A DNA stretch of 64,000 nt from Schmidtea polychroa. Lineage: Eukaryota. The stretch covers positions 18,230,001-18,294,000 of the forward strand of contig CM097885.1 of NCBI GenBank assembly GCA_044892525.1, written 5' to 3'. How positions within the stretch are numbered: position 1 is the first letter of the stretch; every line of letters begins with the position of its first letter. Made by a program: the position numbers and the translations under genes. Positions 1 through 64,000 of this stretch are shown here, piece by piece. Under the pieces are notes generated by a model. It was not told the DNA's origin and did not search any database. It saw nothing but the letters and a program-made list of their open reading frames with translations.

Positions 1-826
1 CTTTGGCTAAGAGCCCAACCATACAGATTATTTATATCAATATACAATAATTCTGTATCATCTGAAGCAGCCGTGTATTGTTTGTTAACCCACCCCGTAT
101 TTCTCCCTCGTAAAAATTGAACATTTCCATGTCCTGTAAAAGTTCTATGGGTTCCGTTAATGTCAGAAGCGCTGAGGCCCATGACATACCGGGAATTCCA
201 TAGAAATTTAAAGGTTCCAATCCATTGTATGCAATGACATTGGCCCGGAATTGTTGAAAGTAATCAGCGAGTAGGAATACATCGAGTTTGAGGTAGGTTA
301 ACATATAGTCACGCAAATTTATACAGTTTTGCTGCGTCCAGATTAGTTGTGCCTTAGCGTACTCATCTTCGCTAACACCAGACCAAATAGGAGGTAGTTC
401 ATATGTAGTCTCAAGAACATCAAACGAGGTAGCAAAATCATACGGAAAAATACCTTTACAGTTAACTATAGTACCTTGAAAGACAGACGAAGTTAAAGGA
501 AGAGAAGTTAGTGTTTTCACAGCCTTAGCTAAAGAGCAATTAACAAATTGCATTGAATCTATAAATCTCACAGCCAATTTATTAATATGTACAATTAACG
601 AAATAAATTTTTCGGTTGAGGTAGGAATTATGTTCAATTCCCAAGATGGAAAGCCATTGAGACCGTGTTTTAAAATATGGTGGGGGTCATAACCTCGTAA
701 ATTATGAAAGACAATAGGTAGTAGACGATAAATTCGACGAGCAACATTACATTTTCGGCAAGATGCCCCTAGATATTTACCAGAGAAATGACAGTGGTCT
801 CTTACGGGATTTACTATAGGTTTTTT

Positions 827-938
827 GAAACCATGTCATCTGCGCGGACGTCAATTGCGCGGGTCCAACTGCGCGGACGTCAATTATTATTATTATTATT
901 ATTAATATTATTAATATTGTTATTATTAATATTATTAA

Positions 939-1027
<89 letters not shown>

Positions 1028-1215
1028 GTAGTATTAATCTATATACTCCGAGTCTATCCGACAAAATATTTTGTCCCCCTATGGGTAATGCTCACAAGGG
1101 TACTGCTCAAGCTCAACAACTCACAAGGGTATTATTAAACAATTGACTACCCGCGCAATGGCCTACCGCGCAGTTGGACCCGCGCAATTGGCGTCCGCGC
1201 AATTGACGTGCTACG
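827..1215. mobile_element. Mutator-like MITE inserted into the PolB gene
   Basis: Imperfect GC-rich TIRs built of TGCGCGG/CCGCGCA units (831-885 vs 1141-1213). Flanked by AGGTTTTTT (818-826) and AGGTTTTT (1216-1223). Removing it and keeping the 9-bp copy restores the frame CYFCKKPIVNPVRDHCH. Confidence 0.75.
884..1035. repeat. (TTA)n microsatellite
   Basis: Seen directly; source of the poly-I/poly-L ORFs. Confidence 0.97.
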
Positions 1216-3356
1216 AGGTTTTTACAGAAGTAGCAATTTCGACAAGATTTAAACTGACGTTCCTCAATGAAAGACATCGGTCCTATCAACTTATTACCTT
1301 CCATATCATAATACGGTATCACAACAGTAGTAGCAATTTCCTTAACTTTTTTAAGAAAATCAGTAATACAGTCAAGGCCATAAAATTCAAAATATTGTTT
1401 AGTATTTTTATAATTATTTATTAATAAAAGGCCTGCTGAACTAGGCATATGAATTTGATGATGACGAACATCAGGGGGTAAAGCCGACTCAAAATCGGCA
1501 TAAATTACAAAAGGTGGTGTTATTGTTTTTGAAAAATTTTGAAATTCGAGATTTTTATTTGAGGGTAAAGTGTAAAGAGTTGTACCTGTCTGATTTTTGG
1601 CACATAATGCGACATGAATATTAAACGCGTTATCTAATCGGAACCCGTTAAGACAGTGTGGGCACCATTGACATCTTATTTGAACGTTACAGTCCGGGTT
1701 CCGATGGCAGTTCATTAGTCTATTGATATTGGTCAGAGCAGTATAATGATATCGATCCTTATTTTCTAATAATAACAAATAAATTGGGTTTCCGTCAGTG
1801 ACCTTAGATCGATGGATAAGACTTAAATCAGGATGTTGAAAGACATAATTATCAGGGGTTTCATCGTCATCAATTATTATAGTTGGAGTGTATGAAAGCA
1901 CATTAATGGCTAATTTTAAATTTATGTTTTTCTTTTCAAATTTAGGAATGTTGATTAATTTCATGGGACAATCCGTGACTTCGTCATATTTTAATTCACT
2001 CAAAAATTCAGTATATTTAGATACTCTTTGAGGATTTTCACCTATTTGATCTTTCTTTAATAAGTAAAGAATGGAATACAGAAAGCATTTATCGTCGCTA
2101 TTTTTGTTGTTAAGTATAGCTTTCTTATTTTTCAATTCAGAAGGGGTTTTAATATATTGATGTCCTGCCAAGCGACTAATTGGTTCATATTTAGTGATAA
2201 TAAAATGTATCTCAAGAATGTTGATAACGCGCCATCCACTGCCTAAATAAGTAAATTGTTCTATTTTTTCATTAAGTTTATGAACCCCTTCGTTTAAAAA
2301 GTCATCAGAAAATGTCGTTGCATTATTAGAAAAGTAATTGTCACGGATTTCACCATCTTTTTCAAATCGAATTAATATCGCAAATTGAATTTTGACGCTC
2401 CCCATTTTATTAATTTCTTTTATTAATTTAGTTTTGATTTTATCAGTTAAAATTATTTTAATTAATTGCGCATCTGATACATCAAAACGTAAAGTCTTGA
2501 TAGCGCCATTTAAATTTATTGTGATTAAGGGTTCATTCTCTAAGGAAGAACCTCCAAATTGAATCAACTCATTATTTATAATATCTACATTATTTATAAT
2601 AGGTATAATTTCATTATCTACAATATTTTCATTATTTATAATAGGTATAATAGGTATAATAGGTACAATTTCATTATTTATAATAGGTATAATTTCGTTA
2701 TTTACAATAGGTATAATTTCATTATTTACAATATTTATAGAGTCATCATCATCACTGATTTCGATGACTTCCTTTTTAATAATTTTATTAGGTATATTAT
2801 TTTCTTTATTTTCAGCAGGTCTTTTATTTTTTGATGTTTTATTTTGTATAATATTTAAAATATCACAGTTATTTTTATTAATTTCCCTAAATAGGTCTTT
2901 TTTATTTACTTTAAAAGAATTTAAATGATTTGAATGTTGTTTAAAAAATTCTTTATATCTAACGCTCTGGGAAGTTTTGCATATGGGGCATATAAAAAAG
3001 TTGATGCCATTAAATTTATGCATGTAATATTTTTTCATGTTTTTATAGCATGAAATACCATGACCGATTGACGACATGCAATATCTTGGGAAAAAAGAAC
3101 CTGATAAAAAAATTATATAAATTAATTTTTAAAAATTAATTCATTAACATATAAATAATATTAAAAAATCAAATATCGCAATGTCGATATTTTGATGTTA
3201 TTATCATTCATTATTATACAAGTCTTTGTAATGAAAACTTGTATAATAATAAATGTTAATACTTAACTATTTAAGGTCATGACTTTGTTATAACTTGCAC
3301 GTGTATTGGATGAGCACTGCATTTTCAGCATAATATTTTCTTCATTTTCCTCATTT

Positions 3357-3435
<79 letters not shown>

Positions 3436-3552
3436 GATAGAGATGTATCTGCATGCTGACTGCAGACTACAAGGTATATTAATATATATTATCATTATTA
3501 ATATTATTATTTAAACTAATGTAGATGCTCATTGCAAACTACAAGGAATAAA

Positions 3553-4209
3553 GGCATAATCCTATTATAAACTGTTTAATTAAAAACAAACTGTTTTATT
3601 TAAAACAAACTGTTTTAATATTTATTGCAAATTATAATACAAATTATAAATTATAATACACAAGTAATAACCTAAATATAATACAATTCACGAAGATCTT
3701 TACATTTTTCGACCAATGTATTTTTATTTAAAGTCAAATCATTAGAAATTTCATCTTGTTGTTGATTTTTTGACCAAAAAAATATAGTCATCAACAAATC
3801 TTTTAGCGGTAACTTGCTATCGAAAAATATTGAGTCGAATCGCACAGAAGTTGATTTTCGGCATGGGAGTGTGCAGCTCCACACATAACCATCAACTAGC
3901 CTTTTCGCTTTTACTAACTTCATGTGTGCATTGCACATTTCACAATCCATGGTATTTTTAATAAGTCCTAAGCTAGCCACAAATTCTAATACTTCAAGTT
4001 TGGATTTTTTCAAGTCATCATAAAGACTGTCGGATTTAAATCTGGTTGCAATTAGCTCTTCATCGTTGTATATTAATTCCGTAAGTTTTGTTATATTTTG
4101 GATTCGCGGCATTTTTATTTTAAATAAATAATTTGGTTAAATATTTAAACAGTGTATTTTAATTAAAACAGTTTGTTTTTAATTAAACAGTGTGTAATAG
4201 GATTATTCC
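3553..4209 (-). mobile_element. Internally deleted Merlin/IS1016(ISXO2)-like DNA transposon
   Basis: About 65-bp TIRs (GGCATAATCCTATTA...AAACTGTTTAATTAAAAACAAACTG vs 4140-4209). ORF 3672-4112 has the N-terminal CEMC...DGYVWSC..PCRKSTSVRFDSIF.DSKL pattern. No TSD found. Confidence 0.75.
3672..4112 (-). pseudogene. Truncated Merlin-type transposase N-terminus (146 aa)
   Basis: Zn-ribbon CxxC...WxC...C and SIFFDSKLPL motif; the DDE domain is missing. Confidence 0.72.
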
Positions 4210-4639
4210 TCATGAAGAATAGCAAATGGAGAAGTACTGAAATGAGTCAAATGACTAACAGTGAATGTGACTGTTACAAAAAAAGCGAAAAAACACCTGT
4301 TATATTATTTCTTAAGCGTTATACTATTTACAATTTTATAATCTCCCAGGTTCGAGGTTGCGGGAGTTGCCAACCCTAATTAATATCCAAAACAATATCA
4401 ATGCTTATATTTCACTTTTGCAATTATTTAACCCAAAGTGTTAATAACTAGGTTAGTAATTATTTTATGGATTAAAAACAAATTAAAATAAAAAAAAACT
4501 GTAAATAATTTATTTATGTTTAAATAACTAAAAATCATTATTGATAAAAGTTTTGTTTTAATAAATGAAGAAACAAATATTAATTATTTTTATAATTCAA
4601 AAATTCGAAATTTAAGAAAATGATTATCTATTATCTTTT

Positions 4640-4909
4640 TAACTATTATCTTTTCTGACACATATTCTACCAGCTTTATCTCGTAGACACATAATGGTTA
4701 GATCAATTACGACTTCTTTTATCAATTCGGGTATTTAATCCATTCCGATTATACAAGGCACAATTAATTTTGGCATTACTGCTAGGTAAATGTCGATTTT
4801 GTTATTTTGATATTTCAACGTTCTCCACCATCTTTCTACAACATCCACTGTTTCTCTAATACAAGCGATGATGTGTTTCAGTTTCATGGTTGTTTTGATT
4901 TCTTTCCAT
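4640..4909 (-). pseudogene. LTR-retrotransposon aspartic protease C-terminal relic
   Basis: Manual translation gives ...KIDIYLAVMPKLIVPCIIGMD*, matching the retropepsin-like IIGMD motif. Confidence 0.5.
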
Positions 4910-5169
4910 CAGAGCCGTAGCTAGGGAAAATGGCGCCCGGGCGAGATTGAAATTTGGCGTCCCTGGTGCCAAAAGAATCCACCACTCCCATTAATTATGT
5001 ACTTACAGGAATGGAATTGATCTTAAAGAGTTAAATTAAGATGCAAAGCTATACAATGCTTAACCAAACTTATATTATAGTAGGTAGATAGTGGCTTACG
5101 GCAACAATTACCCCCCCCGGGGGGGGGGGGGGTTGTTGCAACTTTTTTTTGTTGCAACTTTTGATTACG

Positions 5170-5605
5170 CAATTTTTCACACTATAGTGAGGGGGTCTCG
5201 ATGGTCCTGGGATTTTCAATGCAAAAAAAATTTTTCTATACAAAAACGATGGTCCTGGGATTTGCAATACAAAAAAAATTTTTCTATACAAAAATCCGAC
5301 TACCACTAAAAAAGCATGGAATTTTCACACTATAGTGAGGGGGTCTCGATGGTCCTGGGATTTTCAATACAAATAAAATTTTTTCTATACAAAAACGATG
5401 GTCCTGGGATTTTCAATACAAATAAAATTTTTTCAATACAAAAAGGCGGTCTTCAATAAAAAAGCATGGAATTTTCATACTATAGTGAGGGGGTCTCGAT
5501 GGTCCGGGGATTTTCAATACAAAATTTTTTCAATACAAAAAGGCGGTCTTCAATAAAAAAGCATGGATTTTTCACACTATAGTGAGGGGGTCTCGATGGT
5601 CCTGA
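5170..5605. repeat. Subterminal 100-150 bp tandem units with the palindrome CACTATAGTG plus AGGGGGTCTCGATGGTCC (4 copies; 2 in the right arm at about 21380-21515)
   Basis: Seen directly. Confidence 0.9.
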
Positions 5606-5640
5606 GAAATAGGTGGTCTACACTAGAAAACGTGGTAAAT

Positions 5641-6770
5641 TTTTCAATTAAAGTAAATAATGGTTCTAAAAAATTAAATTATAGTAAATTATGGCTCAAA
5701 TTTTTAAATTACAGTAAATTATGGTCCTAAAAATTAAATTACAGTAAATTATGGTCCAAATTTTTAAATTAAAGTAAATTATGGTCCTAAAAAATAAATT
5801 ACAGTAAATTATGGCTCAAATTTTTAAATTACAGTAAATTATGGTCCAAATTTTTAAATTAAAGTAAATTATGGTTCTAAAAATTAAATTAAAGTAAATT
5901 ATGGCTCAAATTTTTAAATTACAGTAAATAATGGTTCTAAAAATTGAATTACAGTAAATAATGGTTCTAAAAATTAAATTAAAGTAAATTATGGTTCTAA
6001 AATATTAAATTAAAGTAAATTATGGTTCTAAAATATTAAATTAAAGTAAATAATGGTCCAGATTTTTCAATTAAAGTAAATAATGGTCCAAATTTTAAAA
6101 TTAAAGTAAATTATGGTCCTAAAAAATTAAATTACAGTAAATTATGGTCCAAATTTTTCTATTACAGTTAATTATGGTCCTAAAAAATTAAATTACAGTA
6201 AATTATGGTCCAAATTTTTCTATTACAGTTAATTATGGTCCTAAAAAATTAAATTAAAGTAAATTATGGCTCAAATTTTTCAATTACAGTAAATAATGGT
6301 TCTAAAAATTGAAATTACAGTAAATTATGGTCTAAAAATTGAAATTACAGTAAATTATGGTCTAAAAATTAAATTACAGTAAATTATGGTTCTAAAAATT
6401 AAATTAAAGTAAATAATGGTTCTAAAAATTTAATTAAAGTAAATTATGGTTCTAAAAATTAAATTAAAGTAAATTATGGTCCTAAAAAATTAAATTACAG
6501 TAAATAATGGTTCTAAAAATTGAATTAAAGTAAATTATGGTTCTAAAAATTGAAATTACAGTAAATTATGGTCTAAAAATTGAAATTACAGTAAATTATG
6601 GTCTAAAAATTAAATTACAGTAAATTATGGTTCTAAAAATTAAATTAAAGTAAATAATGGTTCTAAAAATTGAATTAAAGTAAATTATGGTTCTAAAAAT
6701 TAAATTAAAGTAAATTATGGTCCTAAAAAATTAAATTACAGTAAATAATGGTCCAAATTTTTAAATTAAG
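5641..6770. repeat. About 30-bp minisatellite (AAATTAAATTACAGTAAATTATGGTTCTAA), roughly 37 units
   Basis: Seen directly; the mirrored, shorter array is at about 20550-21345. Confidence 0.95.
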
Positions 6771-7189
6771 TAATCAATGGTAAAAAATTTTAAATAAGTA
6801 AATTAAAGTAATAATTTTTAAATAAGTAAATTAAAGTAATGTAATAAGTAAATTAAAGTAAGATTTTAAAATTTAATTACAAAATAATAGAAGGTGTTTG
6901 AGAATTGAAATTTTTTAATGAAAATTTTTATGAAATAATTTTTAAGTAATTTTTAATAGAAATTTTAATGAAATATTTTTCAATGGTAATTTTTAATGGA
7001 AATTTTTATGGAATAATTTTTTAAGTAATTTTTAATGGAAATTTTTATGAAATATTTTTCAATGATAATTTTAGATGGAAATTTTTATGAAATATTTTTC
7101 AATGATAATTTTAGATGGAAATTTTTAAGATAATTTTTAATGAAAATTTTTATGAAATATTTTTCAAAGACAAATTTTAATAATAATTC

Positions 7190-8640
7190 AACAACAAACC
7201 AACAACTTAGTACCAACAACCAGTAACTTATGAACATGTATTAACAACCAGATACCTACAACTAGTTACTAACAACCAGTTACCTGATACCATATACCTA
7301 CAACTAGATACCTACAACTAGTTACCTGATACCAACTACTAACAACCACCTACCCATTAACTAGCTACAACCAGCTAACTACTAGATACCACGTACTAAA
7401 TAACTCTCAAACAACCAAGTACTTACAACTAATTACCAGATACCAAGTACTATCAACCAGCTTACAACCTGATACCAACAACTAACAACCAACTACCAAG
7501 TACTTACAACTAGATACTAACAACCAGTTACCTGATACCAAGTACTCACAACCAACAACAACCAGGTACTAAGCATTATTAACCAACTACTAAGTACCTA
7601 CAACCAACCACCTACCAAGTACTAACAACCAACATCAACCAGGTACTAAGCATTAATTACCAACTACCAAGTACCTACCAAGTACCTACAACCACCTAAC
7701 AAGTACTAACAACCAGCTAACAACTAACAACTAGATACCAAGTACTCACAACCAACAACAACCAGGTACTAAGCATTATTAACCAACTACTAAGTACCTA
7801 CAACCAACCACCTACCAAGTACTAACAACCAACAACAACCAACTACTAAGTACCTACAACCAACTAAATACTAAGTACTAACAACCAACCAACTAGGTAC
7901 TAGATACTAAGTACTAACTACCAGCTAACAACTAGCTACCAAGTACTCACAACCAGATAACAACTAACAACCAGATACCAAGTACTTACAACTAGTTACT
8001 AACAACTAGCTACCACCTAACAAGTACTAACAACCAACATCAACCAGGTACTAAGCATTATCAACCAAGTACTAACAACTAGATACCTAGTTACTAACAA
8101 CCCGCTAACAACTAACAACTAGATACCAAGTACCAGTAAATTACGAACATGTATTAACAACCAGATACCTACAACTAGTTACTAACAACTAGTTACCTGA
8201 TAGCAACCAACTAGCTACCAACTACTAAGTACCTACAACTAACATCAACCAGGTACTAAGCATTAATTACCAACTACTAAGTACCTACAACCAACTAACA
8301 ACCACCTACCAAGTACTAAGCATTATCAACCAACTACTAAGTACCTACAACCAACTAGCTACCACCTACCAAGTACTAACAACCAGTTACCAACTACTAA
8401 GCATTAATTACCTACAACTAGTTACTAACAACTAGATACCAAGTACATACAACCAACTAGCTACCAACTACCAAGTACTAACAACCAGTTACCAACTACT
8501 AAGCATTAATTACCTACAACTAGTTACTAACAACTAGATACCAAGTACATACAACCAACATCAACCAGGTACTAGATACCAAGTACTAACAACCAAGTAA
8601 CTTACCTAGTAATAAGCACTGTCAACTAGATACCAAACAC
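7190..8640. repeat. Strand-skewed complex minisatellite (ACCAAGTACT / AACAACCA / ACTAGATACC words)
   Basis: A/C-rich, G-poor on +; mirrored at about 18670-20130. Confidence 0.9.
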
Positions 8641-8952
8641 TTACAAGCAGATGACCACATGAAATTATTGGTTAAATATGAAAATAAGGGTTATAATTAG
8701 TTGTTTAGTAAATTATGGTGTATAATTAAGTAATAAAGAATAATTAGGTAAATTAAAGTAATAATTTTTAAAAAAGTAAATTAAGGTTCAAATTTTAAAT
8801 TAAATAAGTAAATTAAAGTAATAATTTTTAAATAATTAATGTACTAAGTAAATTAAACTAAGATTTTTAAATTTATTATAAAAAGATTGAATAACCACCA
8901 ACTTTTTTGAGAAATGTAATTTATAATGGAAATTTAAATGGAAATTTAAATG

Positions 8953-9004
<52 letters not shown>

Positions 9005-11134
9005 TCAACAGTTACCAACAATCGGTTACTGATTATTTTTTAACTAGGTGCTAACAAATACTTACAACATGATACCACGTACTAACTAACTCTCAAACAA
9101 TCAGATACTTACAACTAGCTACTAAATATTCTTCACTGTATTTTATGAAATGCTTTTTAAATTAATTTTTTATCTATCTTCAAAAATATATTTAATTACA
9201 ATCATTAGAAAAACCTTTTCAAATTTAACAAAAATGATGATTTTCATCAAAAAACCACAACTCATCACCACGTGGAATTCAAAATAATTACAATGAAAGA
9301 CTAATGAATTCTAATTTACAAAACATTCTTCTTTTAAATGATAACTACTGACTTATTATTGCAATGTAAAAATCGCATTCAATAAATACTTATTGTTGAT
9401 CGGTTTTATTATATATACTCTGAGTTTATCCGACAGGATGTTTTGACCCCCTAAGGGTACAGGTCGTAAGGGTACTGGTCGTAAGGGTACTGGTCGTAAG
9501 GGTATTAGTCGTAAGGGTACTGGTCGTAAAGGTACTAGTCGTAGGGGTATTGATCACTCTTAATCCCCACCTACTCATTAATTAGCTACCATGTACTAAC
9601 CACTAGGTTTCAAACAACTAAATACTAAACACTTACAACCATGTACTAACAACCACCATCAAAACCCATCGAGAAATTAACAAATATCAACCTACAACTA
9701 GATACTTACAACCAGATACCTGCTACCAAGTACTTACAACAAGATACCAAGTACCAACAATCAACTAACCACACATAAAAATAATAGCAATTAAATACAA
9801 AATATTCTTCATCGCATACACTATTTTCTTATCAAAATCTAAAAAGTCAATCAGATACCAACTACCAAGTACCAAGTACTAACAACCAACTACCTAGAAC
9901 CAACAACTATGTACTAACAAATTGATCTTTAAAAGCAAATACTCTTCACTTGAAAAATTGGATGAAAAATTATTTGAACTCAAGGCATCAATAACTTGGT
10001 AAAAATTGATTAAATAATTGTAAAAATTTAAATTATTCAAAATAAATATCATAAAAATTTAATTAATGGACAAGAAAAAATTCTAATCATCCAATAAATA
10101 AAAAAAAATGCTGATCATTATCAAAGTCAGCAATCTACAATAAAAATAATTATCATTAAATTCCAAAAGAGACTAGATAACTAATGATAACATCTAACAA
10201 ACCAGTAAATTCATTCAAATGACAATAATTGGTATATCCAAGTGAATTCTCCAATAAAATCATCTAAAAAGCATCATTTTCTCCCTAAATATATCAATAT
10301 TTAAAGATTGGTATTTTAATGATAAGTACTTGTTAAAGATCATATATTCTCCTCAAACTAACAAGATTCCTTAAAATCCCCTTAAATGACTATATTTCAA
10401 CCCTTAATTCGTATTATTACAAATATTTCACTAAAATCATCTAAAAAGCATCAAATTTCCCTGAAATAACTATCTTTAAAGATTAGTATTTTATCGATAA
10501 ATATCCTTAAAAGGTTATATATTTACCTCAGACTAATAAGATTGCTTAAAATCCCCTTTAAATGACTTTAATTCCTATTATCACGAATATTATAAAACAT
10601 GTAAAATAATTTGGTCATTAACCCTAAATAATTGATAAAATCTAATGATAAAACCGGTTATAATTAAATTTTTGTTAATCACTGTACTCGAAATTTAAAA
10701 TAAATATAACTGACTAGGTCCCATTAAAAGATTAAATTTATCCATTCAATAAAATATATTTCTTCAAATGATCATTTTACCGATATTCAATCGATTTAAT
10801 TACTAATTAAAATCAATCGATAGATTTCTTTCAATAAAGATCAATTTTATTTAGTCGATGTTTTAAGTCCATATTTCTAAACTTTTGTCATTCTCCGTCT
10901 AAATAAAGATAAAAATAATTTAAAGTTGATATCAATCCCAATTATCTGTAAAGTTTTCATTGTCAAAACCAAGTAAATCGATCATTATCCTTACTTAATA
11001 ATCCATAAATCTAAATTAATATACAATGGATTAATCACAACCTAATAAAACGATATAATTATTATTGATTCATAACTGACTAATGTATTGCAATTTCCTT
11101 AAAAAACATTGATATTTTACCAACATCACCCTTA

Positions 11135-11380
11135 AAAAATCATATATTCCCATCGAAACCCTTCCCTCATTAAAAGCAATCGACTATATCCCCCTTACAA
11201 TCATATATTCCCATCTTAACCCATCCCTCATTAAATTCAATCGACTATATCTCCCTTACAATGATATATTCCCATCTTAACCCATCTCACATTAAATCTA
11301 ACCGACTATATCCCCTTAAAAGATCATATTTTCCCCATCTTAACCGATCACTCATTAAATCTCACCGACAATATCCCATC
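11135..11380. repeat. About 60-bp tandem repeat, roughly 4 units
   Basis: ATCATATATTCCCATCTTAACCCATCCCTCATTAAA...CGACTATATCCCCCTTA repeated; mirrored at about 15925-16170. Confidence 0.85.
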
Positions 11381-14300
11381 TTATCCGATCTCTCAGCAAA
11401 TATTTCTACCCTTTTAAACATCTATCCGATTATATCCCTTATTTTCCCTAAAGATTTCACCCACTTGAGCCCTTTAATATGTATCAATCCTCTTAAAATC
11501 CTCAGAGAACTTCAAAAATATGACTTTTAATTAATTGTTATAGAACCAGACAAATAATAAGAGCCCACTAAAAGATCAAAATTCACTAAATTTTCTACAA
11601 ATATATACCATCAAATACTGGAGATGATATATATTGATTGATCATAATTCTTCATCGATTCAGCCAATCATTTTCAAGCGCTATCAGCAAACTAAATTTC
11701 AGTATATTCTACAATCATTTTCAAGTAAATTTAAATTCCTTGTTAAAGTTAACTAGTTTCTTAGCTCATGTTTTTAAAAGTTCATCAATGAGTAAATATT
11801 CTTAGAAAATTATTGAAAAAATTATTTAGTGAAATATATTACAAACTTATCATTAAAAATTTATTCTATCACTTGAAATTAATTTTTATTTAAAAACTAT
11901 TCAATAAAATACCACTAATTATCAAGAAATTAATTAAATTTATCAATTAAATTTATCACCATTAAAACTTTTAATCAGTCAACATGAAATTCTTAGAAAA
12001 TTGTTCAATATCCTCATAAAAATTTATCCTACCACTTGATTATTGTACAAACTCTAATTATTAACCTCATTAAAAATTAAAAATACATCCAATTATCAAG
12101 AAATTAATTAAATTTATCTTAGAACTAACTTTGAATTATTAAATATTCATTCAATAATCATGAAATCCACAAAAATAATAGAAATTTACAAAAATCAAAG
12201 AAATTCACAAAAATGATAAAAATTCATGAAAATGATAGAAATTCACAAAAACGATAAAAATTCATAAAAATTATAGCAATTCGCAAAAATAATAGGAAAT
12301 TCACAAAAATGATAGATATCCACAAAAATTACAGATAATCAAAAAAATTACGGAAAATAATAGAAATCCGCAAAAATAATAGAAATTCACAATAAAAAAC
12401 GATAAAAATTCACAAAAAAGATAGAAATTTACTTGAATAAAACCATCAACTCTAAAAATTATGAATACCTTAAACAACAAATTTGCCTAAATAATCATTC
12501 AAATAAAAACATTAAATACCTTTACGACTAATACCCTTGCGACATGTTGAATGTGAGTAGTACCCTTGTGAGCAATACCCATAGGGGGACAGAATATTTT
12601 GTCGGATAAACTCAGAGTATATATTAATTAACTCATTTTTCATTGAATTAGTCAAATTATCATAAATTTCGATAAAAAATCTAAAGTGGTAAGCAATGTA
12701 AAGAGAAATATTCTTTAAACTTTGATAAAATTAACAATGAAGGTGGTAAGAATCTTCATTAAAGTGAGGAAATTACTCGATGATAAATTCAAATGGGTGA
12801 AAATAATTGGTAGAATAATTCATTAATGGAGGTAAATAATGAGAAGTGGCATAGATAAGAAGAAGGTTGATAAAAATGTAAATATATTAATTGAATTTAT
12901 TTAAAATTATTTCATAAAATTCATAAATTTAATAAAAAAACTTTTAAAACAAATATTTGTGGGGAATAATTAATCAAAATCGGGGGGATATTAGTGATTA
13001 ATTAATGGAAAATAGAGAATCGGGGAATACAAATGATTAAATAGTGGAAATTGGGGGAATATAGGAGATTAAATAGTGGGGTATTGAGAATCGGTGGAAT
13101 ATAAGTGAGAAGGATATGTAATTTAAACTATTTTATTACGTAACAAGCCATGACTAGTTTATTGCATAACAAGCTGTGAACGGGATTTTACCAACATTTT
13201 ACCTAGTATTGAATTTAATTTTTATTGTATTTTTAAATTGTATATATTTTCAATATCATTCTATTGTTTTATTCCAATAATAAGTTTAAAAAGTATATAA
13301 TGATTAATAAATTAATATCGTGTTAACATTTATTTGAGAATTTAAAAAACTTTACTTAAAATTTAGTGAAATATTTAATTTTGATTGTATTTTATAAGAC
13401 ATATATTTGAGTATTAACTTATTTTGATTGAAGTATTATATTCAATATTATGATGATTTTTTTTTCTAAATTAAAATATTTTAGTGTAAAATAGTAAATT
13501 TAATAATGAATAGAATACAATATTAAAGGACTTTTTAAAAAGAAAAATTACTTTCTATTACCTAATTCCATCATTAAGTTTAAGAAGTCTATAACTGTTA
13601 ATAAATCAATTTCTTATTCACATTTTCTTATAAAACTTATATTTTTAAATTAAGTGTAAAGAATTTAATTTTAATTGTATTTTATAAGTCATTTATTTGA
13701 ATATTTATCTTATTTTTATTGAAAGGAGTAATATAATTAATAATATGATAATTGTTTTTGAAATATTTAGTGTAGAATAATAAATTTATTAATAAATAAT
13801 TATTACAATATTAAAGGACTTATACAACAAAATTTTTGTCTTATTCCATAAAAAGTTTTAAAGTATATAACTGGTAATAAATTAATTTCTTATTTAAATT
13901 TATTTAAAAAAGCTTTACTTATAAAATTTATATTTTCGAAGACTTATATTTGAATATTAACTTATATTGATTGAAAAGGGTAATTGATTTAGAAATTAAT
14001 TAGTGTAAATCAAAACATTTAAATTATTAAGGTATTAAAGTACCTATTCAAAAATTTAAAAAAAAAAAAACCTAATCAATAATTTTCAATAAAATACTAT
14101 TCACAGCTTGTTATGTAATAAACTAGTCACGGCTTGTTATGTAATAAAATAGACGCGGCTTGTTACGTAATAAAATAGTTTAAATTACATATCCTTCTCA
14201 CTTATATTCCACCGATTCTCAATACCCCACTATTTAATCTCCTATATTCCCCCAATTTCCACTATTTAATCATTTGTATTCCCCGATTCTCTATTTTCCA

Positions 14301-17300
14301 TTAATTAATCACTAATATCCCCCCGATTTTGATTAATTATTCCCCACAAATATTTGTTTTAAAAGTTTTTTTATTAAATTTATGAATTTTATGAAATAAT
14401 TTTAAATAAATTCAATTAATATATTTACATTTTTATCAACCTTCTTCTTATCTATGCCACTTCTCATTATTTACCTCCATTAATGAATTATTCTACCAAT
14501 TATTTTCACCCATTTGAATTTATCATCGAGTAATTTCCTCACTTTAATGAAGATTCTTACCACCTTCATTGTTAATTTTATCAAAGTTTAAAGAATATTT
14601 CTCTTTACATTGCTTACCACTTTAGATTTTTTATCGAAATTTATGATAATTTGACTAATTCAATGAAAAATGAGTTAATTAATATATACTCTGAGTTTAT
14701 CCGACAAAATATTCTGTCCCCCTATGGGTATTGCTCACAAGGGTACTACTCACATTCAACATGTCGCAAGGGTATTAGTCGTAAAGGTATTTAATGTTTT
14801 TATTTGAATGATTATTTAGGCAAATTTGTTGTTTAAGGTATTCATAATTTTTAGAGTTGATGGTTTTATTCAAGTAAATTTCTATCTTTTTTGTGAATTT
14901 TTATCGTTTTTTATTGTGAATTTCTATTATTTTTGCGGATTTCTATTATTTTCCGTAATTTTTTTGATTATCTGTAATTTTTGTGGATATCTATCATTTT
15001 TGTGAATTTCCTATTATTTTTGCGAATTGCTATAATTTTTATGAATTTTTATCGTTTTTGTGAATTTCTATCATTTTCATGAATTTTTATCATTTTTGTG
15101 AATTTCTTTGATTTTTGTAAATTTCTATTATTTTTGTGGATTTCATGATTATTGAATGAATATTTAATAATTCAAAGTTAGTTCTAAGATAAATTTAATT
15201 AATTTCTTGATAATTGGATGTATTTTTAATTTTTAATGAGGTTAATAATTAGAGTTTGTACAATAATCAAGTGGTAGGATAAATTTTTATGAGGATATTG
15301 AACAATTTTCTAAGAATTTCATGTTGACTGATTAAAAGTTTTAATGGTGATAAATTTAATTGATAAATTTAATTAATTTCTTGATAATTAGTGGTATTTT
15401 ATTGAATAGTTTTTAAATAAAAATTAATTTCAAGTGATAGAATAAATTTTTAATGATAAGTTTGTAATATATTTCACTAAATAATTTTTTCAATAATTTT
15501 CTAAGAATATTTACTCATTGATGAACTTTTAAAAACATGAGCTAAGAAACTAGTTAACTTTAACAAGGAATTTAAATTTACTTGAAAATGATTGTAGAAT
15601 ATACTGAAATTTAGTTTGCTGATAGCGCTTGAAAATGATTGGCTGAATCGATGAAGAATTATGATCAATCAATATATATCATCTCCAGTATTTGATGGTA
15701 TATATTTGTAGAAAATTTAGTGAATTTTGATCTTTTAGTGGGCTCTTATTATTTGTCTGGTTCTATAACAATTAATTAAAAGTCATATTTTTGAAGTTCT
15801 CTGAGGATTTTAAGAGGATTGATACATATTAAAGGGCTCAAGTGGGTGAAATCTTTAGGGAAAATAAGGGATATAATCGGATAGATGTTTAAAAGGGTAG
15901 AAATATTTGCTGAGAGATCGGATAAGATGGGATATTGTCGGTGAGATTTAATGAGTGATCGGTTAAGATGGGGAAAATATGATCTTTTAAGGGGATATAG
16001 TCGGTTAGATTTAATGTGAGATGGGTTAAGATGGGAATATATCATTGTAAGGGAGATATAGTCGATTGAATTTAATGAGGGATGGGTTAAGATGGGAATA
16101 TATGATTGTAAGGGGGATATAGTCGATTGCTTTTAATGAGGGAAGGGTTTCGATGGGAATATATGATTTTTTAAGGGTGATGTTGGTAAAATATCAATGT
16201 TTTTTAAGGAAATTGCAATACATTAGTCAGTTATGAATCAATAATAATTATATCGTTTTATTAGGTTGTGATTAATCCATTGTATATTAATTTAGATTTA
16301 TGGATTATTAAGTAGGGATAATGATCGATTTACTTGGTTTTGACAATGAAAACTTTACAGATAATTGGGATTGATATCAACTTTAAATTATTTTTATCTT
16401 TATTTAGACGGAGAATGACAAAAGTTTAGAAATATGGACTTAAAACATCGACTAAATAAAATTGATCTTTATTGAAAGAAATCTATCGATTGATTTTAAT
16501 TAGTAATTAAATCGATTGAATATCGGTAAAATGATCATTTGAAGAAATATATTTTATTGAATGGATAAATTTAATCTTTTAATGGGACCTAGTCAGTTAT
16601 ATTTATTTTAAATTTCGAGTACAGTGATTAACAAAAATTTAATTATAACCGGTTTTATCATTAGATTTTATCAATTATTTAGGGTTAATGACCAAATTAT
16701 TTTACATGTTTTATAATATTCGTGATAATAGGAATTAAAGTCATTTAAAGGGGATTTTAAGCAATCTTATTAGTCTGAGGTAAATATATAACCTTTTAAG
16801 GATATTTATCGATAAAATACTAATCTTTAAAGATAGTTATTTCAGGGAAATTTGATGCTTTTTAGATGATTTTAGTGAAATATTTGTAATAATACGAATT
16901 AAGGGTTGAAATATAGTCATTTAAGGGGATTTTAAGGAATCTTGTTAGTTTGAGGAGAATATATGATCTTTAACAAGTACTTATCATTAAAATACCAATC
17001 TTTAAATATTGATATATTTAGGGGGAAAATGATGCTTTTTAGATGATTTTATTGGAGAATTCACTTGGATATACCAATTATTGTCATTTGAATGAATTTA
17101 CTGGTTTGTTAGATGTTATCATTAGTTATCTAGTCTCTTTTGGAATTTAATGATAATTATTTTTATTGTAGATTGCTGACTTTGATAATGATCAGCATTT
17201 TTTTTTATTTATTGGATGATTAGAATTTTTTCTTGTCCATTAATTAAATTTTTATGATATTTATTTTGAATAATTTAAATTTTTACAATTATTTAATCAA

Positions 17301-18301
17301 TTTTTACCAAGTTATTGATGCCTTGAGTTCAAATAATTTTTCATCCAATTTTTCAAGGGAAGAGTATTTGCTTTTAAAGATCAATTTGTTAGTACATAGT
17401 TGTTGGTTCTAGGTAGTTGGTTGTTAGTACTTGGTACTTGGTAGTTGGTATCTGATTGACTTTTTAGATTTTGATAAGAAAATAGTGTATGCGATGAAGA
17501 ATATTTTGTATTTAATTGCTATTATTTTTATGTGTGGTTAGTTGATTGTTGGTACTTGGTATCTTGTTGTAAGTACTTGGTAGCAGGTATCTGGTTGTAA
17601 GTATCTAGTTGTAGGTTGATATTTGTTAATTTCTCGATGGGTTTTGATGGTGGTTGTTAGTACATGGTTGTAAGTGTTTAGTATTTAGTTGTTTGAAACC
17701 TAGTGGTTAGTACATGGTAGCTAATTAATGAGTAGGTGGGGATTAAGAGTGATCAATACCCCTACGACTAGTACCTTTACGACCAGTACCCTTACGACTA
17801 ATACCCTTACGACCAGTACCCTTACGACCAGTACCCTTACGACCTGTACCCTTAGGGGGTCAAAACATCCTGTCGGATAAACTCAGAGTATATATAATAA
17901 AACCGATCAACAATAAGTATTTATTGAATGCGATTTTTACATTGCAATAATAAGTCAGTAGTTATCATTTAAAAGAAGAATGTTTTGTAAATTAGAATTC
18001 ATTAGTCTTTCATTGTAATTATTTTGAATTCCACGTGGTGATGAGTTGTGGTTTTTTGATGAAAATCATCATTTTTGTTAAATTTGAAAAGGTTTTTCTA
18101 ATGATTGTAATTAAATATATTTTTGAAGATAGATAAAAAATTAATTTAAAAAGCATTTCATAAAATACAGTGAAGAATATTTAGTAGCTAGTTGTAAGTA
18201 TCTGATTGTTTGAGAGTTAGTTAGTACGTGGTATCATGTTGTAAGTATTTGTTAGCACCTAGTTAAAAAATAATCAGTAACCGATTGTTGGTAACTGTTG
18301 A

Positions 18302-18365
<64 letters not shown>

Positions 18366-18669
18366 CATTTAAATTTCCATTTAAATTTCCATTATAAATT
18401 AAATTTCTCAAAAAAGTTGGTGGTTATTCAATCTTTTTATAATAAATTTAAAAATCTTAGTTTAATTTACTTAGTACATTAATTATTTAAAAATTATTAC
18501 TTTAATTTACTTATTTAATTTAAAATTTGAACCTTAATTTACTTTTTTAAAAATTATTACTTTAATTTACCTAATTATTCTTTATTACTTAATTATACAC
18601 CATAATTTACTAAACAACTAATTATAACCCTTATTTTCATATTTAACCAATAATTTCATGTGGTCATCT

Positions 18670-20130
18670 GCTTGTAAGTGTTTGGTATCTAGTTGACAGT
18701 GCTTATTACTAGGTAAGTTACTTGGTTGTTAGTACTTGGTATCTAGTACCTGGTTGATGTTGGTTGTATGTACTTGGTATCTAGTTGTTAGTAACTAGTT
18801 GTAGGTAATTAAAGCTTAGTAGTTGGTAACTGGTTGTTAGTACTTGGTAGTTAGTAGCTAGTTGGTTGTATGTACTTGGTATCTAGTTGTTAGTAACTAG
18901 TTGTAGGTAATTAATGCTTAGTAGTTGGTAACTGGTTGTTAGTACTTGGTAGGTGGTAGCTAGTTGGTTGTAGGTACTTAGTAGTTGGTTGATAATGCTT
19001 AGTACTTGGTAGGTGGTTGTTAGTTGGTTGTAGGTACTTAGTAGTTGGTAATTAATGCTTAGTACCTGGTTGATGTTAGTTGTAGGTACTTAGTAGTTGG
19101 TAGCTAGTTGGTTGCTATCAGGTAACTAGTTGTTAGTAACTAGTTGTAGGTATCTGGTTGTTAATACATGTTCGTAATTTACTGGTACTTGGTATCTAGT
19201 TGTTAGTTGTTAGCGGGTTGTTAGTAACTAGGTATCTAGTTGTTAGTACTTGGTTGATAATGCTTAGTACCTGGTTGATGTTGGTTGTTAGTACTTGTTA
19301 GGTGGTAGCTAGTTGTTAGTAACTAGTTGTAAGTACTTGGTATCTGGTTGTTAGTTGTTATCTGGTTGTGAGTACTTGGTAGCTAGTTGTTAGCTGGTAG
19401 TTAGTACTTAGTATCTAGTACCTAGTTGGTTGGTTGTTAGTACTTAGTATTTAGTTGGTTGTAGGTACTTAGTAGTTGGTTGTTGTTGGTTGTTAGTACT
19501 TGGTAGGTGGTTGGTTGTAGGTACTTAGTAGTTGGTTAATAATGCTTAGTACCTGGTTGTTGTTGGTTGTGAGTACTTGGTATCTAGTTGTTAGTTGTTA
19601 GCTGGTTGTTAGTACTTGTTAGGTGGTTGTAGGTACTTGGTAGGTACTTGGTAGTTGGTAATTAATGCTTAGTACCTGGTTGATGTTGGTTGTTAGTACT
19701 TGGTAGGTGGTTGGTTGTAGGTACTTAGTAGTTGGTTAATAATGCTTAGTACCTGGTTGTTGTTGGTTGTGAGTACTTGGTATCAGGTAACTGGTTGTTA
19801 GTATCTAGTTGTAAGTACTTGGTAGTTGGTTGTTAGTTGTTGGTATCAGGTTGTAAGCTGGTTGATAGTACTTGGTATCTGGTAATTAGTTGTAAGTACT
19901 TGGTTGTTTGAGAGTTATTTAGTACGTGGTATCTAGTAGTTAGCTGGTTGTAGCTAGTTAATGGGTAGGTGGTTGTTAGTAGTTGGTATCAGGTAACTAG
20001 TTGTAGGTATCTAGTTGTAGGTATATGGTATCAGGTAACTGGTTGTTAGTAACTAGTTGTAGGTATCTGGTTGTTAATACATGTTCATAAGTTACTGGTT
20101 GTTGGTACTAAGTTGTTGGTTTGTTGTTGA
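18670..20130. repeat. Mirror copy of the strand-skewed minisatellite
   Basis: Reverse complement of 7190-8640. Confidence 0.9.
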
Positions 20131-20549
20131 ATTATTATTAAAATTTGTCTTTGAAAAATATTTCATAAAAATTTTCATTAAAAATTATCTTAAAAATTTC
20201 CATCTAAAATTATCATTGAAAAATATTTCATAAAAATTTCCATCTAAAATTATCATTGAAAAATATTTCATAAAAATTTCCATTAAAAATTACTTAAAAA
20301 ATTATTCCATAAAAATTTCCATTAAAAATTACCATTGAAAAATATTTCATTAAAATTTCTATTAAAAATTACTTAAAAATTATTTCATAAAAATTTTCAT
20401 TAAAAAATTTCAATTCTCAAACACCTTCTATTATTTTGTAATTAAATTTTAAAATCTTACTTTAATTTACTTATTACATTACTTTAATTTACTTATTTAA
20501 AAATTATTACTTTAATTTACTTATTTAAAATTTTTTACCATTGATTACT

Positions 20550-21345
20550 TAATTTAAAAATTTGGACCATTATTTACTGTAATTTAATTTTTTAGGACCA
20601 TAATTTACTTTAATTTAATTTTTAGAACCATAATTTACTTTAATTCAATTTTTAGAACCATTATTTACTTTAATTTAATTTTTAGAACCATAATTTACTG
20701 TAATTTAATTTTTAGACCATAATTTACTGTAATTTCAATTTTTAGACCATAATTTACTGTAATTTCAATTTTTAGAACCATAATTTACTTTAATTCAATT
20801 TTTAGAACCATTATTTACTGTAATTGAAAAATTTGATCCATAATTTACTTTAATTTAATTTTTTAGGACCATAATTAACTGTAATAGAAAAATTTGGACC
20901 ATAATTTACTGTAATTTAATTTTTTAGGACCATAATTAACTGTAATAGAAAAATTTGGACCATAATTTACTGTAATTTAATTTTTTAGGACCATAATTTA
21001 CTTTAATTTTAAAATTTGGACCATTATTTACTTTAATTGAAAAATCTGGACCATTATTTACTTTAATTTAATATTTTAGAACCATAATTTACTTTAATTT
21101 AATATTTAGAACCATAATTTACTTTAATTTAAAAATTTGGACCATAATTTACTGTAATTTAAAAATTTGAGCCATAATTTACTGTAATTTATTTTTTAGG
21201 ACCATAATTTACTTTAATTTAAAAATTTGGACCATAATTTACTGTAATTTAATTTTTAGGACCATAATTTACTGTAATTTAAAAATTTGAGCCATAATTT
21301 ACTATAATTTAATTTTTTAGAACCATTATTTACTTTAATTGAAAA
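20550..21345. repeat. Mirror copy of the 30-bp minisatellite, roughly 26 units
   Basis: Reverse complement of 5641-6770 with fewer units. Confidence 0.93.
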
Positions 21346-22179
21346 ATTTACCACGTTTTCTAGTGTAGACCACCTATTTCTCAGGACCATCGAGACCCCC
21401 TCACTATAGTGTGAAAAATCCATGCTTTTTTATTGAAGACCGCCTTTTTGTATTGAAAAAATTTTGTATTGAAAATCCCCGGACCATCGAGACCCCCTCA
21501 CTATAGTGTGAAAAATTGCGTAATCAAAAGTTGCAACAAAAAAATTACGGCAACAAAAAAAAGTTGCAACAACCCCCCCCCGGGGGGGGGGGGGTAATTG
21601 TTGCCGTAAGCCACTATCTACCTACTTATTATAACGAAAACCAATTAATTATAAATATTTATTATACATGTGTATATACATTAATATTTAAAATTTCTTT
21701 ACTCCGTATTTATTAAACCTAAGTTCAGAGTTTTGATCATTAAGTTTCTATTAAGGTTACTATTATAATATATTTGAGAAGATCAAGTGATCAACTTTAA
21801 CATTTAACATTGAATTCTAAATAAAAGAAATTAAAGATTATCATCAATTGTCCTTCCTTTTTTCAAAAGATTTTCAAGATTTTTCTAGGCTAAGTAGCAT
21901 TTTCTATGCTCAAAACTGTTTTCATGATCAGCCATCTTCGGATTTAGTCGCCCGTTTGCAAAAACCTTTAGATATACCAGCAAAACAGTTTTGTTTTAGT
22001 TTAACTTCTGAAAACAGTAAACATGGAAACCAGAATATAAAAATTTAATATGAAAAAAAGAAAGAAAAGCAAAAAAAATTTAAATGATCATTTCACAGTT
22101 TTGGCGCCCTTCGACTCGGCGCCCGGGCGGTCGCCCCATTCGCCACCCCCTAGATACGACTCTGCTTTCCATAATCGGT

Positions 22180-24040
22180 TTAGTTCTCTGCTGACTTCAC
22201 TAAACATACAGAGATAGTTAAACTTCCGTCGGCGGTGAGTTCCATGACGATCCCCAGGCGGCGTCTAACAAGCGTTTCGGAAATTCCATGGACCCGCATT
22301 TGGCTTTCATTATTCAGGACTGTTCGTAACCAGCTTGCTACCGTGGCCGAGTCCACCATCAACTTGATTCTCTTAATTCCCCATTGTATTGACAAGTTGA
22401 TAACCTTAAGCACCGAGTCAAGTTCTGCAACATTTATATGAGAGTGGTCATCGGGTTTTCTGAGCCACGAAGCATCCTCAACAACATCATCATTTATTAC
22501 CAGCAGAACCCCTAGGGCGAGACTACTCGCATCACACCACAGAACCCCGCAATCACTATTAGTTACCGTCCATCTTCCCTTGACCGGGTCGCTTGTTTTA
22601 ACACGAGTGATCACTTCTGCCAGCTTCGATTCGCATTCTTTTCCAATTAACTCATCCTATTTAGCTCCCATTGCAGTCTTTTTAATATAACTGCACGCCA
22701 CTGTGAGCCACCCTGCGACTGGATAATGTCCAACCAGCTTACGGAATATAGAGAACAGCGTACGACGAGTGATTTCACTTGTGTTTGCATCGACATCTTT
22801 TCCCCTGATCCATGACAGGTGGCCTACATGATCACGTTTTATTCTTTATCCTTTGCGTTTTTTATTGATTCTGCTGGCTTTGTGGTCAGGCCGTATTGAG
22901 CTAAGTGATTCACGACCTCGTCAATTTGAACTTTGCCTGTGTCTACAGCGATGTCATCAATGTAGTGATCTGTCGCATCTTTGATTCTGGGGTGGAGGCT
23001 TAACACTTTTCTGAGCACTCGAGACATTATTTTTGGAGCACAGTTGAGGCTGAATCCCAATCTTGCTAAGTAATACAACTTACATTTGTATCGAACTTTT
23101 GGTATTCCCAAAGTTCTTCGCTGACATGTAACTGCAAATAGGCATTCTTTAAATCGAGCATTACCACTTGATCTCCCATTTGTCGTCATTTTTTTAAACT
23201 TTCACCACACACATTACTGTCACCGGTGTGACTCTTATCGTAATTATTGAGATCTCTAAACTCAAAAACCGGTCGGACTTTTCATTTGTTTTCTTGCACT
23301 GCTGCTAGCAAGGGCAAGATACCATGATCGTCGCTATTCGCCGGAGTCAACCAGTCTTCCTTGATCCAGCACTCGATCTCCTTTTCGTACTCCTGTCGTA
23401 TTTCTGGTTTTACTGCATATTCTGCGACAAGGTTTTTCAGCAAGGCAGGCTTATCTCTCCACTTCCAGGACATGGTCCATTTGTTCCCGTCGATTGACGC
23501 TAAAAAATCGTCATCTTCAATTTTTACTTGGTTCTGCTTCACGGTCTTTACTGATGAGACATCACATCCACCAAATTGCACTTCTTCATTATTGATCCGA
23601 ACGCCTCCAAGAAGTCCTATTGCATCAAATCCCAGAACAATGTTGACTCCTGCTTCGAGATTTTTTTATTATTAAACAATTTACCATGACACATGATCAC
23701 CGCACGGATATTCTGAATTAACTCTCCTTCGCAAGCCACTCTAAGACCGTCTACAGATATGATGTCCATGGTTTCGCCTCTATCTCTCGCAAGCCTGTTA
23801 TGCAATCGTTTGGAAGCATCCGGAATCAAATAATCCAACGCACCACTTTCCATTCACCTTGAGCTTGACTATCACCTGCGCCATTCCCGACGTTATAGAG
23901 AAATCACTGGCGCTACAGTTTCTCTTCTGGCGTTTCCCTGCGATCTTTTTGGACATTGTCTGGATGAGTGCCCTGTGTTCCCGCATGTCACACATTCTTG
24001 CATGGGACATTTGTTCACGTAGTGACCCGGTCTCCGATCG
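22180..24040 (-). mobile_element. Degenerate Ty3/Gypsy-like gag-pol fragment (Zn knuckle, protease, RT, RNase H)
   Basis: CVTCGNTGHSSRQC (23893-24126), LFDSGC (23798-24010), RLGFSLNCAP...YIDDI (22839-23189), WCDASSLALG...HINVAELD...VDS (22180-22614); several frameshifts; no LTRs seen. Confidence 0.88.
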
Positions 24041-25014
24041 CTAAGAAAATGAAACCATTTTCGGACGGAGAATTTGTAAAAGAATATTTGGCAGCTGTTA
24101 TAGAAGACGTTATGCCAGATAAACATAAAATGATTTCAAGCATAAGTTTGTCGCGTCAAACAATTTGTTGTCGCATTAATGATATTTCAGATGAAATAGT
24201 GGTGACTTTACGAGAGCGGATTCAACAATTCAAAGCATATTCTCTAGCTTTCGACAAAGTACAGTTATTTCAGATACATCACAACTAGCTGTATTTATTC
24301 GTGGCGTTAACGATTCTTTCAGAATGACACAAGAAATGTTAAATTTGAAATTTGAAAGACACCACTAGAGGAGGGGATGTTTTCACGCTATAAAAAAATA
24401 TTTATCCTGGAATTCTTTACATTTAGAGACTAGACTAACAACGGATGGTGCGCTTGCTATGATTGGTAAAAATAAAGGAACTGTAAAGTTGTTTATGGAT
24501 GAACTTGAAGCTTCATCTGTTAAACCAAGTGAAATATTTGTAATACACTGTTTGATACAATTTATGTGCCCAGGTATTGTCCATGAACCATGTCATGGAT
24601 GTGGTAATAAAAACAATTAACTATATTCGATCAAATGCGCTTCAGCATCGCAAGTTCAAAGTATACCTTGACAAATTAAGTTCGGAATACGGCGATATTG
24701 TCTATTTAACTAAAATTAGATGGTTGAGTCGCGGAACATGTTTAAAAAAATATTTTGAATTACGGGTGGAAATAGAAAATTTTATGGCTGAAGAGAGAAA
24801 TTCAGCTTCAAATTTAAATGGCGAAATGTGGTTGTTGGACATGTGTTTCTTAGTAAATATAACCGAAAAAATTAACCAGATAAACAAGGAGATACAGGGG
24901 CAAGATAATTTAATTATTGATGCTTGTAATCATATCAAAGCATTCCAAACCAAGCTAATTTTATTTGAGTCCCAACTTAGAAATAACAATCTTCCCACAC
25001 TCGTGCTTTGTTGA
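24035..25014 (+). pseudogene. Degenerate hAT (Buster/SPIN, GTF2IRD2-like) transposase fragment
   Basis: KPFSDGEFVKE, SLSRQTI, YSLAFD, TTDGA, HC, INYIRSNALQHRKF, RWLSRG across frameshifted ORFs. Confidence 0.9.
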
Positions 25015-25349
25015 TTGCAAATTTTCGACTGTTTGGTTTGTCCGTCGTATTTTAAAATCTAAGAAGGATTTACCTTTTAGATTAAATTGCTCGGGTTGAA
25101 ATTTTGGGTAATTGATAATGATTTAAATTCGCTATTTATATTATTTTCTGCGTCTTTCTTACTATTAAAATTAAATTAATATTTTTTAAGTGCTATTATT
25201 TGTTATTATTATTTGCATCATAAATATTTAAGTGTTATATTATCTTAGAGTAGTATGATTGGAGCTCCCCAGACCAGGAGCTCCCCGCGCCACATATACC
25301 CCCTCCCCCCCCCGGGAAAAAAAAATTTTTTTTTTTTAATTTTTTGTTT

Positions 25350-26420
25350 TAATTAATTGGCCTGGCGGGCTCACACTTTTTTTCATCCCAAAAATTAATG
25401 TTCTCGTTAACAGATTTTATTGACCGATACCTCATCTTAAAGCACAGTCCAAGACCTTTCGAATGAGCTATAGGTATCATATATATCTTTAATAGTTTTA
25501 ATGTTATTAACAATTGATGACCACCATCTTTTCAACGTTAAATTATTATTATTTTCCAAAATATTATTAATTGGCCTGGCGGGCTCACACTTTTTTTCAT
25601 CCCAAAAATTAATGTTCCCACCAACGGATTTTATTGGACGATACCTCATCTTAAAGCTCAGTCCAAGACCTTTCGATTGATCCATAGAAGGTATCATCAT
25701 CATTAATATTGACAAAGTTATTAACAATTGATGACCACCATCTTTTCAACGTTAAATTATTATTATTATTCAAAATATTATTAATTGGCCTGGCGGGCTC
25801 ACACTTTTTTTCATCCCAAAAATTAATGTTCCCATTATCCGAATTTATTAATCGATAGCTTATTTTGAAGCGTAGTCTAAGACCTTTCAATTGAGCCATA
25901 GAAGGTATCATCATCATTAACATCGGCAAAGTTATTAAAGTTTTACCGAGACCATTTTTCAAGGTCATTTATTTTTTCAAGGTCATTTATTTTTTCAAGG
26001 TCATTTATTTTTTCAAGGTCATTTATTTTTTCAAGGTCATATTTTAAAATTTAAATGTACAGAGTTCCCGACAACGATAATTATTCAACGATAGCTCATT
26101 TTAAAGCCCAATGCAAGATCTTTCGATTGATTCATAGAAGGTATCATCATCATTATTATTGACAAAGTTATTAACAATTGATGACCACCATCTTTTCAAC
26201 GTTAAATTATTATTATTATTCAAAATATTATTAATTGGCCGGGCGGTGACATACTTTTTCTCATCCCAAAAATTAATGTTCCCATTATCCGAATTTATTA
26301 ATCGATAGCTTATTTTGAAGCGTAGTCTAAGACCTTTCAATTGAGCCATAGAAGGTATCATCATCATTAACATCGGCAAAGTTATTAAAGTTTTACCGAG
26401 ACCATTTTTCAAGGTCATTT
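25350..26420. repeat. About 214-bp tandem units carrying five dyad-symmetric sites; mirrored at about 37030-38110
   Basis: TTAATTGGCCTGGCGGGCTCACAC recurs at about 25353, 25567, 25781 and (variant) 26231. Confidence 0.9.
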
Positions 26421-26585
26421 ATTTTTCAAAATATTATTTTCAAGGTCAAGGTCAAGGTCATTTATTTTTTCAAGGTCATTTAATTTTTAAATAAAAGGTC
26501 AAGGTCATTTATTATTTTCAAGGTCATTTATTTTTTCAAGGTCATTTATTTTTTCAAGGTCATTTATTTTTTCAAGGTCATTTAT
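25955..26585. repeat. 18-bp TTTTCAAGGTCATTTATT arrays (two blocks: about 25955-26040 and 26405-26585)
   Basis: Seen directly; mirrored at about 36880-37040 and 37405-37510. Confidence 0.92.
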
Positions 26586-26611
26586 TATTTTTTAAGTTTT
26601 TAGTTTCTAAG

Positions 26612-26663
<52 letters not shown>

Positions 26664-26835
26664 ATTATAGTTATAATTATAATTATTATATACTCCTAGT
26701 CTATCCGACAAGATATTCTGTCCCCCTATGGGTACTGCACACAAATGTACTACTCACACTCAACAAGTCACAAGGGTACTGCTCACACTCAATATGTCGT
26801 AAATTATTATTATTATTATTTCAAATACAAGTTCA

Positions 26836-26875
<40 letters not shown>

Positions 26876-27240
26876 TATTATTACGCGCACGGGGAATATT
26901 ATTGTCATATATACTCTTAATCTATCCGACAAAATATTCTATCCCTTTATGGGTATTGCTCATATGGGTAATGGTCAAAGGTGTACTACTCACATTCAAC
27001 ATGTCTCAAAGGGTATAATATAATTATTATTAAATTCTGACCAACTTAAATCAATGAAGGGGTAGAACAAAAATATATTAAGTTGCGGTATTTTAAATTT
27101 AAAAATATTTTAAAAACTTATTTTGACACTAAAGTTTACTTAATTAACAAAGACATAATTATTGCACATGCTTTGCATAAATATTATTATTATTTTTTTA
27201 ATTTTCAATATTTTCTTTTAAAGTATTAACACGCGCGGGA

Positions 27241-27314
<74 letters not shown>

Positions 27315-27318
<4 letters not shown>

Positions 27319-27827
27319 GTTAATGAAAAATCTAAAATATGGTTTACACACACAACCCCTCAACCATTATTATTATTATCAATATCAAAAACCTAAAATA
27401 TTTTCTACACACACACACATGCACAACTCATTAACCATTATTATTATCATTATTAGTGAAAACCTAAAATATTTTTTACACACACACACAACCCATTAAC
27501 CATTATTATTATTATTATCAATATTAAAAACCTAAAATATTTTTACACACACACATACAACTCATTAAACTTATTATTATTATTATTATTATTGCAAATA
27601 TTAGTCAAAAACCTAAAATATTATTTACACTCACACAACCCATTAACAATTATTATTATCAATATTAGTGAAAACCTAAAATATTTTCTACACACACACA
27701 CAACCCATTAACCATTATTATTATTGCAAATATTAGTCAAAAACATAAAAACACTCATAAACCATTATTATTATCAATATTCGTGAAAACCTCAAATATT
27801 TTTTACACACACACACAACCCATTAAC

Positions 27828-27884
<57 letters not shown>

Positions 27885-27920
27885 CAATATTAGTGAAAAA
27901 ACCTTAAATAATTTTTACAT
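27315..27920. repeat. About 65-bp minisatellite (AAAACCTAAAATATTTT..ACACACAC..AACCCATTAACCATTATTATT); mirrored at about 35530-36135
   Basis: Seen directly. Confidence 0.9.
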
Positions 27921-30900
27921 ACTAAGTTATGGGGTAGAGTATTATTATGTTTGCAGTATTCTGTGTTTGCCTTTACAGGAAGTTGTCAATAATTTTACAC
28001 ACACATTCTATATACACATACCTTGTTTAACATGGGTGTATATACTCCTAGTCTATCCGACAAAATATTCTGTCCCCCTATGGGTATTGCTCACAAAGGT
28101 ACTACTCACACTCAACATATCGCAAGGGTATATTAATTATGGTTAGTAAATAAAACCTATCACACACACTTTAATATTTAAACGAAAAAAAATCAAGACA
28201 AGAGAGGACAAGGCAAAGTTAATGCATTTAGTATTGCCAGGCCTAATGAGCAGTGACCAAATATCTGTGCCTGAAAGACACGGTGGATATTTGTTCGCGT
28301 CCACAAGGGTCGTCTGTGCCTCCCCCAAGTGGGGTCAGGAGAACCTGGGCATTATAGCTTTCCGTACGGAACATTACGCCTAGCATGGGTAGTCAACTAC
28401 CAGCACATTCGAAACGTATAATTTCAAAATACATGCGTCATTGGCACTATAACCAAATTAATTAATGTTTTCACTAACACAAAAATATATTTACAGAGGC
28501 CTCCCACTAGTTGGATTACAACCGCCCACCACGACGATCAGCTTGTAAATATATATTAATTAAGGGATAAAGAGGACCCACCCAACCCTATTATATTTAA
28601 TTTACAAATTTTTCTCGCTCTTCTGTTGGTATTCTATCTCAAAATTATCATCTCCATCGGGCCATTTGGAATACATCTTGCAAATTGGACGTATTTCTTA
28701 GTTTCTGATGCGGCGTCCACTATCATTGCTAAAATTTATATTGATTTAAAAGCAATTAACTTACATTATCTAACATTTTATCATCACAGGCTTGATAAAT
28801 TAGGCAACTGTTATTTGTGGTATACTTTTTCAATGTCATTTCCCACCATAAAACACAGATACCTAAATATAATATATATATATATTTTAAAAGATTAATT
28901 CATGTCTTACATTAATAATAATATTCTTCAGGTATGACGAGTACTTTACTTAATTGCTAAAACGTCGATTTTTCCCATTTTTCTTGACATTTGTTGAAAG
29001 TTTACATAATTTAAGTCTGATAATTCATGTTGAAGGACACCCACAATCAGCTAATTCATTTAAGAAATCCAGAACATAGCAATGTTTCACCATTTTATCT
29101 GGTTCATCTTCTTCATAATTATATAATTCATTTTCTTCATTACTAAGTAAATTAATTAAAATATTGTAGTAAATTCTTTATTTACTTACTTTATGGATAC
29201 TAAAACGAAAGAAATAAAGTTATATCAAAAGTATATTTAAATAAATTAAATTTAAATAATTTAATTTAGTTATTTAAAAATATTTAAACAATTTAGTTAT
29301 TTAAGCATATTTAAACATTAACATTATTATATAGTATAATTTTATATAATATTATAATTTTATGTACACTTATATATCCTTCATTTAATTTTTTAAATTC
29401 AAAATTTATAATGAAGATTCTTTGAATTAAAAAATATTCTGTTAGTATTTCCAGGCAGTAAACAACGAATTCAATAATTAAAATCTTAATTTTCATGTTG
29501 TTAGGGTTGTGGCCAGAATTTAATCGCCATCTAATCGTTTGTTCTCAATTTCGCTCATTTTTGTTCAAAACATTCAGGTGAGTTGTTATCTGGAAAGTTT
29601 CTTTGAGCTCAGTTTTGTTAAAACACTCACGGTATTTTTGAGGGACATGACACTGGGAATAAATTAACAATGGGTGGTCTTGCATACATGTTGTTGGTTT
29701 GAACTGTTGATTTATTTTAGAAATATGTATATTAAAAACATTTAAGGTATCATTCAGTAAAATAATATAGTATTTTTGAGTATTTTTAGTTGATTTATAA
29801 ATAACAGTATTTTGATATATCAATAAAGACCATATACTCCTAGTTTATCCGACAAAATATTCTGTCCCCCTATGGGTATTGCTAGCAAGGGTACATCTCA
29901 CATTCAACAAGTCGCAAGGCTATATTAATCATTTAGAAATTCTTAGGTAATTTAGTGAGATGATCAGAAATTCGTGAATATTTTAAATGTAACTTTACAC
30001 TTATGTCGAGCGACTAATTTATTGGTTAACTTTGTAGTCATTTAAAGCAAAAATTAATTTATTCATCTAATGTTCGTTACAATAGTTAATAATATGAGAA
30101 AAACATGGTCATTATTCATTGATAATTTTAAATTCTTTATCATTTGGAGTAAATTTGTTTGAGGCAAAAATAATTAAAGGAGTCATAATAGAAATATGGT
30201 TATCATTTATCCAATTAAGGGGCCTATTATTTAGAAATATATATTATAAAGTAACAATTATTTTCTAATTTAATTAGATGATCATTAGACGTAATATATC
30301 TTTGCGAGAAATTTAAGATGTTTGAGTAACCAAAACATGGACATTTTGTGCGATAAATTTATGAATATTGCTTAATTTTGTTATTTTTAGTCATTTAAAA
30401 TAATATTTAGCAAATGTAATTTAGCAAAATATCATTTATCCACCCGATAACAATATTCCTTCAATAGATTAACTGATATTCAACCTATTTAATTTCTGGA
30501 AATATAATTAAAATCATAAATTTCCTTCATGAAAGTTAAATTTTCTTTAGTTGTCGATGTCTAACTCTTTTAAGTCAATATTTTTGTTACCGTTATCTTC
30601 ATAATGAATGTCCGTCTTTAAAATGTTAAATAAAATAATTTAAAGCAATAACCTTTGATATCAATTATCTCTAAATATTTCAAATATTGCATTGTCAAAA
30701 CCAAGTAAATTAGTCATTACCCATTAATAAAACCGTGGATAATTAATAAAAACTGGTTCTGAAACATAAATTACTGTGCAATAACATTCATCACAACCTC
30801 TAAAACGATATAATTTCACAGGAACTATTCATAGCTGACTATTTCCCTTGAAAATTTGATATTTTACCAATAAGAATATATAAATATTCAAAACATTAAC

Positions 30901-33900
30901 CGATCCCTCACCAAATATCTTTACCCCTTAAAACACCTTAAATCGTATATATTACCATCTTAACCTTCACTAAATCCAACCGAATATAATTTCATCCACT
31001 TGTGCCCTTTAATAAATCTTAAAATCTATAGAAAATTCTTCAAAATATGAATTTTATTTAATTGTCACAGACATTCTTCCATTGAAATAATTTAGTAGCT
31101 AAATTCAAAGAGTCCACTAAAAGATCAAAATTCATTAAAATAAATATTTAACCACATGTGTCATCAAATACCTAACTAGAGATGATAATATCTCATTGAT
31201 TGATCATAATTATAACCATTATAACATGATATATCTTTCAAACTAAATTTAGGTATATTTTACAATAATTTTCAAGTAGATTTCAAATATATCATCATCG
31301 TGAAAAAATTAGATTGTTTCAACTTTAGATTTTCAATATTTTAAAGTTCATCAATGTGTAAATATTCTTAGAAAAATATATGAAAAAATTATTTAGTCAA
31401 ATTATCATTACAAAGTCATCATCATCATCAAAATTAATAAAATATAGCAAATTATCAAGAAATTAATTAAATTTATCTTAGAATTAACACTAAACCTTAA
31501 ATATTCTTTCAATTAACATGAAATTCACAAAAAAATATTAGTAAAATCCCGCTAACTCTAAAAAATTACCAATGAATTTAATGCCAAATAATAACCAAAT
31601 ATTTGCCTAAATAAAATCATTAAAACACACCAGTACCTTTACGACCAGTACCCTTACGACCAGTACCCTTACGACCAATACCCTTACAAGCAGTACCCAT
31701 AGAGGGAGAAAATATTTTGTCGGATAAACTCCGAGTATATATAATAAAACGAATTAACAATAACTCCATCAAATTGAATCAGTCAAATTATCACAAATTT
31801 TAATAAAAAATCTTATTCTAAAGTGGTAAGCAGCGTAAAATCGAAAGATAATTTTAATAACACAGAGATAAAATTAACAATATTATTCTCAGGTGGTAAG
31901 AATCATCATTATTCTATGATTAATTAATAATGAAATTCAAAAAGGTGAAAATAAGGGTTTGAATTATTCATTAATGGAACGTAAATGTAAATATACCGAG
32001 AAGTGTCATAGATAAGATGGAAATATATTAATTGCATTTATTTAAAATTATTTCATGAAATTCATAAAAATTTATAAAAATGATCACTTTAATAAAAAAA
32101 AAATATTTAATTCAATGTTCAAAGAAATAGTTGTTGGGAGGATTAGTGGAAAATGGGGGGCTATAAGTGATGAGTATTTATAAATTATTTCTAATATATG
32201 AGTGACTAACGAATAATAATAATGTGATAAACAATTATTTTGATAAAGTATTTAATCCAAAAATGACAAACATACATAACAAATGGTATTTGACTAAGCA
32301 ATTATGATAACTTTATATTTTAAATTTTGATTAACTCCTTTAATATTGAATTAATAATTATGAGATTTACTATTTTACATTAAATATTTCAAAAACAGTT
32401 ATTCTAAAAGATAATTTAAGATACATTACTCTTTTTAATCAAAATAATCTCTCAAAGTTAAGAAGGAAACAAAGTGTGTCAGAACACATACCCAGCATTA
32501 ACTTTACTTAAATTTATGAAAACATCAAGTAAGCAATGATAATAGAGGGATAACAGACTCAAAAATAAAATATTATTCTCAGGTGGTAAGAATCTTCATT
32601 AAAGTTAGGAAATTATTTATTATTCTGTGATAAATTAATAATAAACTTCAAAGGGGTTAAAATAAGTGTTAGAATAATTCATTATTGGATTATGGAAGGT
32701 TAATGAAAATATACTGAGAAGTGGCATGGATATATATTAATTGTATTTATTTAAAATTATTTCATAAAATTCATAAATTTCATAAAAATTCATAAAAAAC
32801 GTTCACTTTAATAAAAAAATATTTAATACAATTTTAAAGGAAATATTTGCCAGGAGAATATAACCAATAAATTAGTCGCTCGACATAAGTGTAAAGTTAC
32901 ATTTAAAATATTCACGAATTTCTGATCATCTCACTAAATTACCTAAGAATTTCTAAATGATTAATATAGCCTTGCGACTTGTTGAATGTGAGATGTACCC
33001 TTGCTAGCAATACCCATAGGGGGACAGAATATTTTGTCGGATAAACTAGGAGTATATGGTCTTTATTGATATATCAAAATACTGTTATTTATAAATCAAC
33101 TAAAAATACTCAAAAATACTATATTATTTTACTGAATGATACCTTAAATGTTTTTAATATACATATTTCTTAAATAAATCAACAGTTCAAACCAACAACA
33201 TGTATGCAAGACCACCCATTGTTAATTTATTTCCAGTGTCACGTCCCTCAAAAATACCGTGAGTGTTTTAACAAAACTGAGCTCAAAGAAACTTTCCAGA
33301 TAACAACTCACCTGAATGTTTTGAACAAAAATGAGCGAAATTGAGAACAAACGATTAGATGGCGATTAAATTCTGGCCACAACCCTAACAACATGAAAAT
33401 TAAGATTTTAATTATTGAATTCGTTGTTTTCTGCCTGGAAATACTAACAGAATATTTTTTTTAATTCAAAGATTCTTCATTATAAATATTTGAATTTAAA
33501 AAATTAAATGAAGGATATATAAGTGTACATAAAATTATAATATTATATAAAATTATACTATATAATAATGTTAATGTTTAAATATGCTTAAATAACTAAA
33601 TTGTTTAAATATTTTTAAATAACTAAATTTAAATTATTTAAATATAATTCTGATATAACGTTATTTCTTTCGTTTTAGTATCCATAAAGTAAGTAAATAA
33701 AGAATTTACTAAAATATTTTAATTATTTTACTTAGTAATGAAGAAAATGAATTATATAATTATGAAGAAGATGAACAAAATGGTGAAACACTAAATGACT
33801 TATGTTCTGGATTTAGAGATTTCTTATTAAAACATGAATTATAGAAGAAAATGAACCAGACAAAATGGTGAAACATTGCTATGTTCGGGATTTCTTAAAT

Positions 33901-35568
33901 GAATTAGCTGATTGGGGGTGTCCTTCAACATGAATGTTTACTTAAATTATGTAAACTTTCAACGAATGTCAAGAAAAATGGGAAAAAACCGATGTTTTAT
34001 CAATTAGATATTGTAAAGTACTACCTGAAGAATATTATTATTAATGTAAGACATGAATTAATTCTTTAAAATGAAGGATATATAAGTGTACATAAAATTA
34101 TAATATTATATAAAATTATACTATATAATAATGTTAATGTTTAAATATGCTTAAATAACTAAATTGTTTAAATATTTTTAAATAACTAAATTAAATTATT
34201 TAAATTTAATTTATTTAAATATACTTTTGATATAACTTTATTTCTTTCGTTTTAGTATCCATAAAGTAAGTAAATAAAGAATTTACTACAATATTTTAAT
34301 TAATTTACTTAGTAATGAAGAAAATGAATTATATAATTATGAAGAAGATGAACCAGATAAAATGGTGAAACATTGCTATGTTCTGGATTTCTTAAATGAA
34401 TTAGCTGATTGTGGGTGTCCTTCAACATGAATTATCAGACTTAAATTATGTAAACTTTCAACAAATGTCAAGAAAAATGGGAAAAATCGACGTTTTAGCA
34501 ATTAAGTAAAGTACTCGTCATACCTGAAGAATATTATTATTAATGTAAGACATGAATTAATCTTTTAAAATATATATATATTATATTTAGGTATCTGTGT
34601 TTTATGGTGGGAAATGACATTGAAAAAGTATACCACAAATAACAGTTGCCTAATTTATCAAGCCTGTGATGATAAAATGTTAGATAATGTAAGTTAATTG
34701 CTTTTAAATCAATATAAATTTTAGCAATGATAGTGGACGCCGCATCAGAAACTAAGAAATACGTCCAATTTGCAAGATGTATTCCAAATGGCCCGATGGA
34801 GATGATAATTTTGAGATAGAATACCAACAGAAGAGCGAGAAAAATTTGTAAATTAAATATAATAGGGTTGGGTGGGTCCTCTTTATCCCTTAATTAATAT
34901 ATATTTACAAGCTGATCGTCGTGGTGGGCGGTTGTAATCCAACTAGTGGGAGGCCTCTGTAAATATATTTTTGTGTTAGTGAAAACATTAATTAATTTGG
35001 TTATAGTGCCAATGACGCATGTATTTTGAAATTATACGTTTCGAATGTGCTGGTAGTTGACTACCCATGCTAGGCGTAATGTTCCGTACGGAAAGCTATA
35101 ATGCCCAGGTTCTCCTGACCCCACTTGGGGGAGGCACAGACGACCCTTGTGGACGCGAACAAATATCCACCGTGTCTTTCAGGCACAGATATTTGGTCAC
35201 TGCTCATTAGGCCTGGCAATACTAAATGCATTAACTTTGCCTTGTCCTCTCTTGTCTTGATTTTTTTTCGTTTAAATATTAAAGTGTGTGTGATAGGTTT
35301 TATTTACTAACCATAATTAATATACCCTTGCGATATGTTGAGTGTGAGTAGTACCTTTGTGAGCAATACCCATAGGGGGACAGAATATTTTGTCGGATAG
35401 ACTAGGAGTATATACACCCATGTTAAACAAGGTATGTGTATATAGAATGTGTGTGTAAAATTATTGACAACTTCCTGTAAAGGCAAACACAGAATACTGC
35501 AAACATAATAATACTCTACCCCATAACTTAGTATGTAAAAATTATTTAAGGTTTTTTCACTAATATTG

Positions 35569-35622
<54 letters not shown>

Positions 35623-36131
35623 GTTAATGGGTTGTGTGTGTGTGTAAAAAATATTTGAGGTTTTCACGAATATTGATAATAATAATGGTTTATGAGTGTT
35701 TTTATGTTTTTGACTAATATTTGCAATAATAATAATGGTTAATGGGTTGTGTGTGTGTGTAGAAAATATTTTAGGTTTTCACTAATATTGATAATAATAA
35801 TTGTTAATGGGTTGTGTGAGTGTAAATAATATTTTAGGTTTTTGACTAATATTTGCAATAATAATAATAATAATAATAAGTTTAATGAGTTGTATGTGTG
35901 TGTGTAAAAATATTTTAGGTTTTTAATATTGATAATAATAATAATAATGGTTAATGGGTTGTGTGTGTGTGTAAAAAATATTTTAGGTTTTCACTAATAA
36001 TGATAATAATAATGGTTAATGAGTTGTGCATGTGTGTGTGTGTAGAAAATATTTTAGGTTTTTGATATTGATAATAATAATAATGGTTGAGGGGTTGTGT
36101 GTGTAAACCATATTTTAGATTTTTCATTAAC

Positions 36132-36206
<75 letters not shown>

Positions 36207-36571
36207 TCCCGCGCGTGTTAATACTTTAAAAGAAAATATTGAAAATTAAAAAAATAATAATAATATTTATGCAAAGCATGTGCAATAATTATGTCTTTGT
36301 TAATTAAGTAAACTTTAGTGTCAAAATAAGTTTTTAAAATATTTTTAAATTTAAAATACCGCAACTTAATATATTTTTGTTCTACCCCTTCATTGATTTA
36401 AGTTGGTCAGAATTTAATAATAATTATATTATACCCTTTGAGACATGTTGAATGTGAGTAGTACACCTTTGACCATTACCCATATGAGCAATACCCATAA
36501 AGGGATAGAATATTTTGTCGGATAGATTAAGAGTATATATGACAATAATATTCCCCGTGCGCGTAATAATA

Positions 36572-36611
<40 letters not shown>

Positions 36612-36783
36612 TGAACTTGTATTTGAAATAATAATAATAATAATTTACGACATATTGAGTGTGAGCAGTACCCTTGTGACTTGTTGAGTGTGAGTAGTAC
36701 ATTTGTGTGCAGTACCCATAGGGGGACAGAATATCTTGTCGGATAGACTAGGAGTATATAATAATTATAATTATAACTATAAT

Positions 36784-36853
<70 letters not shown>

Positions 36854-38280
36854 CTTAGAAACTAAAAACTTAAAAAATAATAAATGACCTTGAAAAAATA
36901 AATGACCTTGAAAAAATAAATGACCTTGAAAATAATAAATGACCTTGACCTTTTATTTAAAAATTAAATGACCTTGAAAAAATAAATGACCTTGACCTTG
37001 ACCTTGAAAATAATATTTTGAAAAATAAATGACCTTGAAAAATGGTCTCGGTAAAACTTTAATAACTTTGCCGATGTTAATGATGATGATACCTTCTATG
37101 GCTCAATTGAAAGGTCTTAGACTACGCTTCAAAATAAGCTATCGATTAATAAATTCGGATAATGGGAACATTAATTTTTGGGATGAGAAAAAGTATGTCA
37201 CCGCCCGGCCAATTAATAATATTTTGAATAATAATAATAATTTAACGTTGAAAAGATGGTGGTCATCAATTGTTAATAACTTTGTCAATAATAATGATGA
37301 TGATACCTTCTATGAATCAATCGAAAGATCTTGCATTGGGCTTTAAAATGAGCTATCGTTGAATAATTATCGTTGTCGGGAACTCTGTACATTTAAATTT
37401 TAAAATATGACCTTGAAAAAATAAATGACCTTGAAAAAATAAATGACCTTGAAAAAATAAATGACCTTGAAAAAATAAATGACCTTGAAAAAATAAATGA
37501 CCTTGAAAAATGGTCTCGGTAAAACTTTAATAACTTTGCCGATGTTAATGATGATGATACCTTCTATGGCTCAATTGAAAGGTCTTAGACTACGCTTCAA
37601 AATAAGCTATCGATTAATAAATTCGGATAATGGGAACATTAATTTTTGGGATGAAAAAAAGTGTGAGCCCGCCAGGCCAATTAATAATATTTTGAATAAT
37701 AATAATAATTTAACGTTGAAAAGATGGTGGTCATCAATTGTTAATAACTTTGTCAATATTAATGATGATGATACCTTCTATGGATCAATCGAAAGGTCTT
37801 GGACTGAGCTTTAAGATGAGGTATCGTCCAATAAAATCCGTTGGTGGGAACATTAATTTTTGGGATGAAAAAAAGTGTGAGCCCGCCAGGCCAATTAATA
37901 ATATTTTGGAAAATAATAATAATTTAACGTTGAAAAGATGGTGGTCATCAATTGTTAATAACATTAAAACTATTAAAGATATATATGATACCTATAGCTC
38001 ATTCGAAAGGTCTTGGACTGTGCTTTAAGATGAGGTATCGGTCAATAAAATCTGTTAACGAGAACATTAATTTTTGGGATGAAAAAAAGTGTGAGCCCGC
38101 CAGGCCAATTAATTAAAACAAAAAATTTTAAAAAAAAAATTTTTTTTTCCCGGGGGGGGGGGGGGGGGGAGGGGGTATATGTGGCGCGGGGAGCTCCTGG
38201 TCTGGGGAGCTCCAATCATACTACTTCTTAGTAGTATTATATTGTTATATTAATGTTACGTATTATAGTAGCCTTAATTA

Positions 38281-38380
<100 letters not shown>

Positions 38381-38431
38381 TAAAACAATAAAATGATAAT
38401 TTAAGCCTTTTGCTGCAAATAATGTATTTAA

Positions 38432-38475
38432 TGAAAGAATTTTCGACTATACGATAGTCCTTGTCAATCTCCTGG
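38432..38475 (-). ncRNA. Candidate minimal hammerhead ribozyme (U3-A8 core variant) in a Penelope pseudo-LTR region
   Basis: Minus strand reads GGAGA-TTGACAA-G-GACTAT(CGT)ATAGTC-GAAA-ATTC-TTTC, about 400 bp downstream of the co-oriented GIY-YIG ORF. Confidence 0.55.
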
Positions 38476-38876
38476 AATTTAGCAATGTTCTTCTTCAAAA
38501 TACCCTTCAATCTTTCTTTTGTTTCCTTTCTCTTAATTCTCATTGGTTGTAAATATAATGAATTGTTTTACTAAAAACTTTTAAAATTTTTTTATAATTT
38601 TTACATTTAAAATTTCAAAATGACACAAACTAAAATTTTTAAATTTTTTACAGCTTCTATAATTAGCTTCTAGAAGCCTAATAAAATATTTGAAAATATT
38701 TTAAATAAAGCCTCCAATAACTACTTATATATGCTATTTAAATATTTCAATAAATGTGTCAATTTTGATTTTCAAACCCTATTTTTTAAAATTTTTTTCT
38801 ATATTATTCTAATTATTACTTTTTAATTTATTCTTATTTTTTTAATTTCTTTGTATATTGTCAGTTATTCTCAAAG

Positions 38877-39179
38877 TCAATGACAACAGATCAAATTCAT
38901 GATTTCATTGATTTCTTCTTTAGTGTTGATCTTTGGCTGTCTGTTTATTATGAGAATTGCTTCTTTGATTCTGACATTTTTCTTTTGGATGTTTCCATTA
39001 GCTATGATTTCTATTGAAATATTTTTTCTTTCCTCTGTTGGCTGACACTGCCGGAGATGTCTGCCCAACGAGGATGTTCCACCAGGATCTAGATGTTCTT
39101 TAACTCTTTGGTGCAATGTCCTGAGGGTACTTCCAATGTAGATTTCATTGCATTCATTGCACGTGCAATATTTTAACAT
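38877..39179 (-). mobile_element. Penelope-like retroelement GIY-YIG endonuclease fragment
   Basis: YCTCNECNEIYIGSTLRTLHQRVKEH...H...C...KEAILIINRQPKIN. Confidence 0.88.
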
Positions 39180-39699
39180 TATTAAAAAATAGTATATATA
39201 CTACACCAAAATTCAGTAAATTCGCCCAAATTTTCTTAGGTTTTCCTGAATCTTAAAGAGGCAATCTCTGCGAGATTTAAAAATAAGACAGAACAGAAAG
39301 TCTAACATATTTTGTTTACAATCAAAACATAACACGCACGATATACATTATAACTATACATAACACGCATCGTTGAATAGCGAATTTTTGAGAAAGATCA
39401 AAGGATAAATTCTTGTAATTAAAAGGTTAATTTTATTTGTTAATAAATTTTGTTCAAACACTTTGTTTTTTATTCAAATAATTATATAGGAACCAGCAAG
39501 TTGGGGTTTTGAAAAGTGAGACCTCAACAATAACAATTAATTAATTCCCCCCTTTTTTAAATATATTTTTTGTAAATTAATATGTAGACATAAAAGAATA
39601 AATAAATAGGATAAATATTCATATAAGATAAAGATATATAAAGTATTTACAAAATGCCAACACATAAATATTCGTAATTGCCTGAGATGAAGATATATG

Positions 39700-41325
39700 A
39701 AGTATTTATCGACGAATGAATCACTGTTGATTGTGACATTGATTGTTTGAATTGATAGAGGCGTGATTGTTCGACTTGGCTATTGGAGTTGTGCGTGCTC
39801 TACGTAGATGTTTACCCGGTGTTTGTTTGGGCCGGTCCTATAGTATATTGTCAGCTCGAATTCTTTAATACTTCGACCTCTGTCATCCAACAGTTGTCTC
39901 ACAATGTTTCTCGCATCTATTGTTGGCACTCCGACGATTCTATTTTCGATATATAACTCGCGCAATTTGAATTATCAAAATAATAGCCAATATTCCGGCC
40001 ATCATTTGTCCGAATACCAGAAATCTACCTCATATATCTTTCATCATATTCGACGTAGCTTGTTGGAAATTATTTGGTGAAAAGAGTAATTCATAATTTA
40101 GTCCTTGTTGATAATTGGTTCATCATTTTATCGTTACCAAATTCGACAATATTGAGTTTCTTTGAGCAGAGAATAGTACATTTAGTCGAGCTGCTTCCAG
40201 ATCTTCACTCTTGTACATCCCTCTGTTTTGACACATCAATAGGACAAAAGTCTTGTTCCGTTGCTAGTTCCATTAATCCAAATTTCTTTGGTTCGGTTAT
40301 CTCTGACATTATTGATAACATTACCCATTTTTGCGACTGGTTTCTGGAACAAAGATCCGATTATCAATACTACAGTTAAATTGATTTGGCTGAAATCTAA
40401 CAGGATTTTTTATTCTGGAAACTGGCTGCATAAATAATTTTTGTCCTTGATGAGAAATTTCCAACCAATTGGCAAATTTTCCGATTGGTATGATTGATTT
40501 TTCTGGCATTCTCGCAAATTCTTAGCACATCCATATTTATATATATTTTTTCTACCATCCTACCAAAATATCCTTTTGGTAGAGGTAATAGAGGCATGAC
40601 ACTGTTTTGGTGAGTCATTGCTATGGTCAATTTTGTATTTATTTTTCTTTATTAAGCGTACAATCGTTTTGCGCAAATTCATGATATATTTTTTCATTTG
40701 ACGATTGTCCTTTATGTAATAAGAAATCCATCTTGTTGTTTAAATATAGATGCAGTTTCATATCCTCCTTATTTACTTTTCTGATCGCGTTATCGATAAT
40801 TTATCGAGATATAAATATTGCCGCATAGTAGGTCTGAAACCACAATCTTCCACATTTCGTATCTTGTTCGCCTCCATTGAATGTTATTCCAATATCTGGA
40901 TCATGTGTGATTAGTGCGGTTGGTGTCTTTATTTGCTAATTGTTTTGTTATTGCTGGAGCTCTAGATGGTATCCCGTTTTTCATTGTGATAATATTCTTT
41001 ATATCCATGTCCTCCGGATCCTCTTCGAATATTTCACCTTTTACTTCATCGAATATTACGATTTGCAAGAACTGAAAACGATATTTCTGAATTTACGCGT
41101 CATCTATGATGGTTAATTGTCTAGTTCTACAAACTTTATTAGTGGCTTTGCAGTAAGGGTTGGTTTTCATTTGTTAATTTGATGCATCTAATTGTGCTTC
41201 GTATTCTTTTATTTCCACAGAGGTTTCGATAACCACTACATTTGACACTGATTCTCCTCTCAGGGCATACGTTCCTCCTTGACATGATCCATGTGCTGAG
41301 CTAATACTTCCTAATACATTTGGCT
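39700..41325 (-). pseudogene. Decayed chuvirus-like glycoprotein (endogenous viral element or retroelement env)
   Basis: Manual translation gives GSISSAHGSCQGGTYALRGESVSNVVVIETSVEIKEYEA, then PKGYFGRMVEKIYI and WLEISHQGQKLFMQPVSRI in the order I recall for chuvirus-type G proteins; many stops and frameshifts. Confidence 0.6.
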
Positions 41326-41513
41326 TTTATTTTCAATGTAAAAAATTAATTTAATTCAATTTCATTATCTGTAACGTGCATTGTGCAAATAAAATAGCAC
41401 CAGTGTAAAAGTGAATATTTTACAATACTTTTTCACATTTTTAAAATTTAATTTATATAAACAAATATCGACCAATCAAAATATTTTATTTAAAAATTGG
41501 AATAATATTTTCA

Positions 41514-43271
41514 TTAGATATTTGTTGCGATGTCTTTCATAATTCTAAGGCATACCTCCTCTCGCCACATCATTGAGACGCTTTGTACTCCTATGGGCAT
41601 ACCAATAGAATCCTTTTGATATTCCAGAATCTTACGGTGGATTTTACTATCTCTTGGGTAATTTTCCAGGAGACTATCAATGTCATTTTGATTTACGGTG
41701 GTAACAGGTGTAGATCCCGCTGGATAATCCAGTAAATTGTAGATTGATGTATATGCAATAACACTTTCCAGCTCTTGAGATTTGTGTAATGGTGGAGCAC
41801 ATATTGGCAATGTCGGACAAATTAAACCATCCAATTTCTCATTTTGCCAGTGGACTAAAACCTTTTCGCGATAATCAATAACCCTATCTTTAAATTGCCA
41901 TAGTTTATAAACGGAAGGTATCGCCATGGTTGCATTCAATAAAATACTCGAGCTCTTATCGAATGGATAAAGTAGAAAACTTAAACATTTTTTAAGCAAA
42001 TTTGGCATTTTGAATAATGTAACGTAATTTAGAATGCAGTGATCAACGGGATTATTTTTCAAACATTCTTTTTTGAAACCTTCACCACCGTCATTTAATA
42101 GACTTCTCAAAAAAATTTCGGATACTGCAGAATCAATCTCTGGTATTTGGAATTCCACCAATTTGTGTCCAGCTGATTCTAATGCCTTTTTTGCCATCAA
42201 AACCGCCCGTTCTACAGCTGGTACTGGAGTCACCTGACTGCCCCCTAGATGAATATAATAACCTATTTTTAATGGCCGTTTGTCTTCGAAAACATTAATA
42301 TCAAAGCATATAGGAGGGCAATATGGATCCAATTGAAACGAATCTCTGTTTGTCATCATTTTATAAACAGCAACTAAATCATCAATATGACGCGCCATTG
42401 GCCCATAGGATTCACAAACGAAATTTGGATATGGAAACATACATTTGGAATCGCGTTTACTAATCCTTGGTGAACTGGGTTTGAATCCATATATCCCACA
42501 ATAATGAGAAGGAATACGAATACTTCCTCCAATGTCACTTCCTAATCCTATCAACGACGCACCACATCCTAATATAGCTCCCTCTCCGCCTGAACTGCCT
42601 CCACTTGTTCGACCTTTATTGAATGGATTTAACGTTTCCCCATATATAGGATTTGAAGATTCTATAGCAAGACAACCTTGACTGAGATTGGTTTTAAGAA
42701 ATGGAATAAATCCGTGTAACTTCAAAATTTGAATTATAATCTCATCTTCCTTTGCTGGATTAGAAACTTGATCTAGCATTCCATTAGTGCAATCACAATG
42801 TTTCAACACAAAACATTCTTTCACACTTATTGGAATGTTAATGATTTTCTTGTCGACTGATTCACGAGAAATATCTAATTCTGCATTGGGATTCAAATCA
42901 GTTATAAAATTATATTCCTTATCCATTATTAGAGCTTTTGCTTGGTATGCTTGAAGAACATCAAGTGATGTAAATTCTCCTTTTTCAATAGCTTCATGTA
43001 AATCACTCAATTTCAAATTCGTAATCTTATCCATATTATTTATTGGAGTTCCAAGATCTTTTAGTTTTTTCAACAGTTCACTTTTCTTATGACTTAATTC
43101 CTTTTGCTTTTCTTTAATCTGAGCATTGTTACGATTGCTACGATAGTAACAATATCCCGCATAACCAATTGTACCAAATATTAATGGATAAGAAATTTTT
43201 TTTATTGTATCTTTTAATTCTTGATCAATATGGCACATTTGATGCATTTTCGATTGATAAATAATTGACAA
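41514..43271 (-). CDS. FAAH: Fatty-acid amide hydrolase-like amidase-signature enzyme, intronless; true start probably the Met at codon 9 or 12 because this copy begins with TTG
   Basis: PISVKE (catalytic Lys), GGSSGGEG, GSDIGGSIRIPSHYCGIYGFKP, N-terminal hydrophobic segment, YTSIYNLLDYPAG, GMPIGVQ. Confidence 0.92.
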   Translation of the reverse strand: MSIIYQSKMHQMCHIDQELKDTIKKISYPLIFGTIGYAGYCYYRSNRNNAQIKEKQKELSHKKSELLKKLKDLGTPINNMDKITNLKLSDLHEAIEKGEFTSLDVLQAYQAKALIMDKEYNFITDLNPNAELDISRESVDKKIINIPISVKECFVLKHCDCTNGMLDQVSNPAKEDEIIIQILKLHGFIPFLKTNLSQGCLAIESSNPIYGETLNPFNKGRTSGGSSGGEGAILGCGASLIGLGSDIGGSIRIPSHYCGIYGFKPSSPRISKRDSKCMFPYPNFVCESYGPMARHIDDLVAVYKMMTNRDSFQLDPYCPPICFDINVFEDKRPLKIGYYIHLGGSQVTPVPAVERAVLMAKKALESAGHKLVEFQIPEIDSAVSEIFLRSLLNDGGEGFKKECLKNNPVDHCILNYVTLFKMPNLLKKCLSFLLYPFDKSSSILLNATMAIPSVYKLWQFKDRVIDYREKVLVHWQNEKLDGLICPTLPICAPPLHKSQELESVIAYTSIYNLLDYPAGSTPVTTVNQNDIDSLLENYPRDSKIHRKILEYQKDSIGMPIGVQSVSMMWREEVCLRIMKDIATNI

Positions 43272-44341
43272 AAATAATTTACTTTCGATTCAGATTGAAT
43301 CTTAATATTTCTAAAATGTAAGTCACTTTCTAGGTTATATAGTATATAGAACATCAAAATAGTTTTCTTAGTAAAACATTACAAAATAAAATTTTAAATA
43401 ATGAATCTTTAATTTGAAACTATGTAAAAAATCGTGTCAGTGAAATTTAAATGCTGAATATTTTTTATATAAAATAGAAAATTTGAATTCCTAAAAAAAT
43501 TCAATTAATTCGGTTTTCTGAACTAAAAATTTTAAATAATAATATTTTCAGAATCAATATTTTTTTTCATTATCCAAAATAATATCAATGCTTATATGTC
43601 GCTTTTGGAATAATTTTACCCAGAGTGTTAATTAGTAAGTTTTTAATTATTTTAGTGATTAAAAACAAGTTAAAATAAAAAAACTGTAAATAATTTATTT
43701 ATGTTTAAATAACTAAAAATCTTTATTGATAAAAGTTTTGTTTTAATATGTGAAGCCTTTGTTTAGAGAACAACTTTGTAATATAGAAAATAATATTAAG
43801 TAAAGGTCATTAGAGAGTTAAGTGGGAATATTCTATGAGGATGCAAATCATTCAAGCTGTACTAGTTAACGATAAGTATAAATTTTGGAATGAAAAAAAT
43901 TCAATCGATCACAACTTGAAAATGAAATATTAGCATATTACTGAAACATCATAATTATGTAAGAGGTAAGTGGCACGGTATGAAATGACTTACGAAACAA
44001 AATATAATTAAAAGTACTTAACGGATAGCAACTATGATAAAAAATTTGTAACAAAAATAAAAAATGTTTTAAGTTATTTTCTCGAATAGTGCCTGATTGT
44101 GTTTATTTTGACCCTTAAATACGAACAGTGTTTAAAAATCTTTAAGTCGATATTTGAATTCAGCGATTTTCTTTCAAATCGAATCAAAGGAACATTTTTA
44201 AAATGAATCAAACACTGCTGAAAGAATTGCCCGAGATTTTAAAAAGCAAGGAAGGTTAGACATCGTATAAGTCATTAATAAACATCATTAATAAAAAACA
44301 ACAAAAATTATGCCGGAAAAAATGATTCAAAAATATGTATA

Positions 44342-44560
44342 TTAACACTAGATTTACGGCATCGTCAAATTGGCGGATTTCCGATTTGCTTTGCAAACTT
44401 TATTAAATAGACAGCATTTTTTTGTTATTTCTTACGACTTTTTATAACTAAAAGTGTAAATATATTTACTGTTTTTTTATTTTCCTAAACTTAATTTTTT
44501 TGAAAATCTAGTCACTATATACCTATCTCTACAAACAACCGTCAAATTAACGGATTTGGT
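44342..44560. mobile_element. Possible piggyBac-like element end
   Basis: TTAA-CACTAGATTTACGG start and repeated CGTCAAATTGGCGGATTT / CGTCAAATTAACGGATTT subterminal motif; partner end not found. Confidence 0.35.
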
Positions 44561-45702
44561 AATTTAATAAATATTATTTTTTATTTTATAAATTAATTGT
44601 CTACCGTCTCTCCCCGAGGAGTTTGTGCGTACATCATAATCGAATAGATTGTGCGCGCAATCTATTGGAAAAAAACTTATTGAAATTATAAAAAATAAAT
44701 TTCTTATTTAAATTCTTAATTAGAATGCGCTATAAAATACAACTCATTATCATAATACTAAGATTTTTAAATTTTATAAATATTTTTATTAAAAAACAAA
44801 ATTAAAAAAAATTAACAAACTAAATTTAAAAAAATAGTACTGAGTAATTATTTGGATTGATATTCATTTCATGTATCCAAAATTATCCTTAAATTTGATC
44901 ATTATTATAGTTTTAGTTGAAAAATCACACTCATTGAATAAAATACATTCTGAATAAGTCATCTTTTAAAACAATTAGATTAATCTTTATGTCAAATAGA
45001 CTGGAAAATGCAAACAACTCCATTTTACTTTCAGTTAAGATATCTTTTTTCAACATGTTCCTTCATCTTGATCAAAAAGTTCAGAAAGAATTTCTAGTAG
45101 CAAAAGGAAATAAAACAAGCCTGAGTGTATCAACGAGAACTAATTCAGGAATTCTGCAACCAATGTTGAGAATTTTGAAAAGTACTTCTGAATCGAGGGA
45201 CACGGGAAATTTGGAACTCATGATGGAAAAAAATTTAATTCGGTCGCCTCGATCTGAATTTATTTGAAATATTTCTGTACAAAAAATCAATTCGTTTCGA
45301 GTTCCCCGATGTCAAACAATATTGAAGTGAATCTTATATAAATATAAATTTTTCTTGTTATGTTTATGAAATTTGCGGTGAGATTTTAAAAAGTGCAAAT
45401 ATATGAGAGTTCGCAAACTATTAAAAAAAATAGCTAATAACCCTCGGCATACTCTTCAAGGGGACGATCGATTTAATAGATATAAAATTCTTTCATAATA
45501 TCTTTAATATCTAAAAAGTTCATAATATTATTTTCTACTGATATGATTGACAAATCTGTTAGACGAGATAGTCGAACGCAAATAATCTTTTATCAATTTT
45601 AGTTTGGAAAATCTTCTTTCTCCTGATGCTACAGATATTATCTGCGTTAAGTAAATACGAATTACAATTGATGTATTCGGAAACATACAAGTTAAAGGAT
45701 AT

Positions 45703-45859
45703 ATTTACTAAAAAGCGAGCTTGAAGACTATAAATCAATAATATATCGATGAATTCATTTTGAAATTCACTTGAAAAAGGCAGTGCTGAAAATTCGTGAG
45801 TATCAAAAAACGTCGATATATTACTGATTTATAGTCTTCAAGCTCTCTTTTTAATAAAT
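45703..45859. mobile_element. Small foldback/MITE insertion
   Basis: About 45-bp IRs AAAAAGCGAGCTTGAAGACTATAAATCAATAATATATCGA / TCGATATATTACTGATTTATAGTCTTCAAGCTCTCTTTTT. Confidence 0.75.
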
Positions 45860-45913
45860 TCAATGGAAAAAATAATCAGTGATGAAATTGGAAAAAAATG
45901 TTCTTATAAAAAA

Positions 45914-46031
<118 letters not shown>

Positions 46032-47599
46032 TGAGGCGTTGATTCTTTACTAACAAAACATTGAAAGGCTTTTTTTAATAAAGCTACACCATCAATATCA
46101 TGAAACAGTTTCAAACGTAAATCTTTACAATGTTCCATTAAATCTTCATCGCGCCAAGCTGACAATATGCTGATTCCCTTTATAGCTTTAAATTCTTTGC
46201 TATGTCCTTTCAACGGCGCGAATCTGTCCGTGATTGAATTAAGTATCGTATCTAAAATAAGAAAGACAAATTTATTTTAAAACTTTTCTTCGGATCTTGT
46301 AATGTTTCATTTGATGCTTCGTATTCAAACATTTTTGTTTTTTACTACGTCGAATTTCTGGAAAAGAGCAAATAATTTCAAAATCATTTGCTTTCTCTTT
46401 TTGTATGTAATAATGTTTTCAAAATGTTGCTTTGTTCGGCACATATTTTGTTGTAGCATGATAGAATGAAGATTTCTATAATTTTTGTTATGTCATATGT
46501 CGTCTTTTGCATCATATTACTTGCAACATTTACAAGGGTAAAGATTTCATACTAAACAAGAAAAGAGCAAATTGTTAGGTTATTACTGTTAAAGTCGGTA
46601 CTGATTCTGACTCCTCGTGCTCTTTGTTTCAATTATCAAAATAAAACCCAACACAAAATACTTTATAAAATATCAACATATTTTGATACAAAGTTCTCTA
46701 TTACCTTGTTTTAGTTCTGCCTTCTTTTATAAAAATCGAAAGCAGGTGACCCTAAGAGAAACTGCTTTATTCAGATTTGGCATGATATTTATCTCCTTAA
46801 AATTTGAATTGTGTAAGCTTCTTGATCTTTAATCACGATAAAGTACTTTCCTCTCTTCGACCCAATGGCATTTTCCCAACATTATCATTTATTGTTATAT
46901 TGCTGCTCATCCCACCTACTCGCACAATTAAATTAGCATCTACCAAAATTTCGCAAAACAAAATAATTGAATAGGCACCCTCTCGCCTTTATTCACAGAT
47001 CTCATTTTCCTAATTTAAAACTCATAACTTTCAAAGGAAGCCTAATTATGTTATCCAGTTGTTTAGCACTCGAGTTTCTCATGTTTCAGGTTTTCTAAAA
47101 GGCTCGTGTTTTCTACATGGGTCGGGCCTCCCACATACGTTATAAATTATTCATTTACTTTTAATTAATTCGTATTTATTCAATGTCTTTTTTTTGGGGG
47201 GGGGGGGGGTCCCCCATCGGTTTTATATTAGTATATCTGTGTTAGTCTCAACGTTCGCTATCCTTACATACCAATTTCCCCCGGAATACGTCATTTTGAT
47301 TTTTTTTCAAATTTTTAATTAATTTAGGATTTTTATAGGTTTTTGCATTTTATTGATTTGTACATTTAATGTTTTTCACATTCTAACTTAATTTGAGCTT
47401 ATTTTTTACGAACCCCAACAAAATAAATTGAAAGGAACAAAGGACCTCTTAGTTCCATATGTTTGGTTTCATCTTCCGTAGTTTCAAAAAGGGCCTGTTA
47501 TTATATTTAAGTGGTCTTATCACTCCTACTTAACTTTCCAACCTAGTATTTGAAAGTTTTTTTAATTCACACCACATATGTTTTTTAACATAGTCTATT

Positions 47600-47860
47600 A
47601 CTTTACAGATACTAGAAAATAATTATATAGTTTATGTATTATTCTAAAGAAGTTCATAGTTTCACAAGAAATTTGGTTGACAGTTCAAAAATACATATAT
47701 ATTATTGGGAAGGTATCTGGGTTCCTCATCAATTGTCATATATAATCAAAAATCAGCGACGAACTATTTGCACTTCGTTACTGTACTTCGAGTAATCCAT
47801 TTTTAGGTAGAATCATCAGCGGTAATCAGAAATGGGTTCTCTACTGCAACTTGAAACAAA
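47600..47860 (+). pseudogene. mariner transposase relic
   Basis: WVPHQLS (about 47718) and PFLGRIISGNQKWVLYCN resemble mariner WVPHEL and FLxRIVTGDEKW. Confidence 0.75.
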
Positions 47861-50800
47861 AGTAGTAAAAAAAGTGGACGATATCTTAATCCAAGCTGTG
47901 GATAGATTCTTGCAACTAGTTAACAGTAGTTAAGTAGTCATAGTCAAAATACTTGTTAGGTTCGAAGCGGTATTCGATCAAACACAAGAAGGTTCGACTC
48001 CACAAATTATGTAATAGGTTGCGCGTGAATATTTTGATAATAAATAAATAAATAACAATATGATTTATACTAAAATTTTATTTAAAACTAATTAAATTAC
48101 GAGAAAAAAACTCGATAGACTAAAAAGGAAACTGGCTACTCTCAATGTTAAGATATCGGTTATTCAAACCGCCCTGGAGATTATTTCTAAGTATCAAGAT
48201 TGGCCCTAAATGCGCCAACAGCCCGACATAGGTGCAATGATAAAGAAGAGGGATTTCCGAAATTTAAGCGCGATACTATTAACCTAGATAAATGGTTAAT
48301 AGTTTTATTTAAACCAGTCAAAACAGCTACAAAAAGTGTTGGCTGATGACTGAACCCTTTGGATATATTTATATATTTAAAATTGAATAATTTTTTTAAC
48401 TGTAAATGATTAATAGACTAACTAAGATGATCTTTTAACTCTTGTGAATTGTGGTGAATAAATTAGACAATAAAATCAGCAATAGATATTCCAATCGAAA
48501 AATTTCCAAACTGTTTTCTTTTCTAATCACTGATTGATAAATATTTGGCTAATAAATTCCGATGAAAATTAAAACTATCGAGATTGGTTGCTAAAATTAA
48601 CTTTGATTTGGATTTATTAATAGTAAGCCTCCTATAAAATATATTCTTTTTCTTTTCGTATCTCTTATTATTCCCCCCTAAACTAAAATTTATAACAGTA
48701 TTTATATTATTTTTATTTAAGCTATTCTATAAATAGTAATTATTTAATTACTATTTTTACTACTTGTTTTTATTTAATTACTATTTTTTATTATTAATCT
48801 AAATATAGTAATTGTTTATTACTATTTATATTTTGTTTCTATCATTAGTAATTATTTTCTATTTTAGGTAATTTTAAAATACTATTTTTAATTTATTTTT
48901 GTTTCTTTCCTAACCTGTCTTTATTTCCCTATCTTGGCTCCTATTGAACCCCAACATACTGACAGAAGGACTAATAGGTGTAGCTCAAACAAAAACAGAA
49001 AATCTCATAAATTAGCTGAAAGACGCTTCGAAATGGCTGGGAAGAACATATGGGGACAAATGAAAGCTTTACGGCAAAGAAATCATTGTTGAACAGAATC
49101 AGAGAAGCAATGCATACACTCAACAAAATATATGGAATCAAAGTCAACTTTACATAGAGAAAAATATCAACTGAATGCAACATTTTCAAAATTTTGAATT
49201 TATATAATCTTCGTTGATCACTGCAAATGTGTACATCACGTCATTTTTCAAGGGTTAAGGCTAGTCATAAAAATACATTTTGAAATACGCCTAAATCGGC
49301 AGTAATATGAAAAATATAATGAAATTAAATAACAGAAATAATATATAATAATTTATAGAAAAAAAACTTACACCCAGCAAATAAGTACAAAATTCTTTAA
49401 GATATTATCTATTTTAAAATTTGAAAGTTGAGGGGGCCATTCCTAATTAGCAAGTTGGCTGCTGCTTGGACTGCCCTAATAAAGAACATTTGGCGATATC
49501 CAAAATATTTAATTTCAAAAATGTAGGAAGTATTTTAAAATTCTTCCTGTATATTTTTACAAATTTGCAAATATCTAATACTATACATTTTTATACTCTC
49601 AAGGTTTCCACTTGTGAAAACGTATTCGGATATGAATTCACTGAAACGTTAGTGAAAATATATTCTCACTGGTAATACAAATTCACTGTAACATATATAT
49701 AAAACCATGGAATTTTATCAATTTGATGAAAGTCTGTTTCCTCCGCAGATGAGTTATTTCTAAAACCCAATATTACAAAATTCGAAACATCAGATTTTCA
49801 TAGAGGCCACTGTCGCGCTTCTATCTTGGATTCATTATGGTATCAACACAAATTTTCCTATTCTTCATATTTTCATGCACCATCAATATTCGAAGTTTTA
49901 TTAATGAAAAAATCAAATCCCATTAAAAATCCTCAAACGAACGACAGACCAGCCATGATTGAAGCTATACGAAAAATAATTTGATCAATAATCACTCATT
50001 GATCTTGAACTGCAAATCAGTTGTCTATGGTAAATTAAATTCGTCGATTCCTGGATTTTCTTATGGATTTATTTTAAATATCGGTCTTTTGTTCCTACAC
50101 TTCTTAAAATAATTCCTTCTGATTTTGTAAAAGTTTATGTGGGGAATTCTAACCTAGATTGAAGTAAATATTATCCGGATGGGCAATTGAAATCAAGATT
50201 GGAAAAACTGTTACTTTTGCTGGTCGGATAAATATTATTAAAATTTAATTTAAATATAATTGAATTAAAGTTTTATTTATAACTTTAAAATTGGTTTACA
50301 TATTATTTATTAGAAGAAGACGTGGCCAAAAAACATTTCCTGCAATTCGACACAAACCCACCTTTTAACTCCACAATTTACATCAAATTTTACACTGCTG
50401 CCACTATTCATAAAAGTAAGGATGTCTGGTAACTATCTCGTGGTACTTTTTACATTAAACATCGATATGTTGAATCATATCAAGTAGTTTCTTCTAAGGA
50501 TAATGACATATTAACCATTTCACGAGAAAACAAACATATCGCAATAAATATTTACAATGTGAAACGGCATTTGGATTTGACCACATTGATGTTGACAAGA
50601 AACAGACTCTAAAACCCGAAATAAACACTAACCCATCTCATACTTCAACATATTTTCCTCAACATCTATTATCCAATCCTGTCAAAAATACCGTCGCATC
50701 ACTCAACCTAACAATAATAATGGTTACCCGTTCACTGGTCTCCACACAGAGCTTGAGTGTAAACCCCGAATACATACTATTATTGGTCTTTCTGAGGCTA

Positions 50801-52669
50801 GTTGGAGAACTCCGAAGTGGTTAGATGGGTTAAAATCTGCAAGGAAAAATTAGAATTTTGGCTGATAATTGAAAGAGCAATAGTTTTGAGTAAATGCCCT
50901 AATAAGTAAATAACTAGACAATCCCCATATAATGTGAGATGAACGCTGCGCAAAGAATTTGATGAGAATAAAAACTTAACTGGATTCAGAAATTAAATGT
51001 CAAATTCAAAGGTAGGACGCTGTTTAAAGTTTGAAAGCCGCCAGAGACAACTGAATATTTAAGAGATCTAGGAATCAATTATCAACGCGAGAAATTCAAT
51101 GAAATTTTTGAAAGGTGAGGACATTGATTAAACATTCAATAATGGAGACCATGAAAAAAGAGCCTTAAAATTGCAATAATTCCATAAATGAATATAGAAT
51201 TATAAAGCAACGTAAGGCCTTTTATCGACAGTCATGAATTCGAAAGTGAAAGGCAATGAGGAGTAATTCTAGTAATGGAGCTCACCTCGTTATTAATTTT
51301 TACTCACTGTAAATTATCAGCATGGTCGTCGCCATGAATACATGGATAGTAGATAGTAAAATAGTAATGAATGCGGTTTCAGGAAGAGTTGCTGACAAAT
51401 ATATCAGTGTCCCTATAGTATTTAAACAACATACCACGTAAGCGCTAACAATATATTATAAATAATTTAATAGAAACTAATCAATTAATTAATTGCTTGA
51501 TCCAGTGACCGGAAAAAATAACACATAATGTAAGCTGACCATATTTTTATCTCCATTTTACATTTAATATTGTTTTTTTATTATTTGATTAAAACCTTAA
51601 TGTATGAAATTTCCTTAACAGAAAAGGTGCGAAGATCATAAAAGATTTTGTGTTCCAAAAAGTCAGTAATGTCACCTGATGCCAGCCCACCGTCAAAGGT
51701 GTTTCTTTTGCGTTTGATAAATCTATTGTCTTTTCGTTTGTTTCAATAAATTAAAAAAAAGTCAAATAGATGTCAATAGATTTCAAATATTAATTTTAAA
51801 CAAAACACTTAAGTGCAACAATCCTGACTGTCCCAAAAGCTTTTAAGACCGCCCTATCAGACTAAAAATATTCCTTTTCGTAAGTCACAAACAATTACAA
51901 ATTCAGTAAGAATTTAAACATATATATAGAGTGACCACCTTAATTTACAATCAACCCGAGAATTTGAAAATAAAACGGATTATTTATTTTCACCAATTTT
52001 TTTCTCAATTTATTCAAGATTTCAATTGAATAAAGAATTTATTAAAATAAAAAAATTATTTATTAAATTTAAACGTATATTTTAAATTCTTACAAAAGGG
52101 GCAAAAATAAGCAAAAATTATTCTCATTAAATACCCAACGGACCTAAATGAATGTATAATTTCAAATCTCTGATTTAAAATATTTTAAGTAACTTTTAAT
52201 GAACTAAAATAAAGAAACCAGAGAAATGGCTTGACCTGAACGGAGATATGTTGAAAATAACGGACATCTCCGGATGGAACCAAAGAGGTGGTCACCCTAC
52301 ATATATAACAGCCTCCATGGAAAAACGATCAATTTGTGCTTTAGCATCACAATATTAACTCCATAGATTCAAACATTTTCCATCAAAATAATTAATTTCT
52401 AAAATAGAATCTAAAAGTCGGTCAAATGTAACTATTTACTAAAACAAACCAATTCAACCACATCAAAAACATTTTGCCTCAATTTCCAATATAAAAAATT
52501 AATTTAATTCAATTTCATTATCTGTAACGTGTATTGTGCAAATAAAATAGCACCTGTGTAAAAGTGAATATTTTACAATACTTTTTCACATTTTTAAAAT
52601 TTAATTTATATAAACAAATATCGACCAATCAAAATATTTTATTTAAAAATTGGAAAAATAATATTTTCA

Positions 52670-54427
52670 TTAGATATTTGTTGCGATGTCTTTCATAATT
52701 CTAAGGCATACCTCCTCTCGCCACATCATTGAGACGCTTTGTACTCCTATGGGCATACCAATAGAATCCTTTTGATATTCCAGAATCTTACGGTGGATTT
52801 TACTATCTCTTGGGTAATTTTCCAGGAGACTATCAATATCATTTTGATTTACGGTGGTAACAGGTGTAGATCCCGCTGGATAATCCAGTAAATTGTAGAT
52901 TGATGTATATGCAATAACACTTTCCAGCTCTTGAGATTTGTGTAATGGTGGAGCACATATTGGCAATGTCGGACAAATTAAACCATCCAATTTCTCATTT
53001 TGCCAGTGAACTAAAACCTTTTCACGATAACCTATAACCATTTTATTAAATTGCCATAGTTTATAAACAGGAGGTATCGCCATGGTTACATTCAATAAAA
53101 TACTCGAGCTCTTATTAAATGGATAAAGTAGAAAACTTAAACATTTTTTAAGCAAATTTGGCATTTTGAATAATGTAACAAAATTTCTAATTCAGTGATC
53201 AACGGGATTATTTTTCAGCCAATTATTTAAGAACCATTCGCCTCCATCGAAAAAAATACTTTGCAAAAACATTTCATTTATAGCACAATCCGGTTTTGGT
53301 ATTTGGAATTCCACCAATTTGTGTCCAGCTGCTTCTAATGCCTTTTTTGCCATCAAAACCGCCCGTTCTACAGCTGGAACTGGAGTCACCTGACTGCCCC
53401 CTAGATGAATATAATAACCTATTTTTAATGGCCGTTTGTCTTCGAAAACATTAGTATCAAAGCATATAGGAGGGCAATATGGATCCAATTGAAACGAATC
53501 TCTGTTTGTCATCATTTTATAAACAGCAACTAAATCATCAATGTGACGCGCCATTGGCCCATAGGATTCACAAACGAAATTTGGAGATGGGAACATACAT
53601 TTGGAATCGCGTTTACTAATCCTTGGTGAACTGGGTTTGAATCCATATATCCCACAATAATGAGAAGGAATACGAATACTTCCTCCAATGTCACTTCCTA
53701 ATCCTATCAACGACGCACCACATCCTAATATAGCTCCCTCTCCGCCTGAACTGCCTCCACTTGTTCGACCTTTATTGAATGGATTTAACGTTTCCCCATA
53801 TATAGGATTTGAAGATTCTATAGCAAGACAACCTTGACTGAGATTGGTTTTAAGAAATGGAATAAATCCGTGTAACTTCAAAATTTGAATTATAATCTCA
53901 TCTTCCTTTGCTGGATTAGAAACTTGATCTAGCATTCCATTAGTGCAATCACAATGTTTCAACACAAAACATTCTTTCACACTTATTGGAATGTTAATGA
54001 TTTTCTTGTCGACTGATTCACGAGAAATATCTAATTCTGCATTGGGATTCAAATCAGTTATAAAATTATATTCCTTATCCATTATTAGAGCTTTTGCTTG
54101 GTATGCTTGAAGAACATCAAGTGATGTAAATTCTCCTTTTTCAATAGCTTCATGTAAATCACTCAATTTCAAATTCGTAATCTTATCCATATTATTTATT
54201 GGAGTTCCAAGATCTTTTAGTTTTTTCAACAGTTCACTTTTCTTATGACTTAATTCCTTTTGCTTTTCTTTAATCTGAGCATTGTTACGATTGCTACGAT
54301 AGTAACAATATCCCGCATAACCAATTGTACCAAATATTAATGGAAAAGAAATTTTTTTTATTGTATCTTTTAATTCTTGATCAATATGGCACATTTGATG
54401 CATTTTCGATTGATAAATAATTGACAT
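52670..54427 (-). pseudogene. FAAH: Second FAAH-like copy with an in-frame nonsense codon (TGC>TGA at 53192-53194)
   Basis: Same 1758-bp length as 41514-43271; ORFs 53192-54427 and 52670-53164 are in frame; the 3' flank (about 52490-52669) is also duplicated. Confidence 0.88.
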
Positions 54428-54867
54428 GTTTCTTATTGGTCAATATAAATCGTGACTTTGACATATAAAATTGCGAAAATGTAGGTCAATTTATGTTTAT
54501 ATAGTCTCCTAATATTTAGCTTGTTTAATTTGTTGTTTATGACAAAATGTTTAATAGCCCACTACGAAAATTTTAAAGTGATTCAGTTATTTTAATCTGT
54601 CAAAAATCGTATCAGTGAAATCTAAACTTTGAAATAAGCTTGTTTATTCTCAGTGTTTATTTTTAACAAAATGGACTATTGTTCCTTCTCCTAGGCTGGT
54701 GGCAAAGTTAGACTAAGAAAATCGAGGGATTTAAAAGAATTTTTGAAATTTTGTTACTTTTACCCCAATATTTTCCATTTTTGACCCTGTCACACTTATT
54801 TTTAGTGACAAATAGATATCATCCCATTTGCCGTGAATCAATACAGGTGTTTTTCGATGGTAAAACC

Positions 54868-55364
54868 CAGTGTTGTCCAAACTGTGTGCCTTGGCGGGTG
54901 CCCAGGTGTGCCGTGAAATTTTTTAAAAAATAGTCAAAAAACCCCATTTTTCCAAACAACTTAGTAAAAGGAAATTGAATTGTGGATATTTTAACAGTTA
55001 TTTCAAAGTTAAATGTTAATCAGTCAATTAAATCAAAGAAGCGGGAAAGTATGGTTAACATTGATCAAGAATTAAGAGTTTCTTTGTCAAAAATTCCACC
55101 ATGATTGGAACTTATTTGCTCGGAACATCAAGCACATAAATCTCATTAACTATGTTTTATGAATTTTTCATTCACTAGTTTTTCTAAATTTAAAATTTTT
55201 TACATTAAATTTATTTCAAGTAAATAAGTTTTTCATTTCATATTAAAAGATTAGTAAAAGTGCAATAAAAAATTGCAAATAAAGCAAAAAAGAATTTAGG
55301 TGTGCCGTGAAAATTTTTAATTCAGCCAAGTGTGCCGTGGCTCAAAAAAGTTTGGTCTACACTG
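54868..55364 (+). mobile_element. Non-autonomous hAT (Buster/Charlie-like) deletion derivative
   Basis: TIRs CAGTGTTGTCCAAAC / GTTTGGTCTACACTG; TSD GTAAAACC / GTATAACC; GTGTGCCG subterminal motifs; retains the transposase tail (ELRVSLSKIPP...QAHKSH*). Confidence 0.82.
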
Positions 55365-55876
55365 GTATAACCCATGGATGGTGAACAATATGACATGGTG
55401 TCCAAGGCGGCACACAAATAAATTTTCATTGGCACTTATAATATCTTTCATGTTTCATAGATATGTACTAAACTAAATGCGTTTTTGAATTTTGAAAAAA
55501 ATTTGTAAACTTAATTCAACGCATTAAATATTTTAATAAGCAAAATAAAGAGTTTTCAAATTTGCGGCGAATTTATTTCTATGTTATATTATTTGTGTAT
55601 GTGCATGTGATTTTCAATGGTTTGCGTTTTGTACATAGGATGCTTAGAATCTTCACATGTATACATTCTATAGAATTCATATTCACTAATTCAGTACAGT
55701 TAATAAACCTTGTAAGTACGATCAAAAGTTGTGTTCTCTTATTTTACTCTTATTTTTGCATATAGAAAAAAAACCTATTTGTATATTTGGAAGACAAATA
55801 TAGTTGATTTCAACCCGGGTAATTCGCCAACGATTTAAATTATAATAAATAAAAAATTTGAAATTCGAAATTTAGA

Positions 55877-56840
55877 ATGTCAGAATATAAGAAAAAGAGA
55901 ACGGGGTTCAGCTGTTGTATATCGTTTCAAGATTGGTTGACTGATAAATATGGAATGATGAAAAGAAAAAACAACCCCTTATATGCGTTGTGTGGAAGTA
56001 CAGTAGTGTACAGAACATCCTCAGTAAAATTTTATTATAAAACTACTCATTCGTTTATTTTATATAAAATCAGTTCTTTTTTTCTGATGGAACGCTCCGG
56101 AACGGAATGATTTTAAAAAATTGACATATGTTTTGGTTTTTTGTCATATTTCTATTTCTGACATTTCAAATAGTCAATTACTATCAAATTAAAAGTAGTA
56201 GTCGTACGCCAAAGGGAGTGGATCATAACTCTGCGCCTCCTATGTGTTATTACTATTATATAAAACACGCTCACGGTAAATATACGCCATTAATATACTA
56301 CGTCATTAAAATCGTTTCCTGTCGTCGGCGATGTAAATTCACATTGTAAAATAATCAATATATTTAAAATTTCAAAAAATTCAGCGTCATTTTTTGCATA
56401 TAAAGGTTGGTACAGATACGTTCCAGCACCTTTTTCCAGAGAAAAAGCACTGTATAAAATGATTCATAACTCAAAGAGTATATTGCACGTCAAGTTAAAA
56501 ACAAAACTTACAATCGAGCTCATTCGCTAAATTTTTGGATCTTACAAATTATTTAGTTGCTGCTAGTTTTGAAGTTTCAAAGATTATTGCTACTCATAGC
56601 AAACCATTTTGCGATGGCGATTATATTATGGAAGCTTTCATTAAAAGTGAAGCACATTTATTTGAAGATCTTCAAAATAAAGATAAGATACTTAAGTACA
56701 ATCAAGAATTTAGTTTAAGTCGAAATACTGTCAAAGACAGGATATTAAAAATGCATGAAAATATTAATATTAAAAAAAATTATATACGGGTCTGCAAAGC
56801 TATTTTCTATATGTTAGATGACAGAACGAACAATCGATAA
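55877..56840 (+). pseudogene. Degenerate hAT transposase N-terminal region split by a MITE
   Basis: FQDWLTDKYG...ALCG, then ASFEVSKIIATHSKPFCDGDYI...SLSRNTVKDRI. Confidence 0.8.
56071..56452. mobile_element. hAT-type MITE
   Basis: TIRs CAGTTCTTTTTTTCTG / CAGAGAAAAAGCACTG; perfect 8-bp TSD TATAAAAT (56063-56070, 56453-56460). Confidence 0.85.
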
Positions 56841-57265
56841 TTTCGAATTAACAAAGTACAACAGGACGGGCCTGAACAAGTACCGAATAAGTATATATGC
56901 GGTGAGAAGATAAGTTTCCCAAATCCCAAACCATGAATCGATATCAAATTCCAAACAAAAATCTGACAATGAATATATAATCATCCAATTTATCTGATTC
57001 TACATATTTAAATTAATCTTTTTTTCTTTATTTTTCTGTTTATTTTATGTATTAATTTATATTCAGTTTATTTCATACAATGACTATATTCTATCTGATT
57101 GTACAATTTGACTTAATTGATCGAATATTTTGACATATTTATTATTATTTTATTCTGTTTATTTTATGTAGTAATTTATATTCCGTTTTAATTTATTTGA
57201 TAATTCATATTCATGTAAAAGTTCTATCTTTGTAGTTTAATTTTATGTAACGATATCGTTTATTA

Positions 57266-59723
57266 CAGTGGTGCCCAACCTAGTGCCCGCGGGCAAAAAA
57301 GTGCCCGTGGAGACTTTTTCAAATGCCCGTGGGTGTTTTTCTAAATACGGTTAAAGAAAATATCAATTTTTAACATTAAGATGTATAATGTTTCAATGAG
57401 AATTACAAGCGCATTTTTAATTTTCGAAATTAAAATTAATCAATCCCAACAATTAATTATTAAATGGGAATTCCAAGAAAATTAAATTTTTTCCTACTTT
57501 AAATTAAAATTAATTAACTCAAATATCGTTACATCGTTAGTTAAAAAACTCTATTTAAATCAGTCAACCAAAAACAATCTCTCAGTGTGGACAACAATTT
57601 ATCCAAATAAAAAAAATAATTTTTGTTTTTACAAAAATGTCTCTCAGCAAAGGGATGTCTCGAAAAAGAAAACGTGAAGATGAAAAATCTGCGCAACAAG
57701 TGTTAAGAAATAACTGGGAAGAACAATTTTTGTTCACACATTCACAATCATCAAGGCCAATTTGTCTGATTTGTAATGACACAGTTGCAGTCTATAAAAA
57801 ATACAATGTGGAACGTCATTTTAATCAGATGCATTCAGAATTCAAAATTAAATACCCAATTGGATCTGCAGACAGAACTGACTTTATTTCAAAGAGAAAA
57901 TCGAAACTTGCAGTTCAGCAAACATTTTTTACCAAAAGACAAGAAGAAATGCACGGTATGACAAAAGCTTCCTTTCAAATTTCCCTGCTGCTTGCCAGAT
58001 TAAAAAAAAGTTATTCAGATGGTGAAATGGTAAAAGAGGCAATTTCTATTTTTGCTGAAAACTCAGGTGACCCAAAAAACAAATTGCTGTCCAAAAACAT
58101 AGCACTTTCAAGAAATACAGTTACTCGGAGAATTGAAGAAATGGCCAATGATGTCTCAAAACAAATTATTGTTGCTGCTTCACTTTCAAAATACTTTTCA
58201 ATTGCAATTGATGAAAGCTGTGATGCAACTGACAGTGCTCAATTACTGGTTTATATAAGATGTGTCAATGAAAACTTCGATGTTGTTCAGGAACTTCTTG
58301 GCCTTTGTCAACTGAAAACCACAACAACTGGAGCCGATATCTTTGAAGCACTGAAAGATTGTGTGGAAAATTCAAGCATCAACGAGTATAAGCTCAACTG
58401 GAATCAACTGGAAAGTATCTGCACAGATGGAGCTCCTGCAATAGTTGGAAAAAACAACGGTTGTGTTTCCCTTCTAGAAAAATATCTAAAAAGAAAACTT
58501 TTTAAGTACCATTGCATTATTCATCAAGAAGTTCTTTGCTCAAAGGATATGGAATTCAAGCATGTTATTGACACAGCTGTGCACTGTATTAACAAGATTA
58601 GAGCACGATCTCTAAATAGAAGAGAGTTCCGATCCCTGTTTGAAGAGGAAACTGATGATTGTGGTGAACTTTTGCTCCATTGCTCTGTTCGCTGGTTGTC
58701 AAAGGGAAAAATGCTGTCAAGATTTTTCCAGTTAAGGACCCAAGTACTGCAAATTTTGGAAGAAAAAAAAGAGTTGCCTACCGAGTGTGATCTTTTGAAA
58801 AACAATTCCTGGTTGAGTGAATTGGCTTTTCTTGTTGATGTCACAAATTACCTGAACATCTTGAACACAGGATTGCAAGGTGAAAATAGTTTGTTCCCAA
58901 CACTATTCAATCAAATCAATGCATTTAAGGCAAAATTAAAACTGTTTTATAACAGTCTTTCTCAAGGAAATCTGGATCTTTTCCCCACGCTTCAGAAATT
59001 TCAACTTGAAAGTTCAATCACTGTCAACTTGGACTATGAAAAATACAAACTTGCCATTATGAATTTGTCTCATTCATTTTCTTCTCGATTTTCTGACTTT
59101 GAGGCAGAGAAGGATAACATTTTATTGTTCATTAATCCATTCTCTATATCAGAAAGTGAAATCAGCAAGTATTCTCCAAAAATACAGATGGAAATTACTG
59201 ACATTCAAAACCACACAGGATTAAAGAGAAAGTTTCAAGAGCTTTGTGAATCACCTATTTCACCCGACTTAAAAGCATTCTGGAAGCTTGTTCCAAAAAA
59301 TAACTATCCTGAACTTAACAACATGGCACTCCGGTTTGTGGTCAAATTTGGATCAACTTACATTTGTGAGAAGACATTTTCTTCAATGAACTACATAAAA
59401 AGCAAATTCAGATGTTCACTCACTGATGCTCACTTGGAAAACCTCATTCTATTATCAAATTCAAAAATCAATCCTGATATTGATCAACTTGTTAGCCAGA
59501 CTCAAATTCAAAAGCCGCATTAAAATGATGTTATAAATAAATTTGTTTGTTTTGTTTCACATTATTATTTTTATTATTTTAAATTTTTAATACAAATGCA
59601 TGTTTCCTAATAAATAGATTGTTATAAGATCATTTTTCTATTAACTAATTTTTCAAAAATGTGCCCGCAAAGACTTTTTCATTTAAATAGTTGCCCACTT
59701 GATAAAAAGGTTGGGCACCACTG
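57266..59723 (+). mobile_element. Full-length Buster/SPIN-type hAT transposon (2458 bp)
   Basis: Perfect TIRs CAGTGGTGCCCAACCT / AGGTTGGGCACCACTG; perfect TSD GTTTATTA (nnnTAnnn); TGCCCG subterminal repeats. Confidence 0.96.
57637..59523 (+). CDS. hAT transposase (GTF2IRD2/SPIN-like), 628 aa, intact
   Basis: BED finger CLIC...RHFNQMH; AIDESCD, CTDGAP, HCIIHQE, VRWLS, FGSTYICEKTFS. Confidence 0.96.
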   Translation: MSLSKGMSRKRKREDEKSAQQVLRNNWEEQFLFTHSQSSRPICLICNDTVAVYKKYNVERHFNQMHSEFKIKYPIGSADRTDFISKRKSKLAVQQTFFTKRQEEMHGMTKASFQISLLLARLKKSYSDGEMVKEAISIFAENSGDPKNKLLSKNIALSRNTVTRRIEEMANDVSKQIIVAASLSKYFSIAIDESCDATDSAQLLVYIRCVNENFDVVQELLGLCQLKTTTTGADIFEALKDCVENSSINEYKLNWNQLESICTDGAPAIVGKNNGCVSLLEKYLKRKLFKYHCIIHQEVLCSKDMEFKHVIDTAVHCINKIRARSLNRREFRSLFEEETDDCGELLLHCSVRWLSKGKMLSRFFQLRTQVLQILEEKKELPTECDLLKNNSWLSELAFLVDVTNYLNILNTGLQGENSLFPTLFNQINAFKAKLKLFYNSLSQGNLDLFPTLQKFQLESSITVNLDYEKYKLAIMNLSHSFSSRFSDFEAEKDNILLFINPFSISESEISKYSPKIQMEITDIQNHTGLKRKFQELCESPISPDLKAFWKLVPKNNYPELNNMALRFVVKFGSTYICEKTFSSMNYIKSKFRCSLTDAHLENLILLSNSKINPDIDQLVSQTQIQKPH

Positions 59724-60300
59724 GTTTATTACATTTTAATTTTTTATAATAGGAAATATTAATTAATAATTACAATAACCAATTTTCGAAATATTTAAAT
59801 GGCAGACAATAATATATCACGAGAAACATAAATTATAGTATAACATAATATCAGTTAGTCAACTTTTTAATAATATGTCACGAATAATGGAAATTAATAA
59901 TAATGATATTACAAAATAAATTTTCAATAATGCAATATTTAATAAGTCACGAATAATATAATAAGAATAATATCATCTGGTATTAATACCAGGCCAGTAG
60001 TTCCATATGGCCCGGGACTCCGCTCCAAAAAGGGCCTCAAAGGGACTTCACATTTAATAAATAAATGCTTTTATTAAATATTAATATAACTTCAAGTCCG
60101 ACCTATATAATTTTTATTTATGTATAATCGTCAATAACACAATATTATGTCATTTCTGCCTAGATAGTCTTTTTTGATAATGTTTACTGTAATGATTTAT
60201 ACAAAATACATTTAAAATTAATTCATCAGTTTCATTCGAATACTTTTCTTGTCTTTATAATTTACATTTATGTATATATATTATAGATGAATATTCCAAA

Positions 60301-60597
60301 GTGATGTTAAATCGCCTCAAGTATTTCTATCCTCAATTGAATGAAATCCTAAAGGACAGGGATCCAGAAATTATACCAGATCAGATATACAATGCAACAA
60401 GAATCTGGATATTAGATATATTGAATCAATTCCAATGGGATATCAAGATCAACAGAATGCAGAAAGAAATGGAACCAGAATATCCATGCATCATCGGATG
60501 CAGTTGTTGTGCTGGTCGTTATCAGCAATATGTAAAATGGAATTTGGTAAAAACACTTAGAAAATACCACTATTCTAGGATTGTTGATTTAAATTAA
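60301..60597 (+). CDS. Small hypothetical protein, probably a Polinton accessory gene
   Basis: 98-aa ORF with a CIIGCSCC motif upstream of the Polinton core cluster; homology not recognised. Confidence 0.35.
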   Translation: MMLNRLKYFYPQLNEILKDRDPEIIPDQIYNATRIWILDILNQFQWDIKINRMQKEMEPEYPCIIGCSCCAGRYQQYVKWNLVKTLRKYHYSRIVDLN

Positions 60598-60800
60598 TAA
60601 ATTTTTTATGTATTCTGTTTTTTATATAGATGACCAAAAATAATAATAATAAAAATAATAAAAATAATAACATTAATGCAATTTAAACAAAGACATTTAA
60701 TCTGATTGGTTTTCCATTTATTTTGAAGGTATTAAAACCCTGTCCATTTCATTTTAATCATGATTCACAATGACCAAGAAAAGCACCGAAAAACCGAAAG

Positions 60801-61178
60801 ATGAGCTTGTACAACTTGTTTAAATGCTCCACAACTACAAAATGTATTTTTTTAAAAGAAGAAATCAATATGAAATTGGTTGCACCGGTCAAGTTAATTC
60901 CAACTCAATTTCAATTCTTATCCGGCACGCTTTCAATGATAGATGTTAAAACTATTGATGATGTTTTCACACGGTTGAATTTAAATCTATCATGCAATCA
61001 AAATGCATCGTTCAACAACCGATATGCAAATTTTTATGACATCTTTGATGAAATTAGTTTCAAAGAAAACGAAAATTGGTTTATAAAAATTGCAATTCAG
61101 GGATATAAAGTTGATAATAATGATGTGTATTCTCCAATTTGGAAAAGTATGTCTGCTAGACTTTCACAATTATTTTAA
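60801..61178 (+). CDS. Hypothetical protein, probably a Polinton accessory gene
   Basis: 125-aa ORF of normal complexity in very AT-rich DNA; context only. Confidence 0.45.
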   Translation: MSLYNLFKCSTTTKCIFLKEEINMKLVAPVKLIPTQFQFLSGTLSMIDVKTIDDVFTRLNLNLSCNQNASFNNRYANFYDIFDEISFKENENWFIKIAIQGYKVDNNDVYSPIWKSMSARLSQLF

Positions 61179-61908
61179 TGTTTTTAAGAAATGTATATAA
61201 TGGATTTTAATAAATGTATTTAATGTATTTAACGGATTTTAATAAATGTATTTAATGTATTTAATCTTATTTATTTTATTAACATTAATGCAACATTTAT
61301 GCAGCAGTAATGCAAATTTAACAAAAAGATTCTATAAAAAAATTACATTATAGTTTTAAAGTGTTAATTATAATGACTACAGAAAAAGGTTAACATGATT
61401 GATTAATTACCGAATTATAAAATATTTAAAAATTGTAATCAACTTTTTGTTTGAAAAATTGGCAGAAATAGCTGGTGTAAATGTTGAGGACATATTATGT
61501 TGAGGATATATTTTCTGTTGCAAATGCATTAAATATAAGCTGGATAGTTAAGAGTCAAGATTCAGGATTTGATGAAAGTGAAGTGACTCAATAAATGGAT
61601 ACTCAAGAAAATGATGTAGAAATTGATGGAGAAATTGGTGAAATTGATGAGGAACCTATAGATGAACCTAAAGAAATTGATAACGAACCGTATATGTCGT
61701 AGATCACGTCGTTGATAATATTATGAAATGTGGAGATGAAGATTATGATTGTGTTAATTAATAATTTTTAGTTATTGATTTTAAAATAACATTAATTTTT
61801 ATTTAAAAGCAATGTACAATAAAGCAATACCTGTTGCAAGTTTAATATAGTTTTTCATTTTTCTTTTGATTTCATCACTTTTTTTAGCATTGTGGGCGAG
61901 TTGATTGA

Positions 61909-62316
61909 TTACTTATTAGAGAATAAAACTTGAATTCCTTCTTCACAAATATAATCTTTTTTATTACTTATATCTGATTCTAAAATCTTTTCCTTATACC
62001 AATCAACCATATCACAAGGTTGAAAAACTTCTTCAGGACATCTATGTTGATTTTTAAAAATATCAATTATAGCTTTTTTAGTTAATTTATTTTCAAATCC
62101 ACATTTCAAAAGTTGTAATTCTGGTTGATTTATGGTTGTAGAATAAAAGATTAAATTATTATAATCTACAAACCTATCCTCAAGCAACATCCTCAAAAGA
62201 AGTACATTCTTTCCACATCCAGAAGAACCAACAATTAATAATCTAAAATTATCAGGAAATACTTTATTATTAAATTTACTCTTATGTCTATTTAAAATTG
62301 GTTTCCAAATATCCAT
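61909..62316 (-). pseudogene. Truncated A32/FtsK-like packaging ATPase of a Polinton/adintovirus-like element
   Basis: FPDNFRLLIVGSSGCGKN (Walker A); stops at 135 aa before any Walker B. Confidence 0.85.
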
Positions 62317-62331
62317 TTTGTTTATTATAAA

Positions 62332-62889
62332 ATGACAACTGAAGAATCTTTAGAGCAATCCTTGCAAGAATTAATAAATTCAAATAAAAATAAATCGGTT
62401 GTAATCAGCGGTAAGAAATATTTTATTGGAAAACATGTAAAAGAACAAGTTAAAGAACATATGAAGACTGGTGGAAAGGGTCACGAGGGGGGTTTTCTTC
62501 CTTTAGCTGCTTTAATTCCAGCAATAATAGCTGGAATAACTGGTGCTACAGGAATAGCTACAGGAATAGCAAAAACTGTAAGCAATTCAAGAGATGCTAG
62601 AAATAAAGAATTAGAAAAAGAAAAACTAGAAGCTGAAATCGAGAAAATAAAAGGTCAAAAGGGTCAAGGTCTCTATCTTAATCCTTATCAGGGGAGGGGT
62701 CTCTATCTTGATCCTTATAAAGGTAGAGGTTTAAATGATTTTTTAAAAAATCAAATTTCTACATCTGAATCTTTATCATCAAAAGATAAAGATGATTTTA
62801 AAAAAATATGTAAAGCTTTAAAGAATGGGTGTATTTGTAAAAATGCGCAGGGCCAGGGATTGTATTTAAGATCTTGGAAGGAACAATGA
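62332..62889 (+). CDS. Polinton/adintovirus core or membrane-active protein-like ORF
   Basis: EGGFLPLAALIPAIIAGITGATG and repeated GxGLYLxP motifs typical of Polinton small virion proteins. Confidence 0.75.
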   Translation: MTTEESLEQSLQELINSNKNKSVVISGKKYFIGKHVKEQVKEHMKTGGKGHEGGFLPLAALIPAIIAGITGATGIATGIAKTVSNSRDARNKELEKEKLEAEIEKIKGQKGQGLYLNPYQGRGLYLDPYKGRGLNDFLKNQISTSESLSSKDKDDFKKICKALKNGCICKNAQGQGLYLRSWKEQ

Positions 62890-62922
62890 TTCCCCAGCCC
62901 CCTCCATTTTAATACCATTAAA

Positions 62923-63795
62923 ATGGTATATGAAGAAAGATTGTCTCTTTTAAAAAAATTACAATCAGAACAAGATAAATATAATAAAAAAGATATAACT
63001 CAACATGCTGAATCAATAATATTAAATGAGGTAATCCAACAACAACAGGAGCCAACAATTAAAGCTATAGAGGGACTTATCCCTCCTGAACATAAAGCTA
63101 TAGAAGCTCCTAAAAAGGAATTATTAAGATTAGTAGGAAAAAAACGTAGAAATAATATTGATTTAGAAGAAGATGAATTTCTTTCAAGATTAACACCTCA
63201 TAAGACTCCAATTAATTTTAAAATTAATACATCACTAGCTCCATCAATTATACCTATTATAGGTTATGATCTTAGAGGTTTTCAAACAATAACAATTAAT
63301 AATCAAAAATTTTATATATATTTAAATTCAGAAAATAATCCTGCGATTATTTCAATAAATACTTTTATGAATAGAGAGCGTGTTGACATTGAACTTTCAG
63401 ATGATTTTCATGGATTAATTTCTGGATATATTCCAGATGGTGTCAAGAATGAAGAAATTGATAAATATTTAAACTTAATAAAATTAATAAATGGTAGCCC
63501 TAAAGCAAAATATATTCAAGATTTAAAGAAATATAAAGATAGAGATAAAACAACCCCTCAAATTCAAATCATTGAAGATGATTCCTCAGATGTTGAACTA
63601 TCAGAGGGAGAAGGGTATAAGGAAGGAGAGGGATTTAGTAATAACCCTATAAATCTTTTTATTGAATTAAGAAAACTATTAGCTGCAAGGAAAGCAGGAC
63701 ATAATAATTTAGATTCTGATATTTTAAAGATTTCTAAAAAATTGTTAAAACAAGGAATAATTTCAAAAGATAAATTTAATAAGTATATAAAATGA
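62923..63795 (+). CDS. Conserved Polinton-associated protein
   Basis: C-terminal GEGF...NPINLFIELRKLLAARKAGHNN, resembling the L..RL.LL.A...AGN motif of Polinton ORFs; overlaps the next gene (ATGA). Confidence 0.72.
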   Translation: MVYEERLSLLKKLQSEQDKYNKKDITQHAESIILNEVIQQQQEPTIKAIEGLIPPEHKAIEAPKKELLRLVGKKRRNNIDLEEDEFLSRLTPHKTPINFKINTSLAPSIIPIIGYDLRGFQTITINNQKFYIYLNSENNPAIISINTFMNRERVDIELSDDFHGLISGYIPDGVKNEEIDKYLNLIKLINGSPKAKYIQDLKKYKDRDKTTPQIQIIEDDSSDVELSEGEGYKEGEGFSNNPINLFIELRKLLAARKAGHNNLDSDILKISKKLLKQGIISKDKFNKYIK

Positions 63796-64000
63796 CTCCT
63801 TCAATATTAGATTTTTTAAAAACATTTGGAATAAATACAAAAACAAATTTTGATTTAAAAGATTATGCTAGAGATTTAAATTTAAAAATTAAAATATTAA
63901 TGAATGATGAATTATCAAGTCTGGAGAAAGAAACTCCAATGAATATAATAATCAATTATCAAAATTCAAATGAGAAAGGATCTCATTGGGTTTGTATATA
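63792..64000 (+). CDS. Adenain-like cysteine protease (5' part; runs off the right edge)
   Basis: Manual translation MTPSILDFLK...TNFDLKDYA...IIINYQNSNEKGSHWVCI with the GxHW catalytic His motif. Confidence 0.85.
   Translation, partial: MTPSILDFLKTFGINTKTNFDLKDYARDLNLKIKILMNDELSSLEKETPMNIIINYQNSNEKGSHWVCI

Follow-up and report, generated by a model that had tools for sequence, protein, structure and literature searches.

What is a module of about 100 bp, ending in TATA, doing 14 times within one 64,000-nucleotide stretch of DNA (the window), mostly inside two giant palindromic elements? A sequence-only reading had listed these 14 copies with their orientations, and all of them are present (Table 1). 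It had also described them as symmetrically placed; the copies are indeed mirror-placed in elements A and B, but the symmetry follows from the arms themselves, which mirror each other at 96-99% identity. Because of this mirroring, the 14 copies represent 8 independent positions, of which A has 2, B has 5 and a small transposon has 1. The inner pair of A faces inward and its outer pair outward. In B the arm modules point outward, and a single central copy is on the plus strand; in other B copies this inner module is an inward-facing pair, one member of which is missing in the window. A and B are non-autonomous Polinton derivatives. They share the AG/AGT-type termini and 6-bp target duplications by which the available text of PMC8097293 defines Polinton/Maverick elements; no ORF of at least 120 aa is found inside either, and polymerase, integrase, ATPase and capsid genes are absent.

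Table 1. Positions of the elements and module copies in the window
Feature	Position	Strand	Remark
Non-autonomous Mutator-like element, 389 bp	827..1215	-	one module and (AAT)n tract; inside Polinton polymerase remnant
Module, terminal-repeat type, captured by Mutator-like element	1040..1131	-	
Polinton protein-primed polymerase remnant	1113..3077	-	ORFs; interrupted by the Mutator-like insertion; resumes at 32-553
Element A	5079..21626	.	palindromic Polinton derivative of 16.5 kb, without genes; ends AGTAG; TATTAT as target duplication
Module, A-outer type, 15-bp tandem upstream units	9412..9549	-	outward-facing
Module, A-inner type	12517..12623	+	faces central spacer
Module, mirror of A-inner	14683..14789	-	
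Module, mirror of A-outer	17757..17894	+	
Element B	25249..38225	.	palindromic Polinton derivative of 13.0 kb, without genes; ends AGTAG; TCTTAG as target duplication
Module, B outermost, then (AAT)n	26687..26778	-	
Module, B second	26908..27000	-	
Module, B third	28039..28130	-	
Module, B fourth	29831..29922	-	
Module, B-inner type	31634..31741	+	positional homologue of A-inner
Module, mirror of B fourth	32967..33058	+	
Module, mirror of B third	35323..35414	+	
Module, mirror of B second	36447..36539	+	upstream units extend to about 36430
Module, mirror of B outermost	36669..36760	+	upstream units extend to about 36647

The layout of the module is fixed across 12 real variants taken from non-homologous places. 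One to six units of 14-15 bp are followed by TACCC with a G run, by TCGGATARA and by TATA; TCGGATARA comes 26 bp beyond the first base of TACCC and TATA another 5-6 bp on, and the distance from TATA to the upstream sites is kept while the middle of the module varies. This constancy is better evidence of constraint than the homologous site of A and B, where a conserved core had been set against diverged flanks. The core there is the more similar part (44/48 bases identical, ungapped, or 92%, against 84-86% ungapped identity in the flanks, 67-70% with gaps), but the contrast is weak (Fisher p=0.22). Genome-wide, a pattern search for the exact 35-nt core gave 8,832 matches in 781 Mb and 0 for the reversed core, so the abundance of the module is not due to chance. 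The module has no match in Rfam, and scanning metagenome and viral contigs with the pattern yielded none either. A selected RNA or DNA hairpin was rejected, since pairing in the central 16-bp palindrome is disrupted at one or more positions in 8/12 variants and folding did not exceed that of shuffled sequences in 6/6 copies. Two classes of host promoter were discarded as well: the upstream regions of 15 U6 and 10 U2 loci, inspected because of a nematode motif, lack the module, as do five rDNA stretches relevant to a Pol I promoter (all from units carrying the best-scoring 5.8S sequence).

The module belongs to Polintons. The first 100 exact core matches are all in Polinton-type DNA (94 by flank words, 6 by eye), and at 12 distinct ends of the gene-bearing terminal-repeat type it lies 520-1,398 bp short of the terminus; it follows the last gene and points outward. 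Gene-bearing termini carry 1-3 modules, whereas the palindromic gene-less derivatives have multiplied it, each arm of A carrying 2 and each arm of B 4-5. The module-bearing Polinton family encodes a TBP-domain protein. In a second Polinton family the module was not found in the sequence parts examined, in which the termini are not clearly seen. The earlier proposal of a cis element is thus borne out as regards ownership and siting at 12 element ends, but not as regards a position ahead of ORFs: a same-strand tail no more than 600 bp away is found at 0/26 Polinton gene starts, 12/26 of which have a YATAAAC box instead.

The new observation is that the copy at 1040 sits in a Mutator-like element (MULE), and that unrelated transposons repeatedly capture the module. 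The ends of this MULE are common to elements of about 2 kb encoding FLYWCH and MULE domains (PF04500 and PF10551, above cut-off in the long copies), and most other copies have 8-bp target duplications, in the 8-9 bp range of the class. The polymerase remnant that it interrupts gave a weak DNA_pol_B_2 match on the 32-553 piece and none on the 1113..3077 piece, and the insert is absent from 9/9 other polymerase copies. The module is present in 42/43 short two-ended MULEs and in 0/5 long ones, and type I, a lineage amplified to 40 copies, carries it. The second carrier is a Merlin family, with GG-starting TIRs, an 8-bp target duplication and a DDE_Tnp_IS1595 domain, as in the definition given in the available part of PMC8101967. 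Here, 33/34 TSD-flanked elements of 200-600 bp contain the module, 32 with the TATA tail. The major Merlin type (18-19 copies) has it too, and the Merlin derivative L247 is folded back at the central palindrome and has lost the TATA tail. A divergent module-bearing type has been amplified (13 pattern matches), and the L181 carrier is single-copy by its end pattern. Both families were found through a module-bearing member, and this census applies to them and not to all DNA transposons.

About 16 separate capture events can be counted, or 13 on a cautious count, involving several donor variants, both orientations and variable host-side junctions. The module-less short elements of the two families (n=2) are plain internal deletions, and no foreign filler other than the module was seen in short MULE or Merlin derivatives. 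By chance, a capture would include the module in 0.2-0.5% of cases genome-wide and, were element B the donor, in no more than 12%. In 20/20 aligned captures the best-donor match spans at least -31 to +23 around TCGGATA; the pieces start at -31 to -177 and end at +23 to +257, neither end being fixed. Acting as a natural deletion series, the captures delimit a minimal element of about 55-65 bp. They differ in the length of host sequence retained (about 60-320 bp on the left) and include two divergent module variants with identical spacing. Junction microhomology is clear (2-5 nt) at a few junctions (L075, L079, L206 and L223), the script being unreliable at A/T-rich ones. Tandem arrays (7 units of about 268 bp in L335, 5 units in L265), inverted duplications around the module (L154, L181, L196, L247) and recombinant module/flank combinations (L179, L189) also occur.

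Our tentative preference, to which we give not quite an even chance, is that the module is a Polinton terminal-repeat cassette repeatedly captured by the two transposon families, probably a protein-bound TATA promoter whose open DNA would be a favoured template for gap repair. We hypothesize that the repeated units and the GGATA site are recognised by a sequence-specific factor, which positions TBP, either the host's or the TBP-like protein of the element, on the TATA, and that with the factor and TBP in place 150-200 bp would stay nucleosome-free. The broken ends that MULE or Merlin excision leaves behind could then invade the open module DNA through short homology and copy it while the gap is filled, and some module-bearing derivatives would have spread further afterwards. 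As in a Pol II TATA promoter, TATA is at a fixed distance from upstream sites; the lack of folding beyond that of shuffled sequences and the TBP-domain protein of the module-bearing Polinton family also speak for a promoter. An initiator-like A is found at +33 to +35 from TATA in 4/8 native contexts (shuffle mean 0.39, p=0.0003, the window of positions being chosen post hoc), and 3 of these 4 share the word TTATT and may have common ancestry. Gap-filling with microhomology gives rise to the majority of single-copy Pack-TIRs according to the accessible text of PMC8277862, and DNA inserted in human cells comes preferentially from transcribed loci as outlined in bioRxiv 2022.09.30.509517. The human donors described there favour the transcribed side of the start site, whereas our fillers centre on the candidate promoter. 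Several facts argue against the promoter and gap-repair account: no gene is downstream of the module and none of the 26 Polinton gene starts is preceded by it, many modules pass straight into (AAT)n, a Merlin derivative (L247) has done without the TATA tail, and tandem arrays with inverted duplications fit a replication start at least as well. Contigs from runs presumed, by a guess, to be RNA are found on either side of some modules; giving neither starts nor strands, they weigh neither for nor against a promoter.

The main rival, which we judge possible but on balance unlikely, is that the module is an internal start of DNA synthesis, from which extra short pieces would be captured at breaks and whose carriers would be copied more. 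Defective Polintons would then collect the module because it gives them extra rounds of copying, and the numbers of modules per arm in A and B, set against those in gene-bearing termini, are consistent with this. So are the combination of repeated units, TATA and an A/T-rich tract, the head-to-tail arrays and fold-back duplications that surround the module, and the centring of the fillers on the core. However, both filler ends vary with no fixed nick position, the hairpin is not conserved, and the second Polinton family lacks the module in the parts examined. Polinton replication is thought to be primed at the termini, which also speaks against an internal start. The model for such a dual element is the AAV p5 promoter, which Francois and co-workers (2005) reportedly treated as a cis-acting replication element. 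The available text of PMC2930156 presents p5 as a TATA promoter that doubles as an alternative origin and yields head-to-tail concatemers; like p5, the module is compact, has a TATA and repeated sites, lies near a genome end and is associated with head-to-tail multimers. Compared with p5 as described there, the module faces outward with no gene behind it, and no Rep-like initiator or fixed nick site was identified. It is tempting, though speculative and rather improbable in our estimation, to see in the cassette a portable amplifier effective in more than one superfamily, in which a Polinton promoter-origin, read by the TBP-like factor of the element, would give its carriers extra copying. If so, one cause would lie behind the giant palindromic satellites, the arrays (both tandem and fold-back) and the near-exclusive use of the module in MULE and Merlin MITEs, and these MITEs would be double parasites, using the transposase of one element and the replication signal of another.

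Three further readings explain less. Capture may have been random, with an internal transposition enhancer in the module letting only module-bearing derivatives transpose well, so that selection alone would explain the census. Internal sequences do alter MITE mobility in the work excerpted in PMC9921582, and the amplified lineages (MULE type I, the Merlin major type and the divergent type) all carry the module; but many captures are single-copy, and the expected excess, at least 8-fold, of unamplified module-less fillers is not seen, so we hold this to be improbable. Selection may add to a bias in formation but does not replace it. It is quite improbable that the module is a functionless repeat homogenised by gene conversion among thousands of copies, with one capture per family later converted to other variants. 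The non-significant contrast between core and flanks and the recombinant module/flank combinations agree with that view, whereas the differing host lengths and orientations of the captures, and the two divergent captured variants with identical spacing, do not. We give very little weight to a signal for packaging or integration in Polinton particles, met by transposons through co-localisation with Polinton DNA: a location 0.5-1.4 kb from termini and multiplication in gene-less derivatives would suit it, but it leaves the module-centred fillers from deep inside A and B and the fixed-spacing TATA unexplained.

A tiny self-moving Helentron/DINE-1-like element, the alternative offered by the sequence-only reading, is largely refuted and in our view barely credible: a short conserved core beside a microsatellite recalls DINE-1/HINE in outline (PMC4067079, in its available text), but the paired subterminal repeats of these elements are missing (an inverted unit within 1.4 kb downstream in 3/81 loci, each time the upstream units of another module), the captured pieces have no fixed ends, the flanks are of few types instead of randomly dispersed, the tail is followed by [CG][CGT] in only 19 copies genome-wide (17/19 in known Polinton contexts), and no 3' stem-loop is conserved (a broken pair in 8/12 variants).

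Among the closest known systems are other transposons with acquired interiors, and the captures bear on an open question, the origin of MITE internal sequence and the reason for MITE bursts. Time and again, two unrelated superfamilies have taken up a single cassette of a virus-like element, a route by which regulatory DNA of one mobile element is spread by others. The captures also point to a candidate cis function inside Polinton terminal repeats, of which no description was found in the literature searched; no internal cassette of this type was found in the literature searched on those repeats. In gene-bearing relatives of A and B the module lies inside the terminal regions. The literature searches did not find a match for such filler capture; the MITEs themselves may have entries in Repbase-type libraries. 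Pack-TIRs, which arise by gap-filling or FoSTeST according to the accessible text of PMC8277862, resemble our carriers in having foreign filler between cut-and-paste ends, variable junctions and both single- and multi-copy cases. Their fillers, as reported there, are varied and biased to nearby donors, whereas here one cassette of about 100 bp occurs in every foreign filler seen in two superfamilies, and 16/17 rare captures have no separate donor within about 5 kb, the 17th being a tandem array of itself. The carriers may have moved since capture. MITEs are also known to spread regulatory sites, and Henaff and co-workers (2014) are said to have described the amplification of transcription-factor sites by MITEs. 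In Brassica, several MITE families have spread one regulatory motif, the E2F site, as recounted in the available part of PMC5950925; in our case what has been spread is an entire cassette of several parts, derived from a virus-like element, with many independent captures in each family.

The 35-nt core of the module has 8,832 matches genome-wide, with none for the control. Among its first 100 exact matches on contig G000:C1, 94 fall in eight flank classes, belonging to A, B (the two giant palindromic elements of the window) or Polinton terminal regions, and the remaining six resemble such regions by eye. The gene-bearing Polintons with a module encode an ATPase, an integrase and a TBP-domain protein. 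There, the module lies 3' of the last gene and its AATAAA, facing the terminus and usually with (AAT)n after it, at 520-1,398 bp from the element end (12 distinct ends of gene-bearing-Polinton type). The position upstream of Polinton ORFs, which the sequence-only reading had envisaged, was not borne out: none of 26 distinct gene starts has a module tail within 600 bp, and a YATAAAC box is present at 12 of them. The module was not found in a second Polinton family (window 60800-64000 and fetched locus L033; A32-like ATPase, at least 150 close genome matches), as judged from fetched parts where the termini are not clearly seen. Polinton terminal regions contain, distal to the module, dense TGAGTCA and TCAAGGTCA arrays (L014-L016, L026, window 36880-37520), resembling AP-1 and NR5A sites. 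Contig G000:C1 also holds, at 114-240 kb (L045, L048, L049, L051, L053, L065), ~2.1-kb tandem repeats, all with one and the same 192-aa ORF, which by eye looks HMG-box-like.

The AGTAG termini and 6-bp target duplications of A and B match Maverick end features (PMC8097293, excerpt). Since these Maverick-type ends enclose no ORF of at least 120 aa, we classify A and B, from their sequence, as gene-less Polinton derivatives. All 14 module copies reported by the sequence-only reading are present in the window, oriented as claimed. Their symmetric placement is real but trivial, being a by-product of palindrome arms that are 96-99% identical, and the 14 copies thus reduce to 8 positions. The proposed contrast between a conserved core and diverged flanks is weak: at the homologous A/B site identity is 44/48 bases in the core and 84-86% in flank columns free of gaps (p=0.22), which weakens the conservation-based argument for selection. 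The B arms also show a weak Metazoa_SRP match (window 28451-28542 and 34911-35002; 30 bits, where the cut-off is 70). On the downstream side of the inner modules, GTGGTAAG words are repeated (window 12680-12760 and 31820-31910) and kept between A and B, one of them directly after CAG; they could possibly be splice signals of a short transcript.

Elements of the window that carry the module
Element	Window coordinates	Size or form	Ends
Element carrying module copy 1040	827-1215	389 bp	common to MULE-domain elements
Element A	5079-21626	palindrome	AGTAG at both ends, perfect 6-bp target duplication
Element B	25249-38225	palindrome	AGTAG at both ends, perfect 6-bp target duplication

Across 12 real variants of the module, two divergent ones included, TAC.C, GGG, TCGGATA.A and some isolated bases never change. 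The start of TCGGATA lies 26 bp downstream of that of TACCC, TATA follows the GGATA word by 5-6 bp, and one to six units of 14-15 bp form the upstream part. The central palindrome is perfect in one of these variants, kept via G-T pairs in three more and broken in eight; no folding above shuffles was seen in six module copies. Of eight native contexts lacking AAT tracts, four have an initiator-like A at +33 to +35 (p=0.0003; mean of the shuffles 0.39), a window picked post hoc.

The module copy at 1040 is carried as a passenger. The 389-bp element around it interrupts a polymerase gene, is missing from 9/9 other copies of that gene, and has the same ends as ~2-kb elements in which FLYWCH and MULE domains are encoded. 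The end pattern gave 184 matches, 100 of them listed and most of those fetched. Among the listed matches, 48 elements are two-ended, with the module in 42/43 short and 0/5 long ones, and the lone short element lacking it is a plain deletion. The same listed matches show three junction types: the main one (40 copies), type L079, with an inner-type donor (the source of the captured filler), and type L154, a palindrome with two modules back to back.

A search for unusual flanks returned 19 matches, 17 in known Polinton contexts and two elsewhere, within the small elements L181 and L196. We assign L196 to a Merlin family (as defined in PMC8101967, excerpt) with TIRs starting GG, 8-bp duplications and, in a 1,376-bp copy, a DDE_Tnp_IS1595 domain. 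Its TIR pattern has 103 matches, of which 100 were listed and fetched; 40 of those listed are TSD-flanked, and the module is in 33/34 of 200-600 bp, with the TATA tail in 32. The module is missing from five elements: a pair of 48-54-bp hairpins, two that are plain deletions, and the full-length copy. Counting by donor, orientation and junction distinguishes 13 separate captures (10 on a cautious count), elements with identical flanks (L247-250, L255-258) being counted once per group. Donors include the terminal-repeat, A-outer, B-arm and inner types and two divergent variants. All 13 exact matches of one divergent variant lie within Merlin ends, and no donor was therefore found for it. One Merlin derivative (L204-L205, L335) spans 24 kb, and its module is interrupted by an inserted Polinton end. 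A 146-aa ORF in window 3570-4200, flanked by inverted 19-bp repeat arrays, looks by eye like a Merlin-type transposase fragment, with no Pfam match.

In 20 aligned captures, the best-donor match extends from 31-177 bp upstream of TCGGATA to 23-257 bp downstream; capture ends are variable and the core is constant. The chance of finding the core in random 200-bp filler is 0.002-0.005, and at most 0.12 if the filler is drawn from B. The module is present in all ~16 MULE and Merlin events, plus L181, both families having been found via the module itself; filler without it was seen in neither. For 16 of 17 rare captures no separate donor was found within ~5 kb.

We tentatively propose, with slightly less than even confidence, that the module is a protein-bound TATA promoter, whose binding, openness and transcription we infer. 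A protein would bind the promoter and keep its DNA open, and open module DNA would be the favoured template during gap repair, yielding captured filler. Gap-filling is the accepted route for single-copy Pack-TIRs (PMC8277862, excerpt), and in human cells insertion donors tend to be transcribed loci (bioRxiv 2022.09.30.509517, excerpt); in yeast the skew is towards fragile, R-loop or microsatellite DNA (PMC11724301, excerpt). The main rival, somewhat unlikely in our estimation, is that the module would serve as an internal DNA-synthesis start site, by analogy with AAV p5 (PMC2930156, excerpt). It would account for the module pile-up in defective elements and for head-to-tail arrays of module-bearing units (at least seven in L335, ~268 bp each, module-plus-end; five in L265); fold-backs of such units are also present. 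The promoter and the start site are compatible, and both can hold. Selection alone, without formation bias (PMC9921582, excerpt), is improbable and fits less well than either, as many captures are single-copy and amplification alone therefore cannot explain the bias. Neutral homogenisation of a repeat, also a poorer fit than both, is very improbable; captures differ in how much host sequence they keep, which conversion of a single founding capture cannot explain. A packaging signal, still less probable, and a HINE (PMC4067079, excerpt), which we consider highly implausible, likewise fit worse than promoter or start site.

Sequence capture by TIR transposons (PMC8277862, excerpt) and MITE-driven spread of factor sites (PMC5950925, excerpt) are already known. 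Our literature search, which covered mainly open-access papers, found no description of one virus-derived cassette captured repeatedly by unrelated superfamilies.

By its composition the host is probably a flatworm. Upstream of its U6 and U2 genes the module is absent, as it is from the five rDNA stretches looked at; a match to the host U6 or U2 promoter is thus not supported. The U6/U2 upstream regions (L101, L116-L121) have in common an ATGCAAA...TTGAAA block, placed ~55-70 bp upstream of the gene and a candidate for the species' proximal element. Host U6 snRNA genes form a tandem array with a 793-bp unit (L101-L115, G000:C2:142.94-142.98 Mb), and every unit also holds an opposite-strand tRNA-Lys(CTT) gene, a pairing reminiscent of the tRNA-dependent U6 genes of trypanosomes. 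The distance from the 5.8S gene to the 28S landmark varies by 3-8 kb between rDNA units (L128-L138), which suggests insertions in the 28S or spacer. Two intronless amidase genes in the window (41514-43247 and 52670-54427) are 96% identical, the second being split into two ORFs.

Follow-up and report, generated by a model that had tools for sequence, protein, structure and literature searches.

A gene-less palindromic mobile element in Schmidtea polychroa, probably a helper-length fold-back satellite of a co-resident Maverick

The stretch of Schmidtea polychroa DNA analysed here (64,000 nucleotides, positions 18,230,001 to 18,294,000 of contig CM097885.1, hereafter the window) carries a genuine mobile element without genes. 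This element, termed A (5079..21626, no strand assigned; 16,548 bp, 26% GC), is a long palindrome whose termini are common with a coding Maverick (Polinton) family, MA, and whose dispersed insertions have distinct target-site duplications (TSDs), as in a non-autonomous Maverick; it has neither the gene content nor the terminal inverted repeats (TIRs), about 0.05-1.5 kb long, of an autonomous one. Taken together, the evidence makes it probable that element A is a fold-back satellite of helper length, moved in trans by co-resident MA and presumably packaged with its help.

The palindrome consists of a left arm (5079-13149, 8.07 kb) and a right arm (14157..21626, reverse strand, 7.47 kb) around an unpaired spacer (13150..14156, no strand assigned), which has 26-bp repeats at its junctions and is internally duplicated (13259-13732 and 13553-13984, 71%). 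The initial annotation had already placed the arms and a spacer of about 1 kb at these coordinates, which hold in the arm alignment, and its handful of substitutions and repeat-number differences amounts to 12 mismatches against 7,427 matches (7,439 aligned bases) and five repeat-unit indels (17, 298, 121, 211 and 12 bp). The AG...CT ends it described read AGTAG...CTACT at both termini, the same as in coding MA copies. The left arm opens with a helper-type TIR (5079..7190, forward strand) comprising the AGTAG end, a C-run/G-run, repeats of 48, 97 and 150 bp, a 30-bp array (5646-6805) and 40/79-bp repeats; the right TIR (20128..21626, reverse strand) has fewer repeat units. Inwards of the left TIR, all on the forward strand, lie a strand-skewed, A/C-rich degenerate repeat block absent from the helper (7198..8640; mirror at about 18660-20120), a diverged second copy (8734..8943, 72%) of the inner TIR segment 6724-6935, a dispersed motif of about 100 bp (TATCCGACA...GGGTA) with 15-bp repeats (9405..9550; mirror at 17879, reverse strand), and a non-coding core (10736..12938; mirror 14368-16570) that is collinear with 30434-32080 of a second palindrome, element B, and contains the 15-mer counted below as well as another copy of the dispersed motif (12608, reverse strand). 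Long arms or TIRs built of subrepeats are a feature of foldback-type elements such as Galileo and FB, the latter a Drosophila foldback transposon with long TIRs.

Element A separates the left (4912..5078, forward strand) and right (21627..22162, forward strand) portions of a small inverted-repeat host element, and is bordered on both sides by the hexamer TATTAT (5073..5078 and 21627..21632, both forward strand). As TATTAT is of low complexity, the TSD was tested through empty sites: each of 19 further host-repeat copies joins the left and right flanks via a single TATTAT, with a flank overlap of 6 bp in 18 and of 5 bp in one, where the match ended one base early. The proposed 6-bp TSD of element A is therefore real.

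Nor was a credible open reading frame to be found, in agreement with the first reading. The longest stop-to-stop frame within element A has 118 aa, and 52 helper open reading frames gave no tblastn match in 27 gene-less copies, in which pPolB, integrase, capsid, ATPase and protease are not encoded. A capsid profile run on six-frame fragments of gene-less copies matched the positive control alone, tblastx between the A and B cores revealed no hidden gene (the frames are full of stops), and an Rfam scan of positions 1-40000 gave only six weak matches, all far under gathering scores. The outer part of each arm, about 2 kb, is coding Maverick TIR, the left TIR (5079..7190) aligning with that of MA at 74-82% over 1.1-2.0 kb, repeat-number gaps included; the inner part, about 6 kb, has no match to MA genes. 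No match to any of four MA copies was seen for core and spacer (9560-14150), whose match to the second coding family, MB, is confined to the dispersed motif of about 100 bp.

A coding Polinton with the same termini, a prediction of the initial annotation, is present in the same genome as four MA copies (16,905, 16,646, 17,077 and 16,575 bp). A 6-bp TSD of its own borders each copy, and the TIRs are about 1.4-2.1 kb long. All four contain pPolB (PF03175 matches) and an rve integrase split over two frames, and the family also encodes an A32-like ATPase and an adenain-like protease (PF00770). A 407-aa MA protein is predicted to be a jelly-roll capsid protein: its modelled structure (pLDDT 92.5) matches the major capsid proteins of PBCV-1, iridovirus and mavirus (E 4e-15 to 7e-14). 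The helper itself gives rise to fold-back forms as well: palindromes of its pPolB end, of 13.3 and 11.2 kb, carry TSDs. In single-sequence mode, prediction of the MA capsid protein gave a pLDDT of 29.6.

As anticipated, element A belongs to a multi-copy family. We counted 2,807 A-type ends in the same genome, 4,343 copies of the inner core 15-mer (against 6 for a control) and 258 matches to the ATPase motif; a perfect 6-bp TSD, different each time, borders 19 of the 24 gene-less A-type loci inspected (24 of 31 gene-less loci when other types are included). The near-helper length suspected at the outset is also borne out, since two-arm A copies measure 14.2-17.7 kb (mean 16.3 kb, n=15), or 85-105% of the length of the helper (16.6-17.1 kb, n=4). 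Shorter, lopsided A-type copies of 7.1, 9.2, 9.8 and 10.9 kb, likewise with perfect TSDs, may be deletions that followed insertion. For length compensation among 15 related copies we obtained r = -0.41 (p = 0.12; two landmark-less copies omitted). By extrapolation the A family makes up about 1.5-2% of the assembly, which a protein-based repeat annotation would overlook. In two runs, the summed depth of short contigs, none of which crossed the whole element, was higher over arm than over spacer, depth here being no measure of copy number.

The two arms of a copy evolve together. Within copies they differ by 0-6 substitutions per 2.8-3.5 kb (<0.2%), whereas ten copies diverge from one another by 0.1-7.9%, and therefore the arms have been re-copied one from the other; in 10 of 11 copies each arm has the other as its sister, and over 2,002 sites 83 private changes are mirrored across the arms against 10 that are one-armed. 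In the copy at C3:45.93 Mb (17.2 kb) spacer and core are reversed in both arms about a new centre, and in that at C2:144.84 Mb one arm extends into the spacer. Equalisation does not occur at every step, as in the youngest subfamily one-armed changes outnumber mirrored ones (8 to 6), and two copies have arms just 77-87% alike. We think that the arms were probably equalised during the element's own replication.

In the mechanism we propose, element A would retain of its helper only the ends of about 2 kb, the expected site of a protein-primed replication origin and of the integrase sites, the rest being non-coding DNA, with a unit of about 8 kb present as an inverted dimer. Judging by the shared ends and by what is known of the family, the helper's pPolB would carry out strand displacement from either end; a displaced or stalled nascent strand would then fold back and let one arm template the other, at a presumed point in a process of which the mirroring is what we observe, so that changes and rearrangements would end up in both arms. 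Genomes of near-helper length would be favoured for the helper's capsid, a presumed packaging step modelled on gutless adenovirus vectors, which would account for the observed match in length between dimer and helper; finally, a Maverick integrase would presumably insert the element with the 6-bp TSD that is observed. That Maverick enzymes move element A in trans is, from its sequence, very probable. That the capsid determines its length is argued by analogy, and here we lean towards the idea by a little.

The most serious alternative keeps the helper and dispenses with the capsid: element A would be an intracellular non-autonomous Maverick, with long arms favoured for single-strand folding and efficient excision, and a length that was inherited or set by replication. 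Common ends, TSDs and palindrome are accounted for just as well, and a preprint presents a model of Polinton transposition by TIR annealing and excision (bioRxiv 10.64898/2026.07.28.741278). Short copies bearing TSDs exist, B copies are on average below helper length, and Maverick particles have not been observed (PMC8097293). Gene-less transposon derivatives, however, tend to shrink (lizard non-autonomous elements are mostly <2 kb; PMC3014272), whereas two-arm A copies hold their proportion of helper length in subfamilies that diverge by 5-8% and following a major rearrangement, and 27 of 28 A-type pairs below 25 kb reach 17.7 kb at most, a count that omits six wider pairs of 26-40 kb from the same list. 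On this evidence we judge the alternative unlikely, if still deserving of attention.

Host gene conversion after insertion, of the kind that operates on long chromosomal palindromes, would likewise leave arms closer within than between copies, with the element's replication uninvolved in the mirroring. Yet all 15 two-arm copies, in distinct flanks, have perfect TSDs, for which the chance is about 0.004 at 6% per-site post-insertion divergence, although 10 of the 15 were chosen by exact ends, with a bias toward young copies; moreover, two copies retain their unlike arms side by side, and arm-to-arm differences in repeat number endure. This makes gene conversion an improbable source of the mirroring. 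An assembly artefact, by which fold-back reads or consensus polishing created or equalised the arms, is very improbable: mirrored flanks do occur at 5 of 31 gene-less loci, including 4 of 24 A-type loci that may be misassembled, and the two measured match over 1,500 bp with 0-1 mismatch, but the window copy lies between two unlike flanks that are contiguous at all 19 empty sites, most inspected loci have perfect TSDs, and the few substitutions and repeat-number differences between arms, together with the unlike-arm copies, imply that identity was not forced by the assembler. The A family may be a source of misassembly or of true rearrangements. Least probable of all is a cut-and-paste foldback element (Galileo/P, FB or Mutator-like) merely resembling a Maverick at its ends. 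Galileo does have long arms that contain repeats and can extend into the element's interior, but its TIRs measure up to about 1.25 kb and its TSD has 7 bp (PMC3573991), and coding Mavericks with the same ends and 6-bp TSDs largely refute this reading.

Returning to a satellite of MA, the window also holds its sister, the gene-less palindrome B (25249..38225, no strand assigned; 12,977 bp, TSD TCTTAG), in which an A-related core is joined to the ends of the MB family. The A and B cores resemble each other more closely than the genes of MA and MB do: identity without gaps is 81-84% for the cores, a figure perhaps inflated given that these gappy, AT-rich alignments yield 65-72% counting gaps, and 67-75% for the genes; between the TIRs of the two families there is no alignment, and MA sequence fused to an MB end was found. 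The presence of an A-related core between MB ends suggests a helper switch, and by these comparisons the core lineage probably swapped helper through capture of new ends. The genome has 804 B-type ends; 37 pairs of such ends, coding copies still among them, span 6.2-17.7 kb, and their median of 13.8 kb corresponds to about 82% of the helper's length. We dropped the dispersed motif as evidence that the A core came from MB, because it has 15,078 matches across the genome and occurs in a small, unrelated insertion too.

Snap-back or copy-back defective interfering genomes are palindromes made of pieces of their helper, and the palindromes of the MA pPolB end are of this kind. Element A shares the form; about three quarters of it, however, is not helper-derived, and its lineage is a lasting one common to two helpers. 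Viral satellite nucleic acids, like A, are largely unrelated to their helper save for cis signals. The inner arm being foreign to MA and common with the sister satellite of MB, 'satellite' is preferable to 'fresh defective-interfering genome'; of the initial suggestions, a satellite-like non-autonomous Maverick stands, and the element is no simple deletion product of today's helper. Non-autonomous Polintons were reportedly described in zebrafish by Kapitonov and Jurka in 2006.

Element A resembles Mavericks in its AG..CT ends, 6-bp TSD, length of about 17 kb and outer 2 kb in common with a coding family; element B has the canonical end motif AGTAGT..ACTACT, and A has AGTAGG, a variant of (AGT)2 (PMC8097293). 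Mavericks are gene-bearing, with inverted repeats of 46-1,447 bp in vertebrates (mean length 16,862 +/- 1,678 bp; PMC8097293) and 100-1,500 bp in nematodes (PMC10748475), whereas A has inverted repeats of 7.5-8 kb and no genes. Non-autonomous or deleted Polintons, like A, need enzymes in trans and have Polinton TIRs at their borders, but Tlr1, sometimes viewed as one (PMC5499653), and polB-lacking butterfly polintons (bioRxiv 10.1101/2025.02.07.637071) keep many genes, unlike gene-free A. In the portions of the literature searched, to which the founding Polinton paper and Repbase do not belong, we found no description of a gene-free full-length palindrome with a helper-foreign core, and in those on flatworms no mention of palindromic Mavericks. 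Galileo is like A in that its long TIRs contain tandem repeats and reach their greatest length in non-autonomous copies, in TIR extension and in having one core with TIRs of several subfamilies, and unlike A in being about 10x shorter, with a cut-and-paste transposase and a 7-bp TSD; TSDs of its chimeras do not match (PMC3573991), whereas in the genome studied here a copy with unlike arms has a matching one. Gutless adenovirus vectors, like A, contain only ends and non-coding stuffer, and a half-length unit attains full length as an inverted dimer: a 15-kb helper-dependent vector was packaged in dimeric form, both direct and inverted, and adenovirus genomes rearrange when their length falls outside 75-105% of the wild type (PMC4189039). 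These vectors are engineered, non-integrating and demonstrably packaged, whereas A is natural, integrated in hundreds of copies and only presumably packaged.

Element A bears on two questions, whether animal Mavericks form virus particles and how they replicate. Being gene-free, it has no coding reason for a length of 16-17 kb; that length is therefore a clean gauge of whatever constraint a capsid imposes, and the mirrored mutations are a record of the replication mechanism. With young copies numbering in the hundreds within a single genome, both questions become testable. Tentatively, and at somewhat less than an even chance, A and B may represent a lasting lineage of gene-free endogenous polintovirus satellites: natural gutless vectors that would reach capsid length via inverted dimerisation, travel in the helper virion, use the helper integrase, outnumber the helper several-fold and change helper via end capture. 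If true, this would be genomic evidence for virions of an animal Maverick and a satellite class so far undescribed for polintoviruses. Viral contigs gave no match to the end pattern or the dispersed motif, and metagenome contigs none to the motif. As DNA, the dispersed motif has a weak fold (-6.4 kcal/mol).

Self-comparison of the window yields two large inverted repeats, one over element A, a gene-less palindrome at 5079-21626, and the other at 25249-38225. The arms of A (5079-13149 and 14157-21626), aligned end to end, show 7,427 matches, 12 mismatches and five indels, all five being gains or losses of repeat units, in agreement with the initial annotation of a near-perfect palindrome whose arms differ by a few substitutions and repeat number. 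The termini read AGTAG...CTACT, with TATTAT on either side, and the insertion lies within a small host-genome element with inverted repeats. Of 361 candidate left-flank loci, 40 were scored and the best 20 examined; apart from the window itself, all 19 have the left flank joined directly to the right flank via one hexamer; A is therefore a genuine insertion bearing a 6-bp target-site duplication (TSD), as had been proposed. The claim that A lacks a credible ORF holds as well: its stop-to-stop frames reach at most 118 aa, 52 helper ORFs gave zero tblastn matches in 27 gene-less copies, and a capsid profile run on the gene-less copies matched the control and nothing else.

A coding Polinton with the same termini, which the initial annotation had proposed to look for, is represented by four elements that have A-type ends and 6-bp TSDs (family MA, the putative helper; C1:43.44, 215.70, 1.84 and 10.48 Mb; 16,575-17,077 bp). 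MA encodes pPolB, an rve integrase with chromodomain, an A32-like ATPase, a TBP-like protein, an adenain-like protease, and a 407-aa protein whose predicted structure has a fold like the double jelly-roll major capsid proteins of PBCV-1, iridovirus and mavirus; two further ORFs are, by position, putative pentons. The integrase lies in two frames in all four copies (first piece 167 aa; L061-L062, L081-L082, L101-L104), and pPolB stops early in one. MA's terminal inverted repeats (TIRs) match the window from 5079 to about 7100-7190; further inward, similarity is confined to a stretch where the inner part of the TIR recurs, and the core (the non-coding inner arm part) and spacer of A have no match in the MA copies.

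The window corresponds to C1:18,230,001-18,294,000 of a 781-Mb assembly, in which the exact terminal 34-mer of A has 54 matches, forming 17 pairs spaced 15.5-17.9 kb and one of 36.6 kb, and a looser A-type end pattern has 2,807 (1,403 plus, 1,404 minus; control 0). A core 15-mer common to A and the neighbouring palindrome, element B, has 4,343 matches (control 6). Of 59 A-type ends located in contig C1's first 13 Mb, 36 have it within 9 kb inward, from which we extrapolate to some 850 A-type elements without genes, or roughly 1.5-2% of the assembly. The ATPase motif of coding elements has 258 matches, a lower bound for such elements since it catches the four MA copies and misses that of a second coding family, MB. 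Perfect 6-bp TSDs, all different, occur at 19 of 24 gene-less A-type loci inspected (one in a TA tract), the remainder having mirrored flanks (4/24) or a damaged end (1/24); among the seven loci chosen by core rather than ends, six have a TSD. The further copies with distinct TSDs that had been anticipated are thus present: the family is real, abundant and recently mobile, and A is very probably moved in trans. Mirrored flanks are seen at five palindromic loci (L051-L052, L067-L070, L087-L088, L099-L100, L117-L118), where either the assembly is wrong or the element seeded genuine inverted duplications.

The near-genome length claimed for A is borne out: two-arm copies with TSDs span 14.2-17.7 kb (mean 16.3, SD 1.05, n=15), against a mean of 16.8 kb for MA (SD 0.23, n=4). 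Of A-type pairs shorter than 25 kb, the first 22 Mb of C1 contain 28, a set that includes coding copies and leaves out six wider pairs; their median is 16.2 kb, and 27 are at most 17.7 kb. Among vertebrate Mavericks, lengths scatter by about 10% around 17 kb, a size constraint according to the authors (PMC8097293), and half-length gutless adenovirus vectors are packaged in dimeric form, both direct and inverted (PMC4189039); A has the form of such an inverted dimer. The length match and the adenovirus analogy make it likely that A is packaged in the helper capsid. Lopsided A copies of 7-11 kb, likewise with TSDs, and the 13.8-kb median of B-type pairs count against a capsid-set length, and we only lean towards the whole mechanism with that step included. 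For length compensation among 15 related A copies the correlation was r = -0.41 (p = 0.12).

Over four non-repeat blocks (2.8-3.5 kb per copy), left and right arms of the same copy differ by 0-6 substitutions, and ten A copies diverge by 0.1-7.9%; an eleventh, because it is rearranged, aligns over 376 sites only. Arms of the same copy are sisters in 10 of the 11. Of the private changes across the ten copies, 83 appear in the two arms as mirror images and 10 in one arm; for the four youngest copies the numbers are 6 and 8. The copy at C3:45.93 Mb (17,230 bp, TSD retained) has its spacer and core turned about a new centre in each arm, in another copy one arm reaches into the spacer, and in palindromes of 13.3 and 11.2 kb, with TSDs, the pPolB end of MA is doubled in inverse. 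These mirrored changes, the mirrored rearrangement, the arm extension and the helper palindromes point to one arm being re-copied from the other by fold-back from time to time. In two copies the arms are only 77-87% alike, one of them with a matching TSD, so that subfamilies recombine and the assembly does not force arm identity. Fold-back copying would occur during the element's own strand-displacement replication; adenovirus ends undergo panhandle repair. The inverse duplications of the MA pPolB end form a third palindromic family whose centre contains MB terminal sequence (L107+L108, C1:9.09 Mb; L109+L110, C1:9.48 Mb; L073-L075, C3:32.5 Mb; two with TSDs), with truncated relatives at C2:5.21 and C1:243.2 Mb.

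Element B (25249-38225; TSD TCTTAG) has ends unlike those of A, with 804 matches genome-wide, which are those of MB (C1:86.30 Mb, 16,913 bp, with TSD). Gene order is the same in MA and MB, their proteins are 44-84% identical, their genes 67-75% identical excluding gaps, and their TIRs gave no alignment. The A and B cores, by comparison, are collinear over about 2 kb at 81-84% identity excluding gaps (65-72% with gaps), and junctions joining MA sequence to MB ends are present. The simplest reading of these sequences is that one satellite lineage probably captured a second helper's ends; alternatively, strong constraint on the core could account for the similarity, or identity may be inflated in AT-rich alignments. 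MB has one penton-like ORF where MA has two, and both carry a TATA-binding-protein-like ORF of 154-158 aa (PF00352, E 3e-16 and 9e-16; L062:7365-7841, plus strand; L115:2945-3406, minus strand). At a 28-kb B-ended locus (L076-L078, C2:71.90 Mb), probably nested or chimeric, genes of a different Maverick type adjoin a B arm.

Without genes and with arms too long, A falls outside autonomous Mavericks; being mostly non-helper DNA, it also falls outside plain defective interfering genomes, and that part of the initial annotation is set aside. Its non-autonomous and satellite-like parts stand, as A agrees in all testable features with a non-autonomous Maverick and, packaging excepted, with a satellite nucleic acid. 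The most fitting description is a Maverick satellite that lacks genes, has helper length and is of fold-back form, a novel variety of non-autonomous Maverick. Kapitonov and Jurka reportedly described non-autonomous zebrafish Polintons in 2006, so a gene-free palindromic entry may already exist in Repbase or Dfam. The accessible portions of the literature on Mavericks/Polintons, foldback elements, adenovirus vectors and flatworms (PMC6431247, PMC8097293, PMC5499653, PMC10748475, PMC3573991, PMC3014272, PMC4189039, PMC10680173, PMC8532177, PMC9863843; bioRxiv 2024.01.15.575659, 2025.12.11.693146, 2026.07.28.741278, 2025.02.07.637071) yielded no description of a gene-free full-length palindromic Maverick; a literature search for non-autonomous Polintons or Mavericks gave one paper, on Tlr1 (PMC5499653). 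The nearest known systems in these portions are polB-lacking butterfly polintons, still mobile (bioRxiv 2025.02.07.637071), and Galileo foldback copies (PMC3573991). Both its form and its abundance are unexpected, and A offers a way to test whether animal Mavericks form virions.

A dispersed motif of about 100 bp lies at window 9427, 12608, 14698 and 17879 in A and at nine places in B, with 15,078 pattern matches genome-wide; it is present in the MB TIR and absent from all four MA copies. It could represent a short mobile element or serve as a binding site, and may resemble Helentron-type ends. The motif also occurs, with GC-rich inverted repeats and an ATT tract, in a ~380-bp insertion (830-1220), seemingly flanked by an 8-bp direct repeat, that interrupts the pPolB gene of an MB-like Maverick (32-3128). 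Elsewhere in the window are LTR-retrotransposon-like remains (22180-24000, minus strand, by eye); a hAT-like transposase with a Spin-doc zinc finger (57559-59523, plus) and a similar decayed element (24020-25014, plus); ORFs without Pfam match resembling, by eye, those of the C2:71.90 Mb Maverick (62296-63795, plus); and two copies of an intronless amidase gene (PF01425) that are 96% alike (41313-43270 and 52466-54426), the latter with a shorter frame.

Follow-up and report, generated by a model that had tools for sequence, protein, structure and literature searches.

A non-coding core under four Polinton end types in gene-less fold-back elements, probable Polinton satellites, of Schmidtea polychroa

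In the current model, which has little direct support, Polintons replicate by a protein-primed, strand-displacing mechanism. Non-autonomous Polintons, non-coding and with Polinton ends and 6-bp duplications, were reportedly described by Kapitonov and Jurka in 2006, and palindromic template-switch products of phi29 are said to have been described by Esteban et al. in 1997. To our knowledge, neither a core common to several helper end types nor multiplied helper-satellite hybrids are on record for non-autonomous Polintons, and our literature searches found no paper on either. Among coding elements, module mosaicism is described for polisuviruses, whose replication and morphogenesis modules reassort (bioRxiv 10.64898/2026.10.13.758929), and polymerase-less Polintons with cargo remain mobile (bioRxiv 10.1101/2025.02.07.637071).

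Here, we describe two fold-back elements, A and B, in a 64-kb window of the S. polychroa genome (the window being the whole stretch of DNA analysed; Table 1). Each is flanked by a 6-bp target duplication (TATTAT at 5073-5078 and 21627-21632 for A; TCTTAG at 25243-25248 and 38226-38231 for B), and their termini start with AG(T), as Polinton TIRs do; the 6-bp duplications likewise fit. The arms span 5079-13179 and 14127-21626 in A, fully (100%) complementary across 8913-13179, and 25249-30028 and 32861-38225 in B. A search of A for ATG-initiated ORFs of at least 100 aa found none, B holds ORFs of 105 aa only, within the TIR repeats, and halves of A, B and a C-ended element (see below) gave no tblastn match to 20 Polinton proteins; polymerase, integrase, ATPase and capsid are not encoded. 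Our favoured reading, held with moderate confidence, is that A and B are satellites: gene-less fold-back elements that combine one common non-coding core with the TIRs of two coding Polinton families, likely borrow the polymerase and integrase of these helpers and likely acquire or refresh their ends through recombination with them. That the palindromes are assembly artefacts from fold-back reads is extremely improbable: arm identity does reach 100%, but matched 6-bp duplications vary between loci, one junction occurs 225 times and repeat numbers are unequal between arms. The polymerase gene beside A is 94-96% identical to polymerases of D-ended copies, with a PD end upstream in L079; a small insertion bearing the module described below breaks the gene at about 830-1215. 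The sole Rfam match in 9000-33000 was a weak SRP hit at 28451-28542, scoring 30 bits where the gathering score is 70.

Table 1. Features of elements A and B and of a neighbouring gene, in window positions
Feature	Positions	Strand	Description
Disrupted gene for a protein-primed polymerase, from a PD-ended Polinton neighbouring A	32..3128	-	PF03175 match
Element A	5079..21626	.	16.5-kb fold-back element without genes; ends AGTAGG
A left end	5079..7187	+	TIR of coding Polinton family PA; mirror ~20130-21626
A outer module	9350..9549	+	with 15-bp repeats; inverted copy of the core's inner end; 79% to B 31812-31629
Shared core, A left copy	10736..12960	+	non-coding
Module within A core	12517..12628	-	motif of PB, PC and PD TIRs; missing from PA TIRs
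A spacer	13180..14126	.	947 nt; homologous to spacer of doubled-core B copies
Shared core, A right copy	14350..16570	-	inverted partner of left core
Element B	25249..38225	.	13.0-kb fold-back element without genes; ends AGTAGT
B left end	25249..26798	+	TIR of coding Polinton family PB; closes with ATT microsatellite and module; mirror ~36660-38225
B 68-bp repeat block	27241..27922	+	65-88% to L118, L091; resembles non-coding stretch behind PB capsid-like gene
Shared core, window B single copy	30434..31903	+	subfamily B1; identical to L011 left core
Spacer of doubled-core B1 form	31903..32577	+	in window B
Subfamily B2 segment in window B	32577..32861	+	direct repeat of 31886-32133; 99.6% to L012, 98-99% to B2 copies
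Window B centre junction	32849..32879	+	3-nt microhomology; joins right arm at 30028 equivalent

An earlier, sequence-only reading of the window had proposed that a colinear core of common ancestry lies between unrelated outer kilobases in A and B, and both parts are borne out by the alignments and by the matching of ends to Polintons. Six exact-string searches found the proposed anchors in place, one of them shifted by 1 base (A/B pairs 10958/30690, 11565/31114, 11777/31343, 12091/31450 and 12681/31818); the anchor at 12091 has a second A copy at 11917, and CATAGATAAGA, part of the last anchor, lies at 12850 in A and 32007 in B. With blastn, A 10736-12938 and B 30434-32080 align colinearly at 65-72% identity, and the modules of the two cores pair within 12473-12938/31593-32080. 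The local alignment score of the cores is 848, compared with 223 for the reverse complement and 337 +/- 15 for block shuffles (n=10); identity is 75.8% over 942 gapless columns, against 52.0-55.5% in reversed, complemented and reverse-complemented controls, and the longest exact run is 28, against 7-9. Inward of 11.9 kb the pairwise alignment is unreliable, because its register is lost in a 19-bp array in A, and blast blocks and multiple alignments were used there. Homology extends to the centre, where the A spacer (13471-14067) matches B 32312-32447, reversed, at 71-80%. Outward, A 5079-10100 and B 25249-29800 yielded, with microsatellites masked, a single 54-nt match, located in the module, and the outer arms share nothing but this module of about 100 nt. 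The core resembles helper DNA only at the module and at microsatellite-like repeats. Descent of the core from a decayed Polinton gene was considered and rejected: tblastn gave no match, and the tblastx matches listed (40 of 88) are module, repeat or flanking satellite.

The core might instead be a transposon in its own right, possibly delimited by two modules that face inward, which entered A and B in separate insertions. Core anchors (1404) and module matches (8684) abound in the genome, the modules are oriented toward each other across the core, and one module sits inside the small insertion in the polymerase gene. Nevertheless, 39 of 40 core-anchored loci show homology that extends beyond the core into a Polinton TIR or satellite arms, and the remaining one is a 0.5-kb fragment; between A and B homology goes past the inner module into the spacer and ends 0.6-1.3 kb short of the outer modules, and no duplication flanks the module pair in either element. 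An independent origin, named beforehand as the refuting outcome, fails, the core having no fixed ends and duplication of its own outside host elements; we regard it as very improbable.

What is new here is that one core is shared under four end types (A, B, C and D), each of which matches its own family of coding Polintons in this genome, in support of the suggestion that A and B use different helper Polintons. Identities between end and helper are 83% for A-PA, 82-91% for B-PB, 92-93% for C-PC and 76-88% for D-PD, with no cross-match apart from the lower identity of the B end to PC. The A end matches L067 (PA) at 83% over its whole length and the PB, PC and PD TIRs not at all, and the B end matches L082, L118 and L119 (PB) at 82-91%, PC at about 70% and PA not at all. 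The helpers encode a polymerase, an integrase, a packaging ATPase and, likely, a double jelly-roll capsid protein. The coding elements bearing the satellite ends are Polintons and not P-element or Mutator transposase elements; they are themselves mosaic. A direct swap of PC end and PA polymerase considered for L124 was dropped, its PA-type end being nested within a C TIR. L071, considered as a chimera of A core and PE end, is read as a neighbouring insertion. Satellite copies are many and dispersed, with target duplications that differ by locus; the two flanks agree in 10 of 11 loci for B, in 8 of 12 for A and in the single C locus. Ends and target duplications suggest that helper enzymes would replicate and integrate the satellites in trans.

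Termini had also been proposed to be swapped. The copies compared show that exchange has occurred between B-ended and C-ended elements and between helpers and satellites; a swap between A and B is likely, and here the proposal stands as inference only. In core trees built from copies for which both probes lay in range (92 rows, then 51), the B-ended cores do not form one clade (AU p 3.9e-7, 30 rows versus 21); one further analysis kept 9 of 16 representatives. As far in as about 30.4 kb, three B-ended copies resemble window B, and from there inward they resemble C; a fourth switches near 30.9 kb. D-ended cores are 93-94% identical to C cores, and the D satellite end aligns to C-type ends over just 5-6% of its length. 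The junction of a half-and-half family of helper and satellite occurs in 28 copies; all ten hybrids sampled join a PB ATPase-integrase-capsid half (about 99% aa) to a satellite half, and eight of the nine with both ends located have a matched duplication. Two different end variants are present in 4 of 10 B loci having matched duplications, and one A-B mosaic (L042) was found.

For A and B it is possible, though unlikely, that no swap took place and that an ancient satellite split along with its helpers, the core evolving slowly under selection, the ends drifting with the helper TIR and exchange being confined to the close families B, C and D. Core distances (C-D 0.065, B1-C 0.127, A-B 0.29-0.33) rank like four-fold-site identities of the capsid gene (PC-PD 84%, PB-PC 71%, PA 34-36%), and the core tree, (A,(B1,(C,D))), is shaped like the capsid-gene distances of the helpers, with PA furthest, PB next and then PC-PD. 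The A cores group in a single clade, columns that vary in A are more often variable in B, C and D as well (p 0.0006), and rates are uneven across the core (odds ratio 2.2-2.5). Given this tree shape and these uneven rates, the core may be as old as the PA/PB split, and four-fold sites of ATPase and integrase are not fully saturated between PA and PB/PC (40-53%). Moreover, neither the 40 core-anchored loci nor the end-anchored samples include a clean A-ended element with a B, C or D core, or the reverse. Against co-divergence, a large invariant class is at odds with columns that are invariant in both groups and differ between A and B at 15-16%, and G+C content explains part of the rate link. 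Furthermore, the module is present in A and missing from PA and PE ends, polymerase distances give another ranking (PB-PC 64%, PD-PC 43%), and exchange is common wherever it is visible. Between PA and PB/PC, the polymerase and capsid genes agree at four-fold sites no more than expected by chance, while the cores are 74-77% alike; a core model with about 65% invariant sites did not fit.

The contrast first drawn between a single core in B and a doubled core in A is accurate for the two window elements and does not hold as a family mark, as core number varies between copies of each family; single versus doubled can no longer be read as such a marker. The polarity attached to it, of TIRs that grow, proved wrong for A and B: most B copies have the doubled core, whose junction occurs in 225 copies, and window B, with one match to its junction in the genome, is a solitary shortened copy. 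It likely arose by deletion from a doubled B1/B2 chimera, and its B2 segment would be the trace of the B1-to-B2 switch. Of the 36 elements that hold a single forward and a single reverse core, 33 have cores at least 99.4% identical to each other. Centre junctions are of many different kinds, with microhomology of 2-9 nt, and one carries a small templated duplication; L015 and L017 have an identical junction and different target duplications.

Template switching or copy-back in protein-primed replication, as had been suggested, might account for these forms. Replication would be protein-primed at a borrowed end and proceed with strand displacement; a strand folding back on a few paired bases would yield a palindrome with two identical arms, and a switch to another molecule, often in an ATT microsatellite, would join the core to a new end. 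Deletions crossing the centre could later shift the fold-back point, window B being one such case, from a doubled B1/B2 chimera. A snap-back with a 9-nt loop, found in L135 within a polymerase gene of PC, fits copy-back during protein-primed replication, but microhomologies of 2-9 nt suit chromosomal end joining equally well. Mosaics and moving fold-back points would then be of chromosomal origin, produced through ectopic recombination, gene conversion and end joining of a cut long palindrome, in place of template switching on free molecules. The single genomic occurrence of the window B junction, the short microhomologies and templated duplication, and palindromes that extend into the flanks at three loci agree with such an origin, as do comparable TIR dynamics reported for the cut-and-paste element Galileo (PMC3573991). 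Most chimeras, however, have matched duplications, which count against chromosomal crossover because a single crossover between inserted copies leaves mismatched flanks, and new junctions multiplied later (225 copies, 28 copies, and the one common to L015 and L017 with different duplications). A chromosomal origin is quite improbable in general, and may apply to single copies such as window B.

The core has likely been retained because it bears a cis-signal, for which the module is the best candidate. The module is present in 11 of 11 PB, 9 of 9 PC and 6 of 10 PD loci and in none of 16 PA- or PE-type stretches of helper DNA alone; A carries it twice per arm, with a best match of 94% to a PB TIR module. 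None of six DNA folds of the module beats shuffles (z -0.4 to +1.1), and it has no Rfam match, so these analyses lend its role no support.

The genome offers hundreds of putative natural replication products, including fold-back junctions, chimeras integrated in one piece and a core under four ends. These indicate which sequences are required in cis, namely the ends and probably the module, and show how a parasite of virus-like elements can move to another helper. Tentatively, and with low probability, they could represent a multi-helper satellite system of animal Polintons, in which an ancient non-coding core would have passed between four or more helper lineages through end capture. Its current end would set polymerase and integrase, core or module would be a packaging signal tracking the capsid lineage, and polymerase-only palindromes and polymerase-less capsid-integrase hybrids would complement each other like split-virus segments.

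A and B resemble the reported non-autonomous Polintons in being non-coding with Polinton ends and 6-bp duplications. With Polintons/Mavericks, as characterized in PMC8097293 and PMC6431247, they share AGTAGT/AGTAGG ends, a 6-bp target duplication and a length of 13-18 kb. In contrast to these, they code for nothing, their interior core is found in no helper except for the module, and their arms measure 4.8-8.1 kb, compared with TIRs of 46-1,447 bp in vertebrate Polintons. Like AAV snap-back defective genomes (PMC8235507) and, reportedly, the phi29 palindromes, they have one end duplicated in inverted orientation around a fold-back junction and likely depend on a helper. The AAV and phi29 forms are short-lived helper pieces, whereas the satellites are old, integrate, form families of hundreds and have a mostly non-helper interior; an interior that is a piece of helper genome occurs only in polymerase-bearing palindromes such as L095 and L135. 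Galileo/Foldback elements also have long, internally repetitive TIRs, chimeric copies and subfamily exchange, but Galileo (PMC3573991) moves by cut and paste with a P-element transposase and without protein-primed polymerase or capsid. Finally, the polisuvirus and cargo-Polinton cases, as described in those preprints, concern coding modules or transposon cargo, whereas the elements described here are non-coding palindromic satellites.

Elements A and B of the window are gene-less fold-back Polinton satellites that share a non-coding core, which occurs in this genome under the ends of four coding helper families. Both start with AGTAG and lie between copies of a 6-bp duplication (TATTAT at A, TCTTAG at B), features regarded as Polinton hallmarks (PMC8097293), and neither encodes a protein of note as judged by ORF reading and by tblastn with Polinton proteins. 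The AT-rich host genome is 781 Mb in size, and polymerase genes are numerous in it (8821 candidates, 91 of them scored). Different helpers had been supposed for A and B from the sequence alone, and each satellite end is indeed closest to its own coding Polinton family, termed PA to PD: the A end is 83% identical to PA with no match to other helpers, the B end 82-91% to PB versus 70% to PC, the C end, found elsewhere in the genome like D, 92-93% to PC versus 68-69% to PB, and the D end 76-88% to PD. PA includes a 16.9-kb element (L067/L068) with an A end, matched duplication, polymerase, split integrase and A32-type ATPase; a TBP-like domain (PF00352, E 5e-16; L068 6727-7239) adjoins its TIR. 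PB comprises coding elements carrying the B end. Their 427-aa protein matches double jelly-roll clusters of the Atlas with a score of 0.98, but its recognition value stays below the tool's threshold, so that it is only likely to be a capsid protein. Coding elements without a core make up 11 of 20 C-ended stretches, five others being gene-less with two or three cores, and 10 of 19 D-ended stretches. Counting helpers and satellites together, exact patterns give 58 A and 92 B ends, a degenerate pattern 781 B ends, and C and D ends number 340 and 300. Eighteen paired A ends span 15.5-17.9 kb, near the length of the PA helper, which would fit, without proving, a packaging limit. Mosaics are also seen among helpers (L163, L169 and L178 versus L121 and L122): PC and PD ATPase and integrase are near-identical (93-100% at four-fold sites), despite distant polymerases (43%).

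Features of the window and of related loci (window coordinates unless a locus is named)
Feature	Position	Remarks
Element A	5079-21626	arms 5079-13179 and 14127-21626
Element B	25249-38225	arms 25249-30028 and 32861-38225
Small element apparently containing A	4911-4960, 22100-22170	inverted GC-rich ends, repeated flank; by eye
Insertion in PD polymerase gene	830-1215	~385 nt; inverted 15-bp repeat arrays around ATT microsatellite; module (~100-nt motif) 95-96% identical to that of PC/PD TIRs; target duplication not seen
Reverse-transcriptase-like remnant	22180-23700	
Decayed hAT look-alike	24050-25014	left of B; by eye
Weak SRP RNA match	28451-28542	B arm; 30 bits, E 2e-4, below gathering score
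GIY-YIG fragment	38877-39200	
Intronless amidase genes (PF01425)	41313-43270, 52466-54426	96% identical; second broken by stop
Perfectly self-complementary stretch	45913-46032	120 nt
hAT-like transposase ORF	57559-59523	654 aa
Start of further Polinton	62296-64000	near right edge; polymerase match in L080, AGTAG end at L080 9484
Palindromes with polymerase piece per arm	L135 3528-7632; L095; L077/L078; L124	
Polymerase-less hybrids (ATPase-integrase-capsid half + satellite half)	L181-L200, L013/L014, L086, L101, L105, L081, L165	multiplied family, at least 28 copies

The homology of the A and B cores proposed in the sequence-only reading is well borne out. Six of its anchors, searched as exact strings, lie where they had been placed, one off by 1 base, and in blastn A 10736-12938 and B 30434-32080 are colinear, with identities of 65-72%. 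When four A and four B/C cores are aligned together, the two groups agree at 75.8% over the 942 columns free of gaps, whereas three controls give 52.0-55.5%. The homology extends into the centre, where the A spacer matches B 32312-32447 in reverse orientation, and the outer kilobases are unrelated as claimed apart from the module, which is common to both outer arms. One anchor common to both elements is found 1404 times in the genome as an exact string. A core that is a separate transposon with its own ends, inserted independently into A and B, is rejected, as 39 of 40 core-anchored loci (10 taken from the B-core matches, 30 from the first 100 anchor matches) show homology that runs on outward past the core, into either the arms of a satellite or a Polinton TIR, the exception being a lone 0.5-kb core fragment (L154). 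The core has no tblastn match to Polinton proteins.

The single core had been taken as the state of B, which does not hold for the family: the doubled junction of subfamily B1 occurs in 225 copies and that of the B copy in the window in one, and a 901-nt piece of the B core gives 40 matches of ~100% (40 scored of 3056 candidates), many as inverted pairs. Forty stretches starting at left ends of B type were read: three came from exact-end matches, and 37 were paired ends picked in sequence among the first 100 degenerate-pattern matches, where two long pairs, the window itself and a previously sampled locus were passed over. Of these, 17 lack genes and have a doubled core, three lack genes and have a single core, four combine Polinton genes with a core, 13 are coding but show no core in range, and three are neither. 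D-ended satellites show the opposite trend, with one core in 6/6 gene-less core-bearing stretches, and the A-type L049/L050 also has a single core; core number is a trait of individual copies, not of a family. The B copy in the window probably arose by deletion from a doubled chimera of subfamilies B1 and B2 of the L011/L012 type, because its centre junction is unique and has a 3-nt microhomology, its core matches the left core of L011 without a difference, and 32577-32861 is 99.6% identical to L012 and 98-99% to B2 copies. Among end-anchored A copies the fold lies at 13174-13190 in 8/10 and elsewhere in 2/10. Junction microhomologies measure 2-9 nt by eye, and L015 and L017 have a common shortened junction under different target duplications, so that some shortened forms moved after arising.

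Exchange is shown both between the closer families and between satellite and helper. In the core tree, C-ended cores are nested inside B-ended cores, and monophyly of the 30 B-ended rows is rejected (p 3.9e-7, with the grouping by end fixed before the test but after a first core tree). L084, L098 and L114 resemble the B copy in the window to ~30.4 kb and C inward, L093 switches from B to C near 30.9 kb, and a core with D ends reaches 93-94% identity to C cores, although the D satellite end aligns to C-type ends over just 5-6% of its length. One junction, between an ATT microsatellite and satellite spacer, is present in 28 copies, and in 10/10 sampled it fuses a PB half, with ATPase, integrase, 360-aa and 427-aa genes at ~99% aa identity, to a satellite half; the satellite halves differ (79-99% to the B copy in the window), matched duplications flank 8/9 hybrids with both ends found, and L165 repeats the design with D ends. 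Two differing end variants occur in 4/10 B loci with matched duplications. The termini swapped between A and B, as first proposed, fare less well, in that no intact A/B cross-over was found among the loci sampled; L042 runs from an A arm into B interior, an A TIR repeat and B interior again, then breaks off.

For A and B we nevertheless place end replacement first, ahead of co-divergence, in which their cores may have split along with their helpers. Such a split would agree with the A cores being one clade, with a core tree shaped like the capsid-gene distances (PC-PD 84%, PB-PC 71%, PA 34-36%), with uneven rates in the core (odds ratio 2.2-2.5) and with a PA ATPase and integrase that are not fully saturated, but PA and PB are at chance at four-fold sites of polymerase (63/186 identical, chance 31.8%) and capsid gene (31/90, chance 34.4%) while the cores remain 74-77% alike. 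End replacement is likewise favoured by the module, which is found in 11/11 PB, 9/9 PC and 6/10 PD loci and is absent from all stretches examined of PA or PE (a further end type), barring one match in an adjacent A element, yet occurs twice per A arm, its best match being 94% to a PB copy.

In adenovirus and phi29, terminal protein and polymerase start replication at the end and displace one strand. By analogy, helper terminal protein and polymerase would start at the borrowed satellite end; a strand folding on a few paired bases would copy itself back into two identical arms, a switch onto another molecule would attach a new end or half to a core, integrase would insert the product with a 6-bp duplication, and deletions across the centre, in free DNA or the chromosome, would move the fold-back point. 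Copy-back folding is proposed on the basis of L135, whose fold, with a loop of 9 nt, lies within a PC polymerase gene, and of the two cores within one element, at least 99.4% alike in 33/36 cases. Five inverted polymerase pairs are seen among the matches listed, and in L077/L078 and L124 the fold surrounds a small element with B ends that has inserted upstream of a PA polymerase. In L029/L030, L031/L032 and L177 the palindrome continues beyond the element ends into flanks with inverted, not direct, 6-mers; these are either larger fold-backs or assembly errors. The module gave no fold better than shuffles (six DNA folds) and no Rfam match in a search over window 9000-33000.

Non-autonomous Polintons were reportedly described by Kapitonov and Jurka in 2006, and a Maverick expansion in planarians has been reported, the accessible part of that source giving no structure. 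We found no description of a core common to several Polinton end types, although one may exist in subscription journals, entries of Repbase or supplements to preprints, which lay outside the search. Partial parallels are offered by AAV snap-back genomes (PMC8235507), TIR exchange in Galileo (PMC3573991), module mosaicism in polisuviruses (bioRxiv 10.64898/2026.10.13.758929) and mobile Polintons that lack a polymerase (bioRxiv 10.1101/2025.02.07.637071).

Follow-up and report, generated by a model that had tools for sequence, protein, structure and literature searches.

The window, a stretch of 64,000 nucleotides from the genome of Schmidtea polychroa, contains at positions 25249-38225 a palindromic element of 12,977 bp, here called B, which starts with AGTAGT at 25249 and finishes with ACTACT at 38225. 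Its two arms are separated by a centre of 2,832 bp (30029-32860), and the features recognised in it are collected in Table 1. The arms of 4,780 and 5,365 bp, the centre of about 2.8 kb, the terminal motifs and the flanking TCTTAG described in an earlier note on this DNA were all confirmed by self-BLAST and arm alignment. A further element, A, ends at 21626, 3,623 bp ahead of B, and its terminal sequence differs from that of B.

Table 1. Features of element B, with positions in the window.
Feature	Position	Strand	Basis
Target-site duplication TCTTAG, left copy, 6 bp	25243..25248	.	self-BLAST, printed sequence
Target-site duplication TCTTAG, right copy, 6 bp	38226..38231	.	self-BLAST, printed sequence
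Left arm, 4,780 bp	25249..30028	+	self-BLAST, arm alignment
Right arm, 5,365 bp; left arm mirrored plus 563-bp block	32861..38225	-	self-BLAST, arm alignment
Outer part common with the terminal inverted repeat of coding Polintons	25249..26787	+	sequence comparison
AGTAGT end, short stem-loop (25261-25284) and 214-bp tandem units (25352-26388)	within outer part 25249..26787	+	
Mirror image of the outer part common with coding Polintons	36660..38225	-	arm alignment, copy comparison
Older duplicated block of 563 bp, right arm only	33630..34192	-	arm alignment
Small repeat, about 100 bp, one of five copies in left arm and centre	28041..28140	+	
46-nt stretch like the 5' Alu domain of 7SL RNA	28497..28542	-	below Rfam gathering score
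Inner left arm without mirror partner in B	30029..31903	+	paired in intact relatives, e.g., L035/L036
Core at 65-74% identity to element A and to A-type copies, collinear	30434..32447	.	sequence comparison
Type I loop of the family, about 0.67 kb	31904..32577	.	copy comparison
Arm-end repeat and start of second loop type	32562..32860	.	common to sister copy L082/L101-L102

Alignment of the two arms gives no mismatch between 25338 and 29262, two mismatches in a poly-A/T run (25336-25337), five substitutions at 29418-29718 and nine small indels of 1-18 bp, located mostly in homopolymers, microsatellites or tandem units. Taking into account that the arm-to-arm match detected by self-BLAST has 98.7% identity across 4.1 kb, and that reversed-pattern controls gave no matches genome-wide, the palindrome is far above chance expectation. 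The 563-bp block is found in both its present and absent states within the family of B; a 20-base marker count for this block is unreliable in diverged copies. The other copies of the small repeat lie near 26693, 26912 and 29833 and, reversed, at 31630-31740, and its 23-base core pattern has 10,731 matches genome-wide.

The centre had been described as a spacer. Comparison with other copies led to a different picture, in which it consists mostly of the orphaned inner part of the left arm, since in intact relatives the arms extend over 5-7 kb and the loop measures only about 0.7 kb. Thus, it is made up of 1.9 kb of inner left arm, one loop type, and 0.3 kb of arm-end repeat and start of a second loop type, this last segment ending at a deletion junction with a 3-bp microhomology. 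As read from this junction, about 2.3 kb, comprising the end of the loop and the inner right arm, has been lost from B at the microhomology. The same double-loop centre recurs on another chromosome at 99.5% identity, in a copy that has only 15 substitutions with respect to B over 26500-32860 but different ends, whereas the outer 3 kb of B match a third copy instead of this double-loop sister. B is therefore, as judged from these matches, a mosaic, and its outer 3.9 kb, to go by the arm alignment, has been made identical on both sides.

The absence of genes claimed for B was upheld by a survey of frames, Pfam and tblastn. There are 50 stop-to-stop frames of at least 55 aa, the longest being a low-complexity frame of 141 aa; 0/14 frames scanned matched Pfam at E 0.1, and when 64 frames of coding copies were compared with B by tblastn, only terminal-repeat or repeat-derived frames were among the matches listed. 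The gene set of autonomous Polintons (polymerase, integrase, ATPase, protease and capsid proteins) is absent, so B is not an autonomous member of this group. Rfam returned three matches over 25249-33000, all of them under the gathering score, and only the 7SL-like one, which is mirrored at 34911-34956, deserves mention. None of the 24 runs listed for expression was an RNA dataset, a result that carries no weight for or against transcription of B.

The genome (781 Mb, with four chromosome-sized contigs) contains 305 occurrences of the first 22 bases of B and 1,856 of a degenerate 28-base end pattern covering the end variants seen, whereas the reversed control gave 0 in both cases. These 1,856 ends correspond to about 900 elements; this genome-wide search and the further examples found substantiate the suggestion that B represents an abundant class rather than a one-off rearrangement. 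The first 29 paired copies comprised 24 other facing pairs, not more than 30 kb apart, among the first 100 exact matches, together with five more pairs. A perfect 6-bp duplication flanks 27 of these 29 copies with the 22-nt end of B. Once sorted, they included 18 gene-less elements with the B core, 5 coding elements, 2 chimeras, 1 fold-back of a coding copy and 3 others. Among the 18, 11 are full palindromes, 4 are deleted, 1 is rearranged, and 2, which are duplicates of each other, carry a different Polinton nested within them.

The duplication was also found in 7/9, 2/6 (three centre pieces counted) and 10/10 of the pairs with variant ends, giving 46 of the 54 end pairs examined, a tally that omits two loci whose second end fell outside the stretch fetched. 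Five of the eight pairs that have no duplication show mirror-image flanks. In B itself, Polinton-type termini together with a 6-bp duplication had been proposed, and both were borne out, the motif being that defined for Mavericks in PMC8097293.

A coding partner with identical termini was sought and found. Coding Polintons with the termini of B occupy loci L027-L032, L065/L066, L069/L070 and L174-L179; the copies measure 16.1-17.1 kb (n=8), and the terminal 102 bp are 97-100% identical between B and elements with Polinton genes. They encode an rve integrase, an A32-like ATPase and an adenovirus-type protease. Pfam gave no direct recognition of either a polymerase or a capsid protein in them. 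A protein of 1,388 aa, which has no relative among solved structures by sequence, shows family-B motifs and matches a PF03175-positive polymerase at E 2e-92. Another protein, of 427 aa, is probably the major capsid protein, since its nearest Atlas clusters include double-jelly-roll proteins; its PF21738 neighbours score 0.98, although the Atlas recognition value lies below the threshold, and BLASTP to a PF21738 protein reaches only E 0.012. Judging from the shared termini, these 16-17-kb coding Polintons are likely the helper of B, and the outer part common to both (25249..26787) likely contains the replication origin and the integrase site. The 24-base pattern counts for polymerase (818) and integrase (1,479) take in sister families and do not represent helper copy numbers.

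The overlap between B and its presumed helper is limited to the outer 0.5-1.5 kb. The inner arms and the loop have no counterpart in the coding copies beyond small repeats and microsatellites, and an origin of B by one-step fold-back of the present helper was rejected because the core is absent from the 10 helper stretches scanned. Thus, as far as these comparisons go, B is neither a simple deletion nor a one-step fold-back of the present helper.

The core is also present in element A. B had been considered independent of its neighbour, and this view has to be abandoned, as the two share a collinear inner core (Table 1), with the small repeat in the same position; the reversed control for this comparison gave no match. 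The exact end of A occurs 100 times in the genome. The A-type paired copies fetched were in all cases (10/10) gene-less palindromes carrying the A/B core, nine of them with a 6-bp duplication. The nested Polinton of L021-L026 was considered as a helper for A and rejected, its end being unlike that of A.

Natural intermediates are present at several loci. One of them, L043/L044, is a palindrome of 10.2 kb built from the left end of the helper, flanked by a duplication and with the ATPase in both arms, and in L157/L158 a 4.4-kb copy of one end has replaced the other. In the chimeras L033/L034, L051/L052 and L076/L077 a B arm is fused to the left half of the helper, the junctions being of at least two kinds, and helper genes and B arm sit between one pair of ends. 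In a sister family, the 10/10 inverted polymerase pairs fetched are palindromes of 7.9-13.4 kb, and a script found the exact duplication in 4/10. Duplication of one end in mirror image with loss of the genes of the other, the mark of copy-back genomes, is therefore seen directly in L043/L044, L157/L158 and L181-L200; in the case of B, only the outer 1.5 kb can be traced to the helper.

Four elements of 11.2-14.7 kb, whose outer ends are A-like and whose two arms both carry polymerase, are flanked by 6-bp duplications and centred on a B-type piece of 0.5-1.4 kb at one shared site; three of them have mirror-image flanks. From their structure, a nested B element appears able to nucleate the fold-back of its host Polinton, and this could be a route for one core to gain new ends. 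A full core caught in the act of gaining them was not seen among the loci fetched.

The likeness between the arms of each copy was compared over three segments, and the nearest relative of an arm was the other arm of the same copy in 10/14, 10/12 and 9/10 copies, respectively. Many arm pairs are identical, distances between copies range from 0.3 to 5.6%, and as many as 21 substitutions occur in both arms of a single copy and in no other copy. Such likeness would not result from cut-and-paste movement alone. In the exceptions (4/14, 2/12 and 1/10 copies), where the arms are not mutually nearest, one arm is identical to an arm of another copy and the three segment trees disagree, which indicates recombination. 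Moreover, perfect duplications are retained where the two ends of a copy belong to different variants (L101/L102, L115/L116, L166 and L172/L173), so the mixing must have preceded insertion. Two pairs of segmental duplicates showed 0 mirrored changes versus 15 single-arm changes (possibly including sequencing errors), and later nested insertions are confined to one arm (L021-L023 and L120). These data favour, with low power, a rewriting of the arms before insertion.

Taken together, B is most probably a gene-less, near-wholly palindromic fold-back (copy-back) defective genome with the ends of coding Polintons, likely copied and inserted by the enzymes of that family. Mobilisation by the helper in trans is inferred from the shared ends, the duplications and the chimeras. 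Protein-primed linear replicons start replication at their ends, proceed by strand displacement and form panhandles. By analogy with them, the helper polymerase would initiate at either end of the element and displace a strand that, being self-complementary over kilobases, would snap back into a long panhandle. This panhandle could then serve as a new template, one arm being rewritten from the other outside the chromosome, and template switching between co-replicating molecules might generate mosaics and swapped ends. Later, the linear duplex would be inserted by the helper integrase, leading to the 6-bp duplication.

The near identity of arms within copies could also arise after insertion, if B were a helper-mobilised Polinton derivative whose arms had been lengthened and kept alike in the chromosome through hairpin repair and gene conversion between them. 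Some loci are indeed mirrored past the element ends, which shows that the process making mirror images can extend into flanking DNA; in L143/L144, 2.65 kb of flank is mirrored and no Polinton end was found at the outer boundary. Nevertheless, no mirrored change was seen in the segmental duplicates, insertions and deletions limited to one arm have not been evened out, clean 6-bp duplications flank fold-back products of widely differing size, and four of the loci with mirrored flanks lie at the centre of a larger palindrome that has Polinton ends and a duplication of its own, which makes an in-chromosome origin of the likeness improbable. Mirror-image flanks, present in five B-type pairs and one A-type pair, are also what artefacts would give, and no contig in four sequencing runs spans the centre of B (the Logan contigs are short), as might happen if B were an assembly artefact of palindromic long reads or a collapsed repeat. 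This is hardly tenable, because the two flanks of B differ and yet repeat exactly 6 bp, and because the arms are told apart by the 563-bp block, by substitutions and by the length of their microsatellites. Separate duplications accompany 46 of the 54 pairs, the double-loop centre is found again on another chromosome, and three runs from two studies cover 30/30 bins of the centre of B.

It might also be argued that the likeness of B to Polinton ends is incidental and that an ordinary DDE transposase moves it by cut-and-paste, as in foldback transposons of the FB/Galileo kind. According to the sections of PMC3573991 available, gene-less Galileo copies bear the longest, internally repetitive terminal repeats, and tandem units are also present within the arms of B. 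However, the same sections give Galileo repeats reaching 1.25 kb and a 7-bp duplication, versus 6 bp in B; the terminal 0.5-1.5 kb, including the nearly identical 102-bp end, is common to B and Polinton-gene elements, and the chimeras join helper genes to a B arm between one end pair. To judge from the 54 end pairs examined, a foldback transposon of this kind is very unlikely.

Returning to the helper-dependent copy-back genome, the lengths of the elements are of interest. The 15 intact palindromes measure 69-89% of the helper length (78% in the case of B); 29 of 40 B-type pairs fall at 11-18 kb, and if two with nested insertions are set aside, no pair is longer than 17.6 kb. Such lengths suggest that B-type elements may be packaged, but a strict packaging size window is weakened by the 9/40 pairs under 11 kb and by the sister palindromes of 7.9-13.4 kb. 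More tentatively, and with considerable doubt, B could belong to a heritable, capsid-sized "gutless" satellite of an animal Polinton virus, whose non-coding core would persist as a packaged inverted dimer near helper length and would switch helper by entering a different Polinton family and wrapping the end of its new host around itself; this would account for the A/B core under different ends.

The mode of replication of Polintons and the formation of particles by animal Polintons are long-standing open questions. The hundreds of young fold-back products and intermediates in this genome fit a panhandle-based strand-displacement replication, a model open to testing through sequence comparison and the analysis of native free DNA. 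By estimate, about 900 elements of about 14 kb amount to about 12 Mb, 1.5% of the genome, and near-perfect palindromes at such abundance could have consequences for the stability of chromosomes, for assemblies and for silencing by small RNAs. As regards particles, the parts of PMC8097293 at hand state that those of Polintons have not been observed.

In the full-text literature searched, no description was found of giant gene-less palindromic Polintons (12-17 kb, with homogenised arms); supplements and repeat libraries may already list such families. Repeat libraries contain non-autonomous Polinton families, that is, gene-less elements with Polinton ends. Copy-back or snap-back defective interfering genomes, known mainly from RNA viruses and parvoviruses, have a mirrored end, have lost genes and depend on a helper; B, in contrast, is part of a family that is inherited in the chromosomes and has long kept a non-coding core of its own. 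The FB foldback elements are mostly inverted repeat and non-autonomous. B resembles foldback elements and Galileo in being mostly inverted repeat, internally repetitive and non-autonomous, and in having chimeric copies. Galileo, as presented in the available sections of PMC3573991, is a cut-and-paste element of the P superfamily, with 7-bp duplications, copies of 1.7-2.2 kb and chimeras without matching duplications; B, in contrast, has a 6-bp duplication, Polinton partners were found for it, and its mixed-end relatives keep matching duplications. At 12,977 bp it is also far from the size of MITEs, usually <600 bp in the same sections of PMC3573991.

Mavericks have an (AGT)2//(ACT)2 or (AG)3//(CT)3 end motif and a 6-bp duplication (PMC8097293). 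B shares both, and its length falls within the 12.7-24.6 kb given for intact vertebrate Polintons/Mavericks in the parts of PMC8097293 and PMC6431247 consulted. It departs from them in having no genes and a core that does not come from the present helper, and its arms, 4.8-5.4 kb long and 5-7 kb in its relatives, contrast with vertebrate Maverick terminal repeats of 46-1,447 bp, as given in those parts of PMC8097293. The closest parallel for the helper-dependent interpretation is found in helper-dependent adenovirus genomes, which, according to the portions of PMC4189039 available, need only the ends and cis signals, half-size ones being recovered as direct and inverted dimers. In both cases there is a helper with a protein-primed polymerase, as proposed for B, and inverted dimers near full size. 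However, the lower size limit is loose in the family of B, unlike that of "gutless" adenovirus, and whereas "gutless" adenoviruses are laboratory constructs that do not integrate, B is a natural, integrated element with hundreds of relatives.

Polintons and their satellites are found nested within one another in this genome: the loop of a relative of B (the gene-less palindrome at window 25249-38225) contains a coding copy (L155/L156), an arm of a relative of the neighbouring palindrome A contains a B-type element (L106-L108), and a B-type arm contains another Polinton family (L021-L026). Arms are also found in arrays. At least 8 B-type outer arms lie head to tail at G000:C1:241.09-241.12 Mb (L074, L075, L080), with a period near 3.2 kb, in an array that terminates in a B core, and inner arms form a similar array near C1:40.89-40.98 Mb. 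In other loci (L103-L105, L139/L140 with L143/L144, and L197/L198), the mirroring of the palindrome extends past its ends into the flanks, with 2.65 kb of flanking DNA mirrored at 99.8% in L143/L144; these palindromes are either true inverted duplications or assembly artefacts.

The window itself carries further Polinton material, together with other genes and transposons (see table). The broken polymerase gene shares 60-83% identity with the protein of the helper, the coding Polinton family with the same ends as B, and an insertion bounded by short inverted repeats disrupts the gene near 841-1210. Among the gene remnants towards the other edge of the window, the stretch 61909-63795 has frames similar to the ATPase region of a different Polinton family, the one nested within L022. 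The two intronless gene copies are 96% identical and, judging from sequence, presumably belong to an amidase-like family. Of the frame and fragments grouped in the table, we take the 654-aa frame to be a hAT-like transposase, and the remainder to be pieces of other transposons or retroelements.

Features of the window and of one related locus
Feature	Position	Strand	Remarks
Broken Polinton polymerase gene	32-3128	-	PF03175 in 35-835
Polinton gene remnants	60774-63795		
HMG-box frame	L103:3156-3758	+	Polinton-associated DNA, adjoins B-type end
Intronless gene, first copy	41313-43270		
Intronless gene, second copy	52466-54426		Disrupted by a stop
Transposase frame and fragments	57559-59523	+	
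	24556-25014	+	
	22180-23665	-	
	3672-4136	-	
7SL RNA 5' Alu domain match	28497-28542	-	46 nt
	34911-34956	+	46 nt
Repeated-unit zone inside end motif	25256-25290		Likewise at family ends
Small repeat	1040-1138, 12508-12620, 14686-14800		Further copies within B

Both arms of B contain the 7SL-like match (30.1 bits, E 5e-06; gathering score 70), which is unchanged in 72 of 79 occurrences among the fetched, partly overlapping loci and which could be a polymerase III promoter. Immediately inside the end motif there are short repeated units, combinatorially variable between copies, whose variants are common to coding and gene-less copies; in B, these units form an 8-bp stem (z -3.7).

A small repeat of about 100 bp, whose core pattern was matched 10,731 times in a genome-wide count, is found in both palindromes A and B, at the inner boundary of the helper terminal repeat, and within the insertion breaking the polymerase gene. 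Its ends may resemble those of rolling-circle elements of the DINE-1 type.
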